From contig OY760505.1 in NCBI GenBank assembly GCA_963663545.1, positions 1,477,937 through 1,541,936 on the forward strand: a stretch of 64,000 nucleotides of DNA, in the 5' to 3' direction. A program made the translations under genes and the position numbers. How positions within the stretch are numbered: the stretch's first letter is position 1; each line of letters opens with the position of its first letter. Of the stretch, positions 1-64,000 are shown piece by piece. The notes below the pieces were generated by a model, which was not told the DNA's origin, did no database searches, and saw only the letters and a list, made by a program, of their open reading frames with translations. Origin of the DNA: Candidatus Delongbacteria bacterium (GTDB lineage: Bacteria > CAIWAD01).

Positions 1-1305
1 CTCGGGACTGTGACAATGGGCACAGCTCTCGCTCGGATTCGCAAGGGTTTCCAGCGCAGCGCCCTCTGACTTCACGTGAGCACTTCCCGGCCCGTGACAC
101 GCTTCGCACTGCACGTTGTACAATTGCGGTGTATCACGGCGATTGATATATCCTGATTCGACCATATAGCCCGTGACACAGCGGCGCAGCGCGCTCTCAT
201 CATCAGATCTGCGGTCGCGAATCAAGTCGCTGAATGCACGAGCGTGCAGCGTCGACTTGTAAGCCTGATGCACTTCACGATGGCAGTTGCGGCATTCGCT
301 TTCACCGACAAAGGTGTACTTGCTGTCGTGCCACGGCAGAGTGCGCTCATCCAGATTCAGCTCGGATAGGCGCTCCTGGCGGTTGCGCTCAATCTCACGC
401 TTCTTCTCACGCTCCTGCTCACCCTTGAAGTCTTCCATCATCTGGGCAACTTCAGGATTACGCGGCATGTCGTGATCCAGCTTGATCAGCACGAATTTGC
501 TGTCAACGATCCGTTTTTCCCTGTTCAACAACAACTCGAAGCGCGCTATGTGACGGCCACGATCACCGCAATTGCCGACGTAGGTCTCGCCTACGCGACG
601 CGAAGTGTTCCAGGGATTCGCCACTCCTCCCAACATGACCACGTCAACCTCAGGAACCCGGCTGATGAGGTCTTCAGGAGTACGATTGCTGGTATGAGCC
701 AACATGACCAAGACATCGCACTTGCGACGGAATCGACGGACCGCTTCCTCCAGGTCGTCGGTAACACGGCTACTGTCCATGCCGTTGGACGGGTAAGTCG
801 GATCAGCCCAGGTGAAGACGCCGACCTTGATTCCGTCGACCTTGTGCACAGAGAAATCACGCACGGTCTTGGGAACAACGCCCTGTCTATAATTAGAACC
901 GACCCAGTCGAAGTTGGAGCGCTTGATCATCGGAGTAAGAACCGAATCCGGTAGCATGACGTCCTTGGGACCAAGCCCGATGACGTCATAATCCTGACGA
1001 TTCATAATGTCGATGATAAAACCCGCCTCGCGATCCTGTTCTTCGCCCCGCTTCATACTGTGCAGGTTACCCGCGTCAAGCAACATCATGTGCTTGCCGA
1101 ACATGGCACGCAAAGAGTCCACAACGTAAGTACGCCGGGCAAGACCGCCCAGCTTCTTGTTGTGTCAACCACAATCCTCGAGATAGCCCTTGCAATCGGA
1201 AGTAAACACCAAAGCCAGATCATAGCTGTCGCGCGAAGGCGTACAACTCGTCAGGCTTAGCAGCAGGGCTATCAGGGCAAGCAATCCAAGCAGCGTATTG
1301 CGCAT
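1..1305 (-). CDS. Lipoprotein with a degenerate 5'-nucleotidase/metallophosphoesterase-like N-domain fused to a multiheme cytochrome c; paralog of the next gene. The C-terminus runs off the window, and there is an in-frame TGA at 1165-1167 (possible pseudogene or Sec recoding).
   Basis: Hand translation of the reverse strand starts at ATG 1303-1305 (MRNTLLGLLALIALLLSLTSC, lipobox LTSC) with an AAGGAG RBS upstream. It is homologous throughout to ORF 1515..2891 and carries CRNCH, CEACH and CAHCH heme motifs. The reading frame is continuous except for the TGA at 1165-1167. Confidence 0.6.
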
Positions 1306-1365
1306 GTTGCCCTCATCTCCTTAAAACACTATGCCGAAGTACTCTTCGGCGCCAACACGTCATTC

Positions 1366-1377
1366 ATCCATATGGAT
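1366..1377. promoter_or_regulatory. 12-bp perfect palindrome ATCCATATGGAT upstream of the first cytochrome-lipoprotein gene
   Basis: The palindrome lies about 60 nt upstream of start codon 1305. A GCCGAAG-tact-CTTCGGC hairpin at 1333-1350 lies in the 5'UTR. Confidence 0.35.
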
Positions 1378-1514
1378 ATGGATAAGACTCGGAATATACG
1401 CCAATCACAAAGCAGACACAAGCGAATTCTCATACAGTATTTCGCGTTACACCGAAGAGGTTAACGCTGCGAGGAAAACAACGAGCATCACTCCAATCTG
1501 CTTCGTAATATCAG

Positions 1515-2891
1515 CTACTTACTAAGCATCGACAGTGGGGGAACGCGATGCAAGCCAGCGTCCAAATCTCCATCGACAGTAAATGCGTTAACGTCGTGAC
1601 ATGTTCCGCAGGATTGCCAGGGATCGGCCAAGGTCCCCGTCTCTCCACCATTAGCGTCTACGTGAGCACTTCCCGGGCCATGGCAAGCCTCACATTGGAC
1701 GTTGTAAAGCCAGCTGGAACTGCGATCCACATAGCCGCCACGTACCAGGTAGCCCGTGACACAGCGGCGAAGCTCTGATGGGTTTTCCTCTTCTCCTGAT
1801 CGTAATAGGGCCGCGTAAGCTGTAGCATGGGGAGTTGCTTCGAATGCCGCATAGATACCGGCGTGACACTCCTTGCAGGCACGGGCTCCCAGAAAGAAGT
1901 GCTTCGCGTCATGATAGAGCAAGGCTGTCTCATCCAAATCCAGCTCAGTCAGGATCTGCTGCCGTTTTGCTTCTTGCGCCTCGCGACGCTGAACTCGCAC
2001 CTCTTGTTTGAATTCGCGAATACGTCGGGCCGTCACGGAATCCTCAGGAAGACCCGGCTCCACGGGAATCAGCACGTACTTCGAAGAGCTGATGCGCTTC
2101 TCGCGCGTCAACTCCAACTCGAAACGGCCGATGTACTGGCCGCGATCTCCGCAATTGCCGACCAGCATGCCATCCAGATTAGATTCGCTCATGACCGGAA
2201 AGCCTACACCTCCAAGCAGCACAACGTCTGCGCCCGCCGCCTGCTTCAAGAAGACCTCGGGATGTAACACGTCAGTGTACACGATCAGTACCAACACGTC
2301 GCATTCCCGGCGCACGCGAATGATCTGCTCATGCAGATTTCCCTCAAGGTCGTTGTGGCCAAGCGCGCCGTGTTCCCAATTTGGGTCTATCCAGTTCAAC
2401 ACCGTGATACGTAGGCCGTTGATTCGCTCGTGACACACCTGTTCAACCTGGGAGGGAATTGTATCACGACGATAGTTCGACCCCAGCCAGGGGATTTCCG
2501 ATTGCTTCACCAATGGACGAAGGAGACTGTCTGGAAGTACGGCATCCAGCGGTCCGAGACCGATCAGGCTATATCCCTGCTGCTCAAGAATCCTCTCCAT
2601 CAGCAATGCTGACTGCTGCGCCTCTAGGTCGGTGTTGCTTCCGTGTAGATTGCCAGTATGAATCAGCAGCATCTCTTCGCCCATCTCCCGGCGCAGACTA
2701 TCCAGGATATAGCTGTGTCGCGCCAGGCCGCCCAGTTTGCCGCTATCGAAATCGCAGCTTTCCAGATATCCCTTGCTGTCGGAACTGAACGCCACAACGA
2801 GCCTGTATGAATCCGGTGTATCACGACATCCCGATAGAACAGCGGCAATCAGCCCGAGCAGGATCAGCGAGAGATGCGCCGTACGCTTCAT
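1515..2891 (-). CDS. Lipoprotein with a pseudo-5'-nucleotidase (UshA-like metallophosphatase fold whose metal ligands are lost) N-domain and a C-terminal tri-heme cytochrome c domain.
   Basis: 458 aa with signal peptide plus lipobox LSGC. It aligns to the ushA-like ORF 32470..33927, but D-x-H is replaced by D-x-K, GD by GN and GNHE by GLGP. It has three CxxCH motifs (CKECH, CEACH, CGTCH). Confidence 0.7.
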   Translation of the reverse strand: MKRTAHLSLILLGLIAAVLSGCRDTPDSYRLVVAFSSDSKGYLESCDFDSGKLGGLARHSYILDSLRREMGEEMLLIHTGNLHGSNTDLEAQQSALLMERILEQQGYSLIGLGPLDAVLPDSLLRPLVKQSEIPWLGSNYRRDTIPSQVEQVCHERINGLRITVLNWIDPNWEHGALGHNDLEGNLHEQIIRVRRECDVLVLIVYTDVLHPEVFLKQAAGADVVLLGGVGFPVMSESNLDGMLVGNCGDRGQYIGRFELELTREKRISSSKYVLIPVEPGLPEDSVTARRIREFKQEVRVQRREAQEAKRQQILTELDLDETALLYHDAKHFFLGARACKECHAGIYAAFEATPHATAYAALLRSGEEENPSELRRCVTGYLVRGGYVDRSSSWLYNVQCEACHGPGSAHVDANGGETGTLADPWQSCGTCHDVNAFTVDGDLDAGLHRVPPLSMLSK

Positions 2892-3553
2892 TCGTCCTCC
2901 AAGGCAGACGATTGTGATCCGCCTTCGTCACGCATATCGCACAGCAGAGCGATGAACTCACTCAGCACGTTGGCGGTCATTCCCCAGACAGTAGCTCCTG
3001 GAAGGTCAAAATCCCAACCGGGAGTAATGGGAAACCACGGCTCTACCGGCTCGCCCGCAACTTGCCGGAAAATGCGCGAATAGCGCCGCCTGTTGGCACA
3101 CTTGGCCAACTCAGCCAAGCTCGGCAGCAGAACTTCATCCGTTTCTTCTGTCAGAATGTGTGGCCGCAGGTCACTGGCTAACAGGCCCGCTACCGGAGTG
3201 ACCAGGTTCTGTGATACAGGCACCCATTGATCACTCAGCATCCCGAGTAGCTCCACATCCTTCGGCGGAATCCCTAGTTCCTCCTGCGCTTCGCGAAGAG
3301 CAATGGCCACAGCGTCGCCATCGCCTTCTTCTTCACGCCCACCGGGAAGTGCGATCTGCCCCGGATGGTGTTCCAAGGCGGCTCCGCGGCGCACCAGCCA
3401 AAGATGTAACACGCCATTTGTATCAAACTGAAAGGGAAGCAACACAGCTGCACGATGCGCGCCTTCAATACTGAGGCGCCTGGATTGGTGCTCAGTAAAG
3501 AGTGCACGTAGCCAGTCGGCATCGACACGCTCCGGCAAACGCAGCCCTACCAA
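2888..3553 (-). CDS. NUDIX hydrolase, CoA pyrophosphatase (NudL)-like
   Basis: NUDIX box LPGGREEEGDGDAVAIALREAQEELG. The stop and start overlap the downstream cytochrome gene by 4 nt (ATGA). Confidence 0.7.
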   Translation of the reverse strand: MVGLRLPERVDADWLRALFTEHQSRRLSIEGAHRAAVLLPFQFDTNGVLHLWLVRRGAALEHHPGQIALPGGREEEGDGDAVAIALREAQEELGIPPKDVELLGMLSDQWVPVSQNLVTPVAGLLASDLRPHILTEETDEVLLPSLAELAKCANRRRYSRIFRQVAGEPVEPWFPITPGWDFDLPGATVWGMTANVLSEFIALLCDMRDEGGSQSSALEDE

Positions 3554-5769
3554 TCTGTTCCCTGATCGTGGCGCTGCACGCGTATCACCTCTTTCACTTG
3601 ACGCAGGCGTTTGAGTACCGTGGTAAGTTGAGCCAGGTTTTTTACATCGAGGATAATGCGACCAATGGCAAGTTCATCTTGCCGGCGCATGTTGAACTGC
3701 AGGATATTGACATCGAGTTTGGCCAGCACTTCGGCCACGTCATGCAGCAGGTTTCGCCGGTCCGAAGCAACAAGAATGATGCGGGCGTTGAACTGCTGAT
3801 CGCGACTGGCATCCCATTCCACCTCAACAATGCGCTCGGGTTGACTAAGCAGCTGGTTGATGTTGGGACAGGTCCGCCGGTGAACCTTGACGCCCTTACC
3901 TGTAACGATCAGGCCAATGATATCGTCACCGGGGACGGGCTGGCAACACTTCGAAAAGTGAATCACCATGTTGCTCATGCCGTGCACACGTACCGCGCTT
4001 GGATTGCGATCCTGCTTGTCGCCGCGGCGAAAAATGCGCATCAGCAGGCTTTCGGGGCGTGCCGGAGTCTCTGCGGGATCCAGCTTGCCGATCACATTGC
4101 CAACAGGAAGGTCACCGTTACCAATAGCCACGTAAAGCGCCTGCGCACTGCGGAAGCCCATACTTTGGGCCAGATCCTCCAGATCCACCGTCCTTAAGGT
4201 GATCGAACGCCGTCCGCACTCCTTGCGCAACACTTCCTCGCCCAACTCCAGACTCTGTTGCCACTGGCTCTCGCGCAACCAGCGTTTGATGCGCGAGCGT
4301 GCCTTGTGCGTGCGCACAATTTTCAGCCAGTCGAGAGTCGGCGTTTGCTTCTTGGAGGTAATCACCTCTACTGTGCAGCCGCTGGTGAGTTCGTAGTTCA
4401 GCGGTACGATGTGGGCATTTACCTTTGCGCCGATGCAATGCAGACCGACACTGGTATGCACGGCAAAAGCAAAATCGATAGGCGTGCTCCCGGCAGGCAG
4501 CTTGAAGAGATCACCTTTTGGCGTAAAGACGAAGATGTCGTCTTGGTAGAGGTTGATTTTCAGGCCTTCGAGGAATTCCTGATTGCTGCTGTCGTAGCTG
4601 TCCTCATCCAACACCTGCTTGATCCAGGTGGAAATGCGGTCGAGTTGCTCGTCGGTGCGGTCGCCGCCTTCCTTGTACAGCCAGTGCGCGGCAAGTCCGT
4701 ACTCGGCGACACGGTTCATCTCTTCGGTGCGAATCTGCACTTCAAGGGTTCGTCCACGCGGACCAACAACCTTGGTGTGCAAGCTCTGGTAGCCGTTCGA
4801 CTTGGGAGCCGCGATGTAATCCGAGAAGCGATCCGTGATGGGCGTGTAAATGTTGTGTACTACACCTAGCGCGAAATAGCAATCGCTTACCGTCGGCACA
4901 ATAACACGCACAGCAAACAGGTCGAGGATCTCCTCGAAGCTCTTGTTGCGCTTATGAATCTTGTGATACACAGAGTAGAAGTGCTTCGGCCTGCCGAAGA
5001 TGCGAAAGGTCTTGCCGTATTCCTCGAGCTTGCTGCGAAGTGGCGCGACGGCCTCTTCGATTACATCTTCGCGTTCGCCGTACTTGAGGTTGATGCGCTC
5101 TTCGAGATCGCGGTAAAATTCCGGTTCGAGCACTTTCAGCGAGAGGTCTTCCAACTCCCACTTGATGGAGCCAATACCAAAACGGTGCGCTAGGGGCGCG
5201 TAGAGCTCAATTGTCTCACGGGCGATGCGCTCGGCCTTGGCGTGTGACAGCGCATCAATGGTGCGCATGTTATGGAGTCGGTCGGCGAACTTGACGAAGA
5301 TGACGCGTATGTCCTGCGCCATCGATAAGAGCATCTTGCGATAATTCTCGCTCTGCTGATGCTCGAAGCTCTGGAATTTGAGGCCGCTGAGTTTTGTCAC
5401 ACCGTTGACAATAACCGCAACCTGATCGCCGAACTGCTCTTGCAGATTCGCCAGACTTGCTCCGCGATCCGCACTATCCTCTACTACGTCGTGCAAAAGA
5501 CTGGCAATCAGCGTGTCCTGATCCATCTTCAGACCGACCAGAATGCGCATCACCTGCACAGGATGCTCGATGTAGGGTTCGCCGGACTTGCGAGCTTGTC
5601 CCTCATGCATCTGCCAGGCGTAGTCGAATGCCTGTAGTACTTGCTCATCGCTAAGTGCTGGCGAGTACTCACGCGCCTGTACAAGCAACTCCTCGATCTC
5701 GCTACGGTAGTGGTCGTAGTTGAGAGTTGTATCACGGGGCGGATTACTGTGCTTCACAAGTTTCGGCAT
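3547..5769 (-). CDS. relA: Bifunctional (p)ppGpp synthetase/hydrolase RelA/SpoT (Rel)
   Basis: 740 aa with an HD hydrolase motif HDVVEDS, the synthetase motif RFSDYIAAPKSNGYQSLHT, and TGS and ACT C-terminal regions. Confidence 0.9.
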   Translation of the reverse strand: MPKLVKHSNPPRDTTLNYDHYRSEIEELLVQAREYSPALSDEQVLQAFDYAWQMHEGQARKSGEPYIEHPVQVMRILVGLKMDQDTLIASLLHDVVEDSADRGASLANLQEQFGDQVAVIVNGVTKLSGLKFQSFEHQQSENYRKMLLSMAQDIRVIFVKFADRLHNMRTIDALSHAKAERIARETIELYAPLAHRFGIGSIKWELEDLSLKVLEPEFYRDLEERINLKYGEREDVIEEAVAPLRSKLEEYGKTFRIFGRPKHFYSVYHKIHKRNKSFEEILDLFAVRVIVPTVSDCYFALGVVHNIYTPITDRFSDYIAAPKSNGYQSLHTKVVGPRGRTLEVQIRTEEMNRVAEYGLAAHWLYKEGGDRTDEQLDRISTWIKQVLDEDSYDSSNQEFLEGLKINLYQDDIFVFTPKGDLFKLPAGSTPIDFAFAVHTSVGLHCIGAKVNAHIVPLNYELTSGCTVEVITSKKQTPTLDWLKIVRTHKARSRIKRWLRESQWQQSLELGEEVLRKECGRRSITLRTVDLEDLAQSMGFRSAQALYVAIGNGDLPVGNVIGKLDPAETPARPESLLMRIFRRGDKQDRNPSAVRVHGMSNMVIHFSKCCQPVPGDDIIGLIVTGKGVKVHRRTCPNINQLLSQPERIVEVEWDASRDQQFNARIILVASDRRNLLHDVAEVLAKLDVNILQFNMRRQDELAIGRIILDVKNLAQLTTVLKRLRQVKEVIRVQRHDQGTDW

Positions 5770-5786
5770 AGGTTCAGGTCCGCAGA

Positions 5787-7235
5787 TTAGAAGGGCGAAT
5801 CGTCCTCAGCAAAACGACTTCCCGCGTGTCTGATTTCCGGCGGAATTTCTTCGTGCGATCCCGCTCCGGGCGGCGGATCTCCGGCATTGTAATCGACCTC
5901 GGAGAAGCGGCCACTGCTCTTGTCGAAGTGCAAGGTGACAATGCCTGTGGGACCATTACGATGCTTGCCCACAATGACTTCCGCCTTTCCTTCATTGCTG
6001 TTGCCCTCAGCGTCAGTGGCCGAGTACATCTCAGGACGATACACGAAGACCACAAGGTCAGCATCCTGTTCAATGGCGCCTGAATCGCGTAGATCGGAAA
6101 GCATCGGCCGCTTGTCACCGCCACGCTGCTCAACCATTCGACTTAGCTGCGAAAGCGCAATGATAGGAACATGCAACTCTTTGGCGAGCGCTTTGATGGA
6201 TTTGGAAACCATCGCAACACCCAGCTGGTGATTGTCGGCCTTTGGAATCTGCATCAACTGCAGGTAGTCGAGTACAATCAACTTGATTCCATACTGTGAC
6301 ACAGCACGCCTGGACTTACTGCGCATCTCGGCCATGGATAAGCCAGGTGTTTCATCGATGTAAATCTTGTAATCGGTGAGACGTATCACAGCTTCCTGCA
6401 CACGTCCCCACTCAGCACCGTAGAGTTTCTTGGTGCGGATGCGCTTTCCCTCAACACCAGAGAGGCGGCTGATCAGGCGGTAGGCAAGCTGGTCCGCTGA
6501 CATTTCCAGGCTGAAGAATAGCACACCGTGGCCACGCTCCGCTGCGTTAAGTGCAAAGTTCAATGCTAGCGCGGTCTTGCCCATCGAGGGCCGCGCAGCC
6601 AGAATAATCATATCAGAGGGCTGAAAACCACTGGTCATCTCATCCAGACGATTGAAGCCGGTTGGGACGCCGAGTAGTTCATGCTCTTCACTGCTGTCCA
6701 GATGCTCCATCGTCTGGTGCATCAGGCTGGACAAGGCAATCAGATCCTTGCGATCCGTGCTGTTGCCTAGTGAGAAAAACGCGCTTTCTGCCTCGTTCAG
6801 CAAGTCAGCGGGATCAGTTCCGGGCGTATAGGCGTTTTCCAGAATACCCGAACTTGCCTGTATCACACGGCGCAAGAGCGCTCGATCGCGAACGATGCCT
6901 GCGTGATACTCGGCATTGGCAGCGCTGTCCACGTATACCGATAGCGCTTGCAGGTATTCCAGCCCACCCGCTTCGCCAATGTAATCGCGTTTGCCACCGC
7001 TGGTCATCCGCTCCAGCTCCTGCTGGACCTGCAGATAATCCACCGGCTCGCCACGCTGCGCCAGATTCAAAATGGATTGATAAATGTGCTGATGAGAAAG
7101 GCTGTAAAAGTCCTCGCACTGCCCAAGGATCTGGACAACGGAATCCACCGCCGCACTGGAGATCAGCGCTGCGCCAAGCACACATTTCTCGGCTTCGTCG
7201 TGATGCGGAAGCAGGCGTCCCTGTTCGTCCTTCAT
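5787..7235 (-). CDS. dnaB: Replicative DNA helicase DnaB
   Basis: Walker A ARPSMGKTALALNFALNAA plus the DnaB N-terminal domain. It has a C-terminal extension of about 50 aa that is Pro/Gly-rich. Confidence 0.9.
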   Translation of the reverse strand: MKDEQGRLLPHHDEAEKCVLGAALISSAAVDSVVQILGQCEDFYSLSHQHIYQSILNLAQRGEPVDYLQVQQELERMTSGGKRDYIGEAGGLEYLQALSVYVDSAANAEYHAGIVRDRALLRRVIQASSGILENAYTPGTDPADLLNEAESAFFSLGNSTDRKDLIALSSLMHQTMEHLDSSEEHELLGVPTGFNRLDEMTSGFQPSDMIILAARPSMGKTALALNFALNAAERGHGVLFFSLEMSADQLAYRLISRLSGVEGKRIRTKKLYGAEWGRVQEAVIRLTDYKIYIDETPGLSMAEMRSKSRRAVSQYGIKLIVLDYLQLMQIPKADNHQLGVAMVSKSIKALAKELHVPIIALSQLSRMVEQRGGDKRPMLSDLRDSGAIEQDADLVVFVYRPEMYSATDAEGNSNEGKAEVIVGKHRNGPTGIVTLHFDKSSGRFSEVDYNAGDPPPGAGSHEEIPPEIRHAGSRFAEDDSPF

Positions 7236-7251
7236 GGCTCAGCGTTCGCGA

Positions 7252-8184
7252 TCAGCTAAGGCTGCCCGCGCTTCCTCCAAGTTTGTGATACAAGGCCTGT
7301 GCCGCCTGTAGATCTTCCCAAGCGGGACGCTTCCAATGCTGATTACGGAGTAAGGCAGCGGGATGATATGTGACACGCAGCGGAGTTCCTCGCCACTCGT
7401 GCGTTGCACCGCGCATCTCGCGAAGGCTTAGTTCATTCGCCAATAAGGTTTTGCCAGCAACGCGTCCCAGGGCCAGAAGCAGCTTGGGTTGAATGAGCTG
7501 AAGCTGGCGCTCCAATAGTGGGACACAATTACCAACCTCATCTGGATTCGGATCACGATTGTTGGTTGGGCGGCACTTGAGGATGTTGCAGATATAGACG
7601 TCCTCACGAGCAAAACCGATAGCAGCCAGCATCTTGGTCAAAAGCTGCCCCGCTGGCCCGACAAAGGGTTCACCCTGTTCGTCTTCCATGGCCCCTGGCG
7701 CTTCCCCTACCAACACAAGATCGGCATTGGGATTGCCTGCGCCAAACACCATGTGCTGGCGCTTCTTCCCAATAGCACAACGCTGACACGCCCGCGCTAC
7801 TTCTCGAAGCGAATCCAGATTGCCGGCACGTAAAATCTGTGATCCATCCTCGCGCCCTGCCACATTCGCATCTGTAACATGTATCACCGGAGGTTTGACC
7901 GCAGTTGGCTCCTCAATGGTTTGGGCGCGCACCACAATCTCTACCGATGATGGATCCTGTGTCACATCTGCCGGACAGGCCTTGGCATGCTGTTGTGCGA
8001 TTTCTGAAGCTTGTCTCTCCGGGGATACCTGCCTACGCCGTGGCACCTGCCTTCGCGCCTGTTGAAGCTTCGCCGAGTCAAGCAAGGTCTTCTGCAACTC
8101 GGTGTCACAACCGAAAGCAAGCGGACCGAAGTCCGCGCGCTCAGCCAGCCACTGTAGTAATAGAGGTTGCAGTTCACTTTTCAT
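7252..8184 (-). CDS. Uracil-DNA glycosylase, family 4, with an N-terminal extension of about 120 aa
   Basis: The C-terminal domain has GEAPGAMEDEQGEPFVGPAG and the HPAALLRN motifs typical of family-4 UDG. TGA stop at 7252-7254. Confidence 0.8.
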   Translation of the reverse strand: MKSELQPLLLQWLAERADFGPLAFGCDTELQKTLLDSAKLQQARRQVPRRRQVSPERQASEIAQQHAKACPADVTQDPSSVEIVVRAQTIEEPTAVKPPVIHVTDANVAGREDGSQILRAGNLDSLREVARACQRCAIGKKRQHMVFGAGNPNADLVLVGEAPGAMEDEQGEPFVGPAGQLLTKMLAAIGFAREDVYICNILKCRPTNNRDPNPDEVGNCVPLLERQLQLIQPKLLLALGRVAGKTLLANELSLREMRGATHEWRGTPLRVTYHPAALLRNQHWKRPAWEDLQAAQALYHKLGGSAGSLS

Positions 8185-9407
8185 TCAGCAACTCCCGTGT
8201 GCGCAGGAGCATTCAAGAGAAGCGCAGCCCGCTGCAGGACACGCGTGGCAGCGTCTTCTTTGCTCATTAGGTCCAGATCTTCGCGAACGCCGTCCACAGA
8301 CAATAGAGTCAATCGATTTGTATCACATGCAAATCCGGCACCTTCTTCGCGGGGATTGTTCAGACAGATGATATCCAGATGTTTGCGTCTCAGCTTGTCC
8401 AGAGCCAGTTCAACACCATTCTCCACCTGCACGGCAAACCCGACATGAACACGTTCGCCTTTGTCCTTGGCGAGGGCCGCAAGGATATCGATTGTCCGTG
8501 ATAGCTCAAGACACATTGGACCTTCGCTCTTGCTGAGCTTGCCGGCGTGATACACCGACGGTGTATAGTCGGCTACAGCTGCCGCCATAATGATGAGATC
8601 TGCACCCCTTGCCTGCTGTAGAACAGCTTCAGCCATTTGAGCCGCGCTGCGTACGTTGATGCGTGTTACACCAACGGGCGTTTCCTGTGTTGAGGGTCCG
8701 GCCACAAGCACGGTATCGGCGCCCATCCACTGTGCCACACGAGCCAGGGCAAAGCCCATCTTTCCGGTAGAGCGATTGCTCAGGAAACGAACCTCGTCGA
8801 TATCCTCGTGGGTAGGACCTGCGCTGATCAGCACTCGTCTGCCTCGTAGCTCATCACCGGCCATTAGGAGTGCGCGTGCGTGCTCGAAAATCTCTTCTGG
8901 CTCAGCCATGCGACCATCGCCGGTCTCACCACAGGCCAACCAGCCACTAGTTGGTGATACAATGCGAGCACCATCATGCTGCACTTGCGCAAGATTGCGT
9001 TGCACAGCCGGATTCGCCCACATGCGCTTGTTCATCGCAGGCGCAAACAGAATCGTTTTGTCGTAGGCGCAGAGCAGGGTGGAAAGGAAGTCATCTGCGA
9101 TACCGTTGGCGACCTTGCCCAGGATGTTCGCCGATGCCGGAGCTACAATCGCCAAGTCGGCCCAGATACTCAGATCAACGTGCTCAGCACCGTGGACGAC
9201 TCCGCCGTTGAAAGGATCAGCGTAGACAGGATTTCCGCTAAGGGTAGAGAAGGTCAAGGGGCCGACGAACTGCTCCGCGTGACGCGTCATTACCACACGG
9301 ACATCGGCCCCCCAAGAAGAGAGCAGGCGGACCAACCGGCAGGATTTGTAACACGCAATTCCACCGGTCAGCCCCAGCAGGATCCTAGGCTTCGCTGGGT
9401 CCGACAT
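8181..9407 (-). CDS. coaBC: Bifunctional phosphopantothenoylcysteine decarboxylase / phosphopantothenate-cysteine ligase CoaBC
   Basis: Flavoprotein motif ILLGLTGGIACYK and a DFP ligase domain. The start is placed at the internal Met (MSDPAKPR) to limit overlap with rpoZ. Confidence 0.85.
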   Translation of the reverse strand: MSDPAKPRILLGLTGGIACYKSCRLVRLLSSWGADVRVVMTRHAEQFVGPLTFSTLSGNPVYADPFNGGVVHGAEHVDLSIWADLAIVAPASANILGKVANGIADDFLSTLLCAYDKTILFAPAMNKRMWANPAVQRNLAQVQHDGARIVSPTSGWLACGETGDGRMAEPEEIFEHARALLMAGDELRGRRVLISAGPTHEDIDEVRFLSNRSTGKMGFALARVAQWMGADTVLVAGPSTQETPVGVTRINVRSAAQMAEAVLQQARGADLIIMAAAVADYTPSVYHAGKLSKSEGPMCLELSRTIDILAALAKDKGERVHVGFAVQVENGVELALDKLRRKHLDIICLNNPREEGAGFACDTNRLTLLSVDGVREDLDLMSKEDAATRVLQRAALLLNAPAHTGVAE

Positions 9408-9690
9408 CGTGTGGATCCAGGTAGTCGTAGTCGACATTGCCGTCCAGCATCTCGTTCACGGCCTTGGTCGTGGGACGTGGCAAGGGCGGGAGTTCCAGCT
9501 CTTCGGGTTCCTCAGGAGCTTCCTCGCTCAAATTCAATGTCGCCTGGTACTCCTCATGCAGCTTGTTGAGGATTTCCTTCTGGTGCATCTGAATCTGGCG
9601 GGCACGTTGCCCCATCACCAGGATGGCTTCGTAAATGTTCGTGTTGCTGTTTTCGAAGTCTTCCTTGGTGGTGTCGTGCATTTTCTTCAT
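9385..9690 (-). CDS. rpoZ: DNA-directed RNA polymerase subunit omega (probable)
   Basis: 101 aa with the motif YEAILVMGQRARQI. It sits in the conserved gmk-rpoZ-coaBC neighbourhood. Confidence 0.55.
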   Translation of the reverse strand: MKKMHDTTKEDFENSNTNIYEAILVMGQRARQIQMHQKEILNKLHEEYQATLNLSEEAPEEPEELELPPLPRPTTKAVNEMLDGNVDYDYLDPHDVGPSEA

Positions 9691-9723
9691 CGACTCACCT
9701 TGTAACTGGTTTGTATCACAACT

Positions 9724-10323
9724 TTACTTATTCATTCGCGCCTGAAGAATGGCGGCCAGTTCACCGGCAGCCACATCCAGGTTGTCATTCACTACGCACT
9801 TGTCAAAACGCGGTGCAAGTTCCATTTCTTCCTGCACACGCTTCAAGCGAATAGCGATCTGCTCTTCGCTGTCCGTAGCCCGTTCACGCAAGCGACGCTC
9901 AAGCGCATCCAAGGAAGGGGGCGCAATGAACACCAACAGCACATCGGCCAGTCGCTCGCGCGCATTTAGAGCGCCCTTCACATCAAGATCCAGCAAAACA
10001 TGGCGTCCCATTGCCCGTAACCGCTCGATCTCTGATTTCAAGGTACCATAGCGATTGGCGTGCAGCTCTTCCCATTCGACAAAGTCGTCGTTGCGGACGT
10101 GCGCGTCAAACTCATCGCGACTGAGAAAGTAGTACTCGCGACCATTGACTTCGCCCATTCGCGGTGAACGTGTCGTGCAGCTAACGGCGAACACGCAGTC
10201 GTCCCGGTCATCCATGAAGCGATGCAGTAGTGTGGATTTCCCCGCTCCGGACGGCCCGGCGACTACCGTCAATGTGCCGGTCTTGCTACTCAATGTTCTG
10301 CACCTGTTCGCGAATTCGCTCAA
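9724..10323 (-). CDS. gmk: Guanylate kinase
   Basis: P-loop VVAGPSGAGKSTL and the guanylate kinase fold (RSPRMGEVNGREYYF). Confidence 0.85.
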   Translation of the reverse strand: MSEFANRCRTLSSKTGTLTVVAGPSGAGKSTLLHRFMDDRDDCVFAVSCTTRSPRMGEVNGREYYFLSRDEFDAHVRNDDFVEWEELHANRYGTLKSEIERLRAMGRHVLLDLDVKGALNARERLADVLLVFIAPPSLDALERRLRERATDSEEQIAIRLKRVQEEMELAPRFDKCVVNDNLDVAAGELAAILQARMNK

Positions 10324-11161
10324 CCTCTTCCTTGATCACAAGAACAAGATGGGTTATTCCGGTGTCGGGCGACTTGGAGCTGACTGTGTTGGCCTCGCGA
10401 ATCATCTCCTGCAGGATGAAATTCAGCTTGCTGCCGATAGCTCCGTCTCCATCCATGGTTTGACGAAACAATTCGACATGACTGCGGAAGCGCGTGATTT
10501 CTTCTGAGATGTCCTGTTTGTCCAATAGAATGGCCACTTCCATCTCGAAGCGCTCGGGCTTCAGCTCGCTGCCCTCGATCAGCTTACCCAGCTTCTCCTG
10601 CAGTTGCTGCCGACGCAGCGGACGGTTGCTTTCCCAAGCAGCAGTGATTTCGCCAAAAGTGCTCTCGATCAAGCTCAGACGATCGAGCAAATCTCTGCGC
10701 ATCACTTCACCCTCACGGGCTCGCGCTGCTTTGAAGGCCGTCAACGCCTCACCCAGCACATCCTGCATCAGAGCATAAAGCTCCTCATCGGTGTTGGTAC
10801 TATCCTGGGAGCTTAGAACACCCTCGAATTGCATCAGCTCGTAGGTACCAAGGTTATCTGGCAGATCAAGCGTCTTGGCCAGTTCTGCGGCAGCACGACG
10901 ATAAGCGGCTGCCAGCGACATATCCAGATCTACCTGCAAGGGCGCGTCCTCGCCCCGCTGCAGACTCATGAAAACGCTCAATTTACCGCGATAGAGTTCC
11001 TTTTTCAGCAACTCGCGCAATTGGTGCTGAAAGGGAAATAGCTGTCGTGGAAGTTTGAGACTGATTTCAAGGAAGCGATTGTTCAGACTGGATAGTTCTA
11101 CCTGAAGGTGAAAGCCGGCTTTGTTTCCGTCCGCCCTACCGAAGCCCGTCATCGAATGCAT
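10286..11161 (-). CDS. yicC: YicC-family stress-induced protein
   Basis: N-terminal MTGFGRA and a C-terminal YicC-like domain; 291 aa. Confidence 0.8.
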   Translation of the reverse strand: MHSMTGFGRADGNKAGFHLQVELSSLNNRFLEISLKLPRQLFPFQHQLRELLKKELYRGKLSVFMSLQRGEDAPLQVDLDMSLAAAYRRAAAELAKTLDLPDNLGTYELMQFEGVLSSQDSTNTDEELYALMQDVLGEALTAFKAARAREGEVMRRDLLDRLSLIESTFGEITAAWESNRPLRRQQLQEKLGKLIEGSELKPERFEMEVAILLDKQDISEEITRFRSHVELFRQTMDGDGAIGSKLNFILQEMIREANTVSSKSPDTGITHLVLVIKEEVERIREQVQNIE

Positions 11162-11170
11162 ATCACCACC

Positions 11171-11212
11171 GCAAGATGAAAGCCCCCCGCTGCCCGTAGG
11201 CTCGGGGGGGCT
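11171..11212 (-). terminator. Putative terminator downstream of the sigma factor gene
   Basis: AGCCCCCC...GGGGGGCT 8-bp GC stem with an internal GCC/GGC helix. Confidence 0.4.
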
Positions 11213-11231
11213 GGTACGCTCTTTGTGCCTG

Positions 11232-12062
11232 TTAGCCTAGATAGGCCTTCAGGTTTTTACTCCGGCTCGCGTGACGCAGGCGACGCAAAGCCTTCTCCTT
11301 GATCTGGCGCACGCGTTCGCGGGTCAGGCTGAACTTCTCGCCGATCTCCTCCAAGGTCATCGGATGCTCGCGATGCAAGCCGAAATAGAGACGCACAACT
11401 TCGGCCTCCCGCTCGCTAAGCGTTGCCAACGCGCGATTGACCTCGGTCTTCAGCGATTCATCCATCAGACAGGAATCCGGCGCAGGCTGGCTATCGTTGT
11501 GGATGATGTCCAGTAGGCGGTTTTCCTCACCCAAGTTGAAAGGCGCGTCCATGGAGAGGTGACGGCCCGATCGCTTCATCGTGTCGGTTACTTCGTAAGC
11601 CGACATTTCCAGTGTTTCCGCGATTTCATCGGGCGAAGGTTCGCGCTCCATCTTTTGCTCAAGCTGATTGTAGGTTTTGCCAATCTTGTTGAGCGCACCG
11701 ACGCGGTTGAGTGGAAGTCGCACAACGCGGCTCTGCTCGGCCAGTGCCTGCAGAATGGACTGACGAATCCACCACACAGCGTAGCTGATGAACTTGAATC
11801 CACGCGTCTCATCGAAGCGCTTGGCTGCCTTTATCAGGCCCAGGTTGCCCTCGTTGATGAGATCGCATAGGTCCAAGCCCTGGTTCTGATATTGCTTGGC
11901 CACGGACACGACGAAGCGCAAGTTGGCCTTGGTCAGCTTCTCCAGGGCAATCTGGTCGCCCTTCTTGATTCGCTTGGCCAGCTCAATCTCTTCATCGGGT
12001 GTGAGGAGTTCGACTTCACCGATCTCCTGCAGGTATCTTTCGAGGGTTTGATTGGCACGCAC
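11232..12062 (-). CDS. rpoD: RNA polymerase sigma-70 factor, Bacteroidetes-type primary sigma (SigA-like, lacking region 1.1)
   Basis: [37 protein letters not shown] (region 2) and region 4 HTH. The start is proposed at GTG 12060-12062 to avoid overlap with htrA; the long ORF extends to 12203. Confidence 0.75.
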
Positions 12063-12087
12063 TGCAGCCTGATCTCCCTTTTGGGGT

Positions 12088-13614
12088 TCAGGGCACGACC
12101 GGAACGATTGTGCTCCGGCTGCCACGAATAATGTGAACCAACGTTGCGCGTTCCAGACCGCGCAGCCTGTTTGCGGCATCCCGATAATCGTCCAGATCCT
12201 CAATAGAGTATCGGTCGATCTTGGTGATCACATCACCCACATTCAGGGTGCCACGAGCGGGAGAATCCCGCCTCAGGCCTGTGACGACAACTCCACCGTG
12301 TCGCCTCACCAGTTCTTCGCTCAACTCGTAACGCGCAAGAGTCCGGGCATCGATTTCGGCAACATCAAGGCCGAGATACGGTGCTTCCAATTCCTCACGC
12401 GGTTGGGAAGGAGCTTCGCCCGTAATGCCGGCAATGTGCAAAGCACGATCCACCAGGGTGAACTTCAGCGTGCGACGCTTGCCGCCGCGTATCACCTCTG
12501 CCGTGGCTTTTTCGCCGGGACGAACACGCGCGACTTTGATGCGGAAATCGTTTACCTTCTGGACATCCTCGTCATTCCATTTGGTGATAACATCACCTGG
12601 CTCCAGTCCACCCTCCGCGGCTGGAGTATCGTCTTCCACTGAATCGACGAAAATGCCAGGCTGGTTGTCGTCCAACTCAAGTCCGGCGCGCAACTCCGAT
12701 GTCAACTCCACCGGCACCATGCCCAGATATCCCCGGGTTACCTGACCGCGCTCGATCAGATCCTGAGCTATCTGCACCGCCATATTGGAGGGAATTGCAA
12801 AGCCGATTCCCTGTCCCATGGCGTTGATCGCGGTGTTGATGCCGATGACTTCACCGCGAATGTTTACCAGCGGTCCGCCCGAATTGCCAAAATTGATGGC
12901 GGCGTCCGTCTGGGTAAAGTTCTGAAAGATGGGAGCGCCGCCTGAAATGTTCAGGTTGGCTCGCCCTTTGGCACTGATGACACCTACCGTCAGTGTCTGA
13001 TCAAGGCCCAGCGGATTACCGAGCGCAATAGCCCAGTCCCCCACTCGAATGGCATCACTGTCGCCGATTATGGCCACGTGATCCCTGTCAAAGCCGTGAT
13101 CCACCTTTACCACCGCAAGGTCCGTCTCCGGATCTGTGCCCACCACACTCGCTTCCAACTCCGTACCGTCTGACAGGACGATAGTAATCTCATCTGCATC
13201 GGCGACTACGTGATTGTTGGTTAGCACATGACCTTGTTCGTCAAAGATGAAGCCGCTACCCGAGGAGCTCACCTCCCGCTGCTGCGGCTGACCGTTTGGG
13301 GTACCGGGAATGCCAAAAAACTCATGCCAGTACCGGTCTTCAAACAACGACTGCCCACCTTGAGCAGCCTGCTCACGCACCTTGATATGAACAACCGTGG
13401 GTAGCATACGCTGTGCCACTTCCACGAAAGGCGAAGTGCCCTGGTTATCCACGAAAAACCTATTACCGGGCTGTGGCCCGGCAAGCTCTTCCGCCTGAAT
13501 GGGCGTGGTCCACTGTCGACCACTTGCATAAAGTATGCCCAGAAGGAAGAAGAGACTTGCGGAAAAGATCTTAAGGTTAGTATTATGTAGGGGTTGCAAC
13601 AGGTTTTTGTTCAT
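12088..13614 (-). CDS. htrA: Periplasmic serine endoprotease HtrA/DegP/DegQ with two PDZ domains
   Basis: Catalytic GNSGGPL, His/Asp motifs, two PDZ regions and a signal peptide after the internal Met (MNKNLL...). Confidence 0.85.
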
Positions 13615-13762
13615 TTCGATTTCCCCCAAGTTGCACAGAGTAATATTCCGTCTTCCCACTTGCAAGACAGCCGTGTTCAAGATCTTGACACTTGACCGTG
13701 CAAGTTGACAGCTAATACAGCTCTAGGGGACGAAGTTCCCGTCTGTTCAATTTGACACAAGG

Positions 13763-14254
13763 CTAGCTGCGCTCAACGTCATCCACCTCTTCTGCACCAT
13801 CATCCTCGCTGTTATCCACAGAGTCGACGTCCACAACGCGCGCCTCGTCGGCACCTTCTTCCGCGCCATCCGTCAGTGTCTCGTCCAGTTCCCACTCAGC
13901 GTCAACCGTCTCTTCGCTTCTAGTTGATCCGCCGCCCGTGCGCGCGTGCTTCAGCATCTCCTCGTACTGATCCACCAAGCCCTGCAGGGCGTGTTCCAAT
14001 TCAGCACTGCGCTCAATGAGTGCCTGAACTTGCGCATCCTCCTGCAAAGGTTCTGATCGTGTCTCATCTGCGGACATCAGCGCATAGACGCGTGCGCCCA
14101 GTTCGCCGAATTGCCGCGCCAGACGACGCTTCTGGCTGGCAATCTCGATCTTCAGACGACCAAGACGCGTCCACTCCTCCGCCTTCTGCACGGTAAACTC
14201 GAAGCCCTCGCGCAAGGTCTGACGAACCTGACTCCAGCGATCCTCGTTACTCAT
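13763..14254 (-). CDS. Hypothetical acidic coiled-coil protein
   Basis: 163 aa ORF with an acidic C-terminus; no recognisable motif. Confidence 0.4.
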   Translation of the reverse strand: MSNEDRWSQVRQTLREGFEFTVQKAEEWTRLGRLKIEIASQKRRLARQFGELGARVYALMSADETRSEPLQEDAQVQALIERSAELEHALQGLVDQYEEMLKHARTGGGSTRSEETVDAEWELDETLTDGAEEGADEARVVDVDSVDNSEDDGAEEVDDVERS

Positions 14255-15486
14255 GGCTCCTCCCTATAAAGCAGAAATCTGCTACGCGTATCGCGGAATG
14301 TGATACAATCTTGCTTCATCGTCTTCAACAGGCTGGCTACGCCAGCCCCGCCCTGAAGCGCTAGACGCGGTCGATCCGATCCCATTGCCCGATCAAACAT
14401 GGTAGTCCGCTGCGATGGGCAGGTGAATAGATCCGCTCCCAACTGACTATTGTCCGCCAGAACCCGACACAACTCAAGCTGCATTTTTCCCGGATCGAAA
14501 CATTCCGGATCAAGGACCAGAATACGCACGCCATGACAACGCTGATCAACCCAGCGGCCACTTGTCGGGCGGAAAGTCCATGGAATAAAGCGTACTCCAT
14601 CTGCCCCCAGACCATTCAACCGGTTTGCTAAATCGCGGGCATTCAACTTTGGGTGTCCAACCATGAAGAACGGACTGGCAGTCCCGACGGCCTCCGCGAC
14701 AGTTCCCAATTCGCCAAGCGCGCCGGTGACAGCCATCCCGTATGCCGTGTCCCATGTGGGCACATTGGGCGACGTGGGCACCCAGGGCAAACCAGTCTCC
14801 GGAAAGCTCATATTGCGCGACCAGCCCGCAACCGGAATCACGCGCAACCGGCAATCAATACCAAACTCGCTGTTGAAAAGAAGCGCCAACTCACCCACCG
14901 TCATACCGTGCACATAGGGCACTGGATAAGGACCGATAAAGCTGGCCCATTCAGGCTCCAACATCAACCCGCTGACCAGCTGACCACCCAACGGATTGGG
15001 ACGATCCAGGACAATCACCTCGATATTGGCGGATCTTGCGGCCTTCATCACCTCGGCTAGAGTGGAAACGTAGGTATACGGACGAATGCCGATATCCTGG
15101 ATATCGAAGAGAATTTGATCCAGCCCACTCAGCAATGCAGGATCGATAAGACGAGCCCCGTGATACAAACTCGTCACTACCAGGCCTGTGCTCTCGTGAA
15201 CAGCATTCTCAATTCTCTCGCCAGCGAGTCCGGTGCCATCAATTCCGTGTTCCGGAGCAAACAAGCGAACGAGCGACACCTCCGGCTTACCATAGAGCAG
15301 GTCAATACTGCTGTTTCCTAGATGGTCGATGCCCGTCTGATTCGTAACAAGACCCACACGCTTGCCATTGACAACAGCCAAGGAATCCCTAAGCAAAACC
15401 TCAATGCCGGGTCGAACTCTCGCAAAAACGGTTTGTGAAATGAATAGAACAGCAATCAACAGTAAGGTAGAAAGCTTGTGTATCAC
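14251..15486 (-). CDS. DUF1343 family protein (NamZ-like exo-beta-N-acetylmuramidase)
   Basis: 411 aa, signal peptide, DUF1343-like conserved blocks (GLVTNQTG, VLDRPNPLGG). Confidence 0.6.
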   Translation of the reverse strand: MIHKLSTLLLIAVLFISQTVFARVRPGIEVLLRDSLAVVNGKRVGLVTNQTGIDHLGNSSIDLLYGKPEVSLVRLFAPEHGIDGTGLAGERIENAVHESTGLVVTSLYHGARLIDPALLSGLDQILFDIQDIGIRPYTYVSTLAEVMKAARSANIEVIVLDRPNPLGGQLVSGLMLEPEWASFIGPYPVPYVHGMTVGELALLFNSEFGIDCRLRVIPVAGWSRNMSFPETGLPWVPTSPNVPTWDTAYGMAVTGALGELGTVAEAVGTASPFFMVGHPKLNARDLANRLNGLGADGVRFIPWTFRPTSGRWVDQRCHGVRILVLDPECFDPGKMQLELCRVLADNSQLGADLFTCPSQRTTMFDRAMGSDRPRLALQGGAGVASLLKTMKQDCITFRDTRSRFLLYREEP

Positions 15487-16958
15487 GGTGCCTCTCGATC
15501 TTGCTCAGCCATCCAGCCCATGACCTTGTTCACAATCTGGTCTCGCAGCTGCTGCGCTTGCCGATTTCCAGCAAAAGGACCTTGCAGCACAAGAGAAATG
15601 ACGGCTACGGGCGTTTCGTCCCTGACAATATAGCCAGCAAGACTTCTAAGCCCACGCAAAGAGCCACTCTTTGCGAGAAGATCGTAGCCCGTGGTTCTCG
15701 AGATATCACAGCTGTGAAGTGTTCCTTCAACTCCGGCTCGAGGTAGAAGTACAAGCGGGAAGCCGCCGCTTTCGATGGATTCAAGAATGTCACACATCAA
15801 CGCACAGTGAAGGCGGTTGTAACGCGACATTCCCGATCCGTCCACAACGACAAAATCGCTCGTGATACAAAGGCTATCGCGTACCCACGCTTGTACAATC
15901 TCGCTGGATCTCTCCCATGAACCCACGCCATCTCGCATCGCAGATAGCTCAAGAAAGATGTTGTCTGCAGCCAAATTCCAACTGTTTGTCAGACAAGTGT
16001 CGACGATATTCGACAGCGGAGGGCTGTACAATGATAATGTGTCCATGAACTGGAATCTGTGATACACGGGATTCAGGGTTGGCAACTCACTGCAGATTCC
16101 GGCAGAATCAAGACTCTGTTGCAACAGGTTCACAAACAAGATCTCGGGTTGTGATACATTGGCAAATGGTGTTACAAAGTCGCCCCAGAACCTTTCCTGC
16201 CTGGAGGAACACCGCCAGCTCTTCTCACCCGATACCACCAGAAAGCGCTCAATGCCTTCCCGCCAATCCCGCATCAAACGCGGTCGGTAAATTCCGGTGA
16301 GAAATCTGTGCTCGACGGTGTAGGCATTACACGCATTTAAGAGCAGCGGCGAGTCTCCATACAGCAACAAGCAGTTCCCGTCAATCGTGGAAGCCGAAGG
16401 ACGTGCAGCCCAGGCCCCGTCGCCGTCGTCCCACATCCATCCAGGACCTAACCCGAGACCCAAGTACCGACCGTAACACAACTCAACACCTGCTGATAGA
16501 GTATCGATGTTTCTTGAGTCCAGCCTAGCAATCAGACTGTCCAAACCACGATGCGTAAGCGTGGGATCCCCACCAGGCATGACATGCAGCGGCGTCATTA
16601 GCGCGCATCTTCCGTCGGAAAGCGTATCACAGCTAGCCTCGGCGAAGGCGAGCATCGTCGTAAAGCAATAGTCAGACGTGAGCAGATCAAGAGCAGCAGC
16701 GCATGTAATCAGCTTCTGCGTACTGGCAGGAGCACATCGAATCAATGCGTTATGTGAAACAATGGTTCGATTTGTCGCCGGTGCAAAACGGGGTAGCCAG
16801 CGCACTTCCATACATAGCATCACGCTATCAGGAACAAGCTCCAGGCAATGCTCCGATAATGTCGGTGTGATACAATTCTCTTGCAGACCCCTGTCTCGTG
16901 ACATCGCCCACAGGTGTGTCACAGCAAGCAACACAAGCAGTATCCGGAGCATCGACAT
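15483..16958 (-). CDS. dacB: D-alanyl-D-alanine carboxypeptidase/endopeptidase, PBP4 family (peptidase S13)
   Basis: SxxK active site PASTQKL, DGSGMSRYN motif, signal peptide. Confidence 0.7.
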   Translation of the reverse strand: MSMLRILLVLLAVTHLWAMSRDRGLQENCITPTLSEHCLELVPDSVMLCMEVRWLPRFAPATNRTIVSHNALIRCAPASTQKLITCAAALDLLTSDYCFTTMLAFAEASCDTLSDGRCALMTPLHVMPGGDPTLTHRGLDSLIARLDSRNIDTLSAGVELCYGRYLGLGLGPGWMWDDGDGAWAARPSASTIDGNCLLLYGDSPLLLNACNAYTVEHRFLTGIYRPRLMRDWREGIERFLVVSGEKSWRCSSRQERFWGDFVTPFANVSQPEILFVNLLQQSLDSAGICSELPTLNPVYHRFQFMDTLSLYSPPLSNIVDTCLTNSWNLAADNIFLELSAMRDGVGSWERSSEIVQAWVRDSLCITSDFVVVDGSGMSRYNRLHCALMCDILESIESGGFPLVLLPRAGVEGTLHSCDISRTTGYDLLAKSGSLRGLRSLAGYIVRDETPVAVISLVLQGPFAGNRQAQQLRDQIVNKVMGWMAEQDREAP

Positions 16959-18454
16959 TATTGATTGTTCAGCATAACACGCCTGGCAATAGCCTGATGG
17001 CGGATTCTGGTTTTATTGGCAATCTTCATCTCGGCACTACGGCGAACATCCGTGTTGTCAGGATGACGACGATAGCGATACAAGATTTCGTGGATTTTGC
17101 CAACCTCGTATCGCTCGGCTACGCGTGCCACCAAATCATAATCCTCCGCAAAATCGCCGTACCGCTCTTCATCAAATCCGCCGAGCTCCTGTATCACACT
17201 CTTCTGCCAAACTCTTACCGCACCGGCACCATCAACCCGCAGATGGTTGTTTGGGTCATACTCCAAATGCTTGATGATGCCGAATTCAGGAAGCGACTCA
17301 CCTGACTCTTCCATCAACTCGTAATACGAAATCGCCAGGCCCCAATTTGGATGGGCATCCAAGTGTTGCACCGCAGAGGCTAGCGTCCGCGGTGTGTATT
17401 CGTCATCGGAATCCAATTGGGCAATCAGACGGCCCCTCGAGTTCTTCACACCAAGATTCAGCGCTCTGGCAATCACATTTCGGTCATTCTCAACAAGACG
17501 AACCCGTGGGTCCTTGGCTGACCACTCGCGTACTACATCCGCGGATGCATCTTCAGAGCAGTTGTTGACACATAGGATTTCAAAATCCTGCCATTCCCCG
17601 CGTATCACACTTGAAATAGCCTTACCTATGAAGCGTTCGCGGTTCCAGAAGGGAATGACCACACTGACGGTAACTTCGGCGCTGTGATCCATTTTGACAC
17701 TGGCGGGGGAGTGAGACAGATAAGCGCCACGCCGCCGCAAATAGTTCTTGAAAGCAGTTTCAAATTCCATCTCTTCTGCCGGGCCATAAAAGAGGTAGGT
17801 GAATCCCCCTTGCGGACCTTCTCCCGGCGAGAAGACCTTGCTTGCTCCCAGACTTCGAGCTTGCTGATCCTCACCAGCGCGGGGGAAAATGGTACACAAC
17901 TCCTGCTCAATGCAGGGAATGCTCCATTCGTCTGTGATACGCAGACGAAAGTCATACTCTTGTGCTGTGTTAAAGGCTGGATCATAACCACCAGCCTCGC
18001 TATAAGCTTTCCAGGAAATCGCCAGCAGCGGACCAAAACTGACTCGCTCCGTGAGATCTCCAGGATAGAGGCGCGGCTTGATCAGTTTCCCACCTGCGGC
18101 ATCATCGAGTTTAGCCTCTCGATACCACCCGTAGCAAGCACCAACGCCACGGACGGCCAGTGTATCACGCATTAACCGCAGGGCTTCTGGCGCTAATACA
18201 CACCCTTCCGGCAGCTCTAGCAATAACCCTCCAGGCCAGTGACGGAAGACGTAATACTTCATCTGGGCCAGGTTGCGAAACTCGTCATGTATCACCGTGA
18301 CACGAGGATCAGGGATTGCCGGTAGTACGTCTCTTTTTCCGTTCGTGCAAAGAACAGCGCAGAAGTCAAGGTTCTGCTTCAACAAACTGTCAATTGTGCG
18401 GTGGGCCTCTTCGCCTCCGGTCAGCACAGGGATCAGAATTGTTAGCTGATTCAT
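16958..18454 (-). CDS. Tandem family-2 glycosyltransferase (two GT2 domains)
   Basis: N-terminal GT2 (ILIPVLTGGEEAHRTIDSL) and a second GT2 (VSVVIPFWNRERFIGKAISSV, DxD). Confidence 0.7.
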   Translation of the reverse strand: MNQLTILIPVLTGGEEAHRTIDSLLKQNLDFCAVLCTNGKRDVLPAIPDPRVTVIHDEFRNLAQMKYYVFRHWPGGLLLELPEGCVLAPEALRLMRDTLAVRGVGACYGWYREAKLDDAAGGKLIKPRLYPGDLTERVSFGPLLAISWKAYSEAGGYDPAFNTAQEYDFRLRITDEWSIPCIEQELCTIFPRAGEDQQARSLGASKVFSPGEGPQGGFTYLFYGPAEEMEFETAFKNYLRRRGAYLSHSPASVKMDHSAEVTVSVVIPFWNRERFIGKAISSVIRGEWQDFEILCVNNCSEDASADVVREWSAKDPRVRLVENDRNVIARALNLGVKNSRGRLIAQLDSDDEYTPRTLASAVQHLDAHPNWGLAISYYELMEESGESLPEFGIIKHLEYDPNNHLRVDGAGAVRVWQKSVIQELGGFDEERYGDFAEDYDLVARVAERYEVGKIHEILYRYRRHPDNTDVRRSAEMKIANKTRIRHQAIARRVMLNNQ

Positions 18455-18523
18455 GAATCTCCAAGAGCTTTGTGATACACAGACTTCAAGATTGCAAATC
18501 CTCAGGAATCACCAGTGTCCACG

Positions 18524-18553
18524 TAAAATGAAACGGGGCGCCAAAAGCGCCCC
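18524..18553 (-). terminator. Rho-independent terminator downstream of the T9SS beta-helix gene
   Basis: GGGGCGC-caaaa-GCGCCCC hairpin followed on the minus strand by a T-rich run. Confidence 0.6.
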
Positions 18554-18577
18554 GTAGCAGAATCTTTGAGAGTGGTC

Positions 18578-20731
18578 TTACTTGACCAACACCATTTTGT
18601 GCAGGCTTGTGTACTCGCCAGCATGAATGCGATAGAAGTACATACCACTGGCCAGTGCGCTGGCATCCATCACTACCTCGTAGCGACCAGCTGCCTGGTT
18701 CTGATTGACCAGAGTAAGAACCTCAGCACCCAGCACATTGTAGACCTTCAGGCTTACATCGCTTGCCGTGGGCAGCGTGTAGGCAATGGTTGTCGTCGGG
18801 TTGAAGGGGTTCGGATAGTTCTGCTCAAGGCTGAACTCGGCAGGAACCGTTGCGTCAGCAACGCCGACACACACCGGTCCATCCACGTAGGTGTACTCGG
18901 AAACGTTGTTATGCACGTCTACAGCGGCGATTTCATATTCAAAGTGGTCGCCGGTATCACATACTAACTCATTCCAATCAGCACTGTGGGTGAAATCGGT
19001 ACTGCTACCTGCGTAGACAACCTCGCCATCACCGGCACCATTCAAACGGGCTCTGACAACGTAGTGATCAAAATCAACCGCGGTGCAGGCATCCCAAGCA
19101 ACATCTGTCAGCAAGTGATCCGGATTCTCGCCGGTTCCCCACAGCTCTTCCCAGGTCGGAGAATAGTCAAACTGTTCAGCTGAAGTGAAGCTCGTGACAG
19201 CAGCAGGTGCCAGGTTGTCAACCGACCAACCCTCGTAAACACCCGAGTAGGCAATCATGGCCATGTAGTGAGTGGTTACGTAGAAGCTGGTGATTCCCGG
19301 GTTGTCCACGTCGACAGAGTCAACAATGGTCGGGACTTGGACGAAATAGTTGTCCATGCCGCCAGTGGCCAGAATGGAGTTCACGAAGACCGGAATCTCG
19401 CCGTCCATGCGCCAAATACCATAGGCACTAATGGGATTGATGGCCGACCCATCATTCGGTGAGGGAGCTACTTCAATATAGACGCAACCACCCTGATCGT
19501 TGGGAATATCATAGACGCCAGCGATCTCGGCGGACAGCAGAACGTTGTGCTGATCAAAGGGCAGGGCGCCGATATCCTTGGGAGTTCCATCGGGATCGTC
19601 GTCAACCGAAATGATGGACACGTCGATCAGGCAGCTGATCTCTTCGGGATCCTCAACACTCCAGAAGGAGATGTTGTAGTCATGATTCTCGCGATCAACA
19701 AATCCCGGGTCGCAAGTGTAGGCAACAGCACCGGGATCCAAACCGTCTAGCGGATAGAAAGCCGAATACTGCATCGTGGAAATTTCGTCATCCACGGATA
19801 CGAAGCTACCATAGGCAAAGAGGGTGTAGTATCCACCAACGGCACAGCCTGTGGCGATGTAGGCATTCTGGCCTTCGCCATCGGCGGTATTGTCGACAAA
19901 GGTGCAGGAATGCATCATGGCCGTGCCGCCAATGACATTGATTCCACCACCATTACCCGTGGTGTGGTTGTCGTACACCAAGCAGTAGCGCATAATGACA
20001 TGATTGGCAACATTCACTGCACTCGCACCTTCTACTCCCGTGATAATCGCGTGGTTGATATAACCATCGCCTGTCTCGGAGAGCTCGATACCCAGCCAGT
20101 CCATGCCGCCGAAGTGGACTTTGGAGTCCATCTCGCCGTTGACTTCGATATCACCATTCACAATGATCTTGTAAGCGCCAGTAGAATAGACGTGGATACC
20201 GGGATCGATAACCAGAGTCTCGCCTTCGGGAACGATGAAGTCTTCTGTCAAAGCGACCTCGCCGTCAACAATGGCCGGGTTGTCCCATGTCCACTCATAT
20301 CCATAGCTCACCGGTACGCAGCCATCTCCGGGGGGGACCTCAACTGTCGGACCGGGCATGGGGATACCATCTACGTACCAGAAGGTCTCGGGCTCAAAAG
20401 TCCCGACCATGTGATACGCAAAACCAGGTCCCTCGAAATCAACGGTGAGCGAATCGAAATAGAAAAAGGACATAGCGTTATCCTGAGCCAACTTGAACCG
20501 GAACACCGGGGGATAGCCACCAATACCAATGTACTCGGCATCGTAGACCGCAGTGACTCCCGTTAGGTACTGACTGAGATAGGCGGTTGATGTCACCGGT
20601 GCACATGTCTCACCGTTCCAACACTCAACACCTGTCTCCATTCCATCGACAGGTACGTACCATAGGACTTCAGCGCTGGCAACGCTAAAGCCTATCAAGG
20701 CCGCACAAAGGATTCCAAGGATCTTCTTCAT
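18578..20731 (-). CDS. T9SS-secreted protein with a parallel beta-helix domain and a type-A C-terminal sorting domain
   Basis: Signal peptide, beta-helix repeats (NHTTGNGGGINVIGG...), and a C-terminal NYPNPFNPTTTI...YFYR Por secretion tail. Confidence 0.75.
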   Translation of the reverse strand: MKKILGILCAALIGFSVASAEVLWYVPVDGMETGVECWNGETCAPVTSTAYLSQYLTGVTAVYDAEYIGIGGYPPVFRFKLAQDNAMSFFYFDSLTVDFEGPGFAYHMVGTFEPETFWYVDGIPMPGPTVEVPPGDGCVPVSYGYEWTWDNPAIVDGEVALTEDFIVPEGETLVIDPGIHVYSTGAYKIIVNGDIEVNGEMDSKVHFGGMDWLGIELSETGDGYINHAIITGVEGASAVNVANHVIMRYCLVYDNHTTGNGGGINVIGGTAMMHSCTFVDNTADGEGQNAYIATGCAVGGYYTLFAYGSFVSVDDEISTMQYSAFYPLDGLDPGAVAYTCDPGFVDRENHDYNISFWSVEDPEEISCLIDVSIISVDDDPDGTPKDIGALPFDQHNVLLSAEIAGVYDIPNDQGGCVYIEVAPSPNDGSAINPISAYGIWRMDGEIPVFVNSILATGGMDNYFVQVPTIVDSVDVDNPGITSFYVTTHYMAMIAYSGVYEGWSVDNLAPAAVTSFTSAEQFDYSPTWEELWGTGENPDHLLTDVAWDACTAVDFDHYVVRARLNGAGDGEVVYAGSSTDFTHSADWNELVCDTGDHFEYEIAAVDVHNNVSEYTYVDGPVCVGVADATVPAEFSLEQNYPNPFNPTTTIAYTLPTASDVSLKVYNVLGAEVLTLVNQNQAAGRYEVVMDASALASGMYFYRIHAGEYTSLHKMVLVK

Positions 20732-20763
20732 GTTTGTCTCCAATACTCCGATGTCTTGCTGTT

Positions 20764-21336
20764 TCAACGCACAGGCAGGGGTTTCCAGTCGCTGAAGCTC
20801 ACCATATCGCCGTTGACACTGTTAAACCCTGGCTGGCATTCCCATAGCTGTGAATCAGTGTAATACGTCGCCAATTCTGGATCATCGTTGTTGAATACAC
20901 GGACAATCACATTCTCCCAGACCTGAACCCGGTTATCCGTGGGCACTGTTTTCTCCATGCGAACCGTAGCCAAGATATCAATCAGGCCTGGCATCGAATT
21001 GAGATAGCTCTTGTGCCGTCCCGTGTTGTAGAACTCATTACGTTCTTGGACGACGTCGTCGCCATCTGTGGCAAAAGGCAAATCCACCTCGCCATTCACG
21101 ATAATGAGTTCAAGATAGCGACCCGTCAAGGGAGCACCGGTCTCCGGGTCGTTTAGGTAGATCTCCCCGAACTGGCACAGACCATCAAATCCCGGCGAAG
21201 ATTTTGGTGTGCTGACAGCGACCTCTTCGGCTTGCTCACCAACTTCCGGTGCTTTCGTCTCCTGACAAAAGCAAAAGGACGCCAACGCCAAGCTTGCCAT
21301 GAGGAACGCTGCTGAGAATTTGTTTTGCGGACTCAT
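20764..21336 (-). CDS. Hypothetical secreted protein
   Basis: ORF with a signal peptide (MSPQNKFSAAFLMASLALASF); its stop lies 4 nt from the start of the downstream gene. Confidence 0.5.
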   Translation of the reverse strand: MSPQNKFSAAFLMASLALASFCFCQETKAPEVGEQAEEVAVSTPKSSPGFDGLCQFGEIYLNDPETGAPLTGRYLELIIVNGEVDLPFATDGDDVVQERNEFYNTGRHKSYLNSMPGLIDILATVRMEKTVPTDNRVQVWENVIVRVFNNDDPELATYYTDSQLWECQPGFNSVNGDMVSFSDWKPLPVR

Positions 21337-21514
21337 TGAATTGCTGCCAATCAATTGTGGAGTACAACCGCTGAGTTTAGCATTCTGCCAAGTACCGCAC
21401 AATAGCTCAAGCCTTCACCGGAGAAGTCCTGCTTGGTTTCACTTGACCATACGGGGGGAGGAGACAAGAATATCCAGCTATTACGGGCCTCGCTACTGGT
21501 GAGCACATGTGGGT

Positions 21515-21552
21515 GGATACAACAAAGACCGCCCGACTAGGTCGGGCGGTCT
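21515..21552 (-). terminator. Rho-independent terminator (12-bp perfect stem)
   Basis: AGACCGCCCGAC-tag-GTCGGGCGGTCT hairpin immediately downstream of the ORF ending at 21584. Confidence 0.6.
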
Positions 21553-21583
21553 CGTATTCACAATTCAGATGCCGTCTCGATCG

Positions 21584-22276
21584 TTACTTGATCAGAGCCA
21601 TCTTCTTGGTAGCAGTGAAGCCCTCGGCCTCGATGCTGTACAGATACATGCCGCTGGAAAGAGCGGAGGCATCAAAGGTAACCTGGTGCGCGCCGCGCTC
21701 CATGTTGCCATTCACCAGTGTCGCCACTTCCTGACCGGCCAGGTTGTAGACCTTCAAAGTGGTCATACCAGCATTCTCCAAGGAGAACTCGATGGTCGTG
21801 GTCGGGTTGAAGGGGTTCGGATAGGCGTCGGCCAATGCGAACTCGACGGGCTGCTCAACGACACCGGCGGTACCACCGCACGTTCCCAGGGGCTCGAACA
21901 GCAGGTCGGGACCCACGGGCGGTGTCTCGGGATTATTCGACCAATCATAGGGAACGGGCAGCACATACTCACCTACCAGGGGCTCAGTCGCATCCGGGCA
22001 ATAGGCAGTCAGGGTACCGCTAATGATGCTACCCATGTTATAGGCAGCCTCATGAGACATGTCGAAGCAATAGATGTCAGCAGCGTTGACGAAGGTCAGC
22101 GTGGTGGCAACATCAAAGTCGAACATGCCGAGGACGTTCAGGTGCAGCAGCAGGTCAACGTTCTCGTTCGGAATCTCGTCCGGAATGGCCGAACCGGGGA
22201 CGAACACGCGCGTATCAGCAGCCATCACCATGGTGCTCAGGCTCAGGATAGCAGCAGAAATCAGAAGCTTTTTCAT
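21584..22276 (-). CDS. Small secreted protein with a T9SS type-A C-terminal sorting domain
   Basis: Signal peptide; C-terminal YPNPFNPTTTIEFS...MYLYSIEAEGFTATKKMALIK. Confidence 0.75.
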   Translation of the reverse strand: MKKLLISAAILSLSTMVMAADTRVFVPGSAIPDEIPNENVDLLLHLNVLGMFDFDVATTLTFVNAADIYCFDMSHEAAYNMGSIISGTLTAYCPDATEPLVGEYVLPVPYDWSNNPETPPVGPDLLFEPLGTCGGTAGVVEQPVEFALADAYPNPFNPTTTIEFSLENAGMTTLKVYNLAGQEVATLVNGNMERGAHQVTFDASALSSGMYLYSIEAEGFTATKKMALIK

Positions 22277-22309
22277 TGGATTTCTCCTTCGGAATTATGT
22301 CTTAGGGTT

Positions 22310-22984
22310 TTAGTTGATCGTACGGACTTTGGCGCGGCTGACCTTCTTGACCTGAACGGGGGCGACGGCCACCGGGGCACCACCAATGGTGTACTCCCAA
22401 ACGTGCTCAGTCGCGGCCTTGATCAGATAAGCTTCACCGGCAAGAAAATCGACAGCGTACACACCAGCGGTCTTTGTGAAGGGGCTCCAGCCACCCGTCT
22501 CCCAAGCAAAGATCTTGTCGCCATCAGCCAATCCCAGACCCAGATCATCGGTGTCCAGATCGATATCCATCGGCAGTGGGTTACCCCAAGCAGCGATACC
22601 AGCCGGGATTGTACCCATGGCAACCGTGGTGCCTTCCGGAATGACATCACCAGCAATCACGAGGCTCTGGTTGCTACCGCTTGTATTATTGTACAGGCAA
22701 GCAACGCCCGGCTCAAAGGTGAGGGTACTCCAGTTCGAGTAAGGATACTGCGACCAGCCGCCGTTCTCCCACTTGTAGATCTTGTCGCCGGCGGAACCCT
22801 GGCCACTGATGTAATCCAGAGCATTCACGGACGGACCTGCACCGATCGGGCAGGGGGCGAAGGTGCTGAAACCGGCTTCCAGAGTCTGGCTGATGAAGCC
22901 AACGGTGTTAGAAGGATCGGACTCGATAGCGAAAGCCGCTACCGCAAACACGCTCGTCAAAGCAACTGCAAGAATCTTCTTCAT
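22310..22984 (-). CDS. Hypothetical secreted protein with an internal tandem repeat
   Basis: Signal peptide; the repeats GDKIYKWENGGWSQYPYSNWS and GDKIFAWETGGWSPFTKTAG. Confidence 0.55.
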   Translation of the reverse strand: MKKILAVALTSVFAVAAFAIESDPSNTVGFISQTLEAGFSTFAPCPIGAGPSVNALDYISGQGSAGDKIYKWENGGWSQYPYSNWSTLTFEPGVACLYNNTSGSNQSLVIAGDVIPEGTTVAMGTIPAGIAAWGNPLPMDIDLDTDDLGLGLADGDKIFAWETGGWSPFTKTAGVYAVDFLAGEAYLIKAATEHVWEYTIGGAPVAVAPVQVKKVSRAKVRTIN

Positions 22985-23269
22985 TTCTCTTCTCCTTTTT
23001 CGCGCAACCGCGAGTCTATCGGAATCTGTCTAATTTCAATTCGTAGGTCAGCTCACGCTGACGTAACCGGAATTGCAACCAACATGCCAGAATTCCAAAT
23101 AGAACTCGACAGGCCCGAAACCGGGGGCAAGAATAGCACTGTTCCTCATTAGAATCAACAGATTAGTAATCATTTATGCCAATTCTCCAGATCATCCCTC
23201 ACTGACAAAGCTGAAAATATCGCAGCGAAAGCAGCTGAAATGTGACCTGGATCCCAAAAAAGGTGTGAC

Positions 23270-24391
23270 TCAAAACTCCTTGTGTGACTGCAGAGTCACG
23301 CGACTAGGGCTACACAGAGTCACATCGGACGAATCGCCAGCCAAAGCCGACACTAGCCAGGAAGCCAAACCCCAGGCAAGTCCCAGATTGGATTCCTGAA
23401 AAGCAGTCAGCAGCCAGCACTTCGAGTTAAGCTCACGCCGCCCGACGAGCGGAAGGCTGTCCACGGCCAAAGAAACAGCCAGGCTCCACGCTGCCTGTTG
23501 AAGAACGCCTTGCATTCTGGGCAAGCGCTGACTAAGTGCCTCCAGCGGTTGTCCCGACCCCTCCATCGGCCCACTTACCAGTACCTCGCCCCGGCCCCCT
23601 TGTCGACAGCTCAGACCCAGCGACAGCAAGTGCATCCCCATCGGATACATCTTATGCACGCGTTCACTCTGATTGATCTGGATCTGCACTCGTGGCAAAG
23701 CAGATTCATCGCCATGTTCCCGTGCATCCACCCAGTTTTGCGCTGCAAGCCTTTTCCCCACGCGGGAGGTAAACTCGCCGTCCGCGTGTGGGGCCCACAG
23801 GTCCTCACCAACAAGTCCGCCTCGGTCGCAAAACTCGTCAAGGAGCGCATACCACAAATAGCCAGGGTCTACAGCAGAGTCGTCCGCGATGTAAAGGGCA
23901 TTGTCAAGTGAACACTGCCCCATGCGCTTCTGAAGCTGGTCTGCATCCCAAAACTGCGCCCGACACCCATCGCCATTCAGCCGCGAAGCACTGCGCTCAA
24001 GATCTGCGGCCTCTGCCTCCGAGCATAGTGTCAGGCTGCCTGTGCGAAACCATCCAAGGTCATGCGGCATAGTGACGACCTTGTCATTCAACGCCTGCAG
24101 CGATTCACGGCCCAATTGACAAACATTGCGCACGAACTCGCGGCCATAGGTGACTGCTGCTTTTTCGTAATTGTACCAAGGGACTTGCCGTAGTAACCCA
24201 AGCCCTTGCAAGCTTGGTTCTTCAGACAATGGCCCCGTAGGCAAAAGAGCAACATGCAGTCCGCGCTCCTGTGCCTGAACAGCAACCATCAATGCCGGCA
24301 AACCTAGCCCGAGAATCGCGACATCCACAGAAGTGGGAAGCGGTGTGGATGCGGGCAGCGGAAGCTCGTCAAGCCAGGGACATCCAGCCAT
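23270..24391 (-). CDS. FAD-dependent oxidoreductase (DAO-like); start uncertain
   Basis: Rossmann motif VDVAILGLGLPALMVAVQAQERG; 370-390 aa. Confidence 0.5.
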   Translation of the reverse strand: MAGCPWLDELPLPASTPLPTSVDVAILGLGLPALMVAVQAQERGLHVALLPTGPLSEEPSLQGLGLLRQVPWYNYEKAAVTYGREFVRNVCQLGRESLQALNDKVVTMPHDLGWFRTGSLTLCSEAEAADLERSASRLNGDGCRAQFWDADQLQKRMGQCSLDNALYIADDSAVDPGYLWYALLDEFCDRGGLVGEDLWAPHADGEFTSRVGKRLAAQNWVDAREHGDESALPRVQIQINQSERVHKMYPMGMHLLSLGLSCRQGGRGEVLVSGPMEGSGQPLEALSQRLPRMQGVLQQAAWSLAVSLAVDSLPLVGRRELNSKCWLLTAFQESNLGLAWGLASWLVSALAGDSSDVTLCSPSRVTLQSHKEF

Positions 24392-24392
24392 C

Positions 24393-26621
24393 TCAAAACT
24401 CCACATCAATGAACAAGGGCCGAATTCTGCATCCCGTGGTATCAAGCACAGCCGGGTCGAAGTTCACGCGTACCGTATCAGCAAGTTCACTGCGACCATC
24501 GTCCCGGTTACAAAACCCCCATGTGAAAAGCAGCATCAGATCGTGCAGCAGATCAAGGTCCTCCTGGGGCATGCCCACACCCTCTGGATTCAGATAAACA
24601 TCCATCAGCCCACCATCGGGGGCGAGGATCACCCGGGCATCAAGATGCTGGTCGCCCGGGTTGCCCACGGCCAATCCGTATTCCTTGATCAAGAGGGCGA
24701 TATCGGGCAAGGCTTCCACGTAGCTACTGCCTTCAGGAATCTGCAACGCGAGCAGTGTTTCTACGAAATACTCCGGCCCAAGGTGCTCCTTGCGCGCTTT
24801 CTGCTTCCCCTTTTGGTCAAAGCGAAGATGCTGCACCAACAAATAGCAATAGCCAGCCGGTAAGGAAGCGTCCCCACTGAGATCCTGCTCAAGCTTCTCC
24901 ACAATAGATAAAGCATGTCGCCCGAATTCGTATTCTTCAGGCGACTCCCACAGAGTTTCGCCGTGACTGATATGCCCGTCGGCATGGAGGCGGTACGACA
25001 CAATTGTCTCACCCTCCCAGTGGAAGCGACGCGCGCGCATGGGGAAGGACATTCGCTTCAACAGAGTTTTCACATCCGAAATCAATCCTGGTCTGGGAGC
25101 CTGGGCGAGCAAAGTATCGAGGCCGCCGCCAAGCTCGGATTCACCCAAATACCACTTGCGGCCCTGGGTCTGCTCAGGCGTGAAACTCAAACGTTGAAGG
25201 ATGCGCGATGGGACAATGTGCTCCTCCACGAAGCCCGGCGTGAAGCTCATTCCGTGAATCACTTCAAGAGCGTTGGATTCAAGCCCCATGCTCTGCGGAA
25301 TGACCGAGAGCACCGTTGCCTCCTCAAATCCACCGCGCGGATCAAGATCTACCGCCACTACGGCCTGACCGGACACACCGAGGCTCTTGCCGCGGAAAAA
25401 GCTTCCGATCAATTGTCGCATGCGCGTCGCCGACTCGGAGCTCCGCGGAGGCGTGTCAATGACGCTATACAAGTACCGTGGCCCCTTGTCTACCAGCGAA
25501 TCAGCGTAAACGGCAAGCGTGTCCAGTTCTTCGGCGTCCGCCAGCAGTACCAACTCGGCCTCGGAAGCGATAGGCGCATCCACACCAAACAAATCATGCT
25601 CCAGGCGCCAAGGAAGCTCCACCTCTCCCGGCACCCAGGCCGCCAGTAGTCCCCATGATCCCGCCATTACAACCTGATTACCGCGCTTAATGGCCGAGGT
25701 TAAAGACGTATAGCGATCCAGACGAACAACCGGAGCCTCCTGCTCAAGGCCACCTGCCTCGGAAAGCCAGCAAACACGACCAGCACTTCCACCCAGGAGC
25801 CAACCCGACTCTCCCGGTGTATCACAGGGAATCACAAAATGGCCATCGCCCCATGGCGATTTCGCCACCGGACGCCAGTGATCCGCTTCCCACATTTCTA
25901 TTTCGCCATCGCTTGTCAAGAGACAGACACGTCCATTGTCAATGGCAAGGTCTTCAATCGGAGTGCGATTCTTACGCAGCAGCACTTGCCACTCGGATCC
26001 CTGGTTGTGTGACACAAATACAAATCCACCGCTTCCCGCGATGTAACACGTATCGCCCGTGATTGCGGCACAGTGATACCGCATGGGAAGGGGGGCTTCA
26101 AGGAGCTCCCAACTCGCACCGTGGTCAACGCTGCGAGCCAGCAACCCTTCTCCGCCGCATAGCAACCCGTAGGATTCCCCGAAGACGAGATCCTCAATGG
26201 AGGACGGACGCCCTACCTGGAGCTGTACCAAGCTATCTGCCTGAACACGGAATACATACCCGGAGTCACTTCCACACAAGATGCGCTTGTTGGTGAGGGC
26301 GATGCAGTTCATCGGCAAAGCCCATTTACTCCGAATCTTGTGCCAGCTTGTATCACAATCAGACCACGCTACCAGGCCTGAATCTCCACAGGCCCAGAGC
26401 CGCGGGCTATCCAAGACCAGTCCATTAATCTGCAGTCCACCCACCGGCGGCAGTACATTGTCCAAGGTGATTGGCGGAAGCTCAACAACCATGCTATCGG
26501 CAGCTGTACTGTCTGACGGGCTTGGTGCATCCTCGCCAGGATCCGACCAACAGGGAAGTGTCACTGCAACCACAAGAACGAGCAGCAACCAACCGTGTAT
26601 TCGATTTGTGATTTTGTGCAT
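24393..26621 (-). CDS. Large secreted BNR/Asp-box (Ycf48-like beta-propeller) repeat protein
   Basis: Signal peptide and SxDxGxxW-like motifs (SVDHGASWE, SHNQGSEWQ); 742 aa. Confidence 0.55.
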   Translation of the reverse strand: MHKITNRIHGWLLLVLVVAVTLPCWSDPGEDAPSPSDSTAADSMVVELPPITLDNVLPPVGGLQINGLVLDSPRLWACGDSGLVAWSDCDTSWHKIRSKWALPMNCIALTNKRILCGSDSGYVFRVQADSLVQLQVGRPSSIEDLVFGESYGLLCGGEGLLARSVDHGASWELLEAPLPMRYHCAAITGDTCYIAGSGGFVFVSHNQGSEWQVLLRKNRTPIEDLAIDNGRVCLLTSDGEIEMWEADHWRPVAKSPWGDGHFVIPCDTPGESGWLLGGSAGRVCWLSEAGGLEQEAPVVRLDRYTSLTSAIKRGNQVVMAGSWGLLAAWVPGEVELPWRLEHDLFGVDAPIASEAELVLLADAEELDTLAVYADSLVDKGPRYLYSVIDTPPRSSESATRMRQLIGSFFRGKSLGVSGQAVVAVDLDPRGGFEEATVLSVIPQSMGLESNALEVIHGMSFTPGFVEEHIVPSRILQRLSFTPEQTQGRKWYLGESELGGGLDTLLAQAPRPGLISDVKTLLKRMSFPMRARRFHWEGETIVSYRLHADGHISHGETLWESPEEYEFGRHALSIVEKLEQDLSGDASLPAGYCYLLVQHLRFDQKGKQKARKEHLGPEYFVETLLALQIPEGSSYVEALPDIALLIKEYGLAVGNPGDQHLDARVILAPDGGLMDVYLNPEGVGMPQEDLDLLHDLMLLFTWGFCNRDDGRSELADTVRVNFDPAVLDTTGCRIRPLFIDVEF

Positions 26622-26626
26622 TGTTC

Positions 26627-27916
26627 TCAGAAAACTTGCCCCTGTGATACGTGGAAAACCGCGCCCTTGCCAGGAGTCCAGGCGAGGTCCAAACTCACCA
26701 CCTGCACAAAGGGCGCAAACACGCGCAACCCGATACCGAAACCACCGGCGGAAAGGGTACGGCCACTGTATGTATCACGCCAAATCGTACCACCATCAGC
26801 GAAAAGGACAATACCCAAACCGACATCGATATGGTTAAAGTATACGCGCCGCTCAACAAAAGGGAAACGCAGCTCCAGGCTTCCATGAGCTAGGCTTTTA
26901 CCGGACCAGTCGCCGGAAGCACCTGCGCGGACACTCTCCTTTCCGCCAAGGTAACGCATCTGATACTCAGCGGTGCGGCCGTAGGTGCAAGCTGAAGCCA
27001 GTCGCCCTGCAAACACCAGATCCGGCAAACGTGGTAAGGTCCGGTAGGTGGCCAAGCTAGCGCCTGCACTGACACCTTCCGGTTGATGCGCGCCACCACC
27101 GCTAAAACCACCAAACGCAAATTCACAATTCGCACCGCGATGCGGATCGGCGTAATAATCCGTTGTATTACAGATCAATGAAAACCCGCCACTGCCATAG
27201 ACATCCAGTCCACTCGGGTTGACCGTACGCCGCTCTATTGTGTCATCGTCAGTGATACGAACCTCACGCCAGGACACGACCGCGCGTGTCTTTCGTGTTC
27301 GCGTGATACGGTGTTCGTGTTCGATTTTAACAAGATGCGTCAGGTAGGAGTAGCTATCGTCATCACTGTCCTGCTCCTTGCGCTGGAGCTCGAAATAGAC
27401 AGGATCAGGCCTTCCACCAAACCACGGATCACGGTAGATGAGGCTGTAACTGTCAACATCACCCGTTACGGCTTCAATGAAGAGCTGCCTCCCCATGCCG
27501 CCCAGGTTGACATGAAGCATCCCCGCACCATAGCTCGTGCTAAGATTGTCGCCGAAATCCAGCACAGGATAAACCATGTATCGCGGACGTTCGCTGACTG
27601 CGTAGCTGATGTCAACTTCGTGATGCACACTGTCAGGTGATACAGAGACGACCATTCGCGCAAAGAGCTCGGTGTTCTTGACGTGGTTCGCATCCTCAGC
27701 AAGCAGGCTGTCCGAGTATGCCGATCCCTCGCGCAACTCCAACTCGCGAAGGATCACGTCCGGCTTGGTGTGTCTAAGACCGATTGTTGCAATACGTGAT
27801 ACACGCCAACCCGTCCAATCCATTGCAGCGAGACTGTCCGAACCGGCACCAGACGCGGTCGCGCCGTGCGCAAAAAGGGGGAGAAATAGCAGCCAGAGAA
27901 GGCTACACGTCTTCAC
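26627..27916 (-). CDS. Omp85-family outer membrane protein (single POTRA plus beta-barrel, BamA/TamA/TpsB-like)
   Basis: POTRA-like GLRHTKPDVILRELELREGSAYSD and a C-terminal barrel with terminal aromatic residues. GTG start 27914-27916, 2 nt after the punA stop. Confidence 0.6.
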   Translation of the reverse strand: MKTCSLLWLLFLPLFAHGATASGAGSDSLAAMDWTGWRVSRIATIGLRHTKPDVILRELELREGSAYSDSLLAEDANHVKNTELFARMVVSVSPDSVHHEVDISYAVSERPRYMVYPVLDFGDNLSTSYGAGMLHVNLGGMGRQLFIEAVTGDVDSYSLIYRDPWFGGRPDPVYFELQRKEQDSDDDSYSYLTHLVKIEHEHRITRTRKTRAVVSWREVRITDDDTIERRTVNPSGLDVYGSGGFSLICNTTDYYADPHRGANCEFAFGGFSGGGAHQPEGVSAGASLATYRTLPRLPDLVFAGRLASACTYGRTAEYQMRYLGGKESVRAGASGDWSGKSLAHGSLELRFPFVERRVYFNHIDVGLGIVLFADGGTIWRDTYSGRTLSAGGFGIGLRVFAPFVQVVSLDLAWTPGKGAVFHVSQGQVF

Positions 27917-27917
27917 A

Positions 27918-28745
27918 TCAGCACCTGCGCAACACTTCCACAACAAGCGTCCGGAACACGCCACGTGCTCTTTCCGCTACTTCGGTGACTTCGCTGTGAT
28001 CCAACTGCTGGGCTGAAATTCCGGCAGCGTAGTTTGTAACACAACTGATCGGAACGGCGCACAAGCCGATATGACGTGCAGCAATCAGCTCCGGAATTGT
28101 GCTCATACCGACGATGTCTGCACCGATCCTGCCAAGCGTTCGGATCTCGGCAGGCGTTTCGTAGCTGGGACCCGTGACTCCACCCATTACCCCAACACGT
28201 AATGGAGTGGCCAGGTCACGAGCTGCATCCCGCACAATGGATGCCATTTCAGAACAAACAGAGGCAGACATATCAGGGAAACGAGGGCCCATTTCTGGAT
28301 CGTTGGGACCGCGCAGCGGATTACGAAACATGAGATTGATCTGATCCTCGACGAGCACCAGATCACCTGGGTGATACAAACGATTGATTGATCCGACAGC
28401 GTTTGTAAGTAACAGGTGTGTCACTCCCAACGCGGCCATCAACCGAACGGGGAACACGACCTGCTCCTGACTGTAGCCCTCATAGCCGTGTACTCGACCC
28501 TTAAGCGCCAACACAGGAACACCATCCAGCTCCCCCGCCACCAGACGCCCGGCATGGCCAACAACTGTCGAAGGTGGAAATCCCGGGATCTCTTCAGTAG
28601 CGACATCCCGGGCCGAAGTCATTCCATCCACCAGCACACCAAGACCGCTGCCAAGCACAATTCCACGCTGCGGGATTTCGCCCAGTCGATCGCGCACCCA
28701 CTTAGCAGCCTGTGTCACATTCTCCGGAAGACGTACCGAGGTCAT
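27918..28745 (-). CDS. punA: Purine nucleoside phosphorylase (PNP/MTAP family)
   Basis: GSGLG phosphate-binding motif, VGMSTIPE, PNP family fold. Confidence 0.8.
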   Translation of the reverse strand: MTSVRLPENVTQAAKWVRDRLGEIPQRGIVLGSGLGVLVDGMTSARDVATEEIPGFPPSTVVGHAGRLVAGELDGVPVLALKGRVHGYEGYSQEQVVFPVRLMAALGVTHLLLTNAVGSINRLYHPGDLVLVEDQINLMFRNPLRGPNDPEMGPRFPDMSASVCSEMASIVRDAARDLATPLRVGVMGGVTGPSYETPAEIRTLGRIGADIVGMSTIPELIAARHIGLCAVPISCVTNYAAGISAQQLDHSEVTEVAERARGVFRTLVVEVLRRC

Positions 28746-28757
28746 TCCTACTCCGTG

Positions 28758-30059
28758 TTACAAAACAAGGCCAGCAACGCAGGCTGTCAACCAACTGGCA
28801 ATGGCACCACCGAACATGGCCTTGAGGCCTAGACGGGCCAGATCGCCTCGTCGCTCGGGAGCCAGAGCAGAGATTCCACCGATCTGGATACCGATGGAGC
28901 TGAAATTGGCGAAGCCGCAGAGGGCGTAGGTAGCAATGATCTGAGCGCGCTCAGAAATCACGCCATTGTGGATATACTCAGCCAGCGTCGCGTAGCCGAC
29001 GAACTCGTTCACTGCCAACTTGATTCCCAACAGATTTCCTACGTGCGTGGCATCATGCAGCGGCACACCCATAATGAAGGCCAACGGGGACAACAGCGTG
29101 CCAAACAAGGTGCGCAGACTACCCGGGAACCACCCTGCGTACTCACCCGATTCCTGTAACACGCCACCCAGCATTTTGCCGTCGATCAGGTGATCCACGC
29201 CACCAAGCACCCAGTCCACCATGGCAATCAACGCAATGAAGGAAACCAGCATGGCGCCGACGTTTACAGCCAGCTTGAGACCATCTGTGGTTCCGCGCGC
29301 AGCCGCATCCACCAGATTGTCACCGGAATCGATGTCCGGCAGTTCAATAACGCCTGCCGTAGCCGACTTTTCGGTTTCGGGATAAATGATCTTACCCACA
29401 ACCAGCGCGGCCGGAGCAGACATCACTGAAGCCACAACCAGGTGTCCAGCACTGACGCCCATGCCGATGTAACCCGCCAGCACACCGCCAGCAACTGTAG
29501 CAAAGCCGCCAACCATCACGGTAAGCAACTCACTATTGGTCATTTTGGAAAGGAAGGGCTTAATCAACAGCGGGGCTTCTGTCTGGCCGACAAAGATATT
29601 GGCCGAGACGGAAAGCGTCTCAGATCCGCTGGTACCCAAGGCTTTCTGCATCACGCGGGCAAGGAATTTGATGACGTGCTGCATCACGCCAGCGTAATAC
29701 ATGATGGACATGAAAGCCGAAAAGAAAATGATGGTAGGCAGCACCTTGAAGGCAAACTGGTAGCCAAATCCTGGCCAGAACTTACCATCAGTGAAGTAGT
29801 GGGCAGGGTCGGCAAGATTGCCAAAGAGAAAGCTGGCACCTTTGTCCGACAGGGACAGGAAAGAGGCAACGAAGTCGGCAAACCATCGGAAAGCAATTTT
29901 CCCGGGTTCCCAGTACAGCAACAGAAAACCCAGCACAAGCTGGATGCTGATACCCACGACGACGGTGCGAACATTGATCTTGCGCTTGTTGTTGGACATG
30001 AGGAAGGCAATACCCAGCAGTACAAGCATGCCAACCAGGCTCATCAATCTTTCCATCAC
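28758..30059 (-). CDS. nupC: Concentrative nucleoside transporter NupC family
   Basis: 433 aa multi-TM protein with conserved CNT blocks. Confidence 0.8.
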   Translation of the reverse strand: MMERLMSLVGMLVLLGIAFLMSNNKRKINVRTVVVGISIQLVLGFLLLYWEPGKIAFRWFADFVASFLSLSDKGASFLFGNLADPAHYFTDGKFWPGFGYQFAFKVLPTIIFFSAFMSIMYYAGVMQHVIKFLARVMQKALGTSGSETLSVSANIFVGQTEAPLLIKPFLSKMTNSELLTVMVGGFATVAGGVLAGYIGMGVSAGHLVVASVMSAPAALVVGKIIYPETEKSATAGVIELPDIDSGDNLVDAAARGTTDGLKLAVNVGAMLVSFIALIAMVDWVLGGVDHLIDGKMLGGVLQESGEYAGWFPGSLRTLFGTLLSPLAFIMGVPLHDATHVGNLLGIKLAVNEFVGYATLAEYIHNGVISERAQIIATYALCGFANFSSIGIQIGGISALAPERRGDLARLGLKAMFGGAIASWLTACVAGLVL

Positions 30060-30686
30060 TTACCTCTGGCTTTGCTCTGAAGGTGATTCAGTTCTCTGTG
30101 ACACAAACAGACCTAGTTGTTCTTCGCGGGGAACCACGAAGCAACTACGGCAGCGCGCCTCGTACACATCGCGGGCGCCAAGCAGCACCTGCTCGTCATC
30201 CAGTGTGAGACGCTGGGAGAAATTAGCTGGCTGGCCGCAGACGACACAGATGGCCATATTTTTAGTGACAAACTCAGCTACCGCCATCAAATCAGGCATG
30301 GGGGGAAAGGGTTTGCCACGAAAATCTTTATCTAACCCGGCAACAATCACACGCCGCCCCTCACGGGCCAGCTTCTCGCATACGGCCACGATACCAGCAT
30401 CAAAAAACTGCACTTCGTCAATGGCAACAACATTCTCGTCGCCCAGCCGCTTCAGAATGGCATCGGATGACTTGACCGTGACACAGGGGATGCTCTGATC
30501 GTTGTGTGATACAACTTCGGTCTTGCTGTAGCGTGTATCGACTGTTGGCTTGAATACGATGACTTCTTTCCGGGCGATGCGCGCCAGTCGCAGTCGACGG
30601 ATCAACTCCTCCGTCTTGCCGGAATACATGGAACCGCAAATGACTTCAATCCAGCCGTTGCCCGGGTGCATGATGCTTGCTGGCAT
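30060..30686 (-). CDS. tdk: Thymidine kinase
   Basis: P-loop GSMYSGKTEEL and C-terminal Zn-ribbon cysteines (CVVCG...CRSC). Confidence 0.85.
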   Translation of the reverse strand: MPASIMHPGNGWIEVICGSMYSGKTEELIRRLRLARIARKEVIVFKPTVDTRYSKTEVVSHNDQSIPCVTVKSSDAILKRLGDENVVAIDEVQFFDAGIVAVCEKLAREGRRVIVAGLDKDFRGKPFPPMPDLMAVAEFVTKNMAICVVCGQPANFSQRLTLDDEQVLLGARDVYEARCRSCFVVPREEQLGLFVSQRTESPSEQSQR

Positions 30687-30694
30687 GGGCCTCC

Positions 30695-31339
30695 TCAAGC
30701 CTTGTCCAGGCTGCGAAGCAGCGAGGCAATCTTGGTCTGCAACAAATCGACGGCCACCAGATTGCGACCGCCTTGGGGAATGATGATGTCCGCGAAACGC
30801 TTTGTTGGCTCGATGAACTGCATGTGCATCGGTCGCACCACCTGCTCATACTGGTCGATGACGCTGTCCAGACTGCGGCCGCGCTCCTTTACGTCACGGC
30901 GCAAACGACGAATAAAGCGCACGTCACTGTCCGTGTCGACAAAAACCATGATATCCATCATGTCGCGCAGTTCGGGCGAGTGTAACACAAGAATGCCTTC
31001 GAGAATCACAACCAAGTGGTTCTCTAGTAACACGCACTTGTCTTTGCTGCGTGCATGTTCCACATAGTCGTAAACAGGCATCTCGATGGATTCACCGCGA
31101 AGAAGACACGCCATGTGTTCCAACAGGAGTTCGTGATCGAATGCGTCGGGGTGATCGTAGTTGACGCGTTTGCGCTCGTCCAGACTTAGCTCCCAGTTGG
31201 CGCGATAGTAGCTATCCTGCTCCACCACAACCACACGGTCACTACCCAGGCGCTCAACCAGTGTGCGTGCCACAAGGGTTTTACCGGATCCCGATCCGCC
31301 CGCAATTCCTATCAGGATTGGTTTGACGCTTTTGCTCAT
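30695..31339 (-). CDS. udk: Uridine kinase
   Basis: P-loop IGIAGGSGSGKT and the uridine kinase fold. Confidence 0.85.
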   Translation of the reverse strand: MSKSVKPILIGIAGGSGSGKTLVARTLVERLGSDRVVVVEQDSYYRANWELSLDERKRVNYDHPDAFDHELLLEHMACLLRGESIEMPVYDYVEHARSKDKCVLLENHLVVILEGILVLHSPELRDMMDIMVFVDTDSDVRFIRRLRRDVKERGRSLDSVIDQYEQVVRPMHMQFIEPTKRFADIIIPQGGRNLVAVDLLQTKIASLLRSLDKA

Positions 31340-31740
31340 CGCTTTTCCAGGTACTCCGGGCTGAATCCATAGGGCAGGAGTCCCCCAATCGTCTCTTCGC
31401 GTACTTCCTGGCCGTTGCCCATGACGACCAGCAATTCAGGCGCATAGTCGTACAGGAGCTGTCGACAAGCACCACAGGGTGGAACCGCAGACGGCCCTTC
31501 GGCGACAACGGCTATTGTATCAAACTCACTCTCGCCTGCTGCAAGGGCAGTGAAGAGCGCAACTCGTTCGGCACAGCACGACAGGCCGTATGAGCTGGAC
31601 TCTACATTGCTTCCCGTAAATACCCGACCCGACTTCGTGTGTAGCGCCGCGCCCACGGCGAACTTGCTATAGCGACAATTCGCGCGTTCGCGGGCTTCCC
31701 AGGCCGCTTCAAGCAGAACCTTGTGATCAGCTGTAGACAT
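31336..31740 (-). CDS. cdd: Cytidine deaminase
   Basis: Zinc motifs CAERVA and PCGACRQ. Confidence 0.85.
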   Translation of the reverse strand: MSTADHKVLLEAAWEARERANCRYSKFAVGAALHTKSGRVFTGSNVESSSYGLSCCAERVALFTALAAGESEFDTIAVVAEGPSAVPPCGACRQLLYDYAPELLVVMGNGQEVREETIGGLLPYGFSPEYLEKR

Positions 31741-31912
31741 CGCACTTCTCCAGGAGAGCTACCGGCACCCAGACAGTCTGAATGCGAGTACACGCAGTGT
31801 TTCCGGACCCGCAGGGCAATAGACCGACAAGCACCCAGCTCCTCTGGAATGCCGATCAATGGCCACTCCGGCGTTTACCCGGAACCCAAGAGTGTAACAA
31901 ATGGCGAGGGGG

Positions 31913-32482
31913 CTATTCCTCAGCTTCGGCAAAGACCTGGGCTTCAAAGACGCGAAAAGCGCACTCCGGGCCCGTCCAGGCATCTGCGGGTAGACCTGCT
32001 TTGCGACACAAATGATGAAGCATCTGTTCGCGCGTCCAGCCCTGCTCCGGAGCTACTTGCGGCAGAAAGACCGCACTCCGTCCGCGCAAGGAAAGTATCA
32101 CGCCGTGACGTCCTATTTCGATTCTGTGGAAGCTCTCCACATCTTGGGGTTCGCTCAGCACACTGATCTCAACTGTGCACTGTTCCCACTCATCAGGCTT
32201 AATACCGGGAAAACGCGGATCATCAAAAGCGGCTGCAATTGCCATACGCTGCAGTGTTCGCCCCAGGGGTAACGCGGCCTCAATCATACCGATGCAGCCC
32301 CGCAAATATCCAGCCTTCTGCAGTGTCACAAAAGCGCCACAGGGATTGGCAAAAACGCCCTCAGCGGGAACGTCCGGCGGATCCTGCTGGTGCAGCGCAC
32401 TGGTGATGAGTTGCCGCACGTAGGTAAGGGCACGACGCTGCTCTTCGTGATTCAACATGAAGCCGCTCCTTATGGATTCCAA
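31913..32482 (-). CDS. AMMECR1-domain protein (AmmeMemoRadiSam system protein A family)
   Basis: GCIG motif (LRGCIGMIEA) and typical AMMECR1 length. It overlaps the ushA-like gene by 13 nt. Confidence 0.7.
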   Translation of the reverse strand: MESIRSGFMLNHEEQRRALTYVRQLITSALHQQDPPDVPAEGVFANPCGAFVTLQKAGYLRGCIGMIEAALPLGRTLQRMAIAAAFDDPRFPGIKPDEWEQCTVEISVLSEPQDVESFHRIEIGRHGVILSLRGRSAVFLPQVAPEQGWTREQMLHHLCRKAGLPADAWTGPECAFRVFEAQVFAEAEE

Positions 32483-33927
32483 CGTCCGTCTATGGATGAC
32501 ACGGCCTCAGGGTTCTGACGCAAAGCTTGTATCACAATATCCCGATCAATCCGGCCACTGTGTATCACGGAATGCTCGCGCGCCTGCAACCAGGGAAAGG
32601 CCGACACCTTGCTCCATACGTAGTCGGAAATGGCAACCCTATAGAGCTGGTCTTCTTTCATTGCCCCTTCCGGCAGGTCGAAGCCGACAAGTGCGTGATC
32701 ATCATTAAATCGAGCTCGCATACCGTCAAACTGCAGAAACTCGAACTCACCACGTAGGATGGCTTGGTAAGTTTCCAGCAGTTCACTTCCGCTCAACTCC
32801 ACCAACAGCATCTCATTGCCGAAGGGCGCAATCTCCCAAGCATCCCGCAGCGTTATTGGACCCGCCATCAGGTCTTTGCGAATGCCTCCCGAATTCCATA
32901 AAGCAAGGTCGGTGTTCAATTGATTGCGGACTTGCGCGGTCAGCCAATTGCCAATGTTGGACTCACCAGCGAAAACGCGCACCCAGTCTGAATGCAGCGT
33001 CCCGATTTGTTCGCCAAGAAGCTCCTCTACACGCATTTCCTGCCGTGATACAAACGCCGCCATTTCCGCATTAGGTTCGGCCAATGATGTCTCTAGCGGC
33101 AACAATCCACCACGGAATTCCACCAAACCAATTCCTGGCTCAACAATAAGTGTATCAACGCCCACGTGATACAATTGTGCACCCGTCTGCACGATCCATG
33201 TTTGTGCCACCTGCGCCGGTGGATGTATCACGGTATGCGAATGTCCGCCAATGATCAGATCAAAACCGGGCGTTGTTGCCGCCAACAGCGAATCGGCAAA
33301 CCAACCACGATGCGAAAGGGCAATGCGCAGATCGGCCTGACCGTCCGTCTCCTCTAACCACTGTGCCGCCACTTCAAAGGAGTTCATGACATGCACGCCG
33401 TGAGTGGCAGCATCGCTGCATAGGCCGTGCAAATCGTCGGGAACCAGCCCCAGCACCAGAATCTCGACCCCCTCGCGCTGCATGTGCATTTCGCGCTGGA
33501 AGGGAAAGCCACCATCATCACGCTGAAGGTTGGCCGCCAGCAGCGGTAGTCCGCTCGCTTTCGCCAAGCTATCCAGGCGGGTAAACCCGTAGTCGAATTC
33601 GTGATTGCCCACACAGATGGCATCCGGTGCGAGCCGTCTCATGACCTCAATGCAACCTTCACCGCGCGTCAAGGTGCTGATAGGCGTGCCCTGAAAAAAA
33701 TCTCCAGCGTCCAGGTAGAGCACGGCATCCTCGTGCTGTGTGCGCATTTCGACCAGCAGACCGTCAAGAACCGGTGCCCCGCCCAATTCGAGGCGACCTT
33801 CTCCATAACGCGCCTGGCGCGGCGCAAACCAACTGTGTATGTCATTTGTGTGCACAAGATAAATCGCCCGTGGTGTGGCCAGAACCTGTGTCGCCAGCAG
33901 GAATAAGCTCAGGATTGAAACCCGCAT
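32470..33927 (-). CDS. 5'-nucleotidase / bifunctional metallophosphatase (UshA-like), catalytic motifs intact
   Basis: HTNDIHSW, LDAGDFFQGT, GNHEFDYG, GGHSHT; signal peptide. Confidence 0.8.
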   Translation of the reverse strand: MRVSILSLFLLATQVLATPRAIYLVHTNDIHSWFAPRQARYGEGRLELGGAPVLDGLLVEMRTQHEDAVLYLDAGDFFQGTPISTLTRGEGCIEVMRRLAPDAICVGNHEFDYGFTRLDSLAKASGLPLLAANLQRDDGGFPFQREMHMQREGVEILVLGLVPDDLHGLCSDAATHGVHVMNSFEVAAQWLEETDGQADLRIALSHRGWFADSLLAATTPGFDLIIGGHSHTVIHPPAQVAQTWIVQTGAQLYHVGVDTLIVEPGIGLVEFRGGLLPLETSLAEPNAEMAAFVSRQEMRVEELLGEQIGTLHSDWVRVFAGESNIGNWLTAQVRNQLNTDLALWNSGGIRKDLMAGPITLRDAWEIAPFGNEMLLVELSGSELLETYQAILRGEFEFLQFDGMRARFNDDHALVGFDLPEGAMKEDQLYRVAISDYVWSKVSAFPWLQAREHSVIHSGRIDRDIVIQALRQNPEAVSSIDGRWNP

Positions 33928-34142
33928 GATCGTCTCCCGTCGGTGTTTGCTTCGCTGGAATGTAAGATTCCCGGGAACCTTAACACGGCTTCCGAGTAGA
34001 CAGCCAGCACGACGACGGGTAGCCGCCGTCCGAACCAGCCCACCTCACTCGCCGCTCCGCGGCATCCCATCGATTCAATGTGACAAGCAGTCGGGTCGCT
34101 TCCCCTAGAAGGGATCCGACTACCATTCCAAGGAGTACTAAA

Positions 34143-34997
34143 ATGCGTACAAGGAAGCACGAACTGGCGCTTACCGCCGCTGGTATGCTACTACTCAGCC
34201 TTGTTCTGGGATTGCTTTTCAGTGGTTGTGAGGAAGAATCCGGTAGCCTACAGCCAGCCACACAACAACTCGAGACAAGCATCCAGGGCACTTCGACCGA
34301 ACCGCCAATCCTGCGGATCATCTGTTTTCTGTTTCCAATGCTGCCTTTCTGCCACTCATACTACAATTCCCTTGAGTCTACTCTGCACTATCCGGGTGAG
34401 GATGGATGGCGTCCCACGGCTCGGGAAGTAGTGCAATACGGCCCATGGCACAATGCATGTCTGGATAGCTGGGTGGAACTCGAATTCGATCCCGTGCGAT
34501 GCTACGACAGCTTTCTTCACCTGGCGCAGGACTACGACATTCGCTTGCCCAGGAATGCAGAATACCACGAGCAGATCCGCGCCTGCTTCGCCATGCTCGG
34601 CGAGGGCACTGTGAGCGTGGATCAGATCCCCAGTCCGCAGCAACTGCTTCAATGGTGGCGGATGCGCCCCTCTGAGGCACCGCTGGCAAGAAACGCCAAG
34701 GCCGATGCGCTGATTGCAGGTCTCGCTGATGGAATCTCGCCAACTGAGATCAAGGAATGGCGGGGGCTTCCAAACACAGTCGCTGCCGATGACACTCTGG
34801 GCAAATGGATGGCCAACACAATGCTTGCCAGCGTGGAATGGTGGACGTCTCGCGAGAGCAACGTGGACTGGATTCCCTGGGGAGTATCAGCAGATCTGTC
34901 AGCCTTGACCGCAACTACGAATCCGACCGTTATTGGAATTGCCTCTGCGGCAGGTGTAATCGCCGATCTCCTCAGCTTCTTCAGAGATCGAAATTAA
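34143..34997 (+). CDS. Hypothetical Trp-rich lipoprotein
   Basis: AAGGAG RBS 8 nt upstream of ATG 34143; the lipobox LFSGC follows a signal peptide. Confidence 0.5.
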   Translation: MRTRKHELALTAAGMLLLSLVLGLLFSGCEEESGSLQPATQQLETSIQGTSTEPPILRIICFLFPMLPFCHSYYNSLESTLHYPGEDGWRPTAREVVQYGPWHNACLDSWVELEFDPVRCYDSFLHLAQDYDIRLPRNAEYHEQIRACFAMLGEGTVSVDQIPSPQQLLQWWRMRPSEAPLARNAKADALIAGLADGISPTEIKEWRGLPNTVAADDTLGKWMANTMLASVEWWTSRESNVDWIPWGVSADLSALTATTNPTVIGIASAAGVIADLLSFFRDRN

Positions 34998-35004
34998 TGA
35001 GCAA

Positions 35005-35030
35005 GGGCCCGCAAGGGCCCCTGATTTACT
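35005..35030. terminator. Bidirectional terminator between convergent genes
   Basis: GGGCCC-GCAA-GGGCCC hairpin (GNRA tetraloop) with a T-rich tail. Confidence 0.5.
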
Positions 35031-35046
35031 GCGCTAGTGTCTGTAC

Positions 35047-35919
35047 TTACTTGCTCACGGGGCCCTCACTATGCATGGCCTCGTCAGCATGATAGCTGCT
35101 TCGTACAAGCGGACCGGACTGCATGCGCTCGATACCGATGGATCGGCCGAAGTCCGCGTATTCGTTGAAGACATCCGGATGGACGTAGCGCTCAACGTCG
35201 TGAAGATCCCTACGCGGTTGCAGGTACTGACCGATTGTCACGAAGGAAACGCCCACTGCAGCAAGATCGCGCAGCGTGTCCTTTACTTCGTCGTCGGTTT
35301 CACCAAGCCCGACCATCATACCGCTCTTGGTGTAGAAGCCTGCTTTGACCGAGCGTTCAAGCAGCGTGAGGCTTTGTTTGTAATCCGCCTGGGGACGTAC
35401 ATCGCTGTAAAGACGCGGAACCGTCTCGATGTTGTGGTTGAGTACGTCGGGACGCTCGTTCAGCACCAACTGCAGACAGGCACGGTCGCCCTTGAAATCG
35501 GGAATCAAGACCTCAACTGTGACTTCAGGCAAGCGCTGATGGAAGAGATGTAACACAAGGGCAAAGAGCCCGGCGCCCCCATCGGGGAGCTCGTCGCGAT
35601 CGACACTTGTAATGACAACGTGCTTAAGCTTCATCTGCTCAGCTGCACTAACAACGCGCTCGGCCTCGCCCCAGTCGATAATTCCAGGACGTCCTGTCTT
35701 CACGTTACAGAAGCGGCAGGAACGCGTGCATGTATCACCAAGAATCATGAAGGTCGCAGTACCGCGATGCCAACAGTCGTGCATGTTTGGACAACGCGCT
35801 TCCTCACAAACCGTGCACAAGCGCTCCTTCTTGAGCAGCTGGTTTACGCGTCTCACGTTTTCGCCTGAAGGTATGCGAATCTTCAACCAATCCGGTTTGC
35901 GGGGGCTATTGCCTGAGGT
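35047..35919 (-). CDS. lipA: Lipoyl synthase
   Basis: Cys clusters CEEARCPNMHDC and CTRSCRFC; radical SAM. Confidence 0.9.
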   Translation of the reverse strand, partial: TSGNSPRKPDWLKIRIPSGENVRRVNQLLKKERLCTVCEEARCPNMHDCWHRGTATFMILGDTCTRSCRFCNVKTGRPGIIDWGEAERVVSAAEQMKLKHVVITSVDRDELPDGGAGLFALVLHLFHQRLPEVTVEVLIPDFKGDRACLQLVLNERPDVLNHNIETVPRLYSDVRPQADYKQSLTLLERSVKAGFYTKSGMMVGLGETDDEVKDTLRDLAAVGVSFVTIGQYLQPRRDLHDVERYVHPDVFNEYADFGRSIGIERMQSGPLVRSSYHADEAMHSEGPVSK

Positions 35920-36039
35920 CATGGGATCACTCCGAAAGGAAATGTGGATCAAAGTATGCACCGGCAGCCAGGCTGGGCGCAGAACAAAGAATGAAGGCGG
36001 ACAAGTAAACGAAAGAGCGGAGCGAGACAAAATGCCCCG

Positions 36040-38124
36040 CTACCAGATTGAGACTCGTTCCACTGCCGGCAAGTACATTCGCTGGCCAGGTTGAATCGAG
36101 TAGGCGCGGTAGAACTCCTCGATCTGCATCAGAACAAGATTGGTTCGATACCGTGGCGGTGCATGCCAGCCGCTGGCCCGTTTCAGCAGTGCTTCGGCGC
36201 CAAGTACTTCTCTCCACTTCTGAGCATAGGCCAGGAAGTATTCCTGCAGGGAATTCTGGTTGAGCTCTTCGCTTTGGCTAGCAAGCTGCAGTCCTAACCC
36301 TTCCAGAGAGATGGTCACGCCCCCCAGGTCCGCCAGGTTCTCTGCCAACTCCTTTTCACCATCCAGATACAGGGAGTCCAGCACAAGGTGGGCAGAATAG
36401 AGGCTATCCACTCTCTGCGAGGCCCTCCGGAACCGGCGGCGCGAGGGTGATTCAGCAAGGCGGGTCAGGAATCCCTTTGGCCGACCACGAGCGTCATAGG
36501 CGATTCCATTGGAATCCAGAGCGTGCGTCATCTCGTGGGCGATCATGCTACCCAGCATTGCGTATTGTGTGGCTGGTGATGTTCTCGTGTGATACAACTG
36601 CATGACGGCGCCTGCCGGGAGTGTGACACGATTCAGGCCGGTACTGTACCAAGCGTTTGTGGAGTAGGCAGGCACCCACCATCGATATGGATCAAGGTTT
36701 TGTCCCACCGAATCGAGAAGCAGCCGTCTGCGGGTTGTTCGCATTTGCATCACACAGTCGAGGTAGCCAAGCGAGTCGACGCGTACTTGTGCAAATGCCT
36801 TAGGGCAGGCTGGCCCGCCGATGTCAATGCGCATGGCATCCAGCTTCTCCAATGCATGACGCAAAGCCACTCCGCGCAGCACTCGTCCGGTTCGCAGGCG
36901 GCGCCCAAAGGCCGTTTTCAAATTCGCAACCATCTCGCGAACACGAGCATCGGCCCCTGTATCGCGCCACTTCCGCAGATACACATGCTCCAGAATCTCC
37001 GGCAGCTCCCGGCGCACATAGAACGCAACAGAATCCGTGCCCCCAAACATAGCGACATCTTCTTTGGAATAATCCGCCCTCACGGCCTTCCAGCGGGACA
37101 GCTCGGGTATTGAACATACGGACGAGTAACTGTGTATCACGCGACAAGCGGAATAGGCCCGCAACTCCGGTAGCGTGTAACAGGCAAACACACGCTGCAG
37201 CTCGCGAAAGTAATCCGGCTGGCCAAGATTCACCTGATCCGTTTTCGCCACCCCAAGCGCATAGAAGTAGTCGCCCCACTGCCAGCAAGGCAGAAGCTGT
37301 TCCAATTCACGTCGTGATACAGGATGCCTTGTATTCGCCGTGATCCACGCATCTTCATCACTCATGCTGACCGAAGCAATGCAGCTGTCAATGCTCAACA
37401 CTGCTGGTGCAAGCCTCCAAGCGTCAGCAGGCATGTACTCCCCTAGCGTCAGCAGAGAAACAATAGCCTCCTTCATCTCGCTGACTGCCTCAGGATCCCG
37501 TGATGCTTGCGGATCAGCACATACCTGAAACAGAGGCCCCGCCTGCCACAGATGAAGGGGATTCCCGGGTAAGGTCTCCCAGGGCAGCGGAGTGTGTATC
37601 GCGAAGAAGATATCCTCACCCGCAAGGTGCCCGGCACAAATGGCCCTCTGCAGCTCATCAAAGTTGCGCGCACCGGCCAGTGGCCTCACTTGCTGACGCA
37701 GAAAGAGCCGGTTCTCTTCTGGAGTCTGCAATTGTGCTGCATGCACAAAGTGGCTCAGCTGACGAGCCAGGGGGTCTGTGTCACGTCCGTCAAGATCACC
37801 TGTGCAGAGCTGAATCAGGCTGTTTGCATTGTCTTCATCCGATAGATCGTAAAAACCGTAGCTGCCCTTCCCGGCGGGTAGTGAGTAACCTGATAGCCAT
37901 GCTCCATTGGCGAACTGATAGAAATCATCGCCCGGGGCAACGGCCATATCCATCAGGCTGGAATCAATCTGCGCAGAAGTGCAAGACTGAAATGCGATCG
38001 CATTCTCCATCTGCACGGCAACGGCCTCATTCACGGTGGGCGAAGCGATCAGCATCACTAGAACAAGCTGGACTGTGATACAACAGCACGTGCTTTTCAC
38101 GACTACCTCACTTTGATGAGACAA
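36040..38124 (-). CDS. M13-family zinc metallopeptidase (neprilysin/PepO-like endopeptidase)
   Basis: HEMTHALD zinc motif and ENLADLGG motif; signal peptide. Confidence 0.8.
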   Translation of the reverse strand: MSHQSEVVVKSTCCCITVQLVLVMLIASPTVNEAVAVQMENAIAFQSCTSAQIDSSLMDMAVAPGDDFYQFANGAWLSGYSLPAGKGSYGFYDLSDEDNANSLIQLCTGDLDGRDTDPLARQLSHFVHAAQLQTPEENRLFLRQQVRPLAGARNFDELQRAICAGHLAGEDIFFAIHTPLPWETLPGNPLHLWQAGPLFQVCADPQASRDPEAVSEMKEAIVSLLTLGEYMPADAWRLAPAVLSIDSCIASVSMSDEDAWITANTRHPVSRRELEQLLPCWQWGDYFYALGVAKTDQVNLGQPDYFRELQRVFACYTLPELRAYSACRVIHSYSSVCSIPELSRWKAVRADYSKEDVAMFGGTDSVAFYVRRELPEILEHVYLRKWRDTGADARVREMVANLKTAFGRRLRTGRVLRGVALRHALEKLDAMRIDIGGPACPKAFAQVRVDSLGYLDCVMQMRTTRRRLLLDSVGQNLDPYRWWVPAYSTNAWYSTGLNRVTLPAGAVMQLYHTRTSPATQYAMLGSMIAHEMTHALDSNGIAYDARGRPKGFLTRLAESPSRRRFRRASQRVDSLYSAHLVLDSLYLDGEKELAENLADLGGVTISLEGLGLQLASQSEELNQNSLQEYFLAYAQKWREVLGAEALLKRASGWHAPPRYRTNLVLMQIEEFYRAYSIQPGQRMYLPAVERVSIW

Positions 38125-38263
38125 GAAAAGCTTCGCTCAGGGGAATGACAACCGGGAACTGTGAGTGTCGTGGAATGTGCCCAAGCTGCAGGTAAAACCT
38201 CGCACCGGCGATCCCGTGGGCTGAAACGAGAAACGGCGACCTCGCTGGCCGCCGTTTAAATAG

Positions 38264-38335
38264 TGAGGGTGGAAGGAATCGAACCTTCGACCGACGCCTT
38301 AAAAGGGCGCTGCTCTACCGCTGAGCTACACCCCC
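38264..38335 (-). tRNA. tRNA-Lys (anticodon UUU)
   Basis: Cloverleaf GGGGGTGTAGCTCAGCGGTAGAGCAGCGCCCTTTTAAGGCG...GGTTCGATTCC...CACCCTCA; anticodon loop CUUUUAA. Confidence 0.85.
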
Positions 38336-38395
38336 ACTGGAGCCGGAAAAGATAGGGCAGAGAAGCTAGAAGAGCAAATTGCTCGACTCACGAAC

Positions 38396-39199
38396 CTAAT
38401 CGTCCTCTTCATCGAAGTCAAGATCCTCATCGTCGCCGTAGATACGACCATCCTTCGCATCAACGCCAAGCCAGCGCGCCAGGTCGTCATCCACTCCACG
38501 CTTGCCACTACCGCGTCTGCGTCGTGGCACGGGATTACTCTGCTCGCGGCTTCGTGTATTCTGCGAAGGATCCTTGTCGAAATCGTCACTTCCTTCCTGT
38601 GCAAGCGGAGTTTCTGGAGTATCCATCGCGTCATCTTCGTCGTCGCCGAACTGGTTCATCCAGTATTCCAGTTCTTCGTCACGCAGAGTGCCGCCGCCTT
38701 TTCGAATGCTCACACCCTTACGGCGACCGCTATCCTCTGCCTGACGCGGTCCCTGCTCCGCTTCCCAATTGGAACGGGCCTGTTCGCCCTTGCCGCTCAG
38801 TTCCTCCAGCAGAAATCCATTGCAGTACATTGGCTTTCCACCACGCTGCCGAATGCGATCTCGTAGCTGAGAATCATCGCTGACCAGAACGATTTCCAGC
38901 GCCTTACGCGCCTTGCGAACTTCCCGCAAAATGAGCCTGAGGATTTTGTCGTCAGCGCTTTCGGGTTTGACAGCCCAGATCACTGGCAACTGCGGCGGGA
39001 CCTCTTCGTCGGGCAAACGCGCGCCATCCACAACAACGCGCAGCTGTTCAGGCTGCAAACGATTCAGCTGCAATAGCTCGCGATACAGAAGCGTACGAGC
39101 AGCTCCAGGATCGCGATCCAGCAGGCTGGAAAGCCCGTCAATCTTGTACAGAAGATTATAGGCGTCGATAAAGACCAAGCTGTCAGGACCGAATTTCAT
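38396..39199 (-). CDS. NYN/YacP (Rae1-like) nuclease domain protein with a long charged, disordered C-terminal tail
   Basis: N-terminal LVFIDAYNLLYK and VVVDGAR motifs typical of the YacP NYN domain; the C-terminal 120 aa are low-complexity Asp/Glu/Arg-rich. Confidence 0.55.
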   Translation of the reverse strand: MKFGPDSLVFIDAYNLLYKIDGLSSLLDRDPGAARTLLYRELLQLNRLQPEQLRVVVDGARLPDEEVPPQLPVIWAVKPESADDKILRLILREVRKARKALEIVLVSDDSQLRDRIRQRGGKPMYCNGFLLEELSGKGEQARSNWEAEQGPRQAEDSGRRKGVSIRKGGGTLRDEELEYWMNQFGDDEDDAMDTPETPLAQEGSDDFDKDPSQNTRSREQSNPVPRRRRGSGKRGVDDDLARWLGVDAKDGRIYGDDEDLDFDEEDD

Positions 39200-39425
39200 G
39201 GAGACATTCCAAACTTATCCACAGACCATTCGCCGAAAATCTGAGACGAGTACACATTTTAGATTTCGCGCCAATTATCGCAATCTATTTAATTTCAATA
39301 TTTTAACCACACCACTACAAAGCGCTTTGGCTTATCAAGAACTTGACATTCCAGATTTCCACAAAGAATCCACAATATCCACACTACACGGACACGCTTT
39401 CCGCAAGCTAGGCAAAGCTTGCCTG

Positions 39426-40451
39426 TCAACTCTGTGCAGAATCCAACTCCATCCCGCGGGGAACGCGGTTCCGCGAGTCCCCCAGCTCTAGCTCATCACG
39501 GTCATGGTGCATTCGCAACTGCATGAAATCCCTGGCCAGAATCGCCTTGGAACCCGCCTCGAGCAAGGCTCGCTCGAAGGGTTCCATCGAGGCCAGATAA
39601 CGGGTAGAAAAGTGCGTTAGCACCACATGGTGCGCCTGAGATTCGTCGGCAGCCCGTAAAGCATCCGAAAGCGTGGAGTGCTTCGTGCGGCGCGCTTGCT
39701 CCTGCTCGGCAGGATCGAAAGTGGCCTCGTGTATAAGCAGGTCGGCACCCTGGGCCAATTGCACCGCATTCTTGCAGTAGGCCGTATCGGTGCATATCGC
39801 CAGAGTCAGCCCCGATCGCTGCGGCCCCACCACTTCGTGCGGTTCCACGATGCGCCCATTGGCCAGTTCGACACACTCGCCCCGGATCAACCGACCGCGC
39901 TCCGGCCCGAAGGGGATCCCCAACTCCTCAGCTTTGGCTTCGTCAAACTGGCCGGGACGATGCTTCTCTTCGATGCGATAGCCAAGCGTATAGACTCGAT
40001 GCTTCAGCTTGGCGGCAAAAACGCGCAGGTCTACGGTTTCAAGCACCTGCCGTGGTTCATTGATTCCACCAAGCTCAACAATATCAATCTCATAGCTAAA
40101 ATCAGTCGAGGACAGCTCGCGCATAAATTTCAGGTAGGCACGCAAACCGGGAGGTCCAAGGAGCTGCAAGGGCTCCTCGCGCTTGTTCAATTGGAAACTG
40201 CTAAGCAGCCCCACCAACCCGTAGAAATGGTCGCCGTGCAGGTGCGTAATGAAAATTCTATCGATGCGACCACGGCGTATTCCCGAACGCAGTATCTGCA
40301 GCTGCGTCCCCTCGCCAGCGTCCACAAGCCAACTCTCACGCTCAAATTGCAACGCAAGACTGCTCACATTTCGCCGGGCCGTTGGTGTGGCGGAAGAAGT
40401 TCCCAGGAAGATAAGTTCGATCAAAACAGCCTCTTCTTTTGCGGCGTGCAA
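39426..40451 (-). CDS. rnz: Ribonuclease Z (tRNA 3' endonuclease), MBL fold
   Basis: HxHxDH motif ITHLHGDHFYGL; about 330 aa. Confidence 0.8.
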   Translation of the reverse strand: MHAAKEEAVLIELIFLGTSSATPTARRNVSSLALQFERESWLVDAGEGTQLQILRSGIRRGRIDRIFITHLHGDHFYGLVGLLSSFQLNKREEPLQLLGPPGLRAYLKFMRELSSTDFSYEIDIVELGGINEPRQVLETVDLRVFAAKLKHRVYTLGYRIEEKHRPGQFDEAKAEELGIPFGPERGRLIRGECVELANGRIVEPHEVVGPQRSGLTLAICTDTAYCKNAVQLAQGADLLIHEATFDPAEQEQARRTKHSTLSDALRAADESQAHHVVLTHFSTRYLASMEPFERALLEAGSKAILARDFMQLRMHHDRDELELGDSRNRVPRGMELDSAQS

Positions 40452-40702
40452 AATGATGAACGTCTCCTAGGAATGCAATTTTGCGCATTCGGTGTACCGG
40501 ACTCTTGCCCCTTCAGAGCTAGATCATTATTGTTCCCGGTTCTTGAACTGTGATGCCCACGGCTATCCCGCCCGACGCATCCCGCGGACCAGAACCTACC
40601 GCAACGGCCTCTCGGCCACAGCCGGCTCCTCTGCAGGTAGCACGAAGTGTGCGAGGACCGACTGGAGGCAACCTGCGCGCCCCTAACCAAGGAGATTCTG
40701 CC

Positions 40703-42016
40703 ATGAAGCGGATAGATCCGAAAGACGTGCATAGCGTCATCGGCAAGCACATGCTGGCGGACGCACTCGAGATCGTCGTCGACATTCACCAGAGCAAGGG
40801 TAGTTACCTGCACGATGCACGCACAGGCAAGGACTACCTGGACATGACCAGCTTCTTTGCTTCGCAGGCTCTGGGAATGAATCACCCCGCGCTGGATAAT
40901 CCCGAGTTCATCCAGGAAATCGGGCGCGCGGCTGTAAACAAAATCACCAACTCGGACTTCTACACCCCTGAGATGGCCGAGCTGGTCGAAGTGTTTGGCG
41001 AAGTGGGCATTCCTGATTATCTGCCCCATCTGTTCTTCGTCGAGGGCGGAGGTCTGGCCGTCGAGAACGCGCTGAAGACTGCCTTTGACTGGAAGCATCG
41101 CAAGAATCTGGCCGCAGGACGCGAGGTGAAGGCGAACGATCTGAAGGTGATCCACTTCCGCAACGCTTTCCACGGTCGCACCGGCTACACTCTGCCGCTA
41201 ACCAACACCGCCGATCCGCGCAAGTACATGTACTTCCCGCTGTTTGATTGGCCGCGTCTGGATCCGCCAGCGGTCAAGTTCCCCATTGATGAGGCTGAAA
41301 TCGCCCGCGTGAGCGCTGCCGAAGAGAAGTGCTTTGCCGAGATCCGCGAGACCGTTGCCAAGAACCCCAACCAGATTGCCGCACTAATCATCGAAGGCAT
41401 CATGGGCGAGGGCGGCGACAAGCATTTCCGTCCCGAGTTCATGCAGGGGCTGCGCAAGATCTGCGACGAGCTGGAAATCTTCTTCATCATTGATGAGGTG
41501 CAAAGCGGCGTCGGCATCAGCGGCAAGTTCTGGGCGCACCAGCACTACAACGTGAAGCCCGACTGCATCAGCTTTGGAAAAAAGAGCCAGGTCTGCGGCA
41601 TTCTGGCCGGTCCGCGCGTCGAGGAAGTCGAGAAGCACGTCTTTGCGGAATCCAGCCGCATCAATAGCACCTGGGGCGGCAACTTTGTCGACATGGTGCG
41701 CTTCTGTAAAATCCTGGAAGTCATTCGTGACGAGAACCTGCTGGAGAACGCCGTGGTCATGGGCGAGCGTCTGCAGAAGGGCCTGCAGGCTATCGCAGAC
41801 AAGCACGACTGTGTCACAAACGTTCGCGGCAAGGGTCTCTTCTGCGCCATCGACGTTCCCGCCGACAAGCGCCAGGCCATTCTGGATCGCTGCTACGAAA
41901 ACGGCATGATCATTCTGCCCTGCGGCGATTGCTCCATCCGTTTCCGTCCCGCGCTGGCGGTCACCGCAGATGACATTGACAAGGCGGTCGAGATCCTCGA
42001 GAAGAGCATCGCCTAA
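40703..42016 (+). CDS. lat: L-lysine 6-transaminase (lysine epsilon-aminotransferase), class III PLP aminotransferase
   Basis: Close block-wise similarity to LAT (HLFFVEGGGLAVENALKTAFDWK, FGKKSQVCG, SRINSTWGGN). AAGGAG RBS 9 nt upstream of ATG 40703. Confidence 0.8.
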   Translation: MKRIDPKDVHSVIGKHMLADALEIVVDIHQSKGSYLHDARTGKDYLDMTSFFASQALGMNHPALDNPEFIQEIGRAAVNKITNSDFYTPEMAELVEVFGEVGIPDYLPHLFFVEGGGLAVENALKTAFDWKHRKNLAAGREVKANDLKVIHFRNAFHGRTGYTLPLTNTADPRKYMYFPLFDWPRLDPPAVKFPIDEAEIARVSAAEEKCFAEIRETVAKNPNQIAALIIEGIMGEGGDKHFRPEFMQGLRKICDELEIFFIIDEVQSGVGISGKFWAHQHYNVKPDCISFGKKSQVCGILAGPRVEEVEKHVFAESSRINSTWGGNFVDMVRFCKILEVIRDENLLENAVVMGERLQKGLQAIADKHDCVTNVRGKGLFCAIDVPADKRQAILDRCYENGMIILPCGDCSIRFRPALAVTADDIDKAVEILEKSIA

Positions 42017-42038
42017 GTCGATTTCCTCAGTAAGCATA

Positions 42039-42068
42039 AGGCCCCGCATTGCGGGGCCTTTCTGTTTT
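42039..42068 (+). terminator. Rho-independent terminator after lat
   Basis: AGGCCCCGC-att-GCGGGGCCT hairpin followed by TTCTGTTTT. Confidence 0.7.
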
Positions 42069-42084
42069 CAGCTCGATTCGCGTA

Positions 42085-43050
42085 TCACAGCGGTTTGACG
42101 GGCTCGCAAATTTCCACTTCGAACAACCCTTCCGGATGCTGATCCGGGTCGTTGTGATACATCTCAAAACAGGGCCGATCATCAGGCTGGTAGCCACTCT
42201 CCGGCAGCCACTCGCCCATGATCATCTGCCAGGCCTCAGCAAACTGATCCTCACGCAGCGAGAATTTCCCAACAACGTATAATCCGCCAGGAAGTGACAT
42301 TCGACCAATATCCCCATCAGCAAGTGTGCCAGCAGGAACTTCGATGCACACACTCAGGCGCAGCTTCTCCTCCTCCGTCACTTCCGGGTTGTCGTGATAC
42401 ACGCAAAGAATGGATCCATCTTCCTTCAGCAATCCGCGCGGTCCGGCCCATTCGCAAAGACGCCCGATCAGTCTGCCAAAAAGCGCCCCGTCTCCGGCAT
42501 AAGGTCCCACGTGGCGAATGTAGGCCACTTCCATTGCGGGTAATTCCCGCACTTGCACATCGGCAGTCAACTTGCTCATCGAAATCCTCCAGCGTTGTTG
42601 CAATTGATCTGCCTCAAGGTAGTCCAGCGCGCTGCCCCCGGCTTCGCCGATCCTGCGCATCGTTTGTCCATTCCTGCTATTTCTCGCATGTGTATCACGC
42701 CACTCACTTGGACTCATGCCGTGCTGTTGACGAAAGGCCTTGCTGAACGCGGCCGGGCTGGCGAATCCTGCATCAAAGGCGATTTGTGTCACAGAGTCTC
42801 CGCCCGTGTGACAGAGCTTATCGGCGGCCTTCTCCAGGCGTACGCGACGTAGGAACGCATAGAGACTCTCGCCAACGAGGGCCCTGAAAATGCGGCTAAA
42901 ATGGTAAGGCGAAAAGCTGGCTACTTCCGCCAGTGTCTTCACCGTTAAGGTCTCACTCAGGTGCTGCTCGATGTAATCCAGTACGCGATTGATGCGTGCA
43001 ATATACTCGCGGCGGCTAGAGGCCGCACCCTCTCTGCTCCAAGGACTCAT
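42085..43050 (-). CDS. AraC-family transcriptional regulator with a GyrI-like effector-binding domain
   Basis: HTH (LAEVASFSPYHFSRIFRALVGESLYAF, AFDAGFASPAAFSKAF) plus a GyrI-like C-terminus. The start is at ATG 43048-43050, because the longer ORF would overlap nadE. Confidence 0.7.
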   Translation of the reverse strand: MSPWSREGAASSRREYIARINRVLDYIEQHLSETLTVKTLAEVASFSPYHFSRIFRALVGESLYAFLRRVRLEKAADKLCHTGGDSVTQIAFDAGFASPAAFSKAFRQQHGMSPSEWRDTHARNSRNGQTMRRIGEAGGSALDYLEADQLQQRWRISMSKLTADVQVRELPAMEVAYIRHVGPYAGDGALFGRLIGRLCEWAGPRGLLKEDGSILCVYHDNPEVTEEEKLRLSVCIEVPAGTLADGDIGRMSLPGGLYVVGKFSLREDQFAEAWQMIMGEWLPESGYQPDDRPCFEMYHNDPDQHPEGLFEVEICEPVKPL

Positions 43051-43147
43051 TGCTGCTCCACTATTTTCTGCATCGTGCACGAAGATAGCGATGCCTCCGC
43101 GACCGGCCACAACTGGCACCCTTCCTTTGCAAGTGCGACCTTGCAAC
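43051..43147. promoter_or_regulatory. Divergent promoter region between the AraC regulator and nadE
   Basis: 97-bp intergenic region between divergently oriented start codons. Confidence 0.4.
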
Positions 43148-43969
43148 ATGCCTGTATTGGAACTGGATCTACCCAAAGTGCGCGCCCACCTGGTGCGTTT
43201 TCTGCGTGAGGCCGTCGAGGATTCCGGCTTCGCGCGCGTGGTGCTGGGGCTCTCCGGCGGAATCGACTCCGCGCTGGCTGCGGCGATTGCTGCAGAAGCT
43301 CTTGGTCCGCAGAATGTACTCGGCCTGGAAATGCCCTGGCGCACTAGCAGCGCAGGCTCGCTATTGGATGCCGACGCCGTCGCCGATCACTTGGGCATAC
43401 AAGTGCGCCGCATCGAAATCACGCGCCCCGTCGAAGAGCTGGCTGCACTTCTGCCAGAGCCGACTCCGCTGCGGCTGGGCAATATCATGGCCCGCGTACG
43501 CATGATCTGCATCTTCGATGCAGCCGCCGAGACCGCCGCGCTGCCGCTGGGCACCTCCAACAAGAGCGAACTGCTGCTGGGTTACGGCACCTGGTACGGC
43601 GACCTGGCGAGCGCCATCAACCCTCTGGGCGACCTCTATAAGACACAGGTCTTTGCTCTGTCGCGCGAATTTGGGCTGCCCACCTGCGTCATCGAAAAAG
43701 CTCCCTCCGCTGACTTGGAAGAAGGTCAGACCGACGAGAGCGACCTGGGCTGGGAATACAGCCTGATCGACCAGATACTATTGCGCTACGCTGACCTTCG
43801 CTGGACACGGGAACGCATCAAGGCAGACGGCTACCCCGTCGAGGCAGTGGACAGTCTGCTGGACCGTGTATCACGCCAGCATTTCAAACGCCTCACACCC
43901 GTGATACCCAAAATCAGCCCGCGTACCTTCAACTTGGACTGGCTCTATCGCAGGGACAGCAAGCGATGA
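43148..43969 (+). CDS. nadE: NH3-dependent NAD+ synthetase
   Basis: PP-loop LGLSGGIDSALAAAIAAEALG. Confidence 0.85.
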   Translation: MPVLELDLPKVRAHLVRFLREAVEDSGFARVVLGLSGGIDSALAAAIAAEALGPQNVLGLEMPWRTSSAGSLLDADAVADHLGIQVRRIEITRPVEELAALLPEPTPLRLGNIMARVRMICIFDAAAETAALPLGTSNKSELLLGYGTWYGDLASAINPLGDLYKTQVFALSREFGLPTCVIEKAPSADLEEGQTDESDLGWEYSLIDQILLRYADLRWTRERIKADGYPVEAVDSLLDRVSRQHFKRLTPVIPKISPRTFNLDWLYRRDSKR

Positions 43970-44700
43970 AAGGCCGGCTGTTTCTAGTGCCCACGCCCAT
44001 CGGCAATCTGGCAGACATGACGCCGCGCGCAGTGGAGGTGCTTTCGCAGGCGGATTTGATCGCTTGCGAGGATACGCGCACGTCACGCCGTCTGCTGGAC
44101 CACTTCGGTATCACGACGCCGACCACCAGCTATCATGACTTTTCAGGCGAGCGCGACCGCGACCGGCTGCTGAAGCGGCTGGAAGGCGGAGACGATGTTG
44201 CGCTGATCAGCGACGCAGGCACACCGGGGATTTCCGATCCAGCCTATAAGCTGGTGCACGAGGCGCGTCTGGCCGGTGTCACGGTCTCCGCACTGCCTGG
44301 TGCCTCCAGCATTTTGCCCGCGCTGACCGGTTGCGGATTGCCCTGCGATCGCTTCCGCTACATGGGCTTTGTTCCGCGCAAGAAAGGGCGTCAGACTTTT
44401 CTGCAGGAAGCCCTGGCCAGCGAAGAAACCAGCATCCTGCTCGAATCGCCGCACCGCGTACTCGCCACACTTGCCTTTCTTGCTGAGGCTGAGCCGGAAC
44501 GAATGCTTGGTGTAGCACGCGAGATCAGCAAAGTGCACGAGGAATTCCTGCGTGACACATGTGCCGCGGTACTGGTACACTTCACCGAAAACGCCATTCG
44601 CGGAGAATTCGTGCTGGTGCTGGAAGGCCGTGCCGCCGCAGAAAAGCGTCTACGCAAGGCTGAGAACGACAACACGCATCACGAAGGAGTCCCCTACTAG
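43966..44700 (+). CDS. rsmI: 16S rRNA (cytidine1402-2'-O)-methyltransferase RsmI
   Basis: N-terminal LFLVPTPIGNLADMTPRAVEVL and the tetrapyrrole methylase fold. Confidence 0.8.
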   Translation: MKGRLFLVPTPIGNLADMTPRAVEVLSQADLIACEDTRTSRRLLDHFGITTPTTSYHDFSGERDRDRLLKRLEGGDDVALISDAGTPGISDPAYKLVHEARLAGVTVSALPGASSILPALTGCGLPCDRFRYMGFVPRKKGRQTFLQEALASEETSILLESPHRVLATLAFLAEAEPERMLGVAREISKVHEEFLRDTCAAVLVHFTENAIRGEFVLVLEGRAAAEKRLRKAENDNTHHEGVPY

Positions 44701-45515
44701 TGTTCCCGACAATCTTTCAGGCAGGCCCCTTCCGCCTCAGTTCTTATGGGTTGATGATCACGCTGGCCTTCATCGCAGGTGTATCACTCAGTTCCTGGCG
44801 CTCACGCCGCCGGGGCTATCCACCGAACTTCATTCAAGACCTGGCCGTTGTGGTACTTGTCTCCTCTATCTTCGGAGCACGTCTGCTCTACATCGTGACA
44901 CATCTTGAAGAATTCGCAGGTCAGTGGTGGCGCACCATTGTACCTATTCAGAGCGACGGCACTATCGGCATTGCAGGACTGGTTCTGCTGGGCGGGGTGC
45001 TGGGAGCAATCCCCGCAGGTATCTGGTACACACTCCGCAAAGGGCAAAGCGTAACACGCACCATGGATATCGTTGCACCGGCTATGGCACTGGGTATTGC
45101 CATTGGTCGCGTGGGTTGTCTCCTCAATGGTTGCTGTTTCGGCAAACCCTGCAGCGCTCCGTGGGCTATTCACTTTCCCGCCGACAGCTGGCCCTCATAC
45201 ATGTATCACGGGCTGGCGCTGCATCCGACGCAGATCTATTCAATGGGGTGGAATCTGCTGACAGCGCTTTTCCTTTTGTGGTACGACAGCCGCAGACATG
45301 CGCCGGGTCAGGCCTTCGCCCTCTTTCTCGTCCTCTACGGCCCCGGTCGTTTCGTGGTCGAGTTCTTCCGCTACTACGAGCAGAGCATGAAGCTCTTTGC
45401 GATTGGCAATTGGCAAGTAACCGTCAGCCAGCTCATCAGCCTCGGCATGGTGGCGGGTGGTCTCTGGTTGTATCACGAATTCGGTCGCAGGCACCGCGCG
45501 GGAGTCGAACTGTGA
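44700..45515 (+). CDS. lgt: Prolipoprotein diacylglyceryl transferase
   Basis: Lgt signature GRVGCLLNGCCFGKP; multi-TM. Confidence 0.85.
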   Translation: MFPTIFQAGPFRLSSYGLMITLAFIAGVSLSSWRSRRRGYPPNFIQDLAVVVLVSSIFGARLLYIVTHLEEFAGQWWRTIVPIQSDGTIGIAGLVLLGGVLGAIPAGIWYTLRKGQSVTRTMDIVAPAMALGIAIGRVGCLLNGCCFGKPCSAPWAIHFPADSWPSYMYHGLALHPTQIYSMGWNLLTALFLLWYDSRRHAPGQAFALFLVLYGPGRFVVEFFRYYEQSMKLFAIGNWQVTVSQLISLGMVAGGLWLYHEFGRRHRAGVEL

Positions 45516-46174
45516 CACGCGCACTGGTCATCAGTCTGGAAGGCAGCGACGGGGCAGGCAAGGGAACGCAGCTCCAGGCCATTCAGCAATGGCTGGACGA
45601 GCGCGGCTTCTCGTATCGCACTTTTCGCGAACCCGGCGGGTCACGCATCTCTGAGCAGATTCGTGCGGTACTCCTGGCACCCGAAAACACGGCAATGACG
45701 GGCGATACCGAATTACTGCTCTACACAGCCAGTCGCCTCCAACTGATCCACGAATGTCTTCTGCCGCTGCTGCCAGTGCTGGACGTGCTGCTCTTGGATC
45801 GCTACAACGATTCCACCACCGCCTATCAGGGTTTCGGTCGCCGGTTGGAGCGGGAAACCGTGGAAAATTGTCGCCGTCTGGTGCGCCGCCATTTGTGGCC
45901 GGACCGCACCTACTGGCTGGATCTGGACCCTGACATGGGCCTGCGCCGTGTGGAGATGCGGGACGAAGGAATTCGGGATCGTCTGGAGCAGGAAGAACTC
46001 AGCTTCTTCCAACGAGTCCGCGAAGGCTATCAGTACTTGGCTGCGGAGGAACCCGGACGCATCCTGCGCGTTGATGCCGAATTGCCTCCGGCAGAAGTAA
46101 GCGGCCTGATTCTGAAGGATCTGGAAGGCTGCTTGAATGCCGGCGGGCGCAAAGTCCCAAGGAGTACGCCATGA
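45512..46174 (+). CDS. tmk: Thymidylate kinase (GTG start overlapping the lgt stop, GTGA)
   Basis: P-loop ISLEGSDGAGKGTQ, DRY-like motif. It is in frame within the longer spurious ORF 44924..46174. Confidence 0.8.
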   Translation: MTRALVISLEGSDGAGKGTQLQAIQQWLDERGFSYRTFREPGGSRISEQIRAVLLAPENTAMTGDTELLLYTASRLQLIHECLLPLLPVLDVLLLDRYNDSTTAYQGFGRRLERETVENCRRLVRRHLWPDRTYWLDLDPDMGLRRVEMRDEGIRDRLEQEELSFFQRVREGYQYLAAEEPGRILRVDAELPPAEVSGLILKDLEGCLNAGGRKVPRSTP

Positions 46175-47847
46175 AGTTTCGCCCGACCCTGCTACTGCTG
46201 TGCCTGCTGCCGCTGATGCTCCTGCTTGGCGCGTCACAGGATCAGGATCGCCAGGAATACATCAAAGACGTTCGCACCAGCCTCAAGCGCTTCGGCGAAG
46301 TCTACCGGCAGCTCAGTTTCCGCTATGTGGACCAGATTGATCCCGAGGCGGGCATTGAAGCCGCCATTCGTGGTCTGATGCACGAGCTGGACCCCTACAC
46401 AGATTACTTCGTCGAGGAGGAAGCGCGCGATCTGGACGAGATGTCCCAGGGCGAATACGGAGGCATTGGTGCCGAAGTGGGACAACGCGGCAGCGACAAG
46501 CGTGTTACAATCATCAGTCCCTTCGACGATTCACCCGCTGACAAAGTGGGTTTGCGCGCCGGAGATATCATCGACGCCGTCGATGGCGTCAGCACACTGG
46601 ACCGCTCATTGAGCGAAGTTGTCGGCGAGATTAAAGGCCCTCGCGGCACTAAGGTCACGCTGAGCATCTTGCGCGCCGGCTGGTCCAAGGCTGTGGACTA
46701 CACTCTCACCCGCGACGTGATCGTGATACGCGACGTGCGTTACGCGGGCATAGTGGACGAGGATCAGGCCCTTGGCTACGTGCGTCTCACGCGCTTTTCG
46801 GGCAAGGCTTCTGAAAGCCTGAGCGAGGCGATCGAAGGGCTGAAGGCTCAGGGCATGCGCGGACTCATTCTGGATCTGCGTGGCAACCCAGGCGGTCTCT
46901 TGCGCGAGGCAGGGGATGTGGCCGACCTGTTCCTGGAGCCCGGCCTGCCCATCGTGGACACGCGCGACCGCCAGGGCAATGTTGAAAAGGACATTCGCTC
47001 CGAGCATGAACCCGTTTTCGACGGCCCGCTACTGGTGATGATTGATGGCAGCAGTGCCAGTGCCAGCGAGATTGTCGCCGGTGCCCTGCAGGATCACGAC
47101 CGCGCCGTGGTACTGGGCACCAACAGCTATGGCAAAGGTCTGGTCCAGAGCGTGTACACCATTGATGATGACGCTCGCCTGAAACTAACCACCGCACGCT
47201 ACTACCTGCCTAGTGGCCGACTAATCCAACGCATCGACTACTTCGAAAACAATGATGTGTTGAATCACGTGGAAACCGCCAGTCTGCTTAGCGACAGCCT
47301 CTTCGTAACTGACGATGGACGTCCAGTAGTGGGCGGTCGCGGCATTCAGCCTGATCTCGAAGTGAAGTACGAGCCGACACCGTGGTTTGTCAGTGAACTG
47401 TGGCGCGCCGGTCTGTTCACCAATTTCCTCGCAGACGCAAAACCCGCCCTCAAGCCAACGGCAGAAGTAGATGCGCACATGCTGAAACGCTTCCACGAAT
47501 TTGTGCTGGCCACCGAGCAGGAGTTCGACACTCCCGGCAGCAAAGAGTTGGAAGACCTGGCGACGCTGATCGAGCGCGAGCAACTTGGCGAAACGGCAAG
47601 CACTGCCCTTGAAGAGCTTCGTTCGGCCATGGGCGGTGATACACAGGCTCAACTCGAGCAGAACGAAAACTGGCTGATCAAGATGCTGACCCTCGAGCAA
47701 GCCGAGCGCCGTGGCGGAAGCGAAGAACGCGCCAAGGCCAGCCTGCTTTTTGATGCTCAATTCGACCGTGCGGTCCAGCTGCTGAATTCCGACGGTGAAT
47801 TCCGCGCGCTGTTATCGGCCCCTGTGGAGCGCGCGGACATTGATTGA
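46171..47847 (+). CDS. ctpA: C-terminal processing peptidase (S41, CtpA/Prc family) with a PDZ domain
   Basis: PDZ (GLRAGDIIDAVDG) and S41 motifs (LILDLRGNPGGLL, SASASE); signal peptide. Confidence 0.8.
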   Translation: MKFRPTLLLLCLLPLMLLLGASQDQDRQEYIKDVRTSLKRFGEVYRQLSFRYVDQIDPEAGIEAAIRGLMHELDPYTDYFVEEEARDLDEMSQGEYGGIGAEVGQRGSDKRVTIISPFDDSPADKVGLRAGDIIDAVDGVSTLDRSLSEVVGEIKGPRGTKVTLSILRAGWSKAVDYTLTRDVIVIRDVRYAGIVDEDQALGYVRLTRFSGKASESLSEAIEGLKAQGMRGLILDLRGNPGGLLREAGDVADLFLEPGLPIVDTRDRQGNVEKDIRSEHEPVFDGPLLVMIDGSSASASEIVAGALQDHDRAVVLGTNSYGKGLVQSVYTIDDDARLKLTTARYYLPSGRLIQRIDYFENNDVLNHVETASLLSDSLFVTDDGRPVVGGRGIQPDLEVKYEPTPWFVSELWRAGLFTNFLADAKPALKPTAEVDAHMLKRFHEFVLATEQEFDTPGSKELEDLATLIEREQLGETASTALEELRSAMGGDTQAQLEQNENWLIKMLTLEQAERRGGSEERAKASLLFDAQFDRAVQLLNSDGEFRALLSAPVERADID

Positions 47848-48523
47848 TTCAGCACTCTCGCAAGCACCTGTCTTCTTCACCGACTTTGACGGGACAATAA
47901 CGAACCGTGATACGCTGGTCGCTCTGCTGGATCACTACGCCGACCCCAAAAGATGTGGCTGTGACTGGCGCGATATCGAGTTCGACCCCACCCGCCCCGA
48001 AGTCGACAAGTTGCAGGCCGAACTCGATCTGCTCAACTGCTCGCTTCCAGAAGCACTGGCCTTCATTGACAAAGAGATCCGTCTGCGCTCCGGTTTCCTG
48101 AGCTGCGCGCGCCGTTTGGCGGAACAGAAGATCCCGCTGATCGTGCTTTCCGGCGGACTGCTGCCCCTGATTCATCACGTTCTGGACCCGCTTGAACTGG
48201 ACAACCTGCAGATCTTCGCCAACGATCTGCGAATCGATAACGGTCGATGGTTGGCCACGCGGCCCGATCTGCCTCGCAGCGGCAAGAGCTGCAATCACTG
48301 CAAGAGCTGGCACTTGCGCCAACTTACAGGACAGAGCCGCTTGCGCATCTACGCTGGCGACGGAAGTACGGACTTCTGCGCTGCCGGTCTTGCCGATGTG
48401 GTTTTCGCTCGTGATACACTGGCTACTCATTTTCACCGCACGGAGAGGCGCTACCAACGCTTCCGTGACTGGCACGATGTGACACAATATCTCGTGAGTC
48501 ACGAGATTCTTGCCTCTGACTGA
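47840..48523 (+). CDS. HAD-superfamily phosphatase, MtnX-like (2-hydroxy-3-keto-5-methylthiopentenyl-1-phosphate phosphatase family)
   Basis: Motif I FTDFDGTIT and motif IV YAGDGSTDFCAAGLADVVFARD; block similarity to MtnX. The start is probably TTG 47840. Confidence 0.6.
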   Translation: MIDSALSQAPVFFTDFDGTITNRDTLVALLDHYADPKRCGCDWRDIEFDPTRPEVDKLQAELDLLNCSLPEALAFIDKEIRLRSGFLSCARRLAEQKIPLIVLSGGLLPLIHHVLDPLELDNLQIFANDLRIDNGRWLATRPDLPRSGKSCNHCKSWHLRQLTGQSRLRIYAGDGSTDFCAAGLADVVFARDTLATHFHRTERRYQRFRDWHDVTQYLVSHEILASD

Positions 48524-48539
48524 TTTCCCCGGAGATTCA

Positions 48540-49676
48540 ATGCGTTTCAACACAACCGCCATTCATGCAGGCCAGCAGCCGGACCCCCACCACGGCGCGG
48601 TTTGCGTTCCTGTAATACAAAGCACGACGTTTGCCCAGCACGCTCCAGGAAAGCCCTTTGGCGACTATGACTACACTCGCGCTGGCAACCCGACGCGAAC
48701 CGCGTTGGAAACCAATCTGGCGGCGCTTGAGGGCGGAAGTCACTGTCGCGTGTTCTCTTCTGGCTTGTCGGCGCTCCAAGCCTTGACCACCCTTCTCAGC
48801 CAGGGCGATCACGCCATCTGCAGTCGCGACTGCTATGGCGGCACATGGCGGCTGCTGAGTCAGCTTGTATCACGCTGGGGAGTGGAGATCAGTTTTATCG
48901 ACACGACCCTTTTGGATTCTGTGATACAGGCCATCAGACCTACCACGAAATTGATCTTCGTCGAGACTCCCACTAATCCGCTGATGCGCCTATCGGATAT
49001 TGCCGCGCTGGCGGATTTGGCTCACGCGCACAACTTGCTGCTGGCAGTGGACAACACCTTCTCCACGCCCTACTTCCAGAGACCCCTGGAGCTTGGTGCG
49101 GACATTGTGTTACACTCCTGCACCAAGTACCTGGGCGGCCACAGCGATCTGCTGGCGGGCGCGCTGATCACGTCCTCGGCAAAACTGGATGAGGCCTTCT
49201 TCTTTGCGCAAAAGAGCATCGGTGCCGTTCCCGGGCCCTCCGATTGTGCACTGCTTCTTCGTTCCACCAAGACCCTGGGCGTGCGAATGGAACGTCACTA
49301 CGACAACGCCCTGCGCATCGCTCACTGGCTGCAGGAGCATGATGCCGTGACACACGTCTACTATCCCGGCCTGCCTGAGCATCCGCAGTTTGAGTTGGCT
49401 CACCGCCAGATGCGAGGCTTCGGAGGCATGCTTTCCTGCGAGCTGCGTGATACAGATACCGCCCTGCGTTTCTGCTCTTCGCTGCACTTGTTCACCCTGG
49501 CTGAAAGCCTTGGCGGAGTGGAGAGCCTGGTGAATCACCCCACCACCATGACTCATGCTTCGTTGCCACCCGCCTATCGCGCCGAGATTGGTCTGGGCGA
49601 CAACCTGGTGCGCTTGTCGGTGGGCATTGAAGATTTGGAGGATCTGTTGGAAGATCTTGCTGCTGCGCTTCAGTAG
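48540..49676 (+). CDS. Cys/Met-metabolism PLP enzyme (cystathionine gamma-lyase/gamma-synthase family)
   Basis: TKYLGGHSDLLAGAL PLP-Lys motif; about 380 aa. Confidence 0.75.
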   Translation: MRFNTTAIHAGQQPDPHHGAVCVPVIQSTTFAQHAPGKPFGDYDYTRAGNPTRTALETNLAALEGGSHCRVFSSGLSALQALTTLLSQGDHAICSRDCYGGTWRLLSQLVSRWGVEISFIDTTLLDSVIQAIRPTTKLIFVETPTNPLMRLSDIAALADLAHAHNLLLAVDNTFSTPYFQRPLELGADIVLHSCTKYLGGHSDLLAGALITSSAKLDEAFFFAQKSIGAVPGPSDCALLLRSTKTLGVRMERHYDNALRIAHWLQEHDAVTHVYYPGLPEHPQFELAHRQMRGFGGMLSCELRDTDTALRFCSSLHLFTLAESLGGVESLVNHPTTMTHASLPPAYRAEIGLGDNLVRLSVGIEDLEDLLEDLAAALQ

Positions 49677-49748
49677 CAGTTGTGATACAGACCGCGAAGG
49701 CCTGCGTTTGGTAAGTTGCCGCGGTTGATTCATTCCAAGGGAGACCAC

Positions 49749-50504
49749 ATGAGCGAGAATACCTGGAGTACCAAAATCACCAAGACCGGCGCGGGCGAAC
49801 TGCGCGTGCGCGGCTACGACATTACACAGATGATCGGCAAACTGAGTTTTGCCCAGATCGTATTCCTCATTCTTAAGGGCGAGCTGCCCACGGAAGCGGA
49901 GGCACGCATGATCGAAGGTATGCTGGTCAGCAGTATCGATCACGGCATCACACCGCCTTCCAACCTGGCGGCACGCACGGTAATGAGCGGTGGAAACAGC
50001 CTGAACACGGCTGTAGCAGCAGGCATCATGACCATTGGCGACAGCCACGGCGGCGCCATCGAGCAGTGCGCGCGCATACTGCAAGCAGCCGTCAGCGCCG
50101 GCAAGGATGCGCCTACTGTCGTTGAGGAAGCCAAGGCAGCCAAGCTGCGCATTCCCGGCTTCGGCCATCGCATTCACGCCCGCGATCCACGCACCGAGGC
50201 GCTCTTCGCGCTGGCGGACGAGTGTGGCTTCACCGGCCCGCACATCAAGCTGGCTCGCGGTATCATGGAAGAACTGGAGCGCGGCACGGACAAAAAGCTG
50301 CCCGTCAACGTCGACGGTGCCATTGCCGCCATCATCAGCGAGATGGGCTTCGATTGGCGCCTGGGCAAGGGCTTCTTCATCATCGCCCGTACGCCCGGCC
50401 TGGTGGCTCACGTCTTCGAGGAATGGACGACCCAGAAGCCGATGCGCAAGCTGGGTCCTCTTGGCGGTGTCTACGATGGAGCGCCGGATCGGGATCTGCC
50501 CTAG
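49749..50504 (+). CDS. Citrate synthase-like / citryl-CoA lyase family protein
   Basis: Citrate-synthase signature GFGHRIHARDPR; only about 250 aa, similar in size to the CCL domain. Confidence 0.5.
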   Translation: MSENTWSTKITKTGAGELRVRGYDITQMIGKLSFAQIVFLILKGELPTEAEARMIEGMLVSSIDHGITPPSNLAARTVMSGGNSLNTAVAAGIMTIGDSHGGAIEQCARILQAAVSAGKDAPTVVEEAKAAKLRIPGFGHRIHARDPRTEALFALADECGFTGPHIKLARGIMEELERGTDKKLPVNVDGAIAAIISEMGFDWRLGKGFFIIARTPGLVAHVFEEWTTQKPMRKLGPLGGVYDGAPDRDLP

Positions 50505-50534
50505 CAATCAGCTGGGCTGGGTAAGAATCACAAG

Positions 50535-50563
50535 CAAAGGGGCGCGCGAGCGCCCCTTGTTGT
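50535..50563. terminator. Bidirectional rho-independent terminator
   Basis: GGGGCGC-gcga-GCGCCCC hairpin with T-rich flanks on both strands. Confidence 0.6.
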
Positions 50564-50609
50564 AGACGATGAGTTTGTAGGATATCCCGCCCACTAAGTT
50601 CAGGCAGAA

Positions 50610-51578
50610 TCAGCGTTCTGCGATGCCGATGTGTATGGCTCTGGAATCAATTAATGTGTGATACATCTCCGCCATGTCCAATGGCAGAAAGCTTTGATCG
50701 ATCCGATCGTGCCAGCGTGATACACAGCGGGCGAATCGTGAGAACAGGTTCTCGATAGCTCGCGCATCCAGCGTCACACCTTTCATCGCCTGCTCAAAGT
50801 CTGAACGCCGCAATTTGCGTCTCTTCCCATTCAGCGTGAGCGCCAACTCCTCTTTATCCCCCTCGACAACAAGCGTGGAGGCGATCAGATCATAGGCAGG
50901 GCTTAGAGCATATCCGCGATCCGGGTCCTTGAACAGCGAGAAATTCTTCATGTGCATGTCGTTGTTCCCAGTGAGGTAGCTGAACACAACCTGCTCATAG
51001 AAGACAATCGCGTCGAAGCCGGGATTAGTGGAGTTCTGCACAATGGCTCGGGCAATCTGTTCGTAGGAACCGCGGTACTTGGCCTCAGTAAGTCGACCGG
51101 TCAGCTGGCACATATCCTCCATGTGATACATCCGTTTGCCTTCCCGATCAATCCGCCTTGTCAGGTAACACAGCTCACCGGAGGCCAGGCGAATCAGCGT
51201 ATGCGGCACTGTGCTTATTCCCGCGTCCTCAGCCAGATGCATGCTGAGGTCTTCCAACTCAGGAAGACTGCGATAGACCAAGCTGGGCGGCTTGAGAATA
51301 TAGCCACCCAGAACACCTACCAGAGTAAGCTTCTGATGTTGCGTCTTTGTATCACCAGACCCCATTCCCAGTGAGAGCTTGGCCTGAACACCGGGAATGG
51401 TGACTTGAGTTTGTATCACCTGAGTGGCAAGCTCGTGCATCTGATCAAGTGAGTATTCCAGAACGGGCTGCACCTTCTTGCCAAAGAACGCCCTGCTGCA
51501 TTTCGAATGGAAGTCGGTTTCGGTGACGTCCAAGTCCTGGTAACAGAACAAGCATTTCTTGTTACTCATCATCGCCAC
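50610..51578 (-). CDS. hipT: HipT-like kinase toxin (HipA C-terminal kinase domain) of a tripartite HipBST module
   Basis: HipA catalytic-loop-like NNDMHMKNFSLF, and SPAYDL; 322 aa lacking the HipA N-subdomain. Confidence 0.75.
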   Translation of the reverse strand: MAMMSNKKCLFCYQDLDVTETDFHSKCSRAFFGKKVQPVLEYSLDQMHELATQVIQTQVTIPGVQAKLSLGMGSGDTKTQHQKLTLVGVLGGYILKPPSLVYRSLPELEDLSMHLAEDAGISTVPHTLIRLASGELCYLTRRIDREGKRMYHMEDMCQLTGRLTEAKYRGSYEQIARAIVQNSTNPGFDAIVFYEQVVFSYLTGNNDMHMKNFSLFKDPDRGYALSPAYDLIASTLVVEGDKEELALTLNGKRRKLRRSDFEQAMKGVTLDARAIENLFSRFARCVSRWHDRIDQSFLPLDMAEMYHTLIDSRAIHIGIAER

Positions 51579-51894
51579 CTGGCATCGCTTCGATACTCAC
51601 GGCGCCAATGCAGTCCCGGCAAGTCACCAGCAGAAGTCCCATGCGATCACGCACATCCAGCTTCCAGTTTCGCTCAGCGATATCCAGCAGCCAGCCTTCG
51701 GGAATCAATCCATCGAAGAAGGAAAAGAGCACATTGCTGTGATACACTTCTTCCTGCAAGGGAAGTGTCAAGCTGACTGCCTCGGCCCTGGGTGTAGCTA
51801 AATACTCACTCGCATATTTGAAGTGGTAACCATTTTCATCCTCTACCAGCTCACCCGCTGGCAGACCGTGCATGAGTACTCTAGCGTTTCTCAT
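51562..51894 (-). CDS. hipS: HipS-like protein (stand-alone HipA N-terminal subdomain)
   Basis: 110 aa resembling the HipA N-terminal (couple_hipA) domain. It overlaps hipT by 17 nt. Confidence 0.65.
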   Translation of the reverse strand: MRNARVLMHGLPAGELVEDENGYHFKYASEYLATPRAEAVSLTLPLQEEVYHSNVLFSFFDGLIPEGWLLDIAERNWKLDVRDRMGLLLVTCRDCIGAVSIEAMPGGDDE

Positions 51895-52105
51895 TGATCA
51901 GCTCATCTCTATCCACCGGCACCTGCCCAAGTTTGTGCCCAAACAGCAAAAGCACCTGGTTCACCTTATCCATCCGCAATGTGGCCTTCTCGCTCTCCAA
52001 CTCGCGAAGAAATCGCAGACCAACACCTGCCTTGTCGGCCAAGCCCGGTTGTGTCAGGCCAAGCTCTTTGCGTCGTTCACGAACAAAACTGCCAAGTGAT
52101 TGCAT
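51881..52105 (-). CDS. hipB: HipB-like XRE-family HTH regulator
   Basis: 74 aa with HTH motif LGLTQPGLADKAGVGLRFLRELE. It overlaps hipS by 14 nt. Confidence 0.7.
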   Translation of the reverse strand: MQSLGSFVRERRKELGLTQPGLADKAGVGLRFLRELESEKATLRMDKVNQVLLLFGHKLGQVPVDRDELINEKR

Positions 52106-52114
52106 ACTGATAAT

Positions 52115-52234
52115 CCCCTTTCGGGTACGAATCTAGGGAATTACGACGAATTATACCTGCTCGGGTACGAAGTCACGACATATTGTAAGATATATCCCTA
52201 TCGGGTACAATTTCTAGTTCGCTCGGGCTGTTCT
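52115..52234. promoter_or_regulatory. Putative hipBST operator/promoter: three direct repeats yCnnTCGGGTACrAntc spaced exactly 40 bp apart, plus a fourth degenerate copy
   Basis: TCGGGTACGA at 52121 and 52161 and TCGGGTACAA at 52201, immediately upstream of the hipB start (52105). Confidence 0.5.
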
Positions 52235-52407
52235 GCGCCACAAGATCGGAAGGTCATTGCGGCTCAGTCTTTCGGGAGCTCGCATAGGTGCGTTGCAAAG
52301 TCTGTAGCTGGTTCGTTTTGATCCCGTTGAGTTCGCATAGGAAAGCACTACGCCGACGATCCCAGCTCCGAGATTCGGTTATAAATCTCTGAATAACAAC
52401 AGGTACC

Positions 52408-52675
52408 TACTTCAACACCATCGCCCTCGTCACTGCCTGCGAGTTCGCGCCGCGCAAGCTGAAGATGTAGTGCCCGCTTGCAAGACCCGATCCATCGAAG
52501 CTATAGTGATGTATGCCTGCCGGCTGATAGCCCAGGTGGCTTCGTCGCAGCTCCTGACCAAGTAGATTGTACACCGATAGCGATACATGCTGGGCCGACG
52601 CGAGCGCGTAGCTGAGAGTGGTGGACGGATTGAAGGGGTTCGGATAGACGCTGTGCAGTATAATGCCCGACGGAT
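52408..52675 (-). pseudogene. Orphan fragment of a T9SS cargo gene (C-terminal sorting domain only)
   Basis: Reverse-strand translation HPSGIILHSVYPNPFNPSTTLSYALASAQHVSLSVYNLLGQELRRSHLGYQPAGIHHYSFDGSGLASGHYIFSLRGANSQAVTRAMVLK*; it is preceded in frame by TAG and by AT/CA-rich non-coding DNA. Confidence 0.65.
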
Positions 52676-53434
52676 GCTAAGCAGTATTGTCTGATCTCCG
52701 GCTTAGCACTACTTCGGGCTACGAAATCCATCAACAACCCAACACACAGACTTAAGGCCAATATAAACAACGAAGTTCACCAAACAACAACCACCAATAA
52801 CAAAGCTAACAGAAAACAACGACGGCCACTTCAGCAGTCAATACCCCACTCCCGATTGTCGATCACGGAGTTCAGACTCGAAAGATTGTGGCGACTGTGA
52901 ATGATATAACTCATCGGATCCTTCTATTTGCAGCGTCCAATACACGAACGGTGAATATGAGCAATACGGTGTAGAGGAAACCTTGTAAAAAACGAATGAG
53001 GCTGACACGAGAATCTATAAAGCAGAAAACACTACAGCGATTCGCTGCAATCCGTTCAGTTCTCTATTGACCCACATTACGTCCTCCCATAAATGAGCTG
53101 TTTGATTGTTCGGTCCAAGGGATTGTGTTCCATAGTGATGATATTTCAGCACTTAAAAATACTACTCTGCAAAATCTGGGCAGATATCTGCTAACCCACC
53201 AATTGAATCATGCTAGCAATCACTGCGAGCTTGGCGAGATGTACTCTTGCTCTTCGCTTCTTTGGCGACCTGCGTGGCCAATGCTATGCGCTGAGTCAAG
53301 CAGACCTTTGCCGGTCTTGCGCATTCTTCTCATCCTCCTCGTCCAGAGGAGCAGCTCTTGAGCGGATCGGCGTTTCTCCGATACCGATACCGATCCAACT
53401 CGCAGAGTCGGCAGCGATACCGATCAAGGTAGGA

Positions 53435-53980
53435 TCAGTAGTTGTACTGCTCCAGCTGCTTCAGTTCCTCCAGGTAGAGCTGCTGCACATGGCCCGCCTG
53501 CTGCAGGATCTCCACCAGCCGCTCGGCTTGCTGCGGGTTCAAGCGCGGGTTGACCTTTTTGCTCGCACGCCGGTAGTCGGCCAGATCCAGCAGGAGTGCC
53601 GCCTGCTTGTTCTGCGAATTCACAAAGCCGAGGCGGATGCCCTGGAAGCCGTCGGTGGCTTCCACACGCCAATCGCCCAAAAGCTGGTCGGCAATCTCGT
53701 GGCCAGCCGCGACGCTGTCCAACAGCGCTACGCCCTTTTGCAACGCCTCCACCAGAAGCGGCAGATCGTAGGAAATGATGGCCGCCTGCACCTCGACACC
53801 AATCTCCGCGCCTTCGATCATCGCATTGCCCTCGGCATCCACAAAGGCGCGCAGGGTCACCTCAACAATGGACTCACGAATGGGCGAAAACCAATAGCCG
53901 CCGGTCTCGCCCGGAAGCTGTTTCATGCCCGCCAACACGGTGCTTGCCAAAAACAGAATCAGCGCAAGTGTGGTTCTCAT
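53435..53980 (-). CDS. Hypothetical secreted protein
   Basis: Signal peptide MRTTLALILFLASTVLAG; 181 aa. Confidence 0.45.
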   Translation of the reverse strand: MRTTLALILFLASTVLAGMKQLPGETGGYWFSPIRESIVEVTLRAFVDAEGNAMIEGAEIGVEVQAAIISYDLPLLVEALQKGVALLDSVAAGHEIADQLLGDWRVEATDGFQGIRLGFVNSQNKQAALLLDLADYRRASKKVNPRLNPQQAERLVEILQQAGHVQQLYLEELKQLEQYNY

Positions 53981-54190
53981 CTCCAGCTCCTTGGTTGTGA
54001 TAACAATATAGCGGCTCCCACACTCAAAGGAAGTGCGGAAGAGGGCGATGCGCAAACTCCGCCAACCGTGACACAAAAAGCAAGGTGGGAGATTCTCTCG
54101 GAAGCGGCTAAAACACTTGCCTCACAGGGTGGAGGATCGTTACTATCAGGGCACGCTCACAGCACCAGAGGATAGCAAGAGGAGGAAGCG

Positions 54191-54598
54191 ATGCTACGCG
54201 GGTCAGTTTTGGCAGCACTCCTGCTACTGTGTGTCACAGTTTGCCAGGCTTTTACTGTGTCACACATCAGACTCAACCATGAACTTCAGGCCATCGCCAT
54301 CGACAGTCTAGTCCAGCGTCTGGACCACAACCCCGTGCTACACTGCCATTGTCTGCGCGTTCAGCAAGAGCTGGAATTGCGTCACGAGCGCGGCGACTAT
54401 CGCGAGCTGATGGATCCCGTGCTGTTTGCACAGCGCATTGGCAAAGACGTGACACATCTGCTGATGAGTCGTCCCGTGCTGGATCAGCCCCTGCTGCTCT
54501 TCCGCCAGGAATTCATGCGCTATCAGCAACGGGAGCGGCATCCCGATCCCAGGGAGCTGGAATCCATCCTGGTGTTCGAGACACCACCGGAATCCTGA
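54191..54598 (+). CDS. Hypothetical small secreted protein
   Basis: Signal peptide MLRGSVLAALLLLCVTVCQA; 135 aa; followed by a terminator. Confidence 0.45.
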   Translation: MLRGSVLAALLLLCVTVCQAFTVSHIRLNHELQAIAIDSLVQRLDHNPVLHCHCLRVQQELELRHERGDYRELMDPVLFAQRIGKDVTHLLMSRPVLDQPLLLFRQEFMRYQQRERHPDPRELESILVFETPPES

Positions 54599-54625
54599 TC
54601 TGCATTTGTATCACAATTCAAGAGC

Positions 54626-54656
54626 AAAAAACCCGCCGGAAGGCGGGTTTCATTTT
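54626..54656. terminator. Bidirectional rho-independent terminator
   Basis: AAAAAA-CCCGCC-ggaa-GGCGGG-TTTCATTTT between convergent genes. Confidence 0.8.
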
Positions 54657-54673
54657 GTATCACAATCAATCGA

Positions 54674-55804
54674 TCAATGCAGTCGATAGCGCAGTGCGAG
54701 CCCCCAGCGTAGCACATAAAAATCCTTCAGCTCCGCCAGGCCCTCGTAGGGGCCTTCTGTAACACGCCACTCACGTTCAATCATGGGAGTCACGCTTAGC
54801 TGATCCAACACGTCCCAGCGCGCCGAAAAGGCCAGCAGGTAACGGCGATCGTGACGACCAGAATGAAGGGGATCATCCAGCTCCGTCATCTCGCTCTGAT
54901 ACCAGCGGTCGCGCAGTGTGAAATCCAGACCCAGCGGCAGCTCGCGCTTCCACCAGGATAGTGGCAGGTCGTAGCCAAGCGACAAGTTGTAGCGATCTTC
55001 TTCGTTGCTGCCATCACCGCCCTCGTCGTCCTCGCCGGGAAGAATGGGCGTGATACGCGTTGGATCGTAACCCACGTTGTCATTCACCGTATAGCGGTAC
55101 TCCACGGCCACATCCACGTCGGCCGGCATGCGCCAGGAGAATTCAGCGCCCAGCGACCAACTCTCGGTGTCGTACTCGGTGAACCACTCGTTGTACCAGG
55201 TGTCCTCCAGCATCCAGCTCAGCTCCAGTCCGGGACGCTGCAGCCAGGGGCCGAAGTCGTTAGCACGGGCACGGGCGCGAAGGCGGAACTGGTTGCTATC
55301 GAAAGTACAACCGCGTGTCTCGCCTGTATCACGGTCGTTGAACTGCCGCAGATAGAAATTGTCCAGATAGAGATAGCTGAAATCGACGCCCCAACCTGCA
55401 CGCGGACGCCATCCTGCTATCAGCTGACTGCTACTGTAGCCGTTGGCCGAGCTGGACTCGTACTGCACGAGCTTGCCGTACCAGTCGAATTCCAGGCGGC
55501 CGCGGCCCGCACGGGAACCGGTGACCTTCTGCAACCAGGCGGCCAGGCCCTCTTTCGAGTGCAACGGCAGGTTGTAGCCAGCGTGCACGCGGTGCTCGAA
55601 CTTGAGCGCGGCGGCGCCTTCCACGTCCGTCTGAAATCCGGGATCCGCATCCAGGCGATCCATCTCGCTGTCGGACAGACGCAGGACGTTGTCGTCGGCC
55701 AGTACCCGCTCCTCCAGATCCAGCGACCAGTCAATTCCGGCGGCCGTGAGTCGGGAAGCTAACAGGCTGAGGCACAGAAGCGGCAGCATCCTCTGCATGG
55801 GCAT
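54674..55804 (-). CDS. Putative outer-membrane beta-barrel protein (last gene of the PGA operon)
   Basis: Signal peptide, alternating aromatic/hydrophilic beta-strand pattern, C-terminal LRWGLALRYRLH. Confidence 0.45.
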   Translation of the reverse strand: MPMQRMLPLLCLSLLASRLTAAGIDWSLDLEERVLADDNVLRLSDSEMDRLDADPGFQTDVEGAAALKFEHRVHAGYNLPLHSKEGLAAWLQKVTGSRAGRGRLEFDWYGKLVQYESSSANGYSSSQLIAGWRPRAGWGVDFSYLYLDNFYLRQFNDRDTGETRGCTFDSNQFRLRARARANDFGPWLQRPGLELSWMLEDTWYNEWFTEYDTESWSLGAEFSWRMPADVDVAVEYRYTVNDNVGYDPTRITPILPGEDDEGGDGSNEEDRYNLSLGYDLPLSWWKRELPLGLDFTLRDRWYQSEMTELDDPLHSGRHDRRYLLAFSARWDVLDQLSVTPMIEREWRVTEGPYEGLAELKDFYVLRWGLALRYRLH

Positions 55805-56754
55805 CACTCGCTGTTTTTGAGACTGCTCCGCGGAATCAGACAACGCATGTTGACTTCACGTCCGCTGTCCTTGAACTGCAGCGTGTACTCGTGGCGTCCC
55901 TCGGGCACTTCGATGTAGAAGACGTCGCCCTTGCCGGGCACGCTGTCCCGTTTCTCGTCATATTCGGCCACATCGCTGCGCTGGCTCTCGAGCACGTAGG
56001 TGTTCTTCAGCTTGCCGTCTTCAAAGGCCTTGATCATGTAGCGCTGACGGCCACTCATGGTGGTGTTCCAGTCGAGACGGGCAATGACCTTCATGAAGGT
56101 CGGGCCGATCACGTTCACCTTGATGTCTTCGCCGGTGCGCAGCGCGTAATACGGAACGCTTGACTCGTGAACGACCACATTGCGAATGCCTTTGTGGATA
56201 TGCGGCACGATGTCAATGTTCTGACCACGCGGAATCGGGTTGACGTACTGTTTGCGCATGCGCAGATAGACGGTCTCGGCGGCGCCTTCGCCCAGTTCGA
56301 TGCGAACACGATGAGTTCCGGGACCAATTTTGATCACGTCGTCGCGGCTGACCGAAAGCTTGGCGCCTTCGCCCTGCAGGCGCGCCGTGCGCGAACGCGC
56401 GATGCTGTGCCGCAGTGTCTTGGCGTTTTCGCCATCCACCGTGTAAGTGAAGCTGTAGCGCTTGCCCTTTACCCGGCGCTCATAGGGAACGCGGCTGTAG
56501 ATTTTGATTTCCGCCGGGCCATTCAGTTCGAACTCGGCGGCGTGGGAAGCGTCCAGCTCATAGTAGCTGCGCACTTTGCCTTCCACCTCGACCTTCTGGC
56601 GACGGCTGTTCTGCGGGCGTAGGCTGGTCCAGGCCGCCAGCGCTTCTCCCGCCATCAACACCACGACCAGAGTCGCGACGAAAGCGGGGAGCAGGCGGCC
56701 AAAGCTTCGTGAGGTGGGATCAGAACTCGTTCTCTGCTTCATGGGAGAATCCAT
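55804..56754 (-). CDS. Hypothetical periplasmic or membrane-anchored protein
   Basis: 316 aa with an N-terminal TM/signal; tightly packed within the operon. Confidence 0.45.
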   Translation of the reverse strand: MDSPMKQRTSSDPTSRSFGRLLPAFVATLVVVLMAGEALAAWTSLRPQNSRRQKVEVEGKVRSYYELDASHAAEFELNGPAEIKIYSRVPYERRVKGKRYSFTYTVDGENAKTLRHSIARSRTARLQGEGAKLSVSRDDVIKIGPGTHRVRIELGEGAAETVYLRMRKQYVNPIPRGQNIDIVPHIHKGIRNVVVHESSVPYYALRTGEDIKVNVIGPTFMKVIARLDWNTTMSGRQRYMIKAFEDGKLKNTYVLESQRSDVAEYDEKRDSVPGKGDVFYIEVPEGRHEYTLQFKDSGREVNMRCLIPRSSLKNSE

Positions 56755-56762
56755 TCCTTAAC

Positions 56763-57905
56763 TCAAATCATGTCGTCGGGATCGGCATTCGCTTCGCGCA
56801 GCTGTTGCAGCCGCAGATCAAAACGAATGACCACCAGTACAAGCACCGTCATGATCAGCACGGCAACGAGCACAACACGCAGATCGTAACGCTCTGTGAC
56901 GAAAGTTGCACCATCGCCGGGCTCGGGAACCGCATTGAAGCGCAGGGGCAGACCATTGTCCTGCAGCAGCTTCTCAAAAAGGTGATTGCGGTACTTCAAG
57001 TTGATTACCGGCACGTTGTGGCGACTGAAGTAATGAATCACGCCCTCACGGGGATAATTCATCGGCTGAACGTGCTTGATGACACCCAGCGGAAGCAGCT
57101 GCCCATTCTCCACATGCCCCAAGCTGGCAACACCGCCGCCAATATTGAGGAAGGTGCCATAGCCGGCGGGCGAACCCTTGAGCTGCTCGGTGAACAAGTC
57201 AACGCGAATGCGAATGGCATCATCGACCGAAGGCGGGTTCAGATAGGGCACATCATTGCGCTCAACGGCCTGGCGCAAGAGCGCGCGGCCTTCGGGCGGC
57301 AGACTGCGACCGCGATCGTCCGCACCTCCGGCGCTGGCGGCGATGCTCTTGTAGTCGAAGAGCCCCGACTCACGCAGCGCGGCTTCCATGTCAAGCCAGG
57401 TGAAGAGCGGATCGGTGGCCCCGTACCAGGAGGAGCTGACCGAGGTAATGATCACCGGATCGATGCCCATTATCTTGCAGGCCGAGAATGCCGCCAGGTT
57501 CAGCGCGGGAAAGGAACCCGACACGCACATGGCCAACTTGTCGCCTCGCTCCAGGCCTGCATCGTAGAAGAGGTCGACCATCATCGCCGCTGTGTTGGGA
57601 TTGACCGTCATCAGCTTAGCAGCATGGTTGCCCTCGAGGGTGGTGATCAGCGTGTTCTTCTGGCCCACAAGCATAGTGGCGAAGGGATCGTTGATCTCGT
57701 CGGCAATGGCGGCTTCGGGCGCGGAACTCTCGCGCAGCACGTCCATGCCCTGCAGCATCAATTCCGCAGCCGCCAACTTCTCATCATAATGCGGCTGACG
57801 GGCGTCAACGCGACTGTACTCGGCCCAATTGTAGAGGCCGTACGCAACAATGGCCAGGACCAGCAAGGTCCAGTTGGACTTCAGACTAGGCTTAAACATG
57901 GGCAA
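56763..57905 (-). CDS. Poly-gamma-glutamate system protein (PgsA-substitute family, TIGR04332-like)
   Basis: 380 aa with N- and C-terminal TM segments; immediately downstream of pgsB and pgsC and overlapping them. Confidence 0.5.
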   Translation of the reverse strand: MPMFKPSLKSNWTLLVLAIVAYGLYNWAEYSRVDARQPHYDEKLAAAELMLQGMDVLRESSAPEAAIADEINDPFATMLVGQKNTLITTLEGNHAAKLMTVNPNTAAMMVDLFYDAGLERGDKLAMCVSGSFPALNLAAFSACKIMGIDPVIITSVSSSWYGATDPLFTWLDMEAALRESGLFDYKSIAASAGGADDRGRSLPPEGRALLRQAVERNDVPYLNPPSVDDAIRIRVDLFTEQLKGSPAGYGTFLNIGGGVASLGHVENGQLLPLGVIKHVQPMNYPREGVIHYFSRHNVPVINLKYRNHLFEKLLQDNGLPLRFNAVPEPGDGATFVTERYDLRVVLVAVLIMTVLVLVVIRFDLRLQQLREANADPDDMI

Positions 57906-58347
57906 TCAACTCCCCGCCGGTGACGAGCATCATCAGCAAGCGAACGCAAGAGGCCACCAGCAACAGGCACATCAGGGTTTTGAAGACGCCCTGCTTGTCC
58001 ATCCAGTTGGCAATTAGGCCGGGGATAATGAATCCAACAGCCTGAAACTGCAGATCAACGCCAAAGGTGTCGTAGAAAATCGCCTGACGCGAAAAGTAAC
58101 CCATTACAAATCCCAGCAGAATGCAGAGGATCAGGCGGCGGCGTCCGTAGATAAACATGAAGGAGCTCAGACCGCGCACGATACCGAAAGTGATAAAGCT
58201 GACCAGGAAGGTTCCCAGCAGGCGCGTGGGCTCATGCATCTGCAGGGCCACATAGCCGGGGACCACGAGTCCGCCCGCGCTGACACCCACAACCTCCTGG
58301 AACACCATACTCAGGATGACTCCCAGGCCCACAGAGATCTCAATCAC
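57892..58347 (-). CDS. pgsC: Poly-gamma-glutamate biosynthesis protein PgsC/CapC
   Basis: 151 aa integral membrane protein; CapC-like sequence (MIEISVGLGVILS...GFIIPGLIANW). Confidence 0.75.
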   Translation of the reverse strand: MIEISVGLGVILSMVFQEVVGVSAGGLVVPGYVALQMHEPTRLLGTFLVSFITFGIVRGLSSFMFIYGRRRLILCILLGFVMGYFSRQAIFYDTFGVDLQFQAVGFIIPGLIANWMDKQGVFKTLMCLLLVASCVRLLMMLVTGGELIAHV

Positions 58348-59510
58348 GAACGGCTCCTTTCCTGGAAGTAATGTGCAACTTCATGTCCGCCTCCGTGGAC
58401 GTTGCCGATGCCGTAGACGCCCATCTTGTGGAAGGGCAGCTGGGCAATAGTGTTGTAGACGACTTCGGGATAGACCAGACCGAGGCCGATGACCTTATCC
58501 GGCTTCATCCCCAGTTTCCAGCAGTAGGTCAGCAGGCGATCGGTACTTTCTCCGATGAGCACCAGCCGCTCGTACTGCGTATTCTCGTGCACCATTTCTA
58601 CTAGCTGCAGACTGCGCTCGTAGCGATCCTGCCGCGTGTTGAGCATAAAGATGGTCGCACCCGGATTTTCCTCGTGGGCGATCACGCGTTCCCAGATGGC
58701 CAGCGTGCTCTCCGGGTCGTTTGCCGCCAGCGCATTGACGAATACCAGTTCCTTGCCCTCGTGATTCACGCGATGCAGCTGCAGAGCGCCGCAATCAGGC
58801 CGCGCCTTCAACATGCCACGCAGCGCCGTATCACGATCGATACCAAGCTCGGCGGCAACGGCCATGGCCAGGGCGACATTCTCCTTGTGCTCGATGTAAC
58901 CGAACTGGCGCATGTCCTCGTCGGTCACGACCGCATCGGTCACTTCGTGCAGCATGGTGCCACGCTTGCCGGCGACTTTCTGCATCAGCCCGATCAGCTT
59001 GTGCTCGCAGGTGTAAGCCACCTTGTTGCTGGGCAGGCTGTTGCACAAACTGCGTGCGACATTCTGCACCGTCGGCCCCATTTCGCGCAGGTGGTCGGGA
59101 CGCGCATTCGTAATGACGCCGATGGTCGAATGCACCATGCGATGCTCAGCAACCCACTGATACTCCGGCATTACCGCCATGCACTCAATCACCATTGCCT
59201 GCGGTTTGCGCTTTGCCGCGAAGGCAAACACACGCACCTGTTCAATGATGTTGGCGCCGCGCGCGCGATAGATGGGAATCTCTCGCCCGTCTTCCAGAAG
59301 CACCCGAGGAGCGCTACCGGTGGTTTTGGCGATGGTTCGGATTCCACCCTCGCACAATGCGCCGTGGATCAATCGCGTTACACTTGATTTCCCGCGGGTG
59401 CCATTGACGTGAATGCGATGAGGAATCGAGTGGATGACCGAGTAATGTCGGCGTAGTTCGTAGATGCCCAGCAGGATGAGCGCCAGGACAAGACAAACGA
59501 TGATCAGCAT
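58344..59510 (-). CDS. pgsB: Poly-gamma-glutamate synthase PgsB/CapB (Mur ligase family)
   Basis: N-terminal TM, ATP-binding motif HVNGTRGKSSVTRLI, 388 aa. Confidence 0.8.
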   Translation of the reverse strand: MLIIVCLVLALILLGIYELRRHYSVIHSIPHRIHVNGTRGKSSVTRLIHGALCEGGIRTIAKTTGSAPRVLLEDGREIPIYRARGANIIEQVRVFAFAAKRKPQAMVIECMAVMPEYQWVAEHRMVHSTIGVITNARPDHLREMGPTVQNVARSLCNSLPSNKVAYTCEHKLIGLMQKVAGKRGTMLHEVTDAVVTDEDMRQFGYIEHKENVALAMAVAAELGIDRDTALRGMLKARPDCGALQLHRVNHEGKELVFVNALAANDPESTLAIWERVIAHEENPGATIFMLNTRQDRYERSLQLVEMVHENTQYERLVLIGESTDRLLTYCWKLGMKPDKVIGLGLVYPEVVYNTIAQLPFHKMGVYGIGNVHGGGHEVAHYFQERSRS

Positions 59511-59856
59511 AGTTGGTTGGACGATATCCCGTCGAACCCCTGCGGGTGCAGAAGGTCGACATTCACATTTCTTTTGACACCGCTACCGAAGGTTGGCGAT
59601 GTAGTTTTCAATAGACAAGCAGCCGCTTCGCTTCTCATGCGAAAAACGAAAGCCGTTTTAATGCAGAAATTGCGCCAGAACACGAATTGCATCCTCGCCT
59701 TCGTCAAAGCTTCTATTCAAGCCCATCTCGGCCCATTGCGGCCTGGAAAAGGCAATTCGGACTGTCTGAAGAAACTCTCACAACTGATAAATCCCGCACA
59801 CTGCGTATAGCGCGCTTTTCACACCGCACAGCGGGTGGGGTTCAACTCGCGAAGAG

Positions 59857-60576
59857 CTAATCCTCCAGGAAGTACTCAACGGTGTTCACGACGCGCACGA
59901 CCTTCAGCTCGGGGCTATTACGATCGCGCTCGTCTATGGAGAAAAGGCCCTGGCTTGCACGGCGGATGCGCCCGACCTCGGATCCCGAATCGTGGGCGAA
60001 CTGCTCGGCGGCGTCGCGTGCGTTCAGCGTTGCCTGGGCAATCATCTCAGGCTTGATGGCATTCAGGCCAGTAAAAAGGAACTCGGTAGGGTTCTCCCAA
60101 GACTGGTTGGTCAGTGCGATCCCTTGCCCCACAAGACTCGGCGTCTGCTCCATCGCCTGGCGCACCAGGTCCACTTTTTGTGTACGCGTTGTCACAACAC
60201 CCTGGGCGCGATAGCGGAACTGGGGTGCATTATCTCGTGAGCCGTAGAACTCGGCGCGCGTATCCTGAATCTGCGGCGAGGGCATGCTGATGTCGGCGCG
60301 TTCGAAGCCCATTTTCGTGAGGAATCCCACAATCAGTTCGCGTTGATGGTCGATTTCTCGCTGCAAGCTTTGTAGGTCGTTATCTGTGACGACAAAGCTG
60401 ATGGGCCAGATGGCCAGATCGGCTTGCACTTCGCGCTCCGCCAGCCCTTTGACGGTCACGAAGCGATCTCCGCTGCGACTTGCCTTGAAGCCCTGCCCCA
60501 CCAACAATCCTGCTAGCGCGATTCCGACCGCGACAAGCAGAGCGGGCACGATCAGGGAACGATGCTCAGATAGCAT
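59857..60576 (-). CDS. SIMPL-domain (DUF541/YggE-like) protein
   Basis: Single N-terminal TM followed by a SIMPL-like domain; the start is at the internal Met (MLSEHRSL). Confidence 0.55.
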   Translation of the reverse strand: MLSEHRSLIVPALLVAVGIALAGLLVGQGFKASRSGDRFVTVKGLAEREVQADLAIWPISFVVTDNDLQSLQREIDHQRELIVGFLTKMGFERADISMPSPQIQDTRAEFYGSRDNAPQFRYRAQGVVTTRTQKVDLVRQAMEQTPSLVGQGIALTNQSWENPTEFLFTGLNAIKPEMIAQATLNARDAAEQFAHDSGSEVGRIRRASQGLFSIDERDRNSPELKVVRVVNTVEYFLED

Positions 60577-60699
60577 GATATCCTCCGTTTCGGCATGCAA
60601 AACACCCGCACACAATGTAGCAAGAGCGTAGCGGCACAAGGACCCCGGACTACGGCCTTGCCGTGGCAATTGTACCTTACGGCAAACACGGGAGGAAGC

Positions 60700-61674
60700 A
60701 TGAGCACAGAGCGCGGACGCGTGCTGGTTACCGGAGCGAGTGGTTTCATTGGCTCGCATCTGGCCGAAAGCCTTCTAGCAAGCGGAAAAGAGGTTCGCCT
60801 CTTTTTGCGCTACAGCTCCCTTCCCGTGGAACAGCTTCTTCCTGAAGCCTTGCGGGCCTGCGAGGCAGTGCGCGGCGATATTCGCGATAGCGCAGCGCTA
60901 CTCCGGGCGATGGAGGGCATGGACACCGTGTATCACCTGGCAGCACTCGTGGGTATCCCATACAGCTACGAATGTCCGGCGGAGGTATTCTCGGTCAATG
61001 CTGCTGGAACTGCGGCTGTCCTGGATGCCGCGCTGAAGTGCGATGTGTCACGCCTTGTACTGACTTCCACCAGCGAAGTCTACGGCAGTGCTCAAACAGT
61101 GCCCATTCGCGAAGATCATCCGCTTAACGCGCAATCTCCCTACGCCGCAAGCAAGGTGGCCGCCGACCAGTTGGGGCTTTCCTACCATCGCAGCTTCGGG
61201 CTTCCCGTAGCCATACTGCGCCCCTTCAACACCTACGGACCGAGACAGAGTGCACGCGCTGTGATACCGACCGTGATACAACAGGCGTTGACCGGCAAGG
61301 AAATTCTGCTTGGTACGACAAGCAGTACGCGCGATTTTAGCTACGTGCAGGATACGGTGGATGCATTTATTGCAGCAGGTTCAAGTCCCGAAGCCGTAGG
61401 CTGTATCACGCAGACGGGAAGCGGCCGCGAAGTCAGCATCGGTGATTTGGTACAGATGGTAGGGCGAATTCTAGCGCGCGATCTAATGATTGTGTCACGC
61501 GATGAGCGACTTCGTCCACAGGCCAGCGAAGTGCAACGCCTCATCTGCGATGCTACGCTCGCAAAAGAGCGTCTTGGCTGGAGCAGCAGGGTCAGCCTGG
61601 AAGAAGGTCTGGCACGAACCATTGACTGGCTGCGTGATCATCCACAGCATCTGGGCAAGGGCTATCAACGGTAA
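60700..61674 (+). CDS. NAD-dependent epimerase/dehydratase (extended SDR family)
   Basis: VLVTGASGFIGSHL Rossmann motif and YAASK catalytic motif. GGAGGA RBS upstream of ATG 60700. Confidence 0.8.
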   Translation: MSTERGRVLVTGASGFIGSHLAESLLASGKEVRLFLRYSSLPVEQLLPEALRACEAVRGDIRDSAALLRAMEGMDTVYHLAALVGIPYSYECPAEVFSVNAAGTAAVLDAALKCDVSRLVLTSTSEVYGSAQTVPIREDHPLNAQSPYAASKVAADQLGLSYHRSFGLPVAILRPFNTYGPRQSARAVIPTVIQQALTGKEILLGTTSSTRDFSYVQDTVDAFIAAGSSPEAVGCITQTGSGREVSIGDLVQMVGRILARDLMIVSRDERLRPQASEVQRLICDATLAKERLGWSSRVSLEEGLARTIDWLRDHPQHLGKGYQR

Positions 61675-61681
61675 GCTGATT

Positions 61682-62131
61682 GTGATACAAGCTGAAATCG
61701 ACATCCAATCCATCCTGCAGGAGCTTGATCCGGGCCCCGGCTATGAGCTGGTTGGTGTCGGGATTGATGTGGAAGAATTGGAACGTTTGCAGGAAGTAAT
61801 GGCGCGTCGGCCCCGATTCATTCAACGTTGGTTCAGTAAGCCCGAGCAAATGCAGGTTGAGTCAGCAATTGTTCCCGCCGCTGATGCACTGTTTCGCTTC
61901 TGCCTGAAAGAGGCTGTAATCAAGGCTTGTTGGCCTGAAGTTCAACTCACTCCCGCACAAGTCGATACTAGCGATTGCGGCATAGAGCAGGTCTGCGAAC
62001 CACGTATCACAAAAAGCGCCAACTCGCTGTTTGTCTATGCCAAATGTCGATTTGATGTGGATCACGCCTTGGCGTGGGCTGTGTGTTACAACGGGGCGAA
62101 GCAAGTCTCCGCCCCGTCGCATGGTGTCTAA
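61682..62131 (+). CDS. 4'-phosphopantetheinyl transferase (AcpS-like)
   Basis: GVGIDVEELERL motif. The start is probably GTG 61682, just after the epimerase stop. Confidence 0.55.
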   Translation: MIQAEIDIQSILQELDPGPGYELVGVGIDVEELERLQEVMARRPRFIQRWFSKPEQMQVESAIVPAADALFRFCLKEAVIKACWPEVQLTPAQVDTSDCGIEQVCEPRITKSANSLFVYAKCRFDVDHALAWAVCYNGAKQVSAPSHGV

Positions 62132-63510
62132 CTGAAGTTCAACGTGGCGTTGTGTTTGGGTTTGTGTGATGCAAACCCTGGCCGTCCCATACCGCCGTAG
62201 GTCAGAACTTTACCCGCTTCCACACCAGGCTGATCAAAAGTATTGATGCCCATCAGCTCACCGTTGATAAAGGTCTCCAGCATAAAGAACTGGAAGAGCT
62301 GTCCCAGGTAGTAGGCGTCTACTTTGGGTAGTACCAGCGTGCGTGATCCACGACCGGCCTCCAAAAGCGCTTCCGCGGTGGATTCCTGCTCAACATTAAT
62401 CAGGCGCCCCATTTCCTGTCCGCCCAGATAAGCAACGGCGTCGTGCTGGACGAACTCCTTGCCGATGGGGCAGGGTTTGCGGAACTCATTGACGCGAATG
62501 AAGCTCACCAGCTTGTCTGTCGGACCTTCCATGAAGAGCTGCAGCAGACTATGCTGATCTGCGGCCCCAAGGGCACCCAGCGGCGTTGAGCCACTGTACA
62601 CGACTTCACCGGCGTTGTTGTACTTCTTACCCAGGCTTTCTCCCCAGAGCTGCACATACCAGTTGGCGACAAAGCGCAGTGCGCGCGCATAGGGCATGAC
62701 CACATTCACACTGTGGTTGTTGCGGAACCAATCCCAAGCCATGACACTTGCGGTCATTACGCGGTTCTGTTCAAGCGAAGTCTCGGCTGTATCACGCGTG
62801 ATATCCTCAGCACCGGATAAGAGCGCCCGGATATCGAGTCCCAGCATGGCTGCCGGAAACAGGCCAACCGCAGATAGCAACGAAAAGCGACCGCCCGTCT
62901 TGGGCGGAATGGGTAGCACGGCAATCTGCTCTTCGCGACCGATGCGCTGCAGAAGGCCGTCGCCGTCATCGGTAGTCAACACGAAGTGCTGGTTCCACGT
63001 ATCACCAAGCGTCCTGCGAAAGTGATCGGCCACGCTCATAAAATTCGCCGCCGTCTCCGCCGTCGTGCCCGATTTACTGACAACGTTCACAAGAGTCTTG
63101 GCAGGGTCAAGCTGCTCCAGCACTTCCGTCAGCGCGTCGGGATCGCTGTTGTCAAGGAAGTGAAAACGCGGGCGACCGGCACGAACACCTTCCAGCTCGT
63201 TCCAGGCACTGTGACACAAGGCAGCCTGAATAGCGATGGTCCCCCAAGTGCTGCCGCCGATGCCAATCAGCAGGAAGTCCGAAAAACGTCCTTCCAGGCG
63301 AGCAACGAGCTCCTCAACGGTCTTCACTTCGGGACGTAAAAATGTATTCGCAAAGGTGCCGGTGTCACTGGCCACCATTTGCGACAATCTCTGCTGAATC
63401 TGCTGTAGAGCTTCACGCTGCTCGGCCACAAGTCCGGAGCGCACCCCGGTACCTTCCGGCAGGTTCTCCTTCAGCATTCGGGTCAAATCAATCTGGATCA
63501 GGTTCGGCAT
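62128..63510 (-). CDS. pgi: Glucose-6-phosphate isomerase
   Basis: PGI motifs (GGRFSLLSAVGLFPAAMLG, FLDNSDPD); 460 aa. Confidence 0.85.
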   Translation of the reverse strand: MPNLIQIDLTRMLKENLPEGTGVRSGLVAEQREALQQIQQRLSQMVASDTGTFANTFLRPEVKTVEELVARLEGRFSDFLLIGIGGSTWGTIAIQAALCHSAWNELEGVRAGRPRFHFLDNSDPDALTEVLEQLDPAKTLVNVVSKSGTTAETAANFMSVADHFRRTLGDTWNQHFVLTTDDGDGLLQRIGREEQIAVLPIPPKTGGRFSLLSAVGLFPAAMLGLDIRALLSGAEDITRDTAETSLEQNRVMTASVMAWDWFRNNHSVNVVMPYARALRFVANWYVQLWGESLGKKYNNAGEVVYSGSTPLGALGAADQHSLLQLFMEGPTDKLVSFIRVNEFRKPCPIGKEFVQHDAVAYLGGQEMGRLINVEQESTAEALLEAGRGSRTLVLPKVDAYYLGQLFQFFMLETFINGELMGINTFDQPGVEAGKVLTYGGMGRPGFASHKPKHNATLNFS

Positions 63511-63520
63511 GGATCCTCCA

Positions 63521-63550
63521 ACAAAGAAAAAGCCACCTGCTTCAGGTGGC
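63521..63550 (-). terminator. Rho-independent terminator
   Basis: GCCACCTG-ctt-CAGGTGGC hairpin followed on the minus strand by a T-run. Confidence 0.55.
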
Positions 63551-63688
63551 GTTAACTGTCAACAACGCAGTCGAAGCTCTCACCGACAAAAGTATGAAAG
63601 GCTCCCTAGCACAAAACTGCACTGTGCAAACCCCCAGCGGCTTGCACGAATGACAAGCTAATCAAGCCTGCGACTGTGGGCGAAGATA

Positions 63689-63853
63689 TTACTTCTTAGG
63701 CTGCTTGTTCTCGTTCGGCAGAATCTTGTACATGCCAGCGCCACAATTGGGGCAGACTCCACGTACAGCGTTACGGCCATTCTTCATGGACAGTTTTACA
63801 ACGTCCTTCATCTCGCGGTGATCACGGCACCGCATGCAATATCCCTGATAGCT
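63689..63853 (-). CDS. Small zinc-ribbon protein
   Basis: 54 aa with CxxC...CxxC (CMRCRD...CPNCGAGM). Confidence 0.45.
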   Translation of the reverse strand, partial: SYQGYCMRCRDHREMKDVVKLSMKNGRNAVRGVCPNCGAGMYKILPNENKQPKK

Positions 63854-64000
63854 CATCTGACTCCTCCCGATGTTCACTACACGAATATGGAAAGCTGAAT
63901 CCGCTTCGCGCAACAGAAAAGCAACGCGTTCAACAATCCTTCTTGCCTGTGTCCCTTCGCTTTGAAGCCGCTTGCATAGGTCGTTTGAAATAGAACACTA

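Follow-up and report, generated by a model that had tools for sequence, protein, structure and literature searches.

To our knowledge, only two or three genome-wide signals of the kind described here are known. The selected architectural octamers Chi and KOPS/AIMS are strand-polar and far less enriched than the word reported below, and Chi in E. coli has a density of about 0.2/kb. Cyanobacterial HIP1 has been explained, in one hypothesis, as a by-product of methylation and repair. Elhai tied HIP variants to orphan methyltransferases (PMC4390886), and Xu et al. argued for selection on HIP1 from the conservation of sites within and between ORFs (PMC5861425). The USS/DUS words also inflate the tripeptides that they encode, by about a doubling, as Findlay and Redfield reported (PMC2817400).

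The octamer GTGATACA is a previously unreported genome-wide signal. Its host is an uncultured Delongbacteria-like bacterium with a 3.72 Mb genome, and the window is the 64 kb stretch of that genome that was analyzed. GTGATACA is kept at about 1 copy/kb across the resident chromosome by a force that acts on DNA and not on proteins, and this force has even rewritten the proteins of the host.

Abundance and form of the word

The window contains 68 exact copies of GTGATACA/TGTATCAC, 34 per strand (1.06/kb), and 93 of the 7-mer GTGATAC/GTATCAC, 47 and 46 by orientation. The first-pass annotation had recognized this abundance and the lack of strand skew, but its figures of about 64 and about 84 (41/43) were too low. 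The GC content measured for the window is 55.9% rather than the 59% given there. The sites that it named at 18472, 49682, 54607, and 54656 are indeed 8-mers, and the one at 42082 is a copy of the 7-mer. Dinucleotide shuffles of the window predict 1.10 ± 0.99 copies of GTGATACA (maximum 5), and Markov models of order 2, 3, and 4 predict 1.96, 3.3, and 7.3. The octamer ranks first among the over-represented 8-mers; with 68 copies against about 1 to 3 expected, the over-representation is real. Unrelated metagenome contigs served as an empirical control and carry six copies in 831 kb (0.007/kb), a density exceeded about 150 times in the window. GC-matched control contigs carry four in 270 kb.

The flanks of GTGATACA show a preference only at −1 (Y) and +8 (R), and the working consensus is Y-GTG-[A>T]-[T>C]-AC-[A>G]. 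Because the flanks are unconserved beyond one base per side, a dispersed repeat element (MITE/REP) was rejected. The enriched family, GT[G/A]-W-[C/T]AC, comprises the palindrome GTGWCAC and its single and double C-to-T products, and has 156 copies in the window against about 20 expected (eightfold; variants in Table 1). Words that differ by one base at position 1, 2, or 7 are depleted (for example, ATGATAC, 1 versus 6.2; GAGATAC, 1 versus 5.8).

The sites are clumped rather than regularly spaced (the gaps have a coefficient of variation of 1.42; P = 0.002), and three blocks lack the 8-mer. Two of these, 4.6 and 7.3 kb long, are ancestral. The genes of the first are syntenic phylum-wide and those of the second in the distant lineage L093, and both blocks are also empty in the sister species (L011 8704–18058 for the second). 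The poly-gamma-glutamate operon in the third has a GC3 of 0.73 to 0.75. The copies at 54607 and 54656 flank a terminator-like hairpin, as first described, and are direct TTTGTATCACAAT copies; no inverted GTGATACA pairs occur at terminators in the window.

Evidence for a force at the DNA level

GTGATACA uses all five stop-free frames over both strands and favors neither orientation with respect to transcription (28 copies run with it, 33 against it). When codon choice was conditioned on the peptide, 60 of 100 compatible peptide contexts encoded GTGATACA, whereas codon usage predicts 5.5. The 7-mer accounts for 26% of all ATA codons in the window. Of the codons that had been proposed as rare, ATA (8% of Ile) and ACA (22%) are so, as are TCA (10%) and GTA (14%), but CGT is not (23% of Arg). 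The tripeptides encoded by the motif are inflated 2 to 7 times: VI[QH] (19 versus 4.4 expected), [LMV]YH (17 versus 2.6), CIT (5 versus 0.7), and [SRGC]DT (30 versus 13.6). Comparison with motif-free relatives reveals two routes by which sites arose: in DnaB a synonymous change turned ATC into ATA, and replacements turned IWH into VYH in RelA and NQE into CIT in NamZ. Three independent tests, namely the use of all frames, the override of codon choice, and the conservation of sites between species, support the earlier view that selection operates on DNA and that the word is no by-product of a protein motif.

Conservation in relatives

The sister species (contig_23) is about 76% identical to the window in DNA. 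The 8-mer is at the identical position in 27 of 45 sites against a background of 13 to 16%, with 20/32 (P = 1e-10) and 7/13 (P = 0.002) in the two sets compared, and the 7-mer is conserved in 30/44 and 11/18. All three intergenic sites compared are conserved, and the flanks of the sites are only about 71% identical. Among the variants, 7/9 GTGATACG sites and 6/12 GTGTTAC sites are conserved, and GTGACAC and GTGATAC are swapped at orthologous sites in 5 to 6 of 12 cases, which indicates a high C/T flux at position 5. In contig_23, a transposase-bearing accessory segment of 9.1 kb holds 1 copy compared to 14 in the adjoining 12 kb of core (binomial P ~0.003). The same sites are present in L012, an independent assembly of this strain with 99.9% identity. 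The distant lineage L008/L093 has a weaker form, CGTGATAC, found 12 times in 43 kb with about 1.2 expected; of the 12 genic sites of this form, 3 have an orthologous site in the window, and some sites are retained at a protein identity of about 65%. The word is absent from three GC-rich relatives. L093 also contains GACAGCCT, which lies on one strand in 12 of 12 cases and encodes Asp-Ser-Leu.

Table 1. Copies of the word, variants, copy-free blocks, and hairpin in the window. Peptides are those encoded at the site; contig_23 gives the state at the orthologous place.
Feature	Position	Strand	Context	contig_23
GTGATACA	130–137	-	partial cytochrome c554 gene	same 8-mer
GTGATACA	2460–2467	-	cyt c554, sense CGT GAT ACA (RDT)	
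GTGATACA	2817–2824	-	cyt c554, RDT	
GTGATACA	3211–3218	+	NUDIX gene, antisense P-V-S-Q	absent
GTGATACA	4963–4970	+	RelA/SpoT, antisense GTG TAT CAC (VYH); motif-free relatives I-W-H/N/T	conserved
GTGATACA	5728–5735	-	RelA/SpoT, RDT	conserved
GTGATACA	6859–6866	-	DnaB, GTG ATA CAG (VIQ); relatives ATC	conserved
GTGATACA	7285–7292	+	UDG, antisense LYH	absent
GTGATACA	7880–7887	-	UDG, VIH	
GTGATACA	8319–8326	-	CoaBC, TGT GAT ACA (CDT)	conserved
GTGATACA	8547–8554	+	CoaBC, antisense VYH	absent
GTGATACA	8954–8961	+	CoaBC, antisense ATT GTA TCA CCA (IVSP); relatives L-V/A-P-P	conserved
GTGATACA	9712–9719	-	intergenic	conserved
GTGATACA	14300–14307	+	NamZ, antisense CIT; relative L008 NQE	conserved
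GTGATACA	15160–15167	+	NamZ, antisense LYH	conserved
GTGATACA	15479–15486	-	start of NamZ ORF (GTG ATA CAC)	conserved
GTGATACA	15862–15869	+	PBP4, antisense CIT	absent
GTGATACA	16059–16066	+	PBP4, antisense VYH	conserved
GTGATACA	16151–16158	+	PBP4, antisense NVSQ	GTGACACA
GTGATACA	16867–16874	+	PBP4, antisense CIT	GTGATGCA
GTGATACA	17190–17197	-	GT2, VIQ	conserved
GTGATACA	18161–18168	-	GT2, RDT	absent
GTGATACA	18288–18295	-	GT2, VIH	conserved
GTGATACA	18472–18479	+	intergenic, upstream of GT2	conserved
GTGATACA	25818–25825	-	TonB_C/BNR protein, CDT	
GTGATACA	26349–26356	-	TonB_C/BNR protein, CDT	
GTGATACA	26771–26778	-	Omp85, RDT	absent
GTGATACA	27637–27644	+	Omp85, antisense GTA TCA CC (SVSP); 7-mer also orthologous in L093	GTGATACG
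GTGATACA	27796–27803	+	Omp85, antisense RVSR	GTGATACG
GTGATACA	28371–28378	+	PNP, antisense LYH	conserved
GTGATACA	30506–30513	+	thymidine kinase, antisense VVSH	conserved
GTGATACA	32528–32535	-	5'-nucleotidase, VIQ	conserved
GTGATACA	32561–32568	-	5'-nucleotidase, VIH	absent
GTGATACA	33045–33052	+	5'-nucleotidase, antisense FVSR	absent
GTGATACA	33166–33173	+	5'-nucleotidase, antisense LYH	conserved
GTGATACA	33224–33231	-	5'-nucleotidase, VIH	conserved
GTGATACA	35731–35738	-	LipA, GDT	conserved
GTGATACA	36589–36596	+	M13 peptidase, antisense LYH	
GTGATACA	37133–37140	-	M13 peptidase, VIH	
GTGATACA	37314–37321	+	M13 peptidase, antisense PVSR	
GTGATACA	38075–38082	+	M13 peptidase, antisense CIT	
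GTGATACA	42154–42161	+	AraC/GyrI regulator, antisense MYH	conserved
GTGATACA	42394–42401	+	AraC/GyrI, antisense VYH	conserved
GTGATACA	42691–42698	-	AraC/GyrI, RDT	one base different
GTGATACA	43867–43874	-	NadE, antisense RVSR	conserved
GTGATACA	44780–44787	-	Lgt, antisense GVSL	absent
GTGATACA	45202–45209	-	Lgt, antisense MYH	conserved
GTGATACA	45469–45476	-	Lgt, antisense LYH	absent
GTGATACA	47636–47643	+	S41 peptidase, GDT	absent
GTGATACA	48411–48418	+	HAD hydrolase, RDT	conserved
GTGATACA	48866–48873	-	Cys/Met PLP enzyme, antisense LVSR	conserved
GTGATACA	48921–48928	+	Cys/Met PLP enzyme, VIQ	not conserved
GTGATACA	49447–49454	+	Cys/Met PLP enzyme, RDT	not conserved
GTGATACA	49682–49689	+	intergenic	conserved
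GTGATACA	50658–50665	+	HipA kinase domain, antisense MYH	
GTGATACA	50717–50724	+	HipA, antisense CVSR	
GTGATACA	51123–51130	+	HipA, antisense MYH	
GTGATACA	51348–51355	-	HipA, GDT	
GTGATACA	51412–51419	-	HipA, VIQ	
GTGATACA	51739–51746	+	HipA N-terminal-domain ORF, antisense VYH	
GTGATACA	54607–54614	-	intergenic, left of hairpin	
GTGATACA	54656–54663	-	intergenic, right of hairpin	
GTGATACA	55325–55332	-	outer-membrane beta-barrel gene, RDT	
GTGATACA	60929–60936	-	GDP-mannose-dehydratase-like (GMD-like) gene, antisense VYH	
GTGATACA	61273–61280	+	GMD-like gene, VIQ	
GTGATACA	61402–61409	-	GMD-like gene, antisense CIT	
GTGATACA	61682–61689	+	just beyond GMD-like stop, within long ORF call of ACPS gene	
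GTGATACA	62788–62795	-	phosphoglucose isomerase, RDT	
GTGATAC without 3' A	1–64000		25 further copies, 18 are GTGATACG	
GTGACAC/GTGTCAC	1–64000		36 versus 7.4 expected	
GTGTTAC	1–64000		20 versus 3.1 expected	
GTAATAC	1–64000		7 versus 2.2 expected	
Block without 8-mer	9720–14299		omega, Gmk, YicC, sigma-70, HtrA, a hypothetical	copy-free
Block without 8-mer	18480–25817		T9SS cargo, hypotheticals, DAO, part of TonB_C protein	copy-free
Block without 8-mer	55333–60928		poly-gamma-glutamate operon (CapB/CapC/system protein), SIMPL gene	
Hairpin	54629–54650		bidirectional, terminator-like, between two direct copies	

Possible origins of the word

We tentatively favor the possibility that the word marks DNA as "self" for uptake or recombination and is kept by molecular drive. 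A sequence-specific protein would read the consensus on double-stranded DNA, and fragments bearing it would be bound and imported by the transformation machinery in preference to others. Homologous recombination would then transmit in excess those alleles in which the word is created or kept. Copies would build up where protein function allows, by synonymous change and amino acid replacement, and would be scarce in DNA newly arrived from outside the clade. We infer three points: the uptake machinery is the reader, the host is competent, and the sites are maintained by drive and not by direct selection. The abundance, the use of both strands and all frames, the codon override, the tripeptide inflation, and both routes of site origin favor this reading, as do the cross-species conservation, the L008/L093 dialect, and the accessory-DNA depletion. 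The two ancestral copy-free blocks, which simple drive does not predict, count against it, and so do the non-coding share without excess, the lack of inverted terminator pairs, and the finding of no competence, pilus, or DNA-receptor genes in the 64 kb window. Site conservation fits direct selection and drive equally well. The main rival, somewhat unlikely in our judgment, is a directly selected site of an abundant nucleoid, segregation, or repair protein, in which each copy would bring a slight benefit and be retained by purifying selection, a model also put forward for HIP1. It accounts for the conservation of sites within as well as between ORFs, whatever the frame, for coding and non-coding DNA carrying the word in proportion to their share, for persistence across divergent proteins, and for copy-free blocks inherited unchanged in both species, which imply a slow rate of gain. 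The partial dyad frame Y-GT-nnn-AC-R and the four pyrimidine-purine steps, which may resemble those in sites of DNA-bending proteins, also suit it. Against this rival, no candidate protein was found, the sites are clumped, and Chi and KOPS/AIMS are far less enriched and polar. It names a class and not a mechanism, as does the HIP1 parallel, and the mobile-DNA depletion fits drive or residence time equally.

It is improbable that the word is the by-product of a methyltransferase and a mismatch-specific nickase or biased repair (VSP-like) that converts near-cognates. The composition of the enriched family, the GTGACAC/GTGATAC swaps, and the methyltransferase link of the HIP variants agree with such a process. 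However, a bias at one position cannot lift the whole family eightfold or deplete the one-off variants, a mutational product would drift rather than be conserved as GTGATAC is, and the window has no methyltransferase or Vsr-like gene. It is very unlikely, and largely refuted, that the word serves a RecBCD/AddAB-type enzyme as a Chi-like signal for recombination or against degradation, or that it is a polar signal of the KOPS/AIMS type, although it is a non-palindromic octamer that is plentiful in resident DNA and rare in mobile DNA. All 4-kb windows show negative GC skew across the 64 kb, which therefore lies within one replichore, and yet the orientation is 34:34 (P = 8e-6 against a 75% skew) and 17:12 in the sister segment; enrichment and density are also several times those of any known Chi. 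Of the roles raised in the first-pass annotation, the Chi-like or polar architectural one fails on this count. That the enrichment is an artefact, whether from a motif in proteins or codons, a dispersed repeat, or an assembly contaminant, is scarcely credible. Nothing in its favor is left after testing, although the single-strand GACAGCCT of L093 shows that such cases occur nearby, and it is refuted by the frames used, the codon choice, the flanks, the intact ORFs, and the same sites in independent assemblies, including that of a second species.

Comparison with known systems

The likeness in density to DUS, USS, and HIP1 noted at the outset is apt. GTGATACA behaves like USS/DUS and HIP1, and the sequences of both differ from it. 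Chi and KOPS/AIMS are strand-polar, whereas GTGATACA is evenly oriented. Only 65%, 49%, and 34.5% of USS/DUS lie within ORFs (PMC2817400), whereas 5/68 copies of GTGATACA are intergenic compared to 6.3% of bases, and non-coding DNA has no excess. In its depletion from the mobile segment of contig_23, GTGATACA resembles USS/DUS, which are missing from genes without homologs in relatives (PMC2817400).

Abundance and form of the word

The 8-mer GTGATACA and its reverse complement TGTATCAC occur 68 times in the 64,000-bp window (55.9% GC), 34 times in each orientation, at a density of 1.06 per kb. The 7-mer core, GTGATAC, occurs 93 times, with 47 and 46 copies in the two orientations. In dinucleotide-preserving shuffles of the window the 8-mer appeared 1.10 ± 0.99 times and at most 5 times, and Markov models predict 1.96, 3.3, and 7.3 copies at orders 2, 3, and 4. 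The observed count is a 35-fold enrichment over the second-order expectation. No other 8-mer of the window is as over-represented as GTGATACA, and words contained in it or extending it head all lists from k = 6 to k = 10. The negative control was a set of 80 unrelated metagenome contigs around dnaB, obtained by a DnaB alignment search of metagenome contigs that matched universal DnaB peptides and holding relatives at ≤48% DnaB identity. These contigs contain 6 copies in 831 kb, and their 270-kb subset at 50–62% GC contains 4. A DnaB search of genome contigs returned distant relatives only (≤60% identity). The hyperabundance reported in the first-pass annotation therefore stands against the Markov background of the window; its copy counts were slight underestimates, and the sites that it named are correct.

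The bases next to the 93 copies of the 7-mer are biased at two positions. Position -1 is C in 40, T in 37, G in 13, and A in 3 copies, and position +8 is A in 68, G in 18, C in 5, and T in 2. Outside these two positions the flanks have background composition, so the word is not part of a longer repeat element. A dispersed repeat of the REP or MITE kind was rejected on these flanks and on the location of 93% of the copies inside ORFs, and the enrichment is not confined to one repeat-element family. Three core variants are also enriched in the window: GTGACAC/GTGTCAC (36 versus 7.4 expected), GTGTTAC (20 versus 3.1), and GTAATAC (7 versus 2.2). Words that differ by one base at position 1, 2, or 7 are under-represented, with single copies of ATGATAC (6.2 expected), GAGATAC (5.8), and GTGATAG (4.9). 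The working consensus is Y-GTG-[A>T]-[T>C]-AC-[A>G]. Dyad symmetry is confined to its outer frame, Y-GT...AC-R, and is lacking at the centre, with a strong preference for the asymmetric form. In the window, TT stands directly before each of the six intergenic copies, a hint of an extended consensus, TTGTGATACAA, that the sister species does not show.

Reading frames, codons, and peptides

Gene calls were curated with Pfam and NCBIfam and show that all five stop-free combinations of frame and strand are in use. The sense frames are GTG-ATA-CAn (12 copies) and nGT-GAT-ACA (16 copies), and the antisense frames are TGT-ATC-ACn (5 copies), nTG-TAT-CAC (16 copies), and nnT-GTA-TCA-Cnn (12 copies). 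The word is present in 60 of the 100 peptide contexts that permit it synonymously, compared to 5.5 predicted from the codon usage of the window. It forces the rare codons ATA (8% of Ile), TCA (10% of Ser), and GTA (14% of Val), and the 7-mer contains 26% of all ATA codons in the window. The tripeptides that it encodes are inflated 2–7 times over a shuffled proteome: VI[QH] occurs 19 times versus 4.4, [LMV]YH 17 versus 2.6, CIT 5 versus 0.7, and [SRGC]DT 30 versus 13.6. The frames and the occupied contexts uphold the earlier claim that the word is not a by-product of a protein motif. Its orientation relative to transcription, 28:33, has no bias. With the more complete gene calls, 5 of the 68 copies are intergenic, compared to 6.3% of bases.

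The contrast case is GACAGCCT, a peptide-level repeat in L093, a locus of a distant lineage. It has 12 copies versus 0.8 expected, and all 12 lie on the sense strand in one frame (GAC AGC CTG, Asp-Ser-Leu).

Distribution along the chromosome

All 4-kb windows across the 64 kb have a negative GC skew, which places the whole stretch within one replichore. The direction of replication is therefore constant, and the even orientation of the word confirms the absence of overall strand skew noted in the first-pass annotation (P = 8e-6 against a Chi-like skew of 75%). The copies are clumped, with a gap coefficient of variation of 1.42 (P = 0.002) and a largest gap of 7.3 kb (P = 0.02). Two copy-free blocks of the window also lack the 8-mer in the sister species (Table). 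Recent horizontal transfer was rejected for both blocks, since their synteny extends across the phylum and neither species has a copy in them.

The density of the 7-mer is 0.36 per kb in genes with GC3 ≥0.70 versus 1.60 in the others. The difference is consistent with foreign origin or with stronger selection on codons against ATA, GTA, and TCA. Horizontal transfer of the GC3-rich cap operon, listed in the Table with its neighboring genes, is possible; this region reflects either later acquisition or strong codon selection. Synteny with contig_23, the contig of the sister species, ends past a citrate-synthase-like gene. The next 9.1 kb of contig_23, with two transposases and 50% GC, has 1 copy versus 14 in the preceding 12 kb of core sequence (binomial P ~0.003). 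The hipBA module lies where sister-species synteny ends in the window and has the highest density of the word there, the opposite of the depletion in other accessory DNA. A direct pair of copies surrounds a terminator hairpin; this could be a chance juxtaposition with favored flanks or the result of a hairpin insertion that duplicated a motif-bearing target. No 16-bp double site of the word was found in the window.

Table. Coordinates of sites, blocks, and genes in the window and in two loci of relatives
Position	Feature	Observation
1–2891	Two tandem multihaem cytochrome c554-family genes	One is cut by the start of the window; two such genes in L007, L009, and L010, one in contig_23 and L008
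9712	Intergenic copy	Conserved in contig_23
9720–14299	Core block omega-gmk-yicC-sigma70-htrA	Copy-free; no peptide able to encode the word
18472	Intergenic copy	Conserved in contig_23
18480–25817	Core block T9SS cargo-DAO-TonB_C	Copy-free
27918–33927	Nucleoside-salvage cluster: purine/uridine phosphorylase, Na+/nucleoside transporter, thymidine kinase, uridine kinase, cytidine deaminase, AMMECR1, 5'-nucleotidase	Gene order kept in contig_23 and L093
38263–38335	tRNA-Lys (anticodon TTT)	Sole RNA gene in the window (Rfam, ARAGORN)
42082	Copy of the word	7-mer copy
49682	Intergenic copy	Conserved in contig_23
50610–51894	hipBA module: HipA kinase domain and HipA N-terminal-domain ORF	6 copies in 1.3 kb
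54603–54668	Two direct copies of the 13-mer TTTGTATCACAAT between convergent genes	Around a GC-rich bidirectional terminator hairpin (54629–54650)
54674–59510	Outer-membrane beta-barrel, hypothetical, poly-gamma-glutamate operon (TIGR04332 system protein, CapC, CapB-like ligase)	GC3 0.73–0.75 versus ~0.6 elsewhere; single 8-mer copy
L093 10058–11519	TonB_C/BNR-like gene	GACAGCCT copies cluster here; others lie elsewhere
L095 12001–21146 (contig_23)	Island: AAA ATPase, DDE_3 transposase, acetyltransferase, DUF4238, metallophosphatase, IS110 transposase

Conservation in relatives

Proteins of the window carry T9SS sorting domains and have their best-named homologs in Candidatus Delongbacteria, which together place the window in an uncultured lineage of the FCB group. 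A second sample yielded a 36-kb contig (L012) with 99.9% identity to the window. Many genes in L012 and L006 are split (RelA, HtrA, PBP4, PGM) into pieces 99.3–99.9% identical to intact versions, and the breaks probably reflect indel errors of long reads and not pseudogenes. The sister species, contig_23 (ENA ERZ21831093), has a DnaB 91% identical and DNA ~76% identical to the window. GTGATACA occurs 44 times over 61.8 kb of this contig (loci L005, L011, and L095), or 0.71 per kb, and is the top 8-mer there too. More distant relatives with synteny to the window fall into two sets. The GC-rich L007, L009, and L010 (66–68% GC) have no copy of the 8-mer in any of the three and 0–1 of the 7-mer. 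L008 and L093 are one lineage (61–64% GC) whose overlap is 100% identical, and it has a weaker, shifted form, CGTGATAC, with 12 copies in 43 kb versus ~1.2 expected. GTGA[TC]AC occurs 16 times in L008 versus 3.0 ± 1.6.

Individual sites are conserved between the two species that share the strong form. The main alignment to contig_23 covers 31.5 kb at 75% identity. At the orthologous position, 20 of 32 window 8-mers are identical versus 13.1% of other 8-mers (P = 1e-10), and 30 of 44 7-mers versus 16.2% (P = 2e-14). A second, independent alignment of 11.9 kb gave 7 of 13 8-mers versus 16.4% (P = 0.002) and 11 of 18 7-mers versus 19.7%. The two alignments combined conserve 27 of 45 8-mers over a background of 13–16%. 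Identity is 0.78–0.94 within the word versus ~0.7 in the 30-nt flanks, and all three alignable intergenic copies are conserved. Among the variants, GTGATACG is kept at 7 of 9 sites and GTGTTAC at 6 of 12. GTGACAC is kept at 2 of 12 sites, and in 5–6 cases it stands opposite GTGATAC in the other species.

Comparison with the motif-free relatives reveals how copies arose. Synonymous origins include DnaB VIQ (ATC to ATA) and CoaBC CDT (TGC GAT ACT to TGT GAT ACA). Replacement origins include RelA (I-W-H to V-Y-H), NamZ (N-Q-E to C-I-T), and CoaBC (L-V-P-P to I-V-S-P). In the L008/L093 lineage, 3 of 12 genic 7-mers are orthologous to window copies. One is RelA GTG-ATA-CGC, where L007, L009, and L010 have ATC, and another is Omp85 GTA-TCA-CC, present in L008/L093 and the window. 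L008 shares 71% identity with L007 and 65% with the window. With the shared sites, this makes it probable that the word is ancestral and was lost in the GC-rich lineages.

Candidate explanations

The force behind the word acts on every position of a 9-bp sequence, on both strands, and in genic and intergenic DNA. The same force can override codon usage and change residues, is stable over deep divergence, and is absent from related genomes and weak in mobile DNA. The forces on record are the uptake-bias molecular drive of USS and DUS, direct selection as proposed for HIP1, and methylation-linked biased repair. Our tentative preference is that the word may be an uptake or recombination self-tag. 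In favor of a USS-like drive are the asymmetric form of the word, the inflated tripeptides, the existence of a dialect, and the scarcity of copies in mobile DNA; the accessory DNA of contig_23 follows the pattern, and hipBA is the contrary case. The first-pass annotation had suggested competence genes as a check, and the curated gene calls of the 64-kb window contain no competence, pilus, or methyltransferase genes and no obvious DNA-binding candidate. The nucleoside-salvage cluster (Table) may be relevant if the lineage takes up DNA or nucleotides. A directly selected site for a chromosomal protein is a possible but somewhat unlikely explanation. It is favored by the copy-free blocks inherited in both species, by the very deep conservation of single sites, and by the lack of an intergenic or terminator excess, unlike USS and DUS (PMC2817400). 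Sequence alone cannot decide between drive and direct selection.

Methylation-linked biased repair is improbable. Such repair could interconvert C and T at position 5, which appears labile, but has no way to raise the whole family eightfold or to make the variants at positions 1, 2, and 7 scarce. Deamination alone, acting on a methylated GTGWCAC palindrome, was rejected because of this eightfold whole-family excess and the conserved T form. A Chi-like signal, one of the candidate roles first put forward, is very improbable, since the 34:34 orientation within one replichore excludes polar signals. The remaining probability goes to something not yet described. A parS half-site (GTGAAACA compared to GTGATACA) was also considered and rejected, as the window has no parS and no double site. 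The DnaA-box, CRP, IHF, SlmA, and MatP sites presumably do not match the word without an indel or several mismatches, and we take it that none of them accounts for the intragenic copies.

Novelty and significance

To our knowledge, only a handful of short words are driven to ~1 per kb in bacterial genomes (USS, DUS, and HIP1). Each of these opened work on transformation, kin recognition, or chromosome organization. A full-text search of ~8 million papers found neither orientation of GTGATACA, and Delongbacteria appear in 21 papers as passing mentions, absent from titles and abstracts and with 1–2 uses each among the 15 matches listed. The hyper-iterated oligonucleotide is known as a kind; the word, the phylum, and the mix of USS-like and HIP1-like properties are new. 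USS-like asymmetry and tripeptide inflation are combined with a HIP1-like proportional spread over coding and non-coding DNA, in a metagenome-only phylum and with enough strength to change residues, as in RelA. The comparison set has the strong form in two species, the weak form in one lineage, and none in three, and phylogenetic profiling across it could find the reader protein. If the word is linked to uptake, sequence-selective natural transformation would extend to an uncultured FCB-group phylum and be no proteobacterial oddity, and the word would offer a practical route for DNA into an uncultured group. It is also a sharp marker for contig binning and for detecting foreign DNA in the clade. 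We tentatively suggest that GTGATACA may be a third independent uptake or 'self-recognition' word and the first outside the Proteobacteria, or else, if it has no tie to uptake, a chromosome-wide signal of a new class that is asymmetric and non-polar.

Comparison with known systems

The USS core of Pasteurellaceae is AAGTGCGGT, and the DUS of Neisseriaceae is GCCGTCTGAA with its dialects. Both occur in hundreds to thousands of copies per genome, ~1 per kb and equally on both strands. The receptor of the Neisseria DUS is the minor pilin ComP. DUS especially are over-represented outside coding DNA, where inverted pairs of them often form terminators. Only 65%, 49%, and 34.5% of USS/DUS copies lie inside ORFs (PMC2817400). 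USS and DUS inflate the tripeptides that they encode and are missing from genes without homologs in relatives (PMC2817400). GTGATACA resembles them as a non-palindromic word of 9–10 bp at ~1 per kb with equal strands (PMC2817400, PMC3630211). It is likewise intragenic in several frames, overrides codon usage, inflates tripeptides, and is partly placed by amino-acid replacement; orthologous sites are kept in a related species, a dialect exists in another lineage, and accessory and mobile DNA has few copies. The first-pass annotation had likened its density to that of DUS, USS, and HIP1, and the density bears this out, whereas, judged by its sequence, the word falls outside all three families. 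It shares no core with AAGTGCGGT or GCCGTCTGAA. Unlike USS and DUS, it belongs to an uncultured, Delongbacteria-like host phylum of the FCB group, is not enriched in intergenic DNA or at terminators, forms no inverted pairs, with its sole terminator-associated pair direct, and is missing from conserved blocks of core genes.

HIP1 is an octamer enriched 15–300 fold, and its enrichment and conservation extend to every frame and to non-coding DNA (PMC5861425). It is not a peptide or RNA motif, its one-off variants are likewise conserved, and it is periodic at 10–90 kb (PMC5861425). GTGATACA shares the enrichment, which falls within the HIP1 range, the use of all frames and non-coding DNA, the lack of a peptide or RNA motif, the conserved one-off variants, and the conservation of sites beyond control octamers both in ORFs and between them. 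HIP1, GCGATCGC, is a perfect palindrome with methyltransferase sites (GATC, CGATCG), whereas GTGATACA is asymmetric with a partial dyad, GT-nnn-AC. We know of no methyltransferase link for GTGATACA, unlike HIP1, which is associated with orphan DNA methyltransferases. Chi, KOPS, and the architecture-imparting octamers are also non-palindromic octamers spread over the chromosome. All of these, AIMS included, are strand-polar with the direction of replication and enriched a few fold, whereas GTGATACA is non-polar in one replichore and enriched 20–60 fold.

Follow-up and report, generated by a model that had tools for sequence, protein, structure and literature searches.

A probable heme-wired selenoprotein on a degenerate 5'-nucleotidase scaffold, and its selenocysteine-less duplicate, in Candidatus Delongbacteria

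UshA-like proteins of COG0737 with a Cys-x-Sec (CxU) motif have been listed among selenoprotein families since 2008, with no known function (PMC2398784, PMC9312934, PMC13188914). The family is catalogued as NCBIfam NF041198, 'UshA-like (seleno)protein' (UshA_like_PCGU), a 519-position profile with a curated equivalog cut-off of 275 bits. Its members combine a signal peptide, a degenerate UshA-type N-domain with a Cys-Gly-Sec/Cys motif shortly before the sequence GGLARR, a linker helix and a C-terminal c554-like multiheme domain.

Each half of this architecture has well-described relatives. In 5'-nucleotidases such as E. coli UshA, human CD73 and the Thermus protein 2z1a, a calcineurin-type N-domain is followed by a long linker helix, and in UshA and CD73 it is the C-terminal domain that binds the nucleoside. 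SoxB thiosulfohydrolase (TIGR04486; PDB 2wdc, 4uwq) is a periplasmic member of the same superfamily, whose substrate is a sulfur compound attached to a Cys of a GGCGG arm. On the heme side the nearest solved structures are OcwA (6i5b) and Nitrosomonas europaea cytochrome c554 (1bvb/1ft5), a free electron carrier whose heme 2 was reportedly found to be five-coordinate by Iverson et al. in 1998. A functional precedent is MccSep/ExtKL (GSU2937-2936; PDB 9wt8/9wt9), a multiheme selenoprotein polysulfide reductase with polysulfide and selenite as substrates, five hemes, and a Sec plus a Cys beside a His/Cys-ligated catalytic heme (bioRxiv 10.1101/2025.11.18.688581).

The stretch of DNA analysed here (the window, 64,000 nucleotides from a Candidatus Delongbacteria bacterium) opens with two minus-strand genes, which we call gene 1 (1515..2891) and gene 2 (1..1305). 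They are tandem paralogues, 43% identical (BLASTP E 1e-132), and both encode lipoproteins, with lipoboxes LSG-C and LTS-C, as the initial annotation had proposed. Gene 2 runs past the window edge, with 435 of its 487 codons inside; the last 52 were taken from L087, a locus from an independent assembly that is 99.9% identical. The N-domain boundaries of gene 2 were transferred by eye from the model of gene 1 with a one-residue shift. The features are as follows.

1..1305, minus strand: gene 2, a putatively Sec-containing lipoprotein of the UshA-like (seleno)protein kind (translation; NF041198 E 2.1e-60, 204.8 bits)
1243..1305, minus strand: signal peptide and lipobox of gene 2 (MRNTLLGLLALIALLLSLTS-C; read from sequence)
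1165..1173, minus strand: predicted Cys45-Gly46-Sec47 motif of gene 2, its TGA (1167..1165) opposite the last Cys of the PCGC found in the family
1120..1164, minus strand: candidate bacterial SECIS of gene 2, a 45-nt stem-loop (RNA folds)
457..1227, minus strand: degenerate 5'-nucleotidase-type N-domain of gene 2, about aa 27-283 (profile against PDB, SoxB TIGR04486, motif mapping)
1..321, minus strand: c554-like cytochrome domain of gene 2 (Pfam PF13435 E 8.9e-9; alignment; mapping onto c554)
294..280, 108..94 and 24..10, minus strand: heme sites CRNCH, CEACH and CAHCH of gene 2, its heme-2 site having degenerated to LRRCV
1306..1514, minus strand: leader of gene 2 between the two genes; the ~150 nt nearest gene 2 are conserved with L001
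1515..2891, minus strand: gene 1, the complete 458-aa paralogue, with three hemes and neither Sec nor the second Cys
2826..2891, minus strand: signal peptide and lipobox of gene 1 (…AAVLSG-C; read from sequence)
2040..2810, minus strand: degenerate 5'-nucleotidase-type N-domain of gene 1, aa 28-284 (AF2 secondary structure, Foldseek)
2039..1944, minus strand: long linker helix of gene 1, aa 285-316, after the N-domain (AF2 secondary structure)
1518..1904, minus strand: c554-like triheme domain of gene 1 (Pfam PF13435 E 1.1e-8; PDB matches to c554 and OcwA)
1877..1863, 1694..1680 and 1610..1596, minus strand: heme sites CKECH, CEACH and CGTCH of gene 1
2888..3553, minus strand: NUDIX (CoA-pyrophosphatase-like) gene, synteny neighbour of gene 1

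A terminator-like hairpin (1350..1333) with a T-run behind it lies in the leader of gene 2, 28 nt ahead of the start codon. The stop codon of the NUDIX gene overlaps the start of gene 1, confirming the reported ATGA overlap, and its product matches the CoA pyrophosphatase model PRK10707 at E 2.6e-24, under that model's cut-off. In L001, the corresponding locus of a second species, the gene 2 orthologue lies directly after the NUDIX gene. A comparison of about 50 loci showed no neighbour conserved across phyla; the synteny seen was lineage-specific and of housekeeping genes (LptD-like, HU, RNase T). We treat the NUDIX gene as a synteny neighbour and not as an established functional partner. A T9SS sorting domain and the closest relatives suggest that the organism belongs to the FCB group, near Krumholzibacteriota/Fibrobacterota.

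The fusion had initially been taken for an undescribed architecture. It is instead that of NF041198, which is both annotated and common: 4,465 representative clusters match at E<=1e-30. Gene 2 matches both halves of the profile (E 2e-60), and both window genes have its build of UshA-type N-domain and C-terminal c554-like multiheme domain. Scores are 204.8 bits for the truncated gene 2, 223.2 for its full-length L001 orthologue and 147.8 for gene 1. With E values of 2e-60 to 5e-66, and E <= 4e-43 for all three, homology is clear; equivalog status is not, since every score lies under the cut-off of 275 bits. The motif Cys-x-Sec/Cys shortly before GGLARR is present in gene 2, as DCGU in place of the family's PCGU, and absent from gene 1. 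Gene 2 is a diverged relative of a catalogued selenoprotein family, and its architecture is not new.

The relationship of the N-domain to the 5'-nucleotidases had originally been read from an alignment with the UshA-like gene at 32470..33927 of the window. Direct BLASTP of gene 1 against that gene is not significant (E 0.17), so profiles were needed, and it is in profiles and structure that the homology holds. Searched against the PDB, the family profile finds 5'-nucleotidases at E 3.5e-37 and SoxB at 2e-29, solved 5'-nucleotidases covering only profile positions of about 28-315. Gene 2 matches SoxB TIGR04486 at E 1.2e-15, and SoxB is not a nearer relative of the window proteins than ordinary 5'-nucleotidases are. 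The AF2 model of gene 1 (pLDDT 90.2, pTM 0.84) matches UshA (1hp1) in Foldseek at E 8.6e-19 over about 330 columns, and UshA and CD73 alike at E about 1e-18 with the linker helix included; the GG-x-AR start of a helix is also shared. The N-domain is therefore related to 5'-nucleotidases, although Pfam returned no match to it in either gene, Metallophos included.

What distinguishes the window proteins from their hydrolytic relatives is the loss of the dimetal site and of the C-terminal half. In the initial annotation every metal-ligand motif was considered lost; mapping by HMM columns upholds the loss with one exception, the motif I Asp of DxH, which is kept while its His has become Lys. The other motifs read GN for GD, GPLD or GPKD for GNHE, Y or H for H, and GGxG or GGxA for GHxH; only the motif I Asp remains of the ligand set plus catalytic His (DxH, GD, GNH, H, GHxH). 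Across the family, the Asn and His of GNH and the second His of GHxH are lost. Furthermore, neither gene has a Pfam match to 5_nucleotid_C (PF02872), which the true UshA-like gene of the window retains at E 7.5e-18; the linker helix leads instead into the cytochrome domain. SoxB differs likewise, as a di-manganese hydrolase with intact ligands, its own C-domain, no hemes and no Sec. The picture of two lipoprotein paralogues with a phosphoesterase-dead UshA-type domain fused to a multiheme cytochrome c is thus borne out. The sole near-invariant motif of the N-domain is a Cys-Gly-Cys/Sec, inserted in gene 2 as a loop after the DxH strand: among 121 aligned sequences, C stands in 119 at each of the two Cys positions and G between them in 111. 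Such conservation points to redox chemistry.

The cytochrome domain scores 36.3 and 36.6 bits against PF13435 in the two genes (cut-off 20.8), and each gene has three CxxCH sites, as first reported. It aligns motif by motif with hemes 1-3 of cytochrome c554 (1bvb), the CHGPG signature included, and differs from c554 in being a fused domain. P0008 and P0018 carry this heme module too, joined there to CPHC thioredoxin-fold domains. Four CxxCH occur in 98 of 105 family representatives, whereas the subclade of the window genes has lost the second of these four hemes and thereby the counterpart of c554 heme 2.

Under the standard code gene 2 is not open, a point that the initial annotation passed over: an in-frame TGA stands at codon 47 (1167..1165). 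The sequence reads DCG-TGA-HNKKLGGLARR, with the TGA where homologues have the second Cys of C-G-C. The same TGA is present in L087 and in L001/L002, from a species whose gene differs by 22.5% in DNA sequence. Between gene 2 and L001, 71 of 435 residues differ (84% amino-acid identity), and the TGA is kept with both flanks still coding. Reference genomes of other species supply 28 additional loci with TGA (L003-L005 and 25 others), and another 22 loci have Cys; counted as distinct downstream sequences, the window and all fetched loci comprise 31 TGA forms and 22 Cys forms. Gene 2 accordingly shows the general hallmark of selenoproteins, an in-frame UGA aligned with a Cys of homologues and conserved coding on both sides, and the alternation of TGA and Cys at a single codon reads as a selenocysteine/cysteine signature. 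Export is consistent with this. Maximal 12-aa hydropathy is 3.18 in the signal peptide of gene 2 and 0.62 beyond the first Met that follows the TGA, and since the signal peptide required for export of a c-type cytochrome lies only upstream of the TGA, readthrough as Sec is supported.

The RNA around this codon is also constrained. Of 27 silent sites around the TGA and the hairpin, 2 have changed relative to L001, against 45% overall (P 2.5e-5), and an 80-nt block (1197..1118) that encloses the candidate SECIS contains a single mismatch. The candidate SECIS starts directly 3' of the UGA, with an upper stem at 1153..1134 and the apical loop GUCU in RNA folding. A loop beginning with G is found in 24 of 31 Sec forms and 10 of 22 Cys forms (P 0.018). 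Self-complementarity of the GGLARR codons makes Cys forms fold as stably as Sec forms, and folding energy of the hairpin after the codon does not tell the 31 Sec from the 22 Cys forms (P 0.92); conservation and position are what support the SECIS call. Rfam gave no match near the TGA, and a scan of the window for further TGA-interrupted genes found none that was convincing. Neither the 64-kb window nor the fetched loci yielded selA, selB, selD or tRNA-Sec; tblastn of the window and all loci with E. coli SelA and SelB and an approximate SelD query gave no match. We infer from the codon and its surroundings that this organism decodes Sec.

In gene 1, C46-D-F48 stands in place of CGU or CGC (local sequence SCDFDSGKLGGLARH), and Cys is missing from this column in only 2 of the 121 aligned sequences, gene 1 being one of them. 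Gene 1 is a fast-evolving duplicate that has lost Sec and the second Cys, and it probably keeps only an electron-transfer or scaffold role.

We are now able to propose a mechanism. Gene 2 would encode an extracytoplasmic UshA-like selenoprotein in which Cys-Sec redox catalysis has been placed on a dead scaffold and wired by hemes, with gene 1 as its Sec-less duplicate; we regard this as probable. UGA codon 47 would be decoded as Sec with the aid of the 3' stem-loop. The N-domain and linker helix would be unable to hold two catalytic metals and would carry the Cys45-Gly-Sec47 loop just after the vestigial DxH, and a c554-like multiheme cytochrome would occupy the place of the nucleoside-binding domain. 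The loop may lie at the entrance to the former active site and point towards the C-terminal domain, a geometry that we infer from 5'-nucleotidase topology only. The selenolate might attack a small oxidised substrate, at best guess a chalcogen compound (polysulfide, selenite or thiosulfonate/disulfide), forming a selenenylsulfide or bridged intermediate with Cys45. A chain of bis-His hemes would then re-reduce this intermediate with electrons from the periplasmic pool or, were the reaction oxidative, take electrons away. Substrate and direction of electron flow are guesses. Should canonical members use heme 2 as catalytic partner, the window subclade, which has lost it, would need a different mechanism.

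That last condition leads to the alternative that survives best. The motif Cys or Sec could be an axial heme ligand, or lie in the distal pocket, with catalysis on a His/Cys(Sec) heme as in TsdA, SoxAX and MccSep and not on a free Cys-Sec pair. Four CxxCH are matched by only three conserved distal His in canonical members, whose second heme aligns with the five-coordinate heme 2 of c554, and heme 2 of MccSep has a Cys ligand and a Sec close by. Exactly the second heme of canonical members, however, is lost from the window genes and their closest relatives, which retain three hemes with as many candidate distal His, and yet the CGU of gene 2 is strongly conserved; we consider heme ligation unlikely here.

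A further possibility, slightly more doubtful, is that Cys-Gly-Cys/Sec and the surviving acidic residues bind a new metal or metalloid (e.g. Cu, Ni, Fe, As or Hg), which would make the protein a heme-wired metalloenzyme or metal reductase. Elsewhere CxC motifs serve as soft-metal ligands, and in [NiFeSe] hydrogenases and formate dehydrogenases Sec takes the place of a Cys that ligates the metal; an acidic residue is found at the Glu position of GNHE (motif III) in 139 of 140 sequences and Asp or Asn at motif II in 101 of 140. There is, though, no conserved His or third Cys to complete such a site, no metal-handling gene adjoins the pair, and gene 1 has lost the motif while keeping the rest of the protein.

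The domain was first interpreted as a nucleotide- or phosphoester-binding module, a sensor gating electron transfer through the hemes. Retention of the 5'-nucleotidase N-domain fold, the motif III acidic residue and, in about half of the sequences, the motif I Asp would suit such a sensor. The nucleoside-binding C-domain is nevertheless replaced by the cytochrome, the phosphate- and metal-binding residues are gone family-wide, and what has been conserved is Cys-Gly-Cys/Sec, Sec being costly and typical of redox catalysis. This reading is improbable, and an extracytoplasmic heme-wired Cys–Sec redox centre is the most likely function.

That the TGA is a plain stop, leaving a pseudogene or two genes of 46 and about 420 aa, fits the 46-aa and 421-aa ORFs of gene callers in L001/L002/L087 and the failure to find Sec machinery in the loci searched, but we reject the pseudogene and hold the whole reading most improbable, given a TGA whose codon position is shared by 31 distinct sequences and lies opposite an invariant Cys, purifying selection on both flanks across 22% DNA divergence, heme-attachment motifs downstream with no export signal of their own, and a family curated as selenoprotein.

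The heme-wired Cys-Sec centre that we favour has its closest functional parallel in MccSep, where a periplasmic heme chain likewise feeds a Sec-plus-Cys site and the Gly-Sec loop reads DGUP against CGUH in gene 2. The Sec-bearing parts are non-homologous, an Ig-like domain there and a nucleotidase-like domain here, and sequence similarity is marginal, confined to one heme motif (E 0.019); against the MccSep/ExtKL profile NF040886 the match is E 0.13 at 10.8 bits, far from its cut-off of 250. We offer the likeness as a functional analogy only. More tentatively, UshA-like CxU proteins may make up, next to the structurally unrelated MccSep, a second class of heme-wired selenoenzymes, in which a Cys-Sec pair on a dead phosphoesterase scaffold carries out extracytoplasmic chalcogen redox chemistry (polysulfide, selenite or thiosulfate-type). 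The window would then hold a triheme version lacking the five-coordinate heme, beside a Sec-less duplicate that serves as relay or partner.

The family is broad, with thousands of sequence clusters from Acidobacteriota, Myxococcota, Desulfobacterota, Planctomycetota, Krumholzibacteriota and marine metagenomes, and automated annotation routinely splits off the first 46 aa of its members as a stub and names the rest 'cytochrome c family protein'. An in-frame TGA beside a Cys in an otherwise intact gene is therefore worth flagging. Here a hydrolase scaffold appears to have been recycled, an electron wire replacing the substrate-binding domain and a Cys-Sec pair the metal site, and the window offers two natural experiments, a clade without one heme and a duplicate without Sec. 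For a selenoprotein family listed for almost two decades with no function, the demonstration in 2025 of a multiheme selenoprotein polysulfide reductase makes the UshA-like CxU proteins obvious candidates for similar assays.

Two paralogous genes lie side by side at the start of the window, and the features on which the analysis turns are as follows.

2888..3553, minus strand: NUDIX gene, its stop overlapping the start of gene 1 (ATGA)
1515..2891, minus strand: gene 1, a 458-aa ORF that starts in this overlap
from 1305, running off the window start, minus strand: gene 2, the second reading frame
1167..1165, minus strand: TGA, codon 47 of gene 2
1164..1120, minus strand: 45-nt stem-loop, a candidate SECIS, which can form directly after the UGA

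Both genes open with a signal peptide and lipobox (LSG/C and LTS/C), carry three CxxCH motifs apiece, and encode products that are 43% identical (E 1e-132). In a Pfam search of the two, PF13435 (Cytochrome_C554) was the sole match, in the C-terminal third, and the N-domain of neither gene was matched. The initial annotation had described the tandem lipoproteins, their three CxxCH motifs and the ATGA overlap correctly, but missed the key feature of the locus: under the standard code, gene 2 is closed by an in-frame TGA, in the context YLEDCG-TGA-HNKKLGGLARR.

We predict that this TGA is a selenocysteine codon. More distant homologues read ...LEPCGCxxxxxGGLARR... at the site, which puts the TGA opposite the second Cys of their Cys-Gly-Cys motif. 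When gene 2 was aligned with 139 representatives, 121 of the sequences covered the motif; each of the two Cys columns is Cys in 119 of them, and the Gly column is Gly in 111. The in-frame TGA recurs in L087, an independent assembly 99.9% identical to the window; in L001 and L002, loci from a related species whose gene callers split the gene 2 orthologue into 46-aa and 421-aa ORFs; in the distant lineages L003-L005; and, in reference genomes of other species, at another 25 loci. If each different downstream sequence in the window and every fetched locus is counted once, TGA forms number 31 and Cys forms 22. Between the window and L001, gene 2 has diverged by 22.5% in DNA and retains 84% amino-acid identity either side of the TGA. 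The 80 nt round the TGA (1197..1118) differ by one base; among codons with an unchanged amino acid, silent changes affect 2 of 27 in this block versus 45% gene-wide (P 2.5e-5), and no other stretch of the gene has its silent sites so well conserved in this comparison. Heme attachment requires export to the periplasm, and the signal peptide is present only in the part of gene 2 upstream of the TGA, which provides an independent argument for read-through. None of selA, selB, selC or selD was found within the 64-kb window or any fetched locus. In L087, a one-base indel inside gene 2 (~16730..16775) splits the called genes; this is probably a long-read homopolymer error rather than biological, and the same contig also has broken RelA, NUDIX and phosphoglucomutase genes.

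The candidate SECIS has an upper stem of GCUGGGCG/UGCCCGGC and a GUCU loop, and is placed and shaped as a bacterial element would be. A hairpin at the same place in Cys-form homologues is equally stable because the GGLARR codons are self-complementary, and folding energy is therefore no evidence for a SECIS. Apical loops beginning with G occur in 24 of 31 Sec forms versus 10 of 22 Cys forms (P 0.018). It is this weak excess, together with the frozen silent sites, that suggests the candidate. Of the region upstream of gene 2 (1306..1514, minus strand; 9634..9799 in L001), ~150 nt have stayed conserved despite the 22% divergence between the window and L001. A hairpin resembling a terminator (1350..1333, GCCGAAG-AGTA-CTTCGGC, then TGTTTT) stands here, 28 nt before the gene 2 start codon, and could be a leader/attenuator or a remnant of the NUDIX terminator. 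The leader is not conserved in L006, a locus from another near relative.

The fusion had been taken for an undescribed architecture; it is in fact known as NF041198 ("UshA_like_PCGU: UshA-like (seleno)protein"), a 519-position model covering both the nucleotidase-like and the cytochrome halves. Against its cut-off of 275 bits, the cut window copy of gene 2 (204.8 bits, E 2e-60), its full-length L001 orthologue (223.2 bits) and gene 1 (147.8 bits) all fall below. The Global Ocean Sampling selenoproteome includes 76 Sec and 92 Cys sequences under "COG0737, UshA-like, CxU" (PMC2398784), and the family reappears in reviews from 2022 and 2026 (PMC9312934, PMC13188914); none of these three sources gives a function. 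When 1.84 billion representatives were searched with a profile, 4,465 clusters matched at E<=1e-30, and all of the best 150 span both domains. The family is thus common and annotated, but not of known function. This selenoprotein family is represented at the locus by a diverged triheme variant that scores below the threshold, next to a Sec-less paralogue. In five homologues (P0047, P0055, P0056, P0088 and P0120), the UshA-like plus cytochrome unit forms the C-terminus of 1,000-1,200-residue proteins, preceded by 600-800 N-terminal residues.

Over positions ~28-315, the family profile matches solved 5'-nucleotidases, including Thermus 2z1a (E 3.5e-37), SoxB (2e-29), UshA (1e-27), CD73 and YfkN. 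A confident AlphaFold2 model of gene 1 (pLDDT 90.2, pTM 0.84) aligns by Foldseek with UshA and CD73 over ~330 columns (E ~1e-18), the aligned part comprising the N-domain and a long linker helix (aa 285-316). Metallophosphatase motifs, mapped through the family HMM, have been lost almost throughout: GD is GN in both genes; GNHE is GPLD in gene 1 and GPKD in gene 2; the motif IV His is Tyr in gene 1 and retained in gene 2; GHxH is GGxG and GGxA, respectively; and of DxH the Asp alone survives. Across the family, the Asn of GNHE is almost never kept, and no more than a few of 140 sequences retain the catalytic His. The N-domain is therefore predicted to be inactive as a phosphoesterase, as the initial annotation had proposed. 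A genuine UshA-like 5'-nucleotidase is encoded elsewhere in the window (32470..33927, minus strand), within a same-strand run (27918..33927) that also includes genes for an AMMECR1-domain protein, uridine kinase, thymidine kinase, a concentrative nucleoside transporter and purine/uridine phosphorylase, and looks like a nucleoside-salvage cluster. A 729-aa protein (18578..20767, minus strand) bears a type IX secretion C-terminal sorting domain (Por_Secre_tail), which places the organism in the FCB group; the family gene's closest relatives, from Krumholzibacteriia and Fibrobacteraceae-labelled MAGs, agree with this.

The proposed fusion to a multiheme cytochrome is real: beyond the PF13435 match, the motifs of the C-domain align one to one with hemes 1-3 of cytochrome c554 (CSSCH, DCVGCHVDGFG...GGY, VGCESCHGPG), and the domain also aligns with the c554-like modules of OcwA (6i5b). 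Canonical family members have four CxxCH motifs (98 of 105 representatives) and three conserved distal His, the pattern of cytochrome c554, whose heme 2 is five-coordinate. In the window genes and those most closely related to them (L001, L006, P0093, P0108) the second heme site has been lost, DCLxCHTTGY becoming LRRCVTGY, KYTTGY or KRTVTGY. This leaves three hemes and as many candidate distal His, the set that would be expected of a plain bis-His electron wire. A lone Cys stands at the old site (LRRCVTGY) in L001 and both window genes (175..189 and 1761..1775, minus strand); other triheme relatives have no Cys there and read KYTTGY, KRTVTGY or KRAVTGW.

Gene 1 keeps the first Cys and has Asp-Phe in place of Gly-Sec, one of two among the 121 covering sequences with no Cys at the second position. 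It shares 44% identity with gene 2 and its L001 orthologue, and 35-38% with other clade members, to which gene 2 is 50-55% identical. On these comparisons, the simplest reading is that gene 1 is a within-lineage duplicate that diverged faster once the catalytic pair was lost. Its basal place in a neighbour-joining tree fits a long branch. Gene 1 is absent from L001, the order there being NUDIX gene, terminator and gene 2 leader.

The gene 2 product is thus a predicted periplasm-facing lipoprotein with a dead hydrolase scaffold and a fused multiheme domain. The Cys-Gly-Sec loop directly follows the vestigial DxH strand, and the multiheme domain occupies the place of the mobile substrate-binding domain of 5'-nucleotidases. 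By the topology of 5'-nucleotidases, the Cys-Sec loop would lie at the cleft between the two domains and face the hemes; there it may act as a selenol/thiol redox centre re-reduced or oxidised via the heme chain, with a chalcogen compound as the best guess at a substrate. Such coupling is supported by proteins P0008 and P0018, in which the c554-like heme module, present once or twice, is joined to a thioredoxin domain of TlpA/Redoxin type with a CPHC motif, and by the unrelated multiheme selenoprotein MccSep/ExtKL, which reduces polysulfide and selenite at a Sec-plus-Cys site that hemes supply with electrons (bioRxiv 10.1101/2025.11.18.688581). Gene context across the fetched loci gave no pointer to substrate, neighbours being housekeeping genes conserved only within lineages. 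The nearest rivals to a Cys-Sec redox centre, both less likely, are a Cys/Sec that ligates heme and a new metal site. Nucleotide sensing, suggested initially from the 5'-nucleotidase likeness, is probably wrong. The nucleoside-binding part of 5'-nucleotidases is their C-terminal domain; this is replaced here, leaving no basis for a nucleotide-gated protein. A pseudogene, as the interrupted frame might suggest, sits least well beside a TGA shared across lineages.

Over the 60 nt that follow the Cys/Sec codon, Cys forms (L021-L080) and Sec forms (L003-L071) alike can form a stable hairpin from the GGLARR(A) codons, and this ready-made stem-loop might ease Cys-to-Sec switching in the family.

Follow-up and report, generated by a model that had tools for sequence, protein, structure and literature searches.

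We found that five closely packed minus-strand genes, at positions 54674-59510 of the window (by which we mean the whole 64,000-nucleotide stretch of DNA analysed here), probably constitute an envelope-spanning route by which a diderm bacterium both makes and exports poly-gamma-glutamate (PGA). We put the probability of this reading at about 0.6; export itself is the part that we infer. In order of transcription, the genes are pgsB, pgsC, a gene for a protein of the TIGR04332 family, and two distal genes that we call P316 and OMP, coding for a periplasmic protein and for a beta-barrel of the outer membrane, respectively. Because the distal pair is linked to the synthesis genes, and sometimes fused, across many bacterial phyla, it is probably the missing diderm PGA export route. 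PGA is a polymer of capsules and biofilms that is also made industrially, and nearly all studies of its synthesis concern the single-membraned Bacillus.

All five open reading frames (ORFs) are where the first-pass annotation of this DNA had placed them, and their junctions are tight. The pgsB and pgsC genes overlap by 4 nt. The overlap between pgsC and the TIGR04332 gene is 14 nt if the latter starts at a TTG codon, or 8 nt if it starts at an ATG as in a 378-aa database sequence (P0037). The stop codon of P316 and the start codon of OMP share 1 nt, at 55804, within the sequence TGATG. These three overlaps had been proposed before, but the TIGR04332 and P316 genes are separated by a gap of 8 nt. 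From the junction sequences, the distal genes are predicted to be translationally coupled to the synthase genes. A hairpin at 54628..54651 (10-bp stem with 6 G-C pairs, 4-nt loop, and a T-run on the minus strand) begins 22 nt past the OMP stop codon and can be read on both strands, so that it also closes a convergent plus-strand ORF (54191-54598), in agreement with the earlier proposal of a bidirectional terminator. The whole scan found 7 terminator-like sites where 6.5 are expected by chance, and our call of a terminator therefore leans on the position and quality of this hairpin and not on the count. The 346-nt intergenic region upstream of pgsB (59511..59856, minus strand) is the presumed location of the promoter, although no sigma-70-like promoter was found in it. 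We found no Rfam families and no tRNAs in the part of the window from 50 to 64 kb. We also considered an upstream SIMPL gene and two small downstream ORFs as possible members of the operon and rejected them, as the related loci contain no homolog of any of the three. T9SS sorting domains occur in the window, as does a TonB_C protein, and these suggest a diderm source with affinity to the FCB group.

The first two genes have clear family assignments. PgsB (58344..59510; 388 aa, with an N-terminal membrane anchor) is a Mur-ligase-like amide ligase that matches the poly-gamma-glutamate synthase equivalog TIGR04012 with an E-value of 3.5e-128 (427.6 bits, against a cut-off of 222.7); it also matches Mur_ligase_M (27 bits) and contains the expected P-loop, GTRGKSS. 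The adjoining gene, pgsC (57892..58347), codes for the small integral-membrane synthase subunit (TIGR04011, 130.8 bits against a cut-off of 96.45; PF14102, E = 4e-34). There is no family-2 glycosyltransferase synthase in the operon, and its polymerase is the Mur-ligase-like PgsB.

No PgsA/CapA gene follows pgsC. The third gene (56763..57905) instead matches the NCBIfam model TIGR04332, "poly-gamma-glutamate system protein", with 271 bits against a cut-off of 100; it has no Pfam match, and no solved structure was matched by profile or sequence searches. The first-pass annotation had described a PgsA substitute with two transmembrane segments. The family and the C-terminal segment (residues 342-360) are clear, whereas the N-terminal segment is weaker in the window's protein, though clear in relatives. 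On these predictions it is held in the inner membrane by a transmembrane segment near each end and carries a large periplasmic domain, standing in PgsA's place. Its position next to pgsC is kept in nearly all the fetched loci that have both genes, the exceptions being three loci (L034, L035 and L102) with a gap or an intervening ORF.

P316 (55804..56754) codes for a secreted or periplasmic protein of 312-316 aa built from two jelly-roll beta-sandwich domains that arose by duplication. The AlphaFold2 model is a confident tandem jelly-roll (pLDDT 86.5), and the internal duplication has an hhalign probability of 97%. The protein has a net charge of +12, and 12 of 12 family members are net basic. 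Foldseek matches the model to tandem CBM22 domains and to BcsB (E-values of 8e-6 to 2e-4 for BcsB), but these matches are generic, since jelly-rolls match many carbohydrate-binding modules (CBMs), and TM-scores are low (about 0.2). The window's P316 has no Pfam or NCBIfam match and no match to a solved structure by profile search; DUF1918 is matched weakly by 3 of the 12 family members (best E-value 3.8e-4). The protein had been called signal-anchored. Its N-terminal hydrophobic segment is present, but the segment ends with a conserved Ala-x-Ala followed by Ala-Trp, so this N-terminus may be a cleavable signal peptide and not an anchor. We propose P316 as a candidate periplasmic binder or guide for the polymer.

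The last gene, OMP, occupies 54674..55804 and codes for a protein with a signal peptide. Its ORF extends upstream to a TTG at 55843, which gives the 389 aa of the earlier annotation; the likely start is an ATG, either the one at 55804 (376 aa) or the one at 55798 (374 aa), and an identical database protein (P0001) is 374 aa long. That the protein is a beta-barrel had been predicted, and structural modeling agrees: the AlphaFold2 model (pLDDT 85.2, pTM 0.80) has 14 amphipathic strands, each with alternating hydrophobic and polar residues. In Foldseek the model comes closest to CymA and OmpG, two channels that likewise have 14 strands (E-values of 7e-9 to 1e-8, TM-scores of up to 0.6 on the target, 9-13% sequence identity), and it also matches PgaA (E = 3e-7), but such matches are generic, as any barrel matches porins. 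By sequence and profile searches OMP belongs to no Pfam or NCBIfam family and matches no solved structure–the nearest approach is OMP_b-brl (PF13505), with 27.1 bits, just under the cut-off of 28.7. The mature protein is net acidic, but positions assigned to the lumen by strand parity (not by model coordinates) include 18 conserved basic and 9 conserved acidic residues. The predicted lumen has conserved arginines, and the protein also carries a conserved acidic loop. We propose OMP as a candidate outer-membrane conduit.

The first-pass annotation expected the distal genes to be conserved with pgsBC in other genomes, and a comparison of gene order bears this out. Using OMP as the query we found 20 genome loci, 18 of which have the order pgsB-pgsC-TIGR04332-P316-OMP. 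One of the other two is at a contig end, and the second (L005) is a lone OMP homolog beside flagellin and superoxide dismutase genes. The bins with the five-gene order are labelled as at least five phyla, including Zixibacteria, Krumholzibacteriota, Gemmatimonadota, Fibrobacterota and Cloacimonadota, and searches with TIGR04332 independently found the same order in two loci, one from Acidobacteriota and one from marine TMED46. All the named loci come from metagenome-assembled genomes. In metagenomes, among the best 80 of at least 512 TIGR04332 matches–a set that is consequently biased toward the window's relatives–TIGR04332 is immediately followed by P316 in 66 of the 69 loci that could be assessed, and OMP follows in 46 of 53. 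When TIGR04332 proteins are clustered at 55% identity, 19 of 26 clusters include a locus with both P316 and OMP. Four TIGR04332 loci lack both (L023, L078, L101 and L102), and one (L064) has P316 without OMP. In many relatives a C25 peptidase gene lies directly upstream of the operon and an LVIVD lipoprotein gene downstream, whereas neither adjoins the operon in the window's clade, which nevertheless keeps P316 and OMP. The locus had been described as a complete synthesis-export locus; genes for synthesis, a periplasmic protein and a barrel are all there, but "complete" may overstate the case because many relatives hold two further conserved genes that are absent from the window.

Domain fusions, as read from the sequences of related loci, support the linkage beyond the evidence that was available initially. 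TIGR04332 and P316 form a single ORF in 13 related loci, and the topology of this fusion (a first transmembrane segment, a periplasmic domain, a second transmembrane segment, a basic loop, a third transmembrane segment and then the jelly-rolls) places P316 in the periplasm. In 18 loci the barrel has fused domains of the P316 type, which in L021 make up a complete tandem copy; many relatives thereby have a second P316-type domain at the N-terminus of the barrel. In the window, the TIGR04332 protein, P316 and OMP are all separate proteins. Since its OMP has no fused P316-type domain, the idea of a periplasmic bridge derives from the relatives.

We suggest the following route for the polymer. PgsB and PgsC, judging by their families, would polymerise glutamate at the inner membrane. 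The TIGR04332 protein would replace PgsA and take up the chain on the periplasmic side. P316, a basic protein that in some lineages is covalently part of TIGR04332, would then bind the polyanion or guide it across the periplasm, as its fold, charge and fusions suggest, and the 14-stranded barrel with its predicted lumen-facing arginines would be the pore in the outer membrane. In relatives with a fused barrel, jelly-rolls tethered at both membranes could meet and so bridge the periplasm. The role of the distal genes as periplasmic and outer-membrane export components, as first put forward, is thus supported by the barrel model, the linkage and the fusions. A bolder version would be that these genes specify an undescribed secretion machine for an anionic polyamide, spanning the envelope by means of two unannotated families, an Lpt-like jelly-roll bridge and an arginine-lined barrel. 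If true, the spread of the module over Zixibacteria, Krumholzibacteriota, Gemmatimonadota, Fibrobacterota, Cloacimonadota, Acidobacteriota and others would mean that many uncultured diderm lineages are coated with PGA or secrete it. We hold this version tentatively, at slightly less than even odds.

Linkage and fusions show that the proteins work together, which is not the same as showing transport. P316 and OMP might serve PGA at the cell surface, as a capsule anchor, length control or scaffold, while the polymer crosses the outer membrane elsewhere. Bacillus anthracis requires a separate protein, CapD, to anchor its capsule; the C25 peptidase and LVIVD lipoprotein of many relatives hint at surface processing, and the conserved acidic loop could plug the barrel. 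We consider this unlikely, because the locus contains no other conserved outer-membrane component, the window's clade keeps P316 and OMP without an adjoining C25 or LVIVD gene, and an amphipathic 14-stranded barrel with conserved basic lumen positions resembles a channel. It is improbable that the PgsB/PgsC-like enzymes make or modify some other product, for example a polyamide of another kind or a glutamyl tail attached to part of the envelope, which the distal genes would then handle. The case for PGA in the carrier lineages comes from the family assignment of PgsB and PgsC, PgsA is replaced by the uncharacterised TIGR04332 family, and in more distant loci identity to the window's PgsB drops to 37-50%; nonetheless, the window's PgsB and PgsC score far above their equivalog cut-offs, and a basic P316 and an arginine-rich lumen suit an anionic polymer.

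The resemblance of OMP to CymA and OmpG, which are uptake channels, together with the ability of CBM-like jelly-rolls to bind polymers in catabolic systems, could point to a porin and a periplasmic binding protein that return PGA fragments or glutamate to the cell. Such a recycling role seems highly improbable, given that we recognised neither a hydrolase nor an inner-membrane importer in the five genes or in those immediately beside them, that the distal genes are apparently coupled in translation to the synthase genes, and that fusion of P316 to a biosynthetic protein argues for biosynthesis and export. Finally, the genes might be neighbors by chance or by inherited synteny, with the distal pair unrelated to PGA. 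The closest relatives share upstream neighbors too (epimerase, ACPS and PGI), so part of the conservation is simple synteny, and the OMP homolog of L005 stands alone. We reject local synteny as the whole explanation because the order is kept in bins of several phyla, while the 103 fetched loci, even those of the closest relatives, contain no homolog of the genes flanking the window's block. The association is also seen from both search directions (OMP and TIGR04332), two types of fusion join the components, and the OMP family has few members (346 representatives in a set of 1.84 billion proteins). We regard this explanation as largely refuted.

Export through the proposed route would fill a gap in current descriptions of PGA capsules. 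Surveys find pgsBC in many double-membraned phyla, and CapsuleFinder describes PGA capsules by a model that includes no outer-membrane component (PMC5542703); a 2024 review credits PGA transport to PgsA only (PMC10897055). Our literature searches found no paper on the TIGR04332, P316 or OMP families, or on an outer-membrane PGA exporter. The locus supplies concrete candidate genes for the missing export steps in diderms, and with strong comparative support the question becomes directly testable. The P316 and OMP families could be added to capsule-finding models, and the five-gene cassette might be of use for secreted PGA production in Gram-negative hosts.

Like the PgsBCA(E)/CapBCADE systems of Bacillus, the window has PgsB and PgsC at equivalog level, in adjacent and overlapping genes, followed by a third membrane protein with a large extracytoplasmic domain. 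Unlike them, this third protein is of the unrelated TIGR04332 family and not PgsA/CapA, the operon has no CapD or PgdS, and its periplasmic and barrel genes have no counterpart in the single-membraned system. The nearest structural match to its barrel, CymA/OmpG, shares the strand number of 14, but these channels are sugar importers with no detected relation to OMP at the sequence level, and OMP is about 60-100 residues longer and carries the acidic loop. There is an analogy, of function only, to the synthase-dependent systems for exopolysaccharide secretion (BcsA/B/C for cellulose, PgaABCD, and Alg8/44/K/E for alginate), in which one operon likewise combines a polymerase of the inner membrane with a periplasmic module that binds the polymer and with an outer-membrane barrel dedicated to it, and both the BcsB match of P316 and the PgaA match of OMP fit this comparison. 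AlgE, too, is reported to have an electropositive pore for a polyanion. In contrast to those systems, the window's polymer would be a polyamide made by an ATP-dependent ligase and not a glycosyltransferase product, its operon has no tetratricopeptide repeat (TPR) match, its barrel has 14 strands instead of 16-18, and its proteins show no sequence homology to theirs, with low TM-scores (0.2-0.5). The Lpt pathway (LptC-LptA-LptD) differs in that its cargo is a lipid and not a hydrophilic anion; no LptA, LptC or LptD structure is among the top 50 Foldseek matches of P316, and the window's own barrel lacks a fused domain. The likeness is one of architecture only. In the relatives, one type of beta-sandwich domain is found both on the inner-membrane part and at the N-terminus of the barrel, as in LptC and the N-domain of LptD, and this arrangement of the fusions suggests a head-to-tail bridge across the periplasm.

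Five minus-strand ORFs fill positions 54674–59510 of the window. The first is pgsB (58344–59510), which scores 427.6 bits with TIGR04012 (cut-off 222.7) and has a GTRGKSS P-loop, followed by pgsC (57892–58347; TIGR04011 and PF14102) and a gene for the TIGR04332 'poly-gamma-glutamate system protein' (56763–57905; 271 bits against a cut-off of 100), an inner-membrane protein in the place of PgsA. The fourth gene (55804–56754) codes for the secreted protein P316, which has no match in Pfam or NCBIfam, and the fifth (54674–55843) for the outer-membrane protein OMP, which has only a sub-threshold match to OMP_b-brl (27.1 bits against 28.7). Apart from small corrections, ORF calls and family matches bear out the first-pass annotation of the operon, including the overlaps of 4 nt (pgsB/pgsC) and 14 nt (pgsC/TIGR04332); an 8-nt gap, not an overlap, precedes P316. 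Because P316 and OMP meet at a TGATG stop-start at 55804, OMP most likely begins at the ATG at 55804 or 55798 rather than at a TTG further upstream, and the length of 389 aa first given for it is probably too long: an identical database protein has 374 aa. The proposed bidirectional terminator is present as a G+C-rich hairpin with a 10-bp stem (54628–54651, both strands), 22 nt beyond the OMP stop. On the same strand as pgsB and 346 nt upstream of it lies a gene for a SIMPL/DUF541 protein (59857–60759). The N-terminal extension of its ORF is long and probably untranslated; this gene is conserved beside the operon in no related locus.

The two distal families are both rare, with 22 matches for OMP and 12 for P316 among 5.8 billion clustered proteins; a full profile search gave 346 OMP representatives among 1.84 billion proteins. 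When one genome per species was scanned with OMP, 20 loci came up, and 18 of these have pgsB-pgsC-TIGR04332-P316-OMP in the same order, among them bins labelled Zixibacteria, Krumholzibacteriota, Gemmatimonadota, Fibrobacteraceae and Cloacimonadota; one other locus ends inside P316. OMP identity across these loci falls to 23–29%. The last of the 20 loci has OMP alone: its full-length family member (L005:9974-11086), with 29% identity, has flagellin and Fe/Mn superoxide dismutase genes for neighbours, and the 10 kb upstream contain no pgs gene.

Searches with TIGR04332 found all five genes in one Acidobacteriota locus and one marine TMED46 locus, and the first three genes only in one 7.8-Mb genome. 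Of at least 512 metagenome matches the best 80 were kept, and the distal genes in them were scored with iterated profiles. P316 immediately follows TIGR04332 in 66 of the 69 loci that could be assessed, and OMP is present in 46 of 53. Two of the seven loci scored without OMP (L079 and L082) are identical copies of one locus, in which a divergent 374-aa barrel-like ORF occupies the OMP slot. The loci with pgsB-pgsC-TIGR04332 but without P316 or OMP include L023:6160-9146, L078, L101 and L102, the last three of which have a distinct PgsC N-terminus (MLWLSVG...) in common. The loci, a sample that over-represents relatives of the query and in which every named locus is a metagenome bin, form 26 TIGR04332 clusters at 55% identity, and the complete set occurs in 19 of them. 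The distal genes are therefore kept with pgsBC elsewhere, which speaks for the first-pass annotation, whether the search starts from OMP or from TIGR04332. Homologs of the window's flanking genes were found in none of the 103 fetched loci, and upstream neighbours are common to its closest relatives only, so the conserved unit is the five-gene block.

In about half of the related loci the operon includes further genes, and the description of the five-gene block as a 'complete' export locus may therefore not fit every lineage. A gingipain-like Peptidase_C25 protein of ~1,250 aa is encoded at L006:1564-5379, L010:1720-5478, L022:2813-6400 and 28 other loci. In 25 of the 52 loci that could be assessed its gene immediately precedes pgsB in the same orientation, and in 3 others it closely follows the cluster. 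The members scanned, those of L006 and L010 (Pfam) and L019 (phmmer), have a T9SS C-terminal sorting domain; that of L022 is recorded with a dockerin domain instead. The peptidase could act in polymer processing or attachment to the surface. Just after OMP, 37 loci encode an LVIVD-repeat lipoprotein of ~815 aa (L006:10679-13126, L016:10474-12975, L010:10728-11765 and 34 others); the L006 member combines LVIVD repeats with an FGE-sulfatase domain (Pfam), and the shorter one of L010 (345 aa) has LVIVD repeats only. Neither gene adjoins the operon in the window's clade, and neither was found within the 64-kb window.

About 2.6 kb downstream of the operon, the window encodes a HipA-like kinase (50610–51578) and a HipB-like HTH protein (51881–52105). 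Just upstream of hipB are three 22-nt direct repeats with 40-nt spacing (52110–52211), which look like operator sites. In one relative a single gene separates the operon from citrate-synthase-like and Cys/Met PLP enzyme genes, whose window homologs are at 49716–50504 and 48510–49676; by this comparison the window has ~3.5 kb of extra DNA between the operon and these genes, including the HipA/HipB toxin-antitoxin pair. The 1.3 kb at 52100–53400 has lower G+C (0.49–0.50), no convincing ORF and no Rfam or tRNA match; it may be a decayed gene, since a 55-aa minus-strand ORF (52407–52574) resembles the last part of a T9SS sorting domain. Two proteins with such C-terminal domains (18578–20767 and 21584–22276) and a TonB_C protein (24393–26621) point to a diderm host that has type IX secretion and is a relative of the FCB group.

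The prediction that the fifth protein is a beta-barrel is supported by an AlphaFold2 model built on a 20-sequence family alignment (pLDDT 85.2, pTM 0.80), which has a signal peptide and then 14 long antiparallel strands. Its top solved-structure matches are the 14-stranded monomeric porin-type channels CymA and OmpG (E-values of 7e-9 to 1e-8); PgaA, a polysaccharide secretin, comes in 22nd place. Hydrophobic or aromatic residues alternate with polar ones in all strands. By strand parity, not model coordinates, the polar and presumably lumen-facing set has 24 Lys/Arg against 20 Asp/Glu, and its positions conserved in the family are 18 basic against 9 acidic; the mature protein overall is acidic, with 63 acidic and 39 basic residues. 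Strands 9 and 10 are joined by a conserved acidic loop, GEDDEGGDGSNEEDR (residues ~250–265, window 54920–55060), which is the sole low-confidence segment, the only one with pLDDT below 50. Strand counting predicts it to be extracellular. Perhaps it serves as a gate, a plug or a cation-binding site; that it gates or plugs a basic pore is speculation.

For P316, the model (AlphaFold2, pLDDT 86.5) has an N-terminal hydrophobic helix and two beta-sandwich domains. The two halves derive from an ancient duplication (hhalign probability 97%, E = 8e-11). BcsB is the periplasmic subunit of cellulose synthase; Foldseek places it among the matches of P316, behind tandem CBM22 modules, and with TM-scores of only ~0.2 we treat this likeness as a lead and not a classification. 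In each of the 12 family members the mature protein has a net positive charge, which is +12 for the P316 of the window. The hydrophobic segment, described earlier as a signal anchor, has a conserved Ala-x-Ala at its end, with Ala-Trp next, and may instead be a cleaved signal peptide.

TIGR04332 and P316 form a single ORF in 13 loci, mostly of Krumholzibacteriota type; 12 of these fusions are 669–688 aa long and the thirteenth stops at a contig end. Two longer database homologs of TIGR04332 (541 and 659 aa) are, from length alone, consistent with the same fusion. By hydropathy the order is TM1, periplasmic domain, TM2, short basic loop, TM3 and jelly-rolls, where TM3 corresponds to the signal segment of P316 and retains its Ala-x-Ala; this order places the jelly-rolls in the periplasm. 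Conversely, longer OMPs (488–632 aa) in 18 loci have one or two P316-type domains N-terminal to the barrel, with a full tandem copy in L021. One and the same domain type is thus linked covalently to the inner-membrane protein in some lineages, whereas other lineages have it fused to the barrel of the outer membrane. These two-sided fusions are the strongest argument that TIGR04332, P316 and OMP make up one physical assembly spanning the periplasm, as we infer.

The family assignments, operon structure, predicted folds, conservation and fusions are grounded directly; the route we propose is that PgsB and PgsC would make poly-gamma-glutamate (PGA) at the inner membrane, TIGR04332 in PgsA's stead would pass the chain on into the periplasm, P316 would bind the polyanion, and the OMP barrel would be its exit pore. 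Chance adjacency of the distal genes to pgsBC is effectively excluded. As rivals to export, the distal pair might serve in surface retention or processing of the polymer and not in its conduction, or might have an uptake role, and the operon's product might be something other than free PGA.

Among known systems, the CapsuleFinder model for PGA has only CapB and CapC as mandatory components, with CapA, CapE and CapD also included; it places PGA systems in many diderm phyla and contains no outer-membrane part (PMC5542703). In a 2024 review, PgsA is the only protein credited with removing the chain and possibly with transporting it (PMC10897055). A full-text literature search, with most subscription journals outside its reach, returned nothing on TIGR04332 or an outer-membrane PGA exporter. 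In overall logic the nearest analogy to the proposed export route is with the synthase-dependent exopolysaccharide systems (BcsB/BcsC, PgaA/B, AlgK/E), and in the attachment of one domain type on both sides it is with the Lpt bridge. The glycosyltransferase, TPR scaffold and OstA fold that define those systems are missing or went undetected, so we do not count the locus as a member of either. What is new here is a known synthase combined with a putative export module made of two undescribed families.
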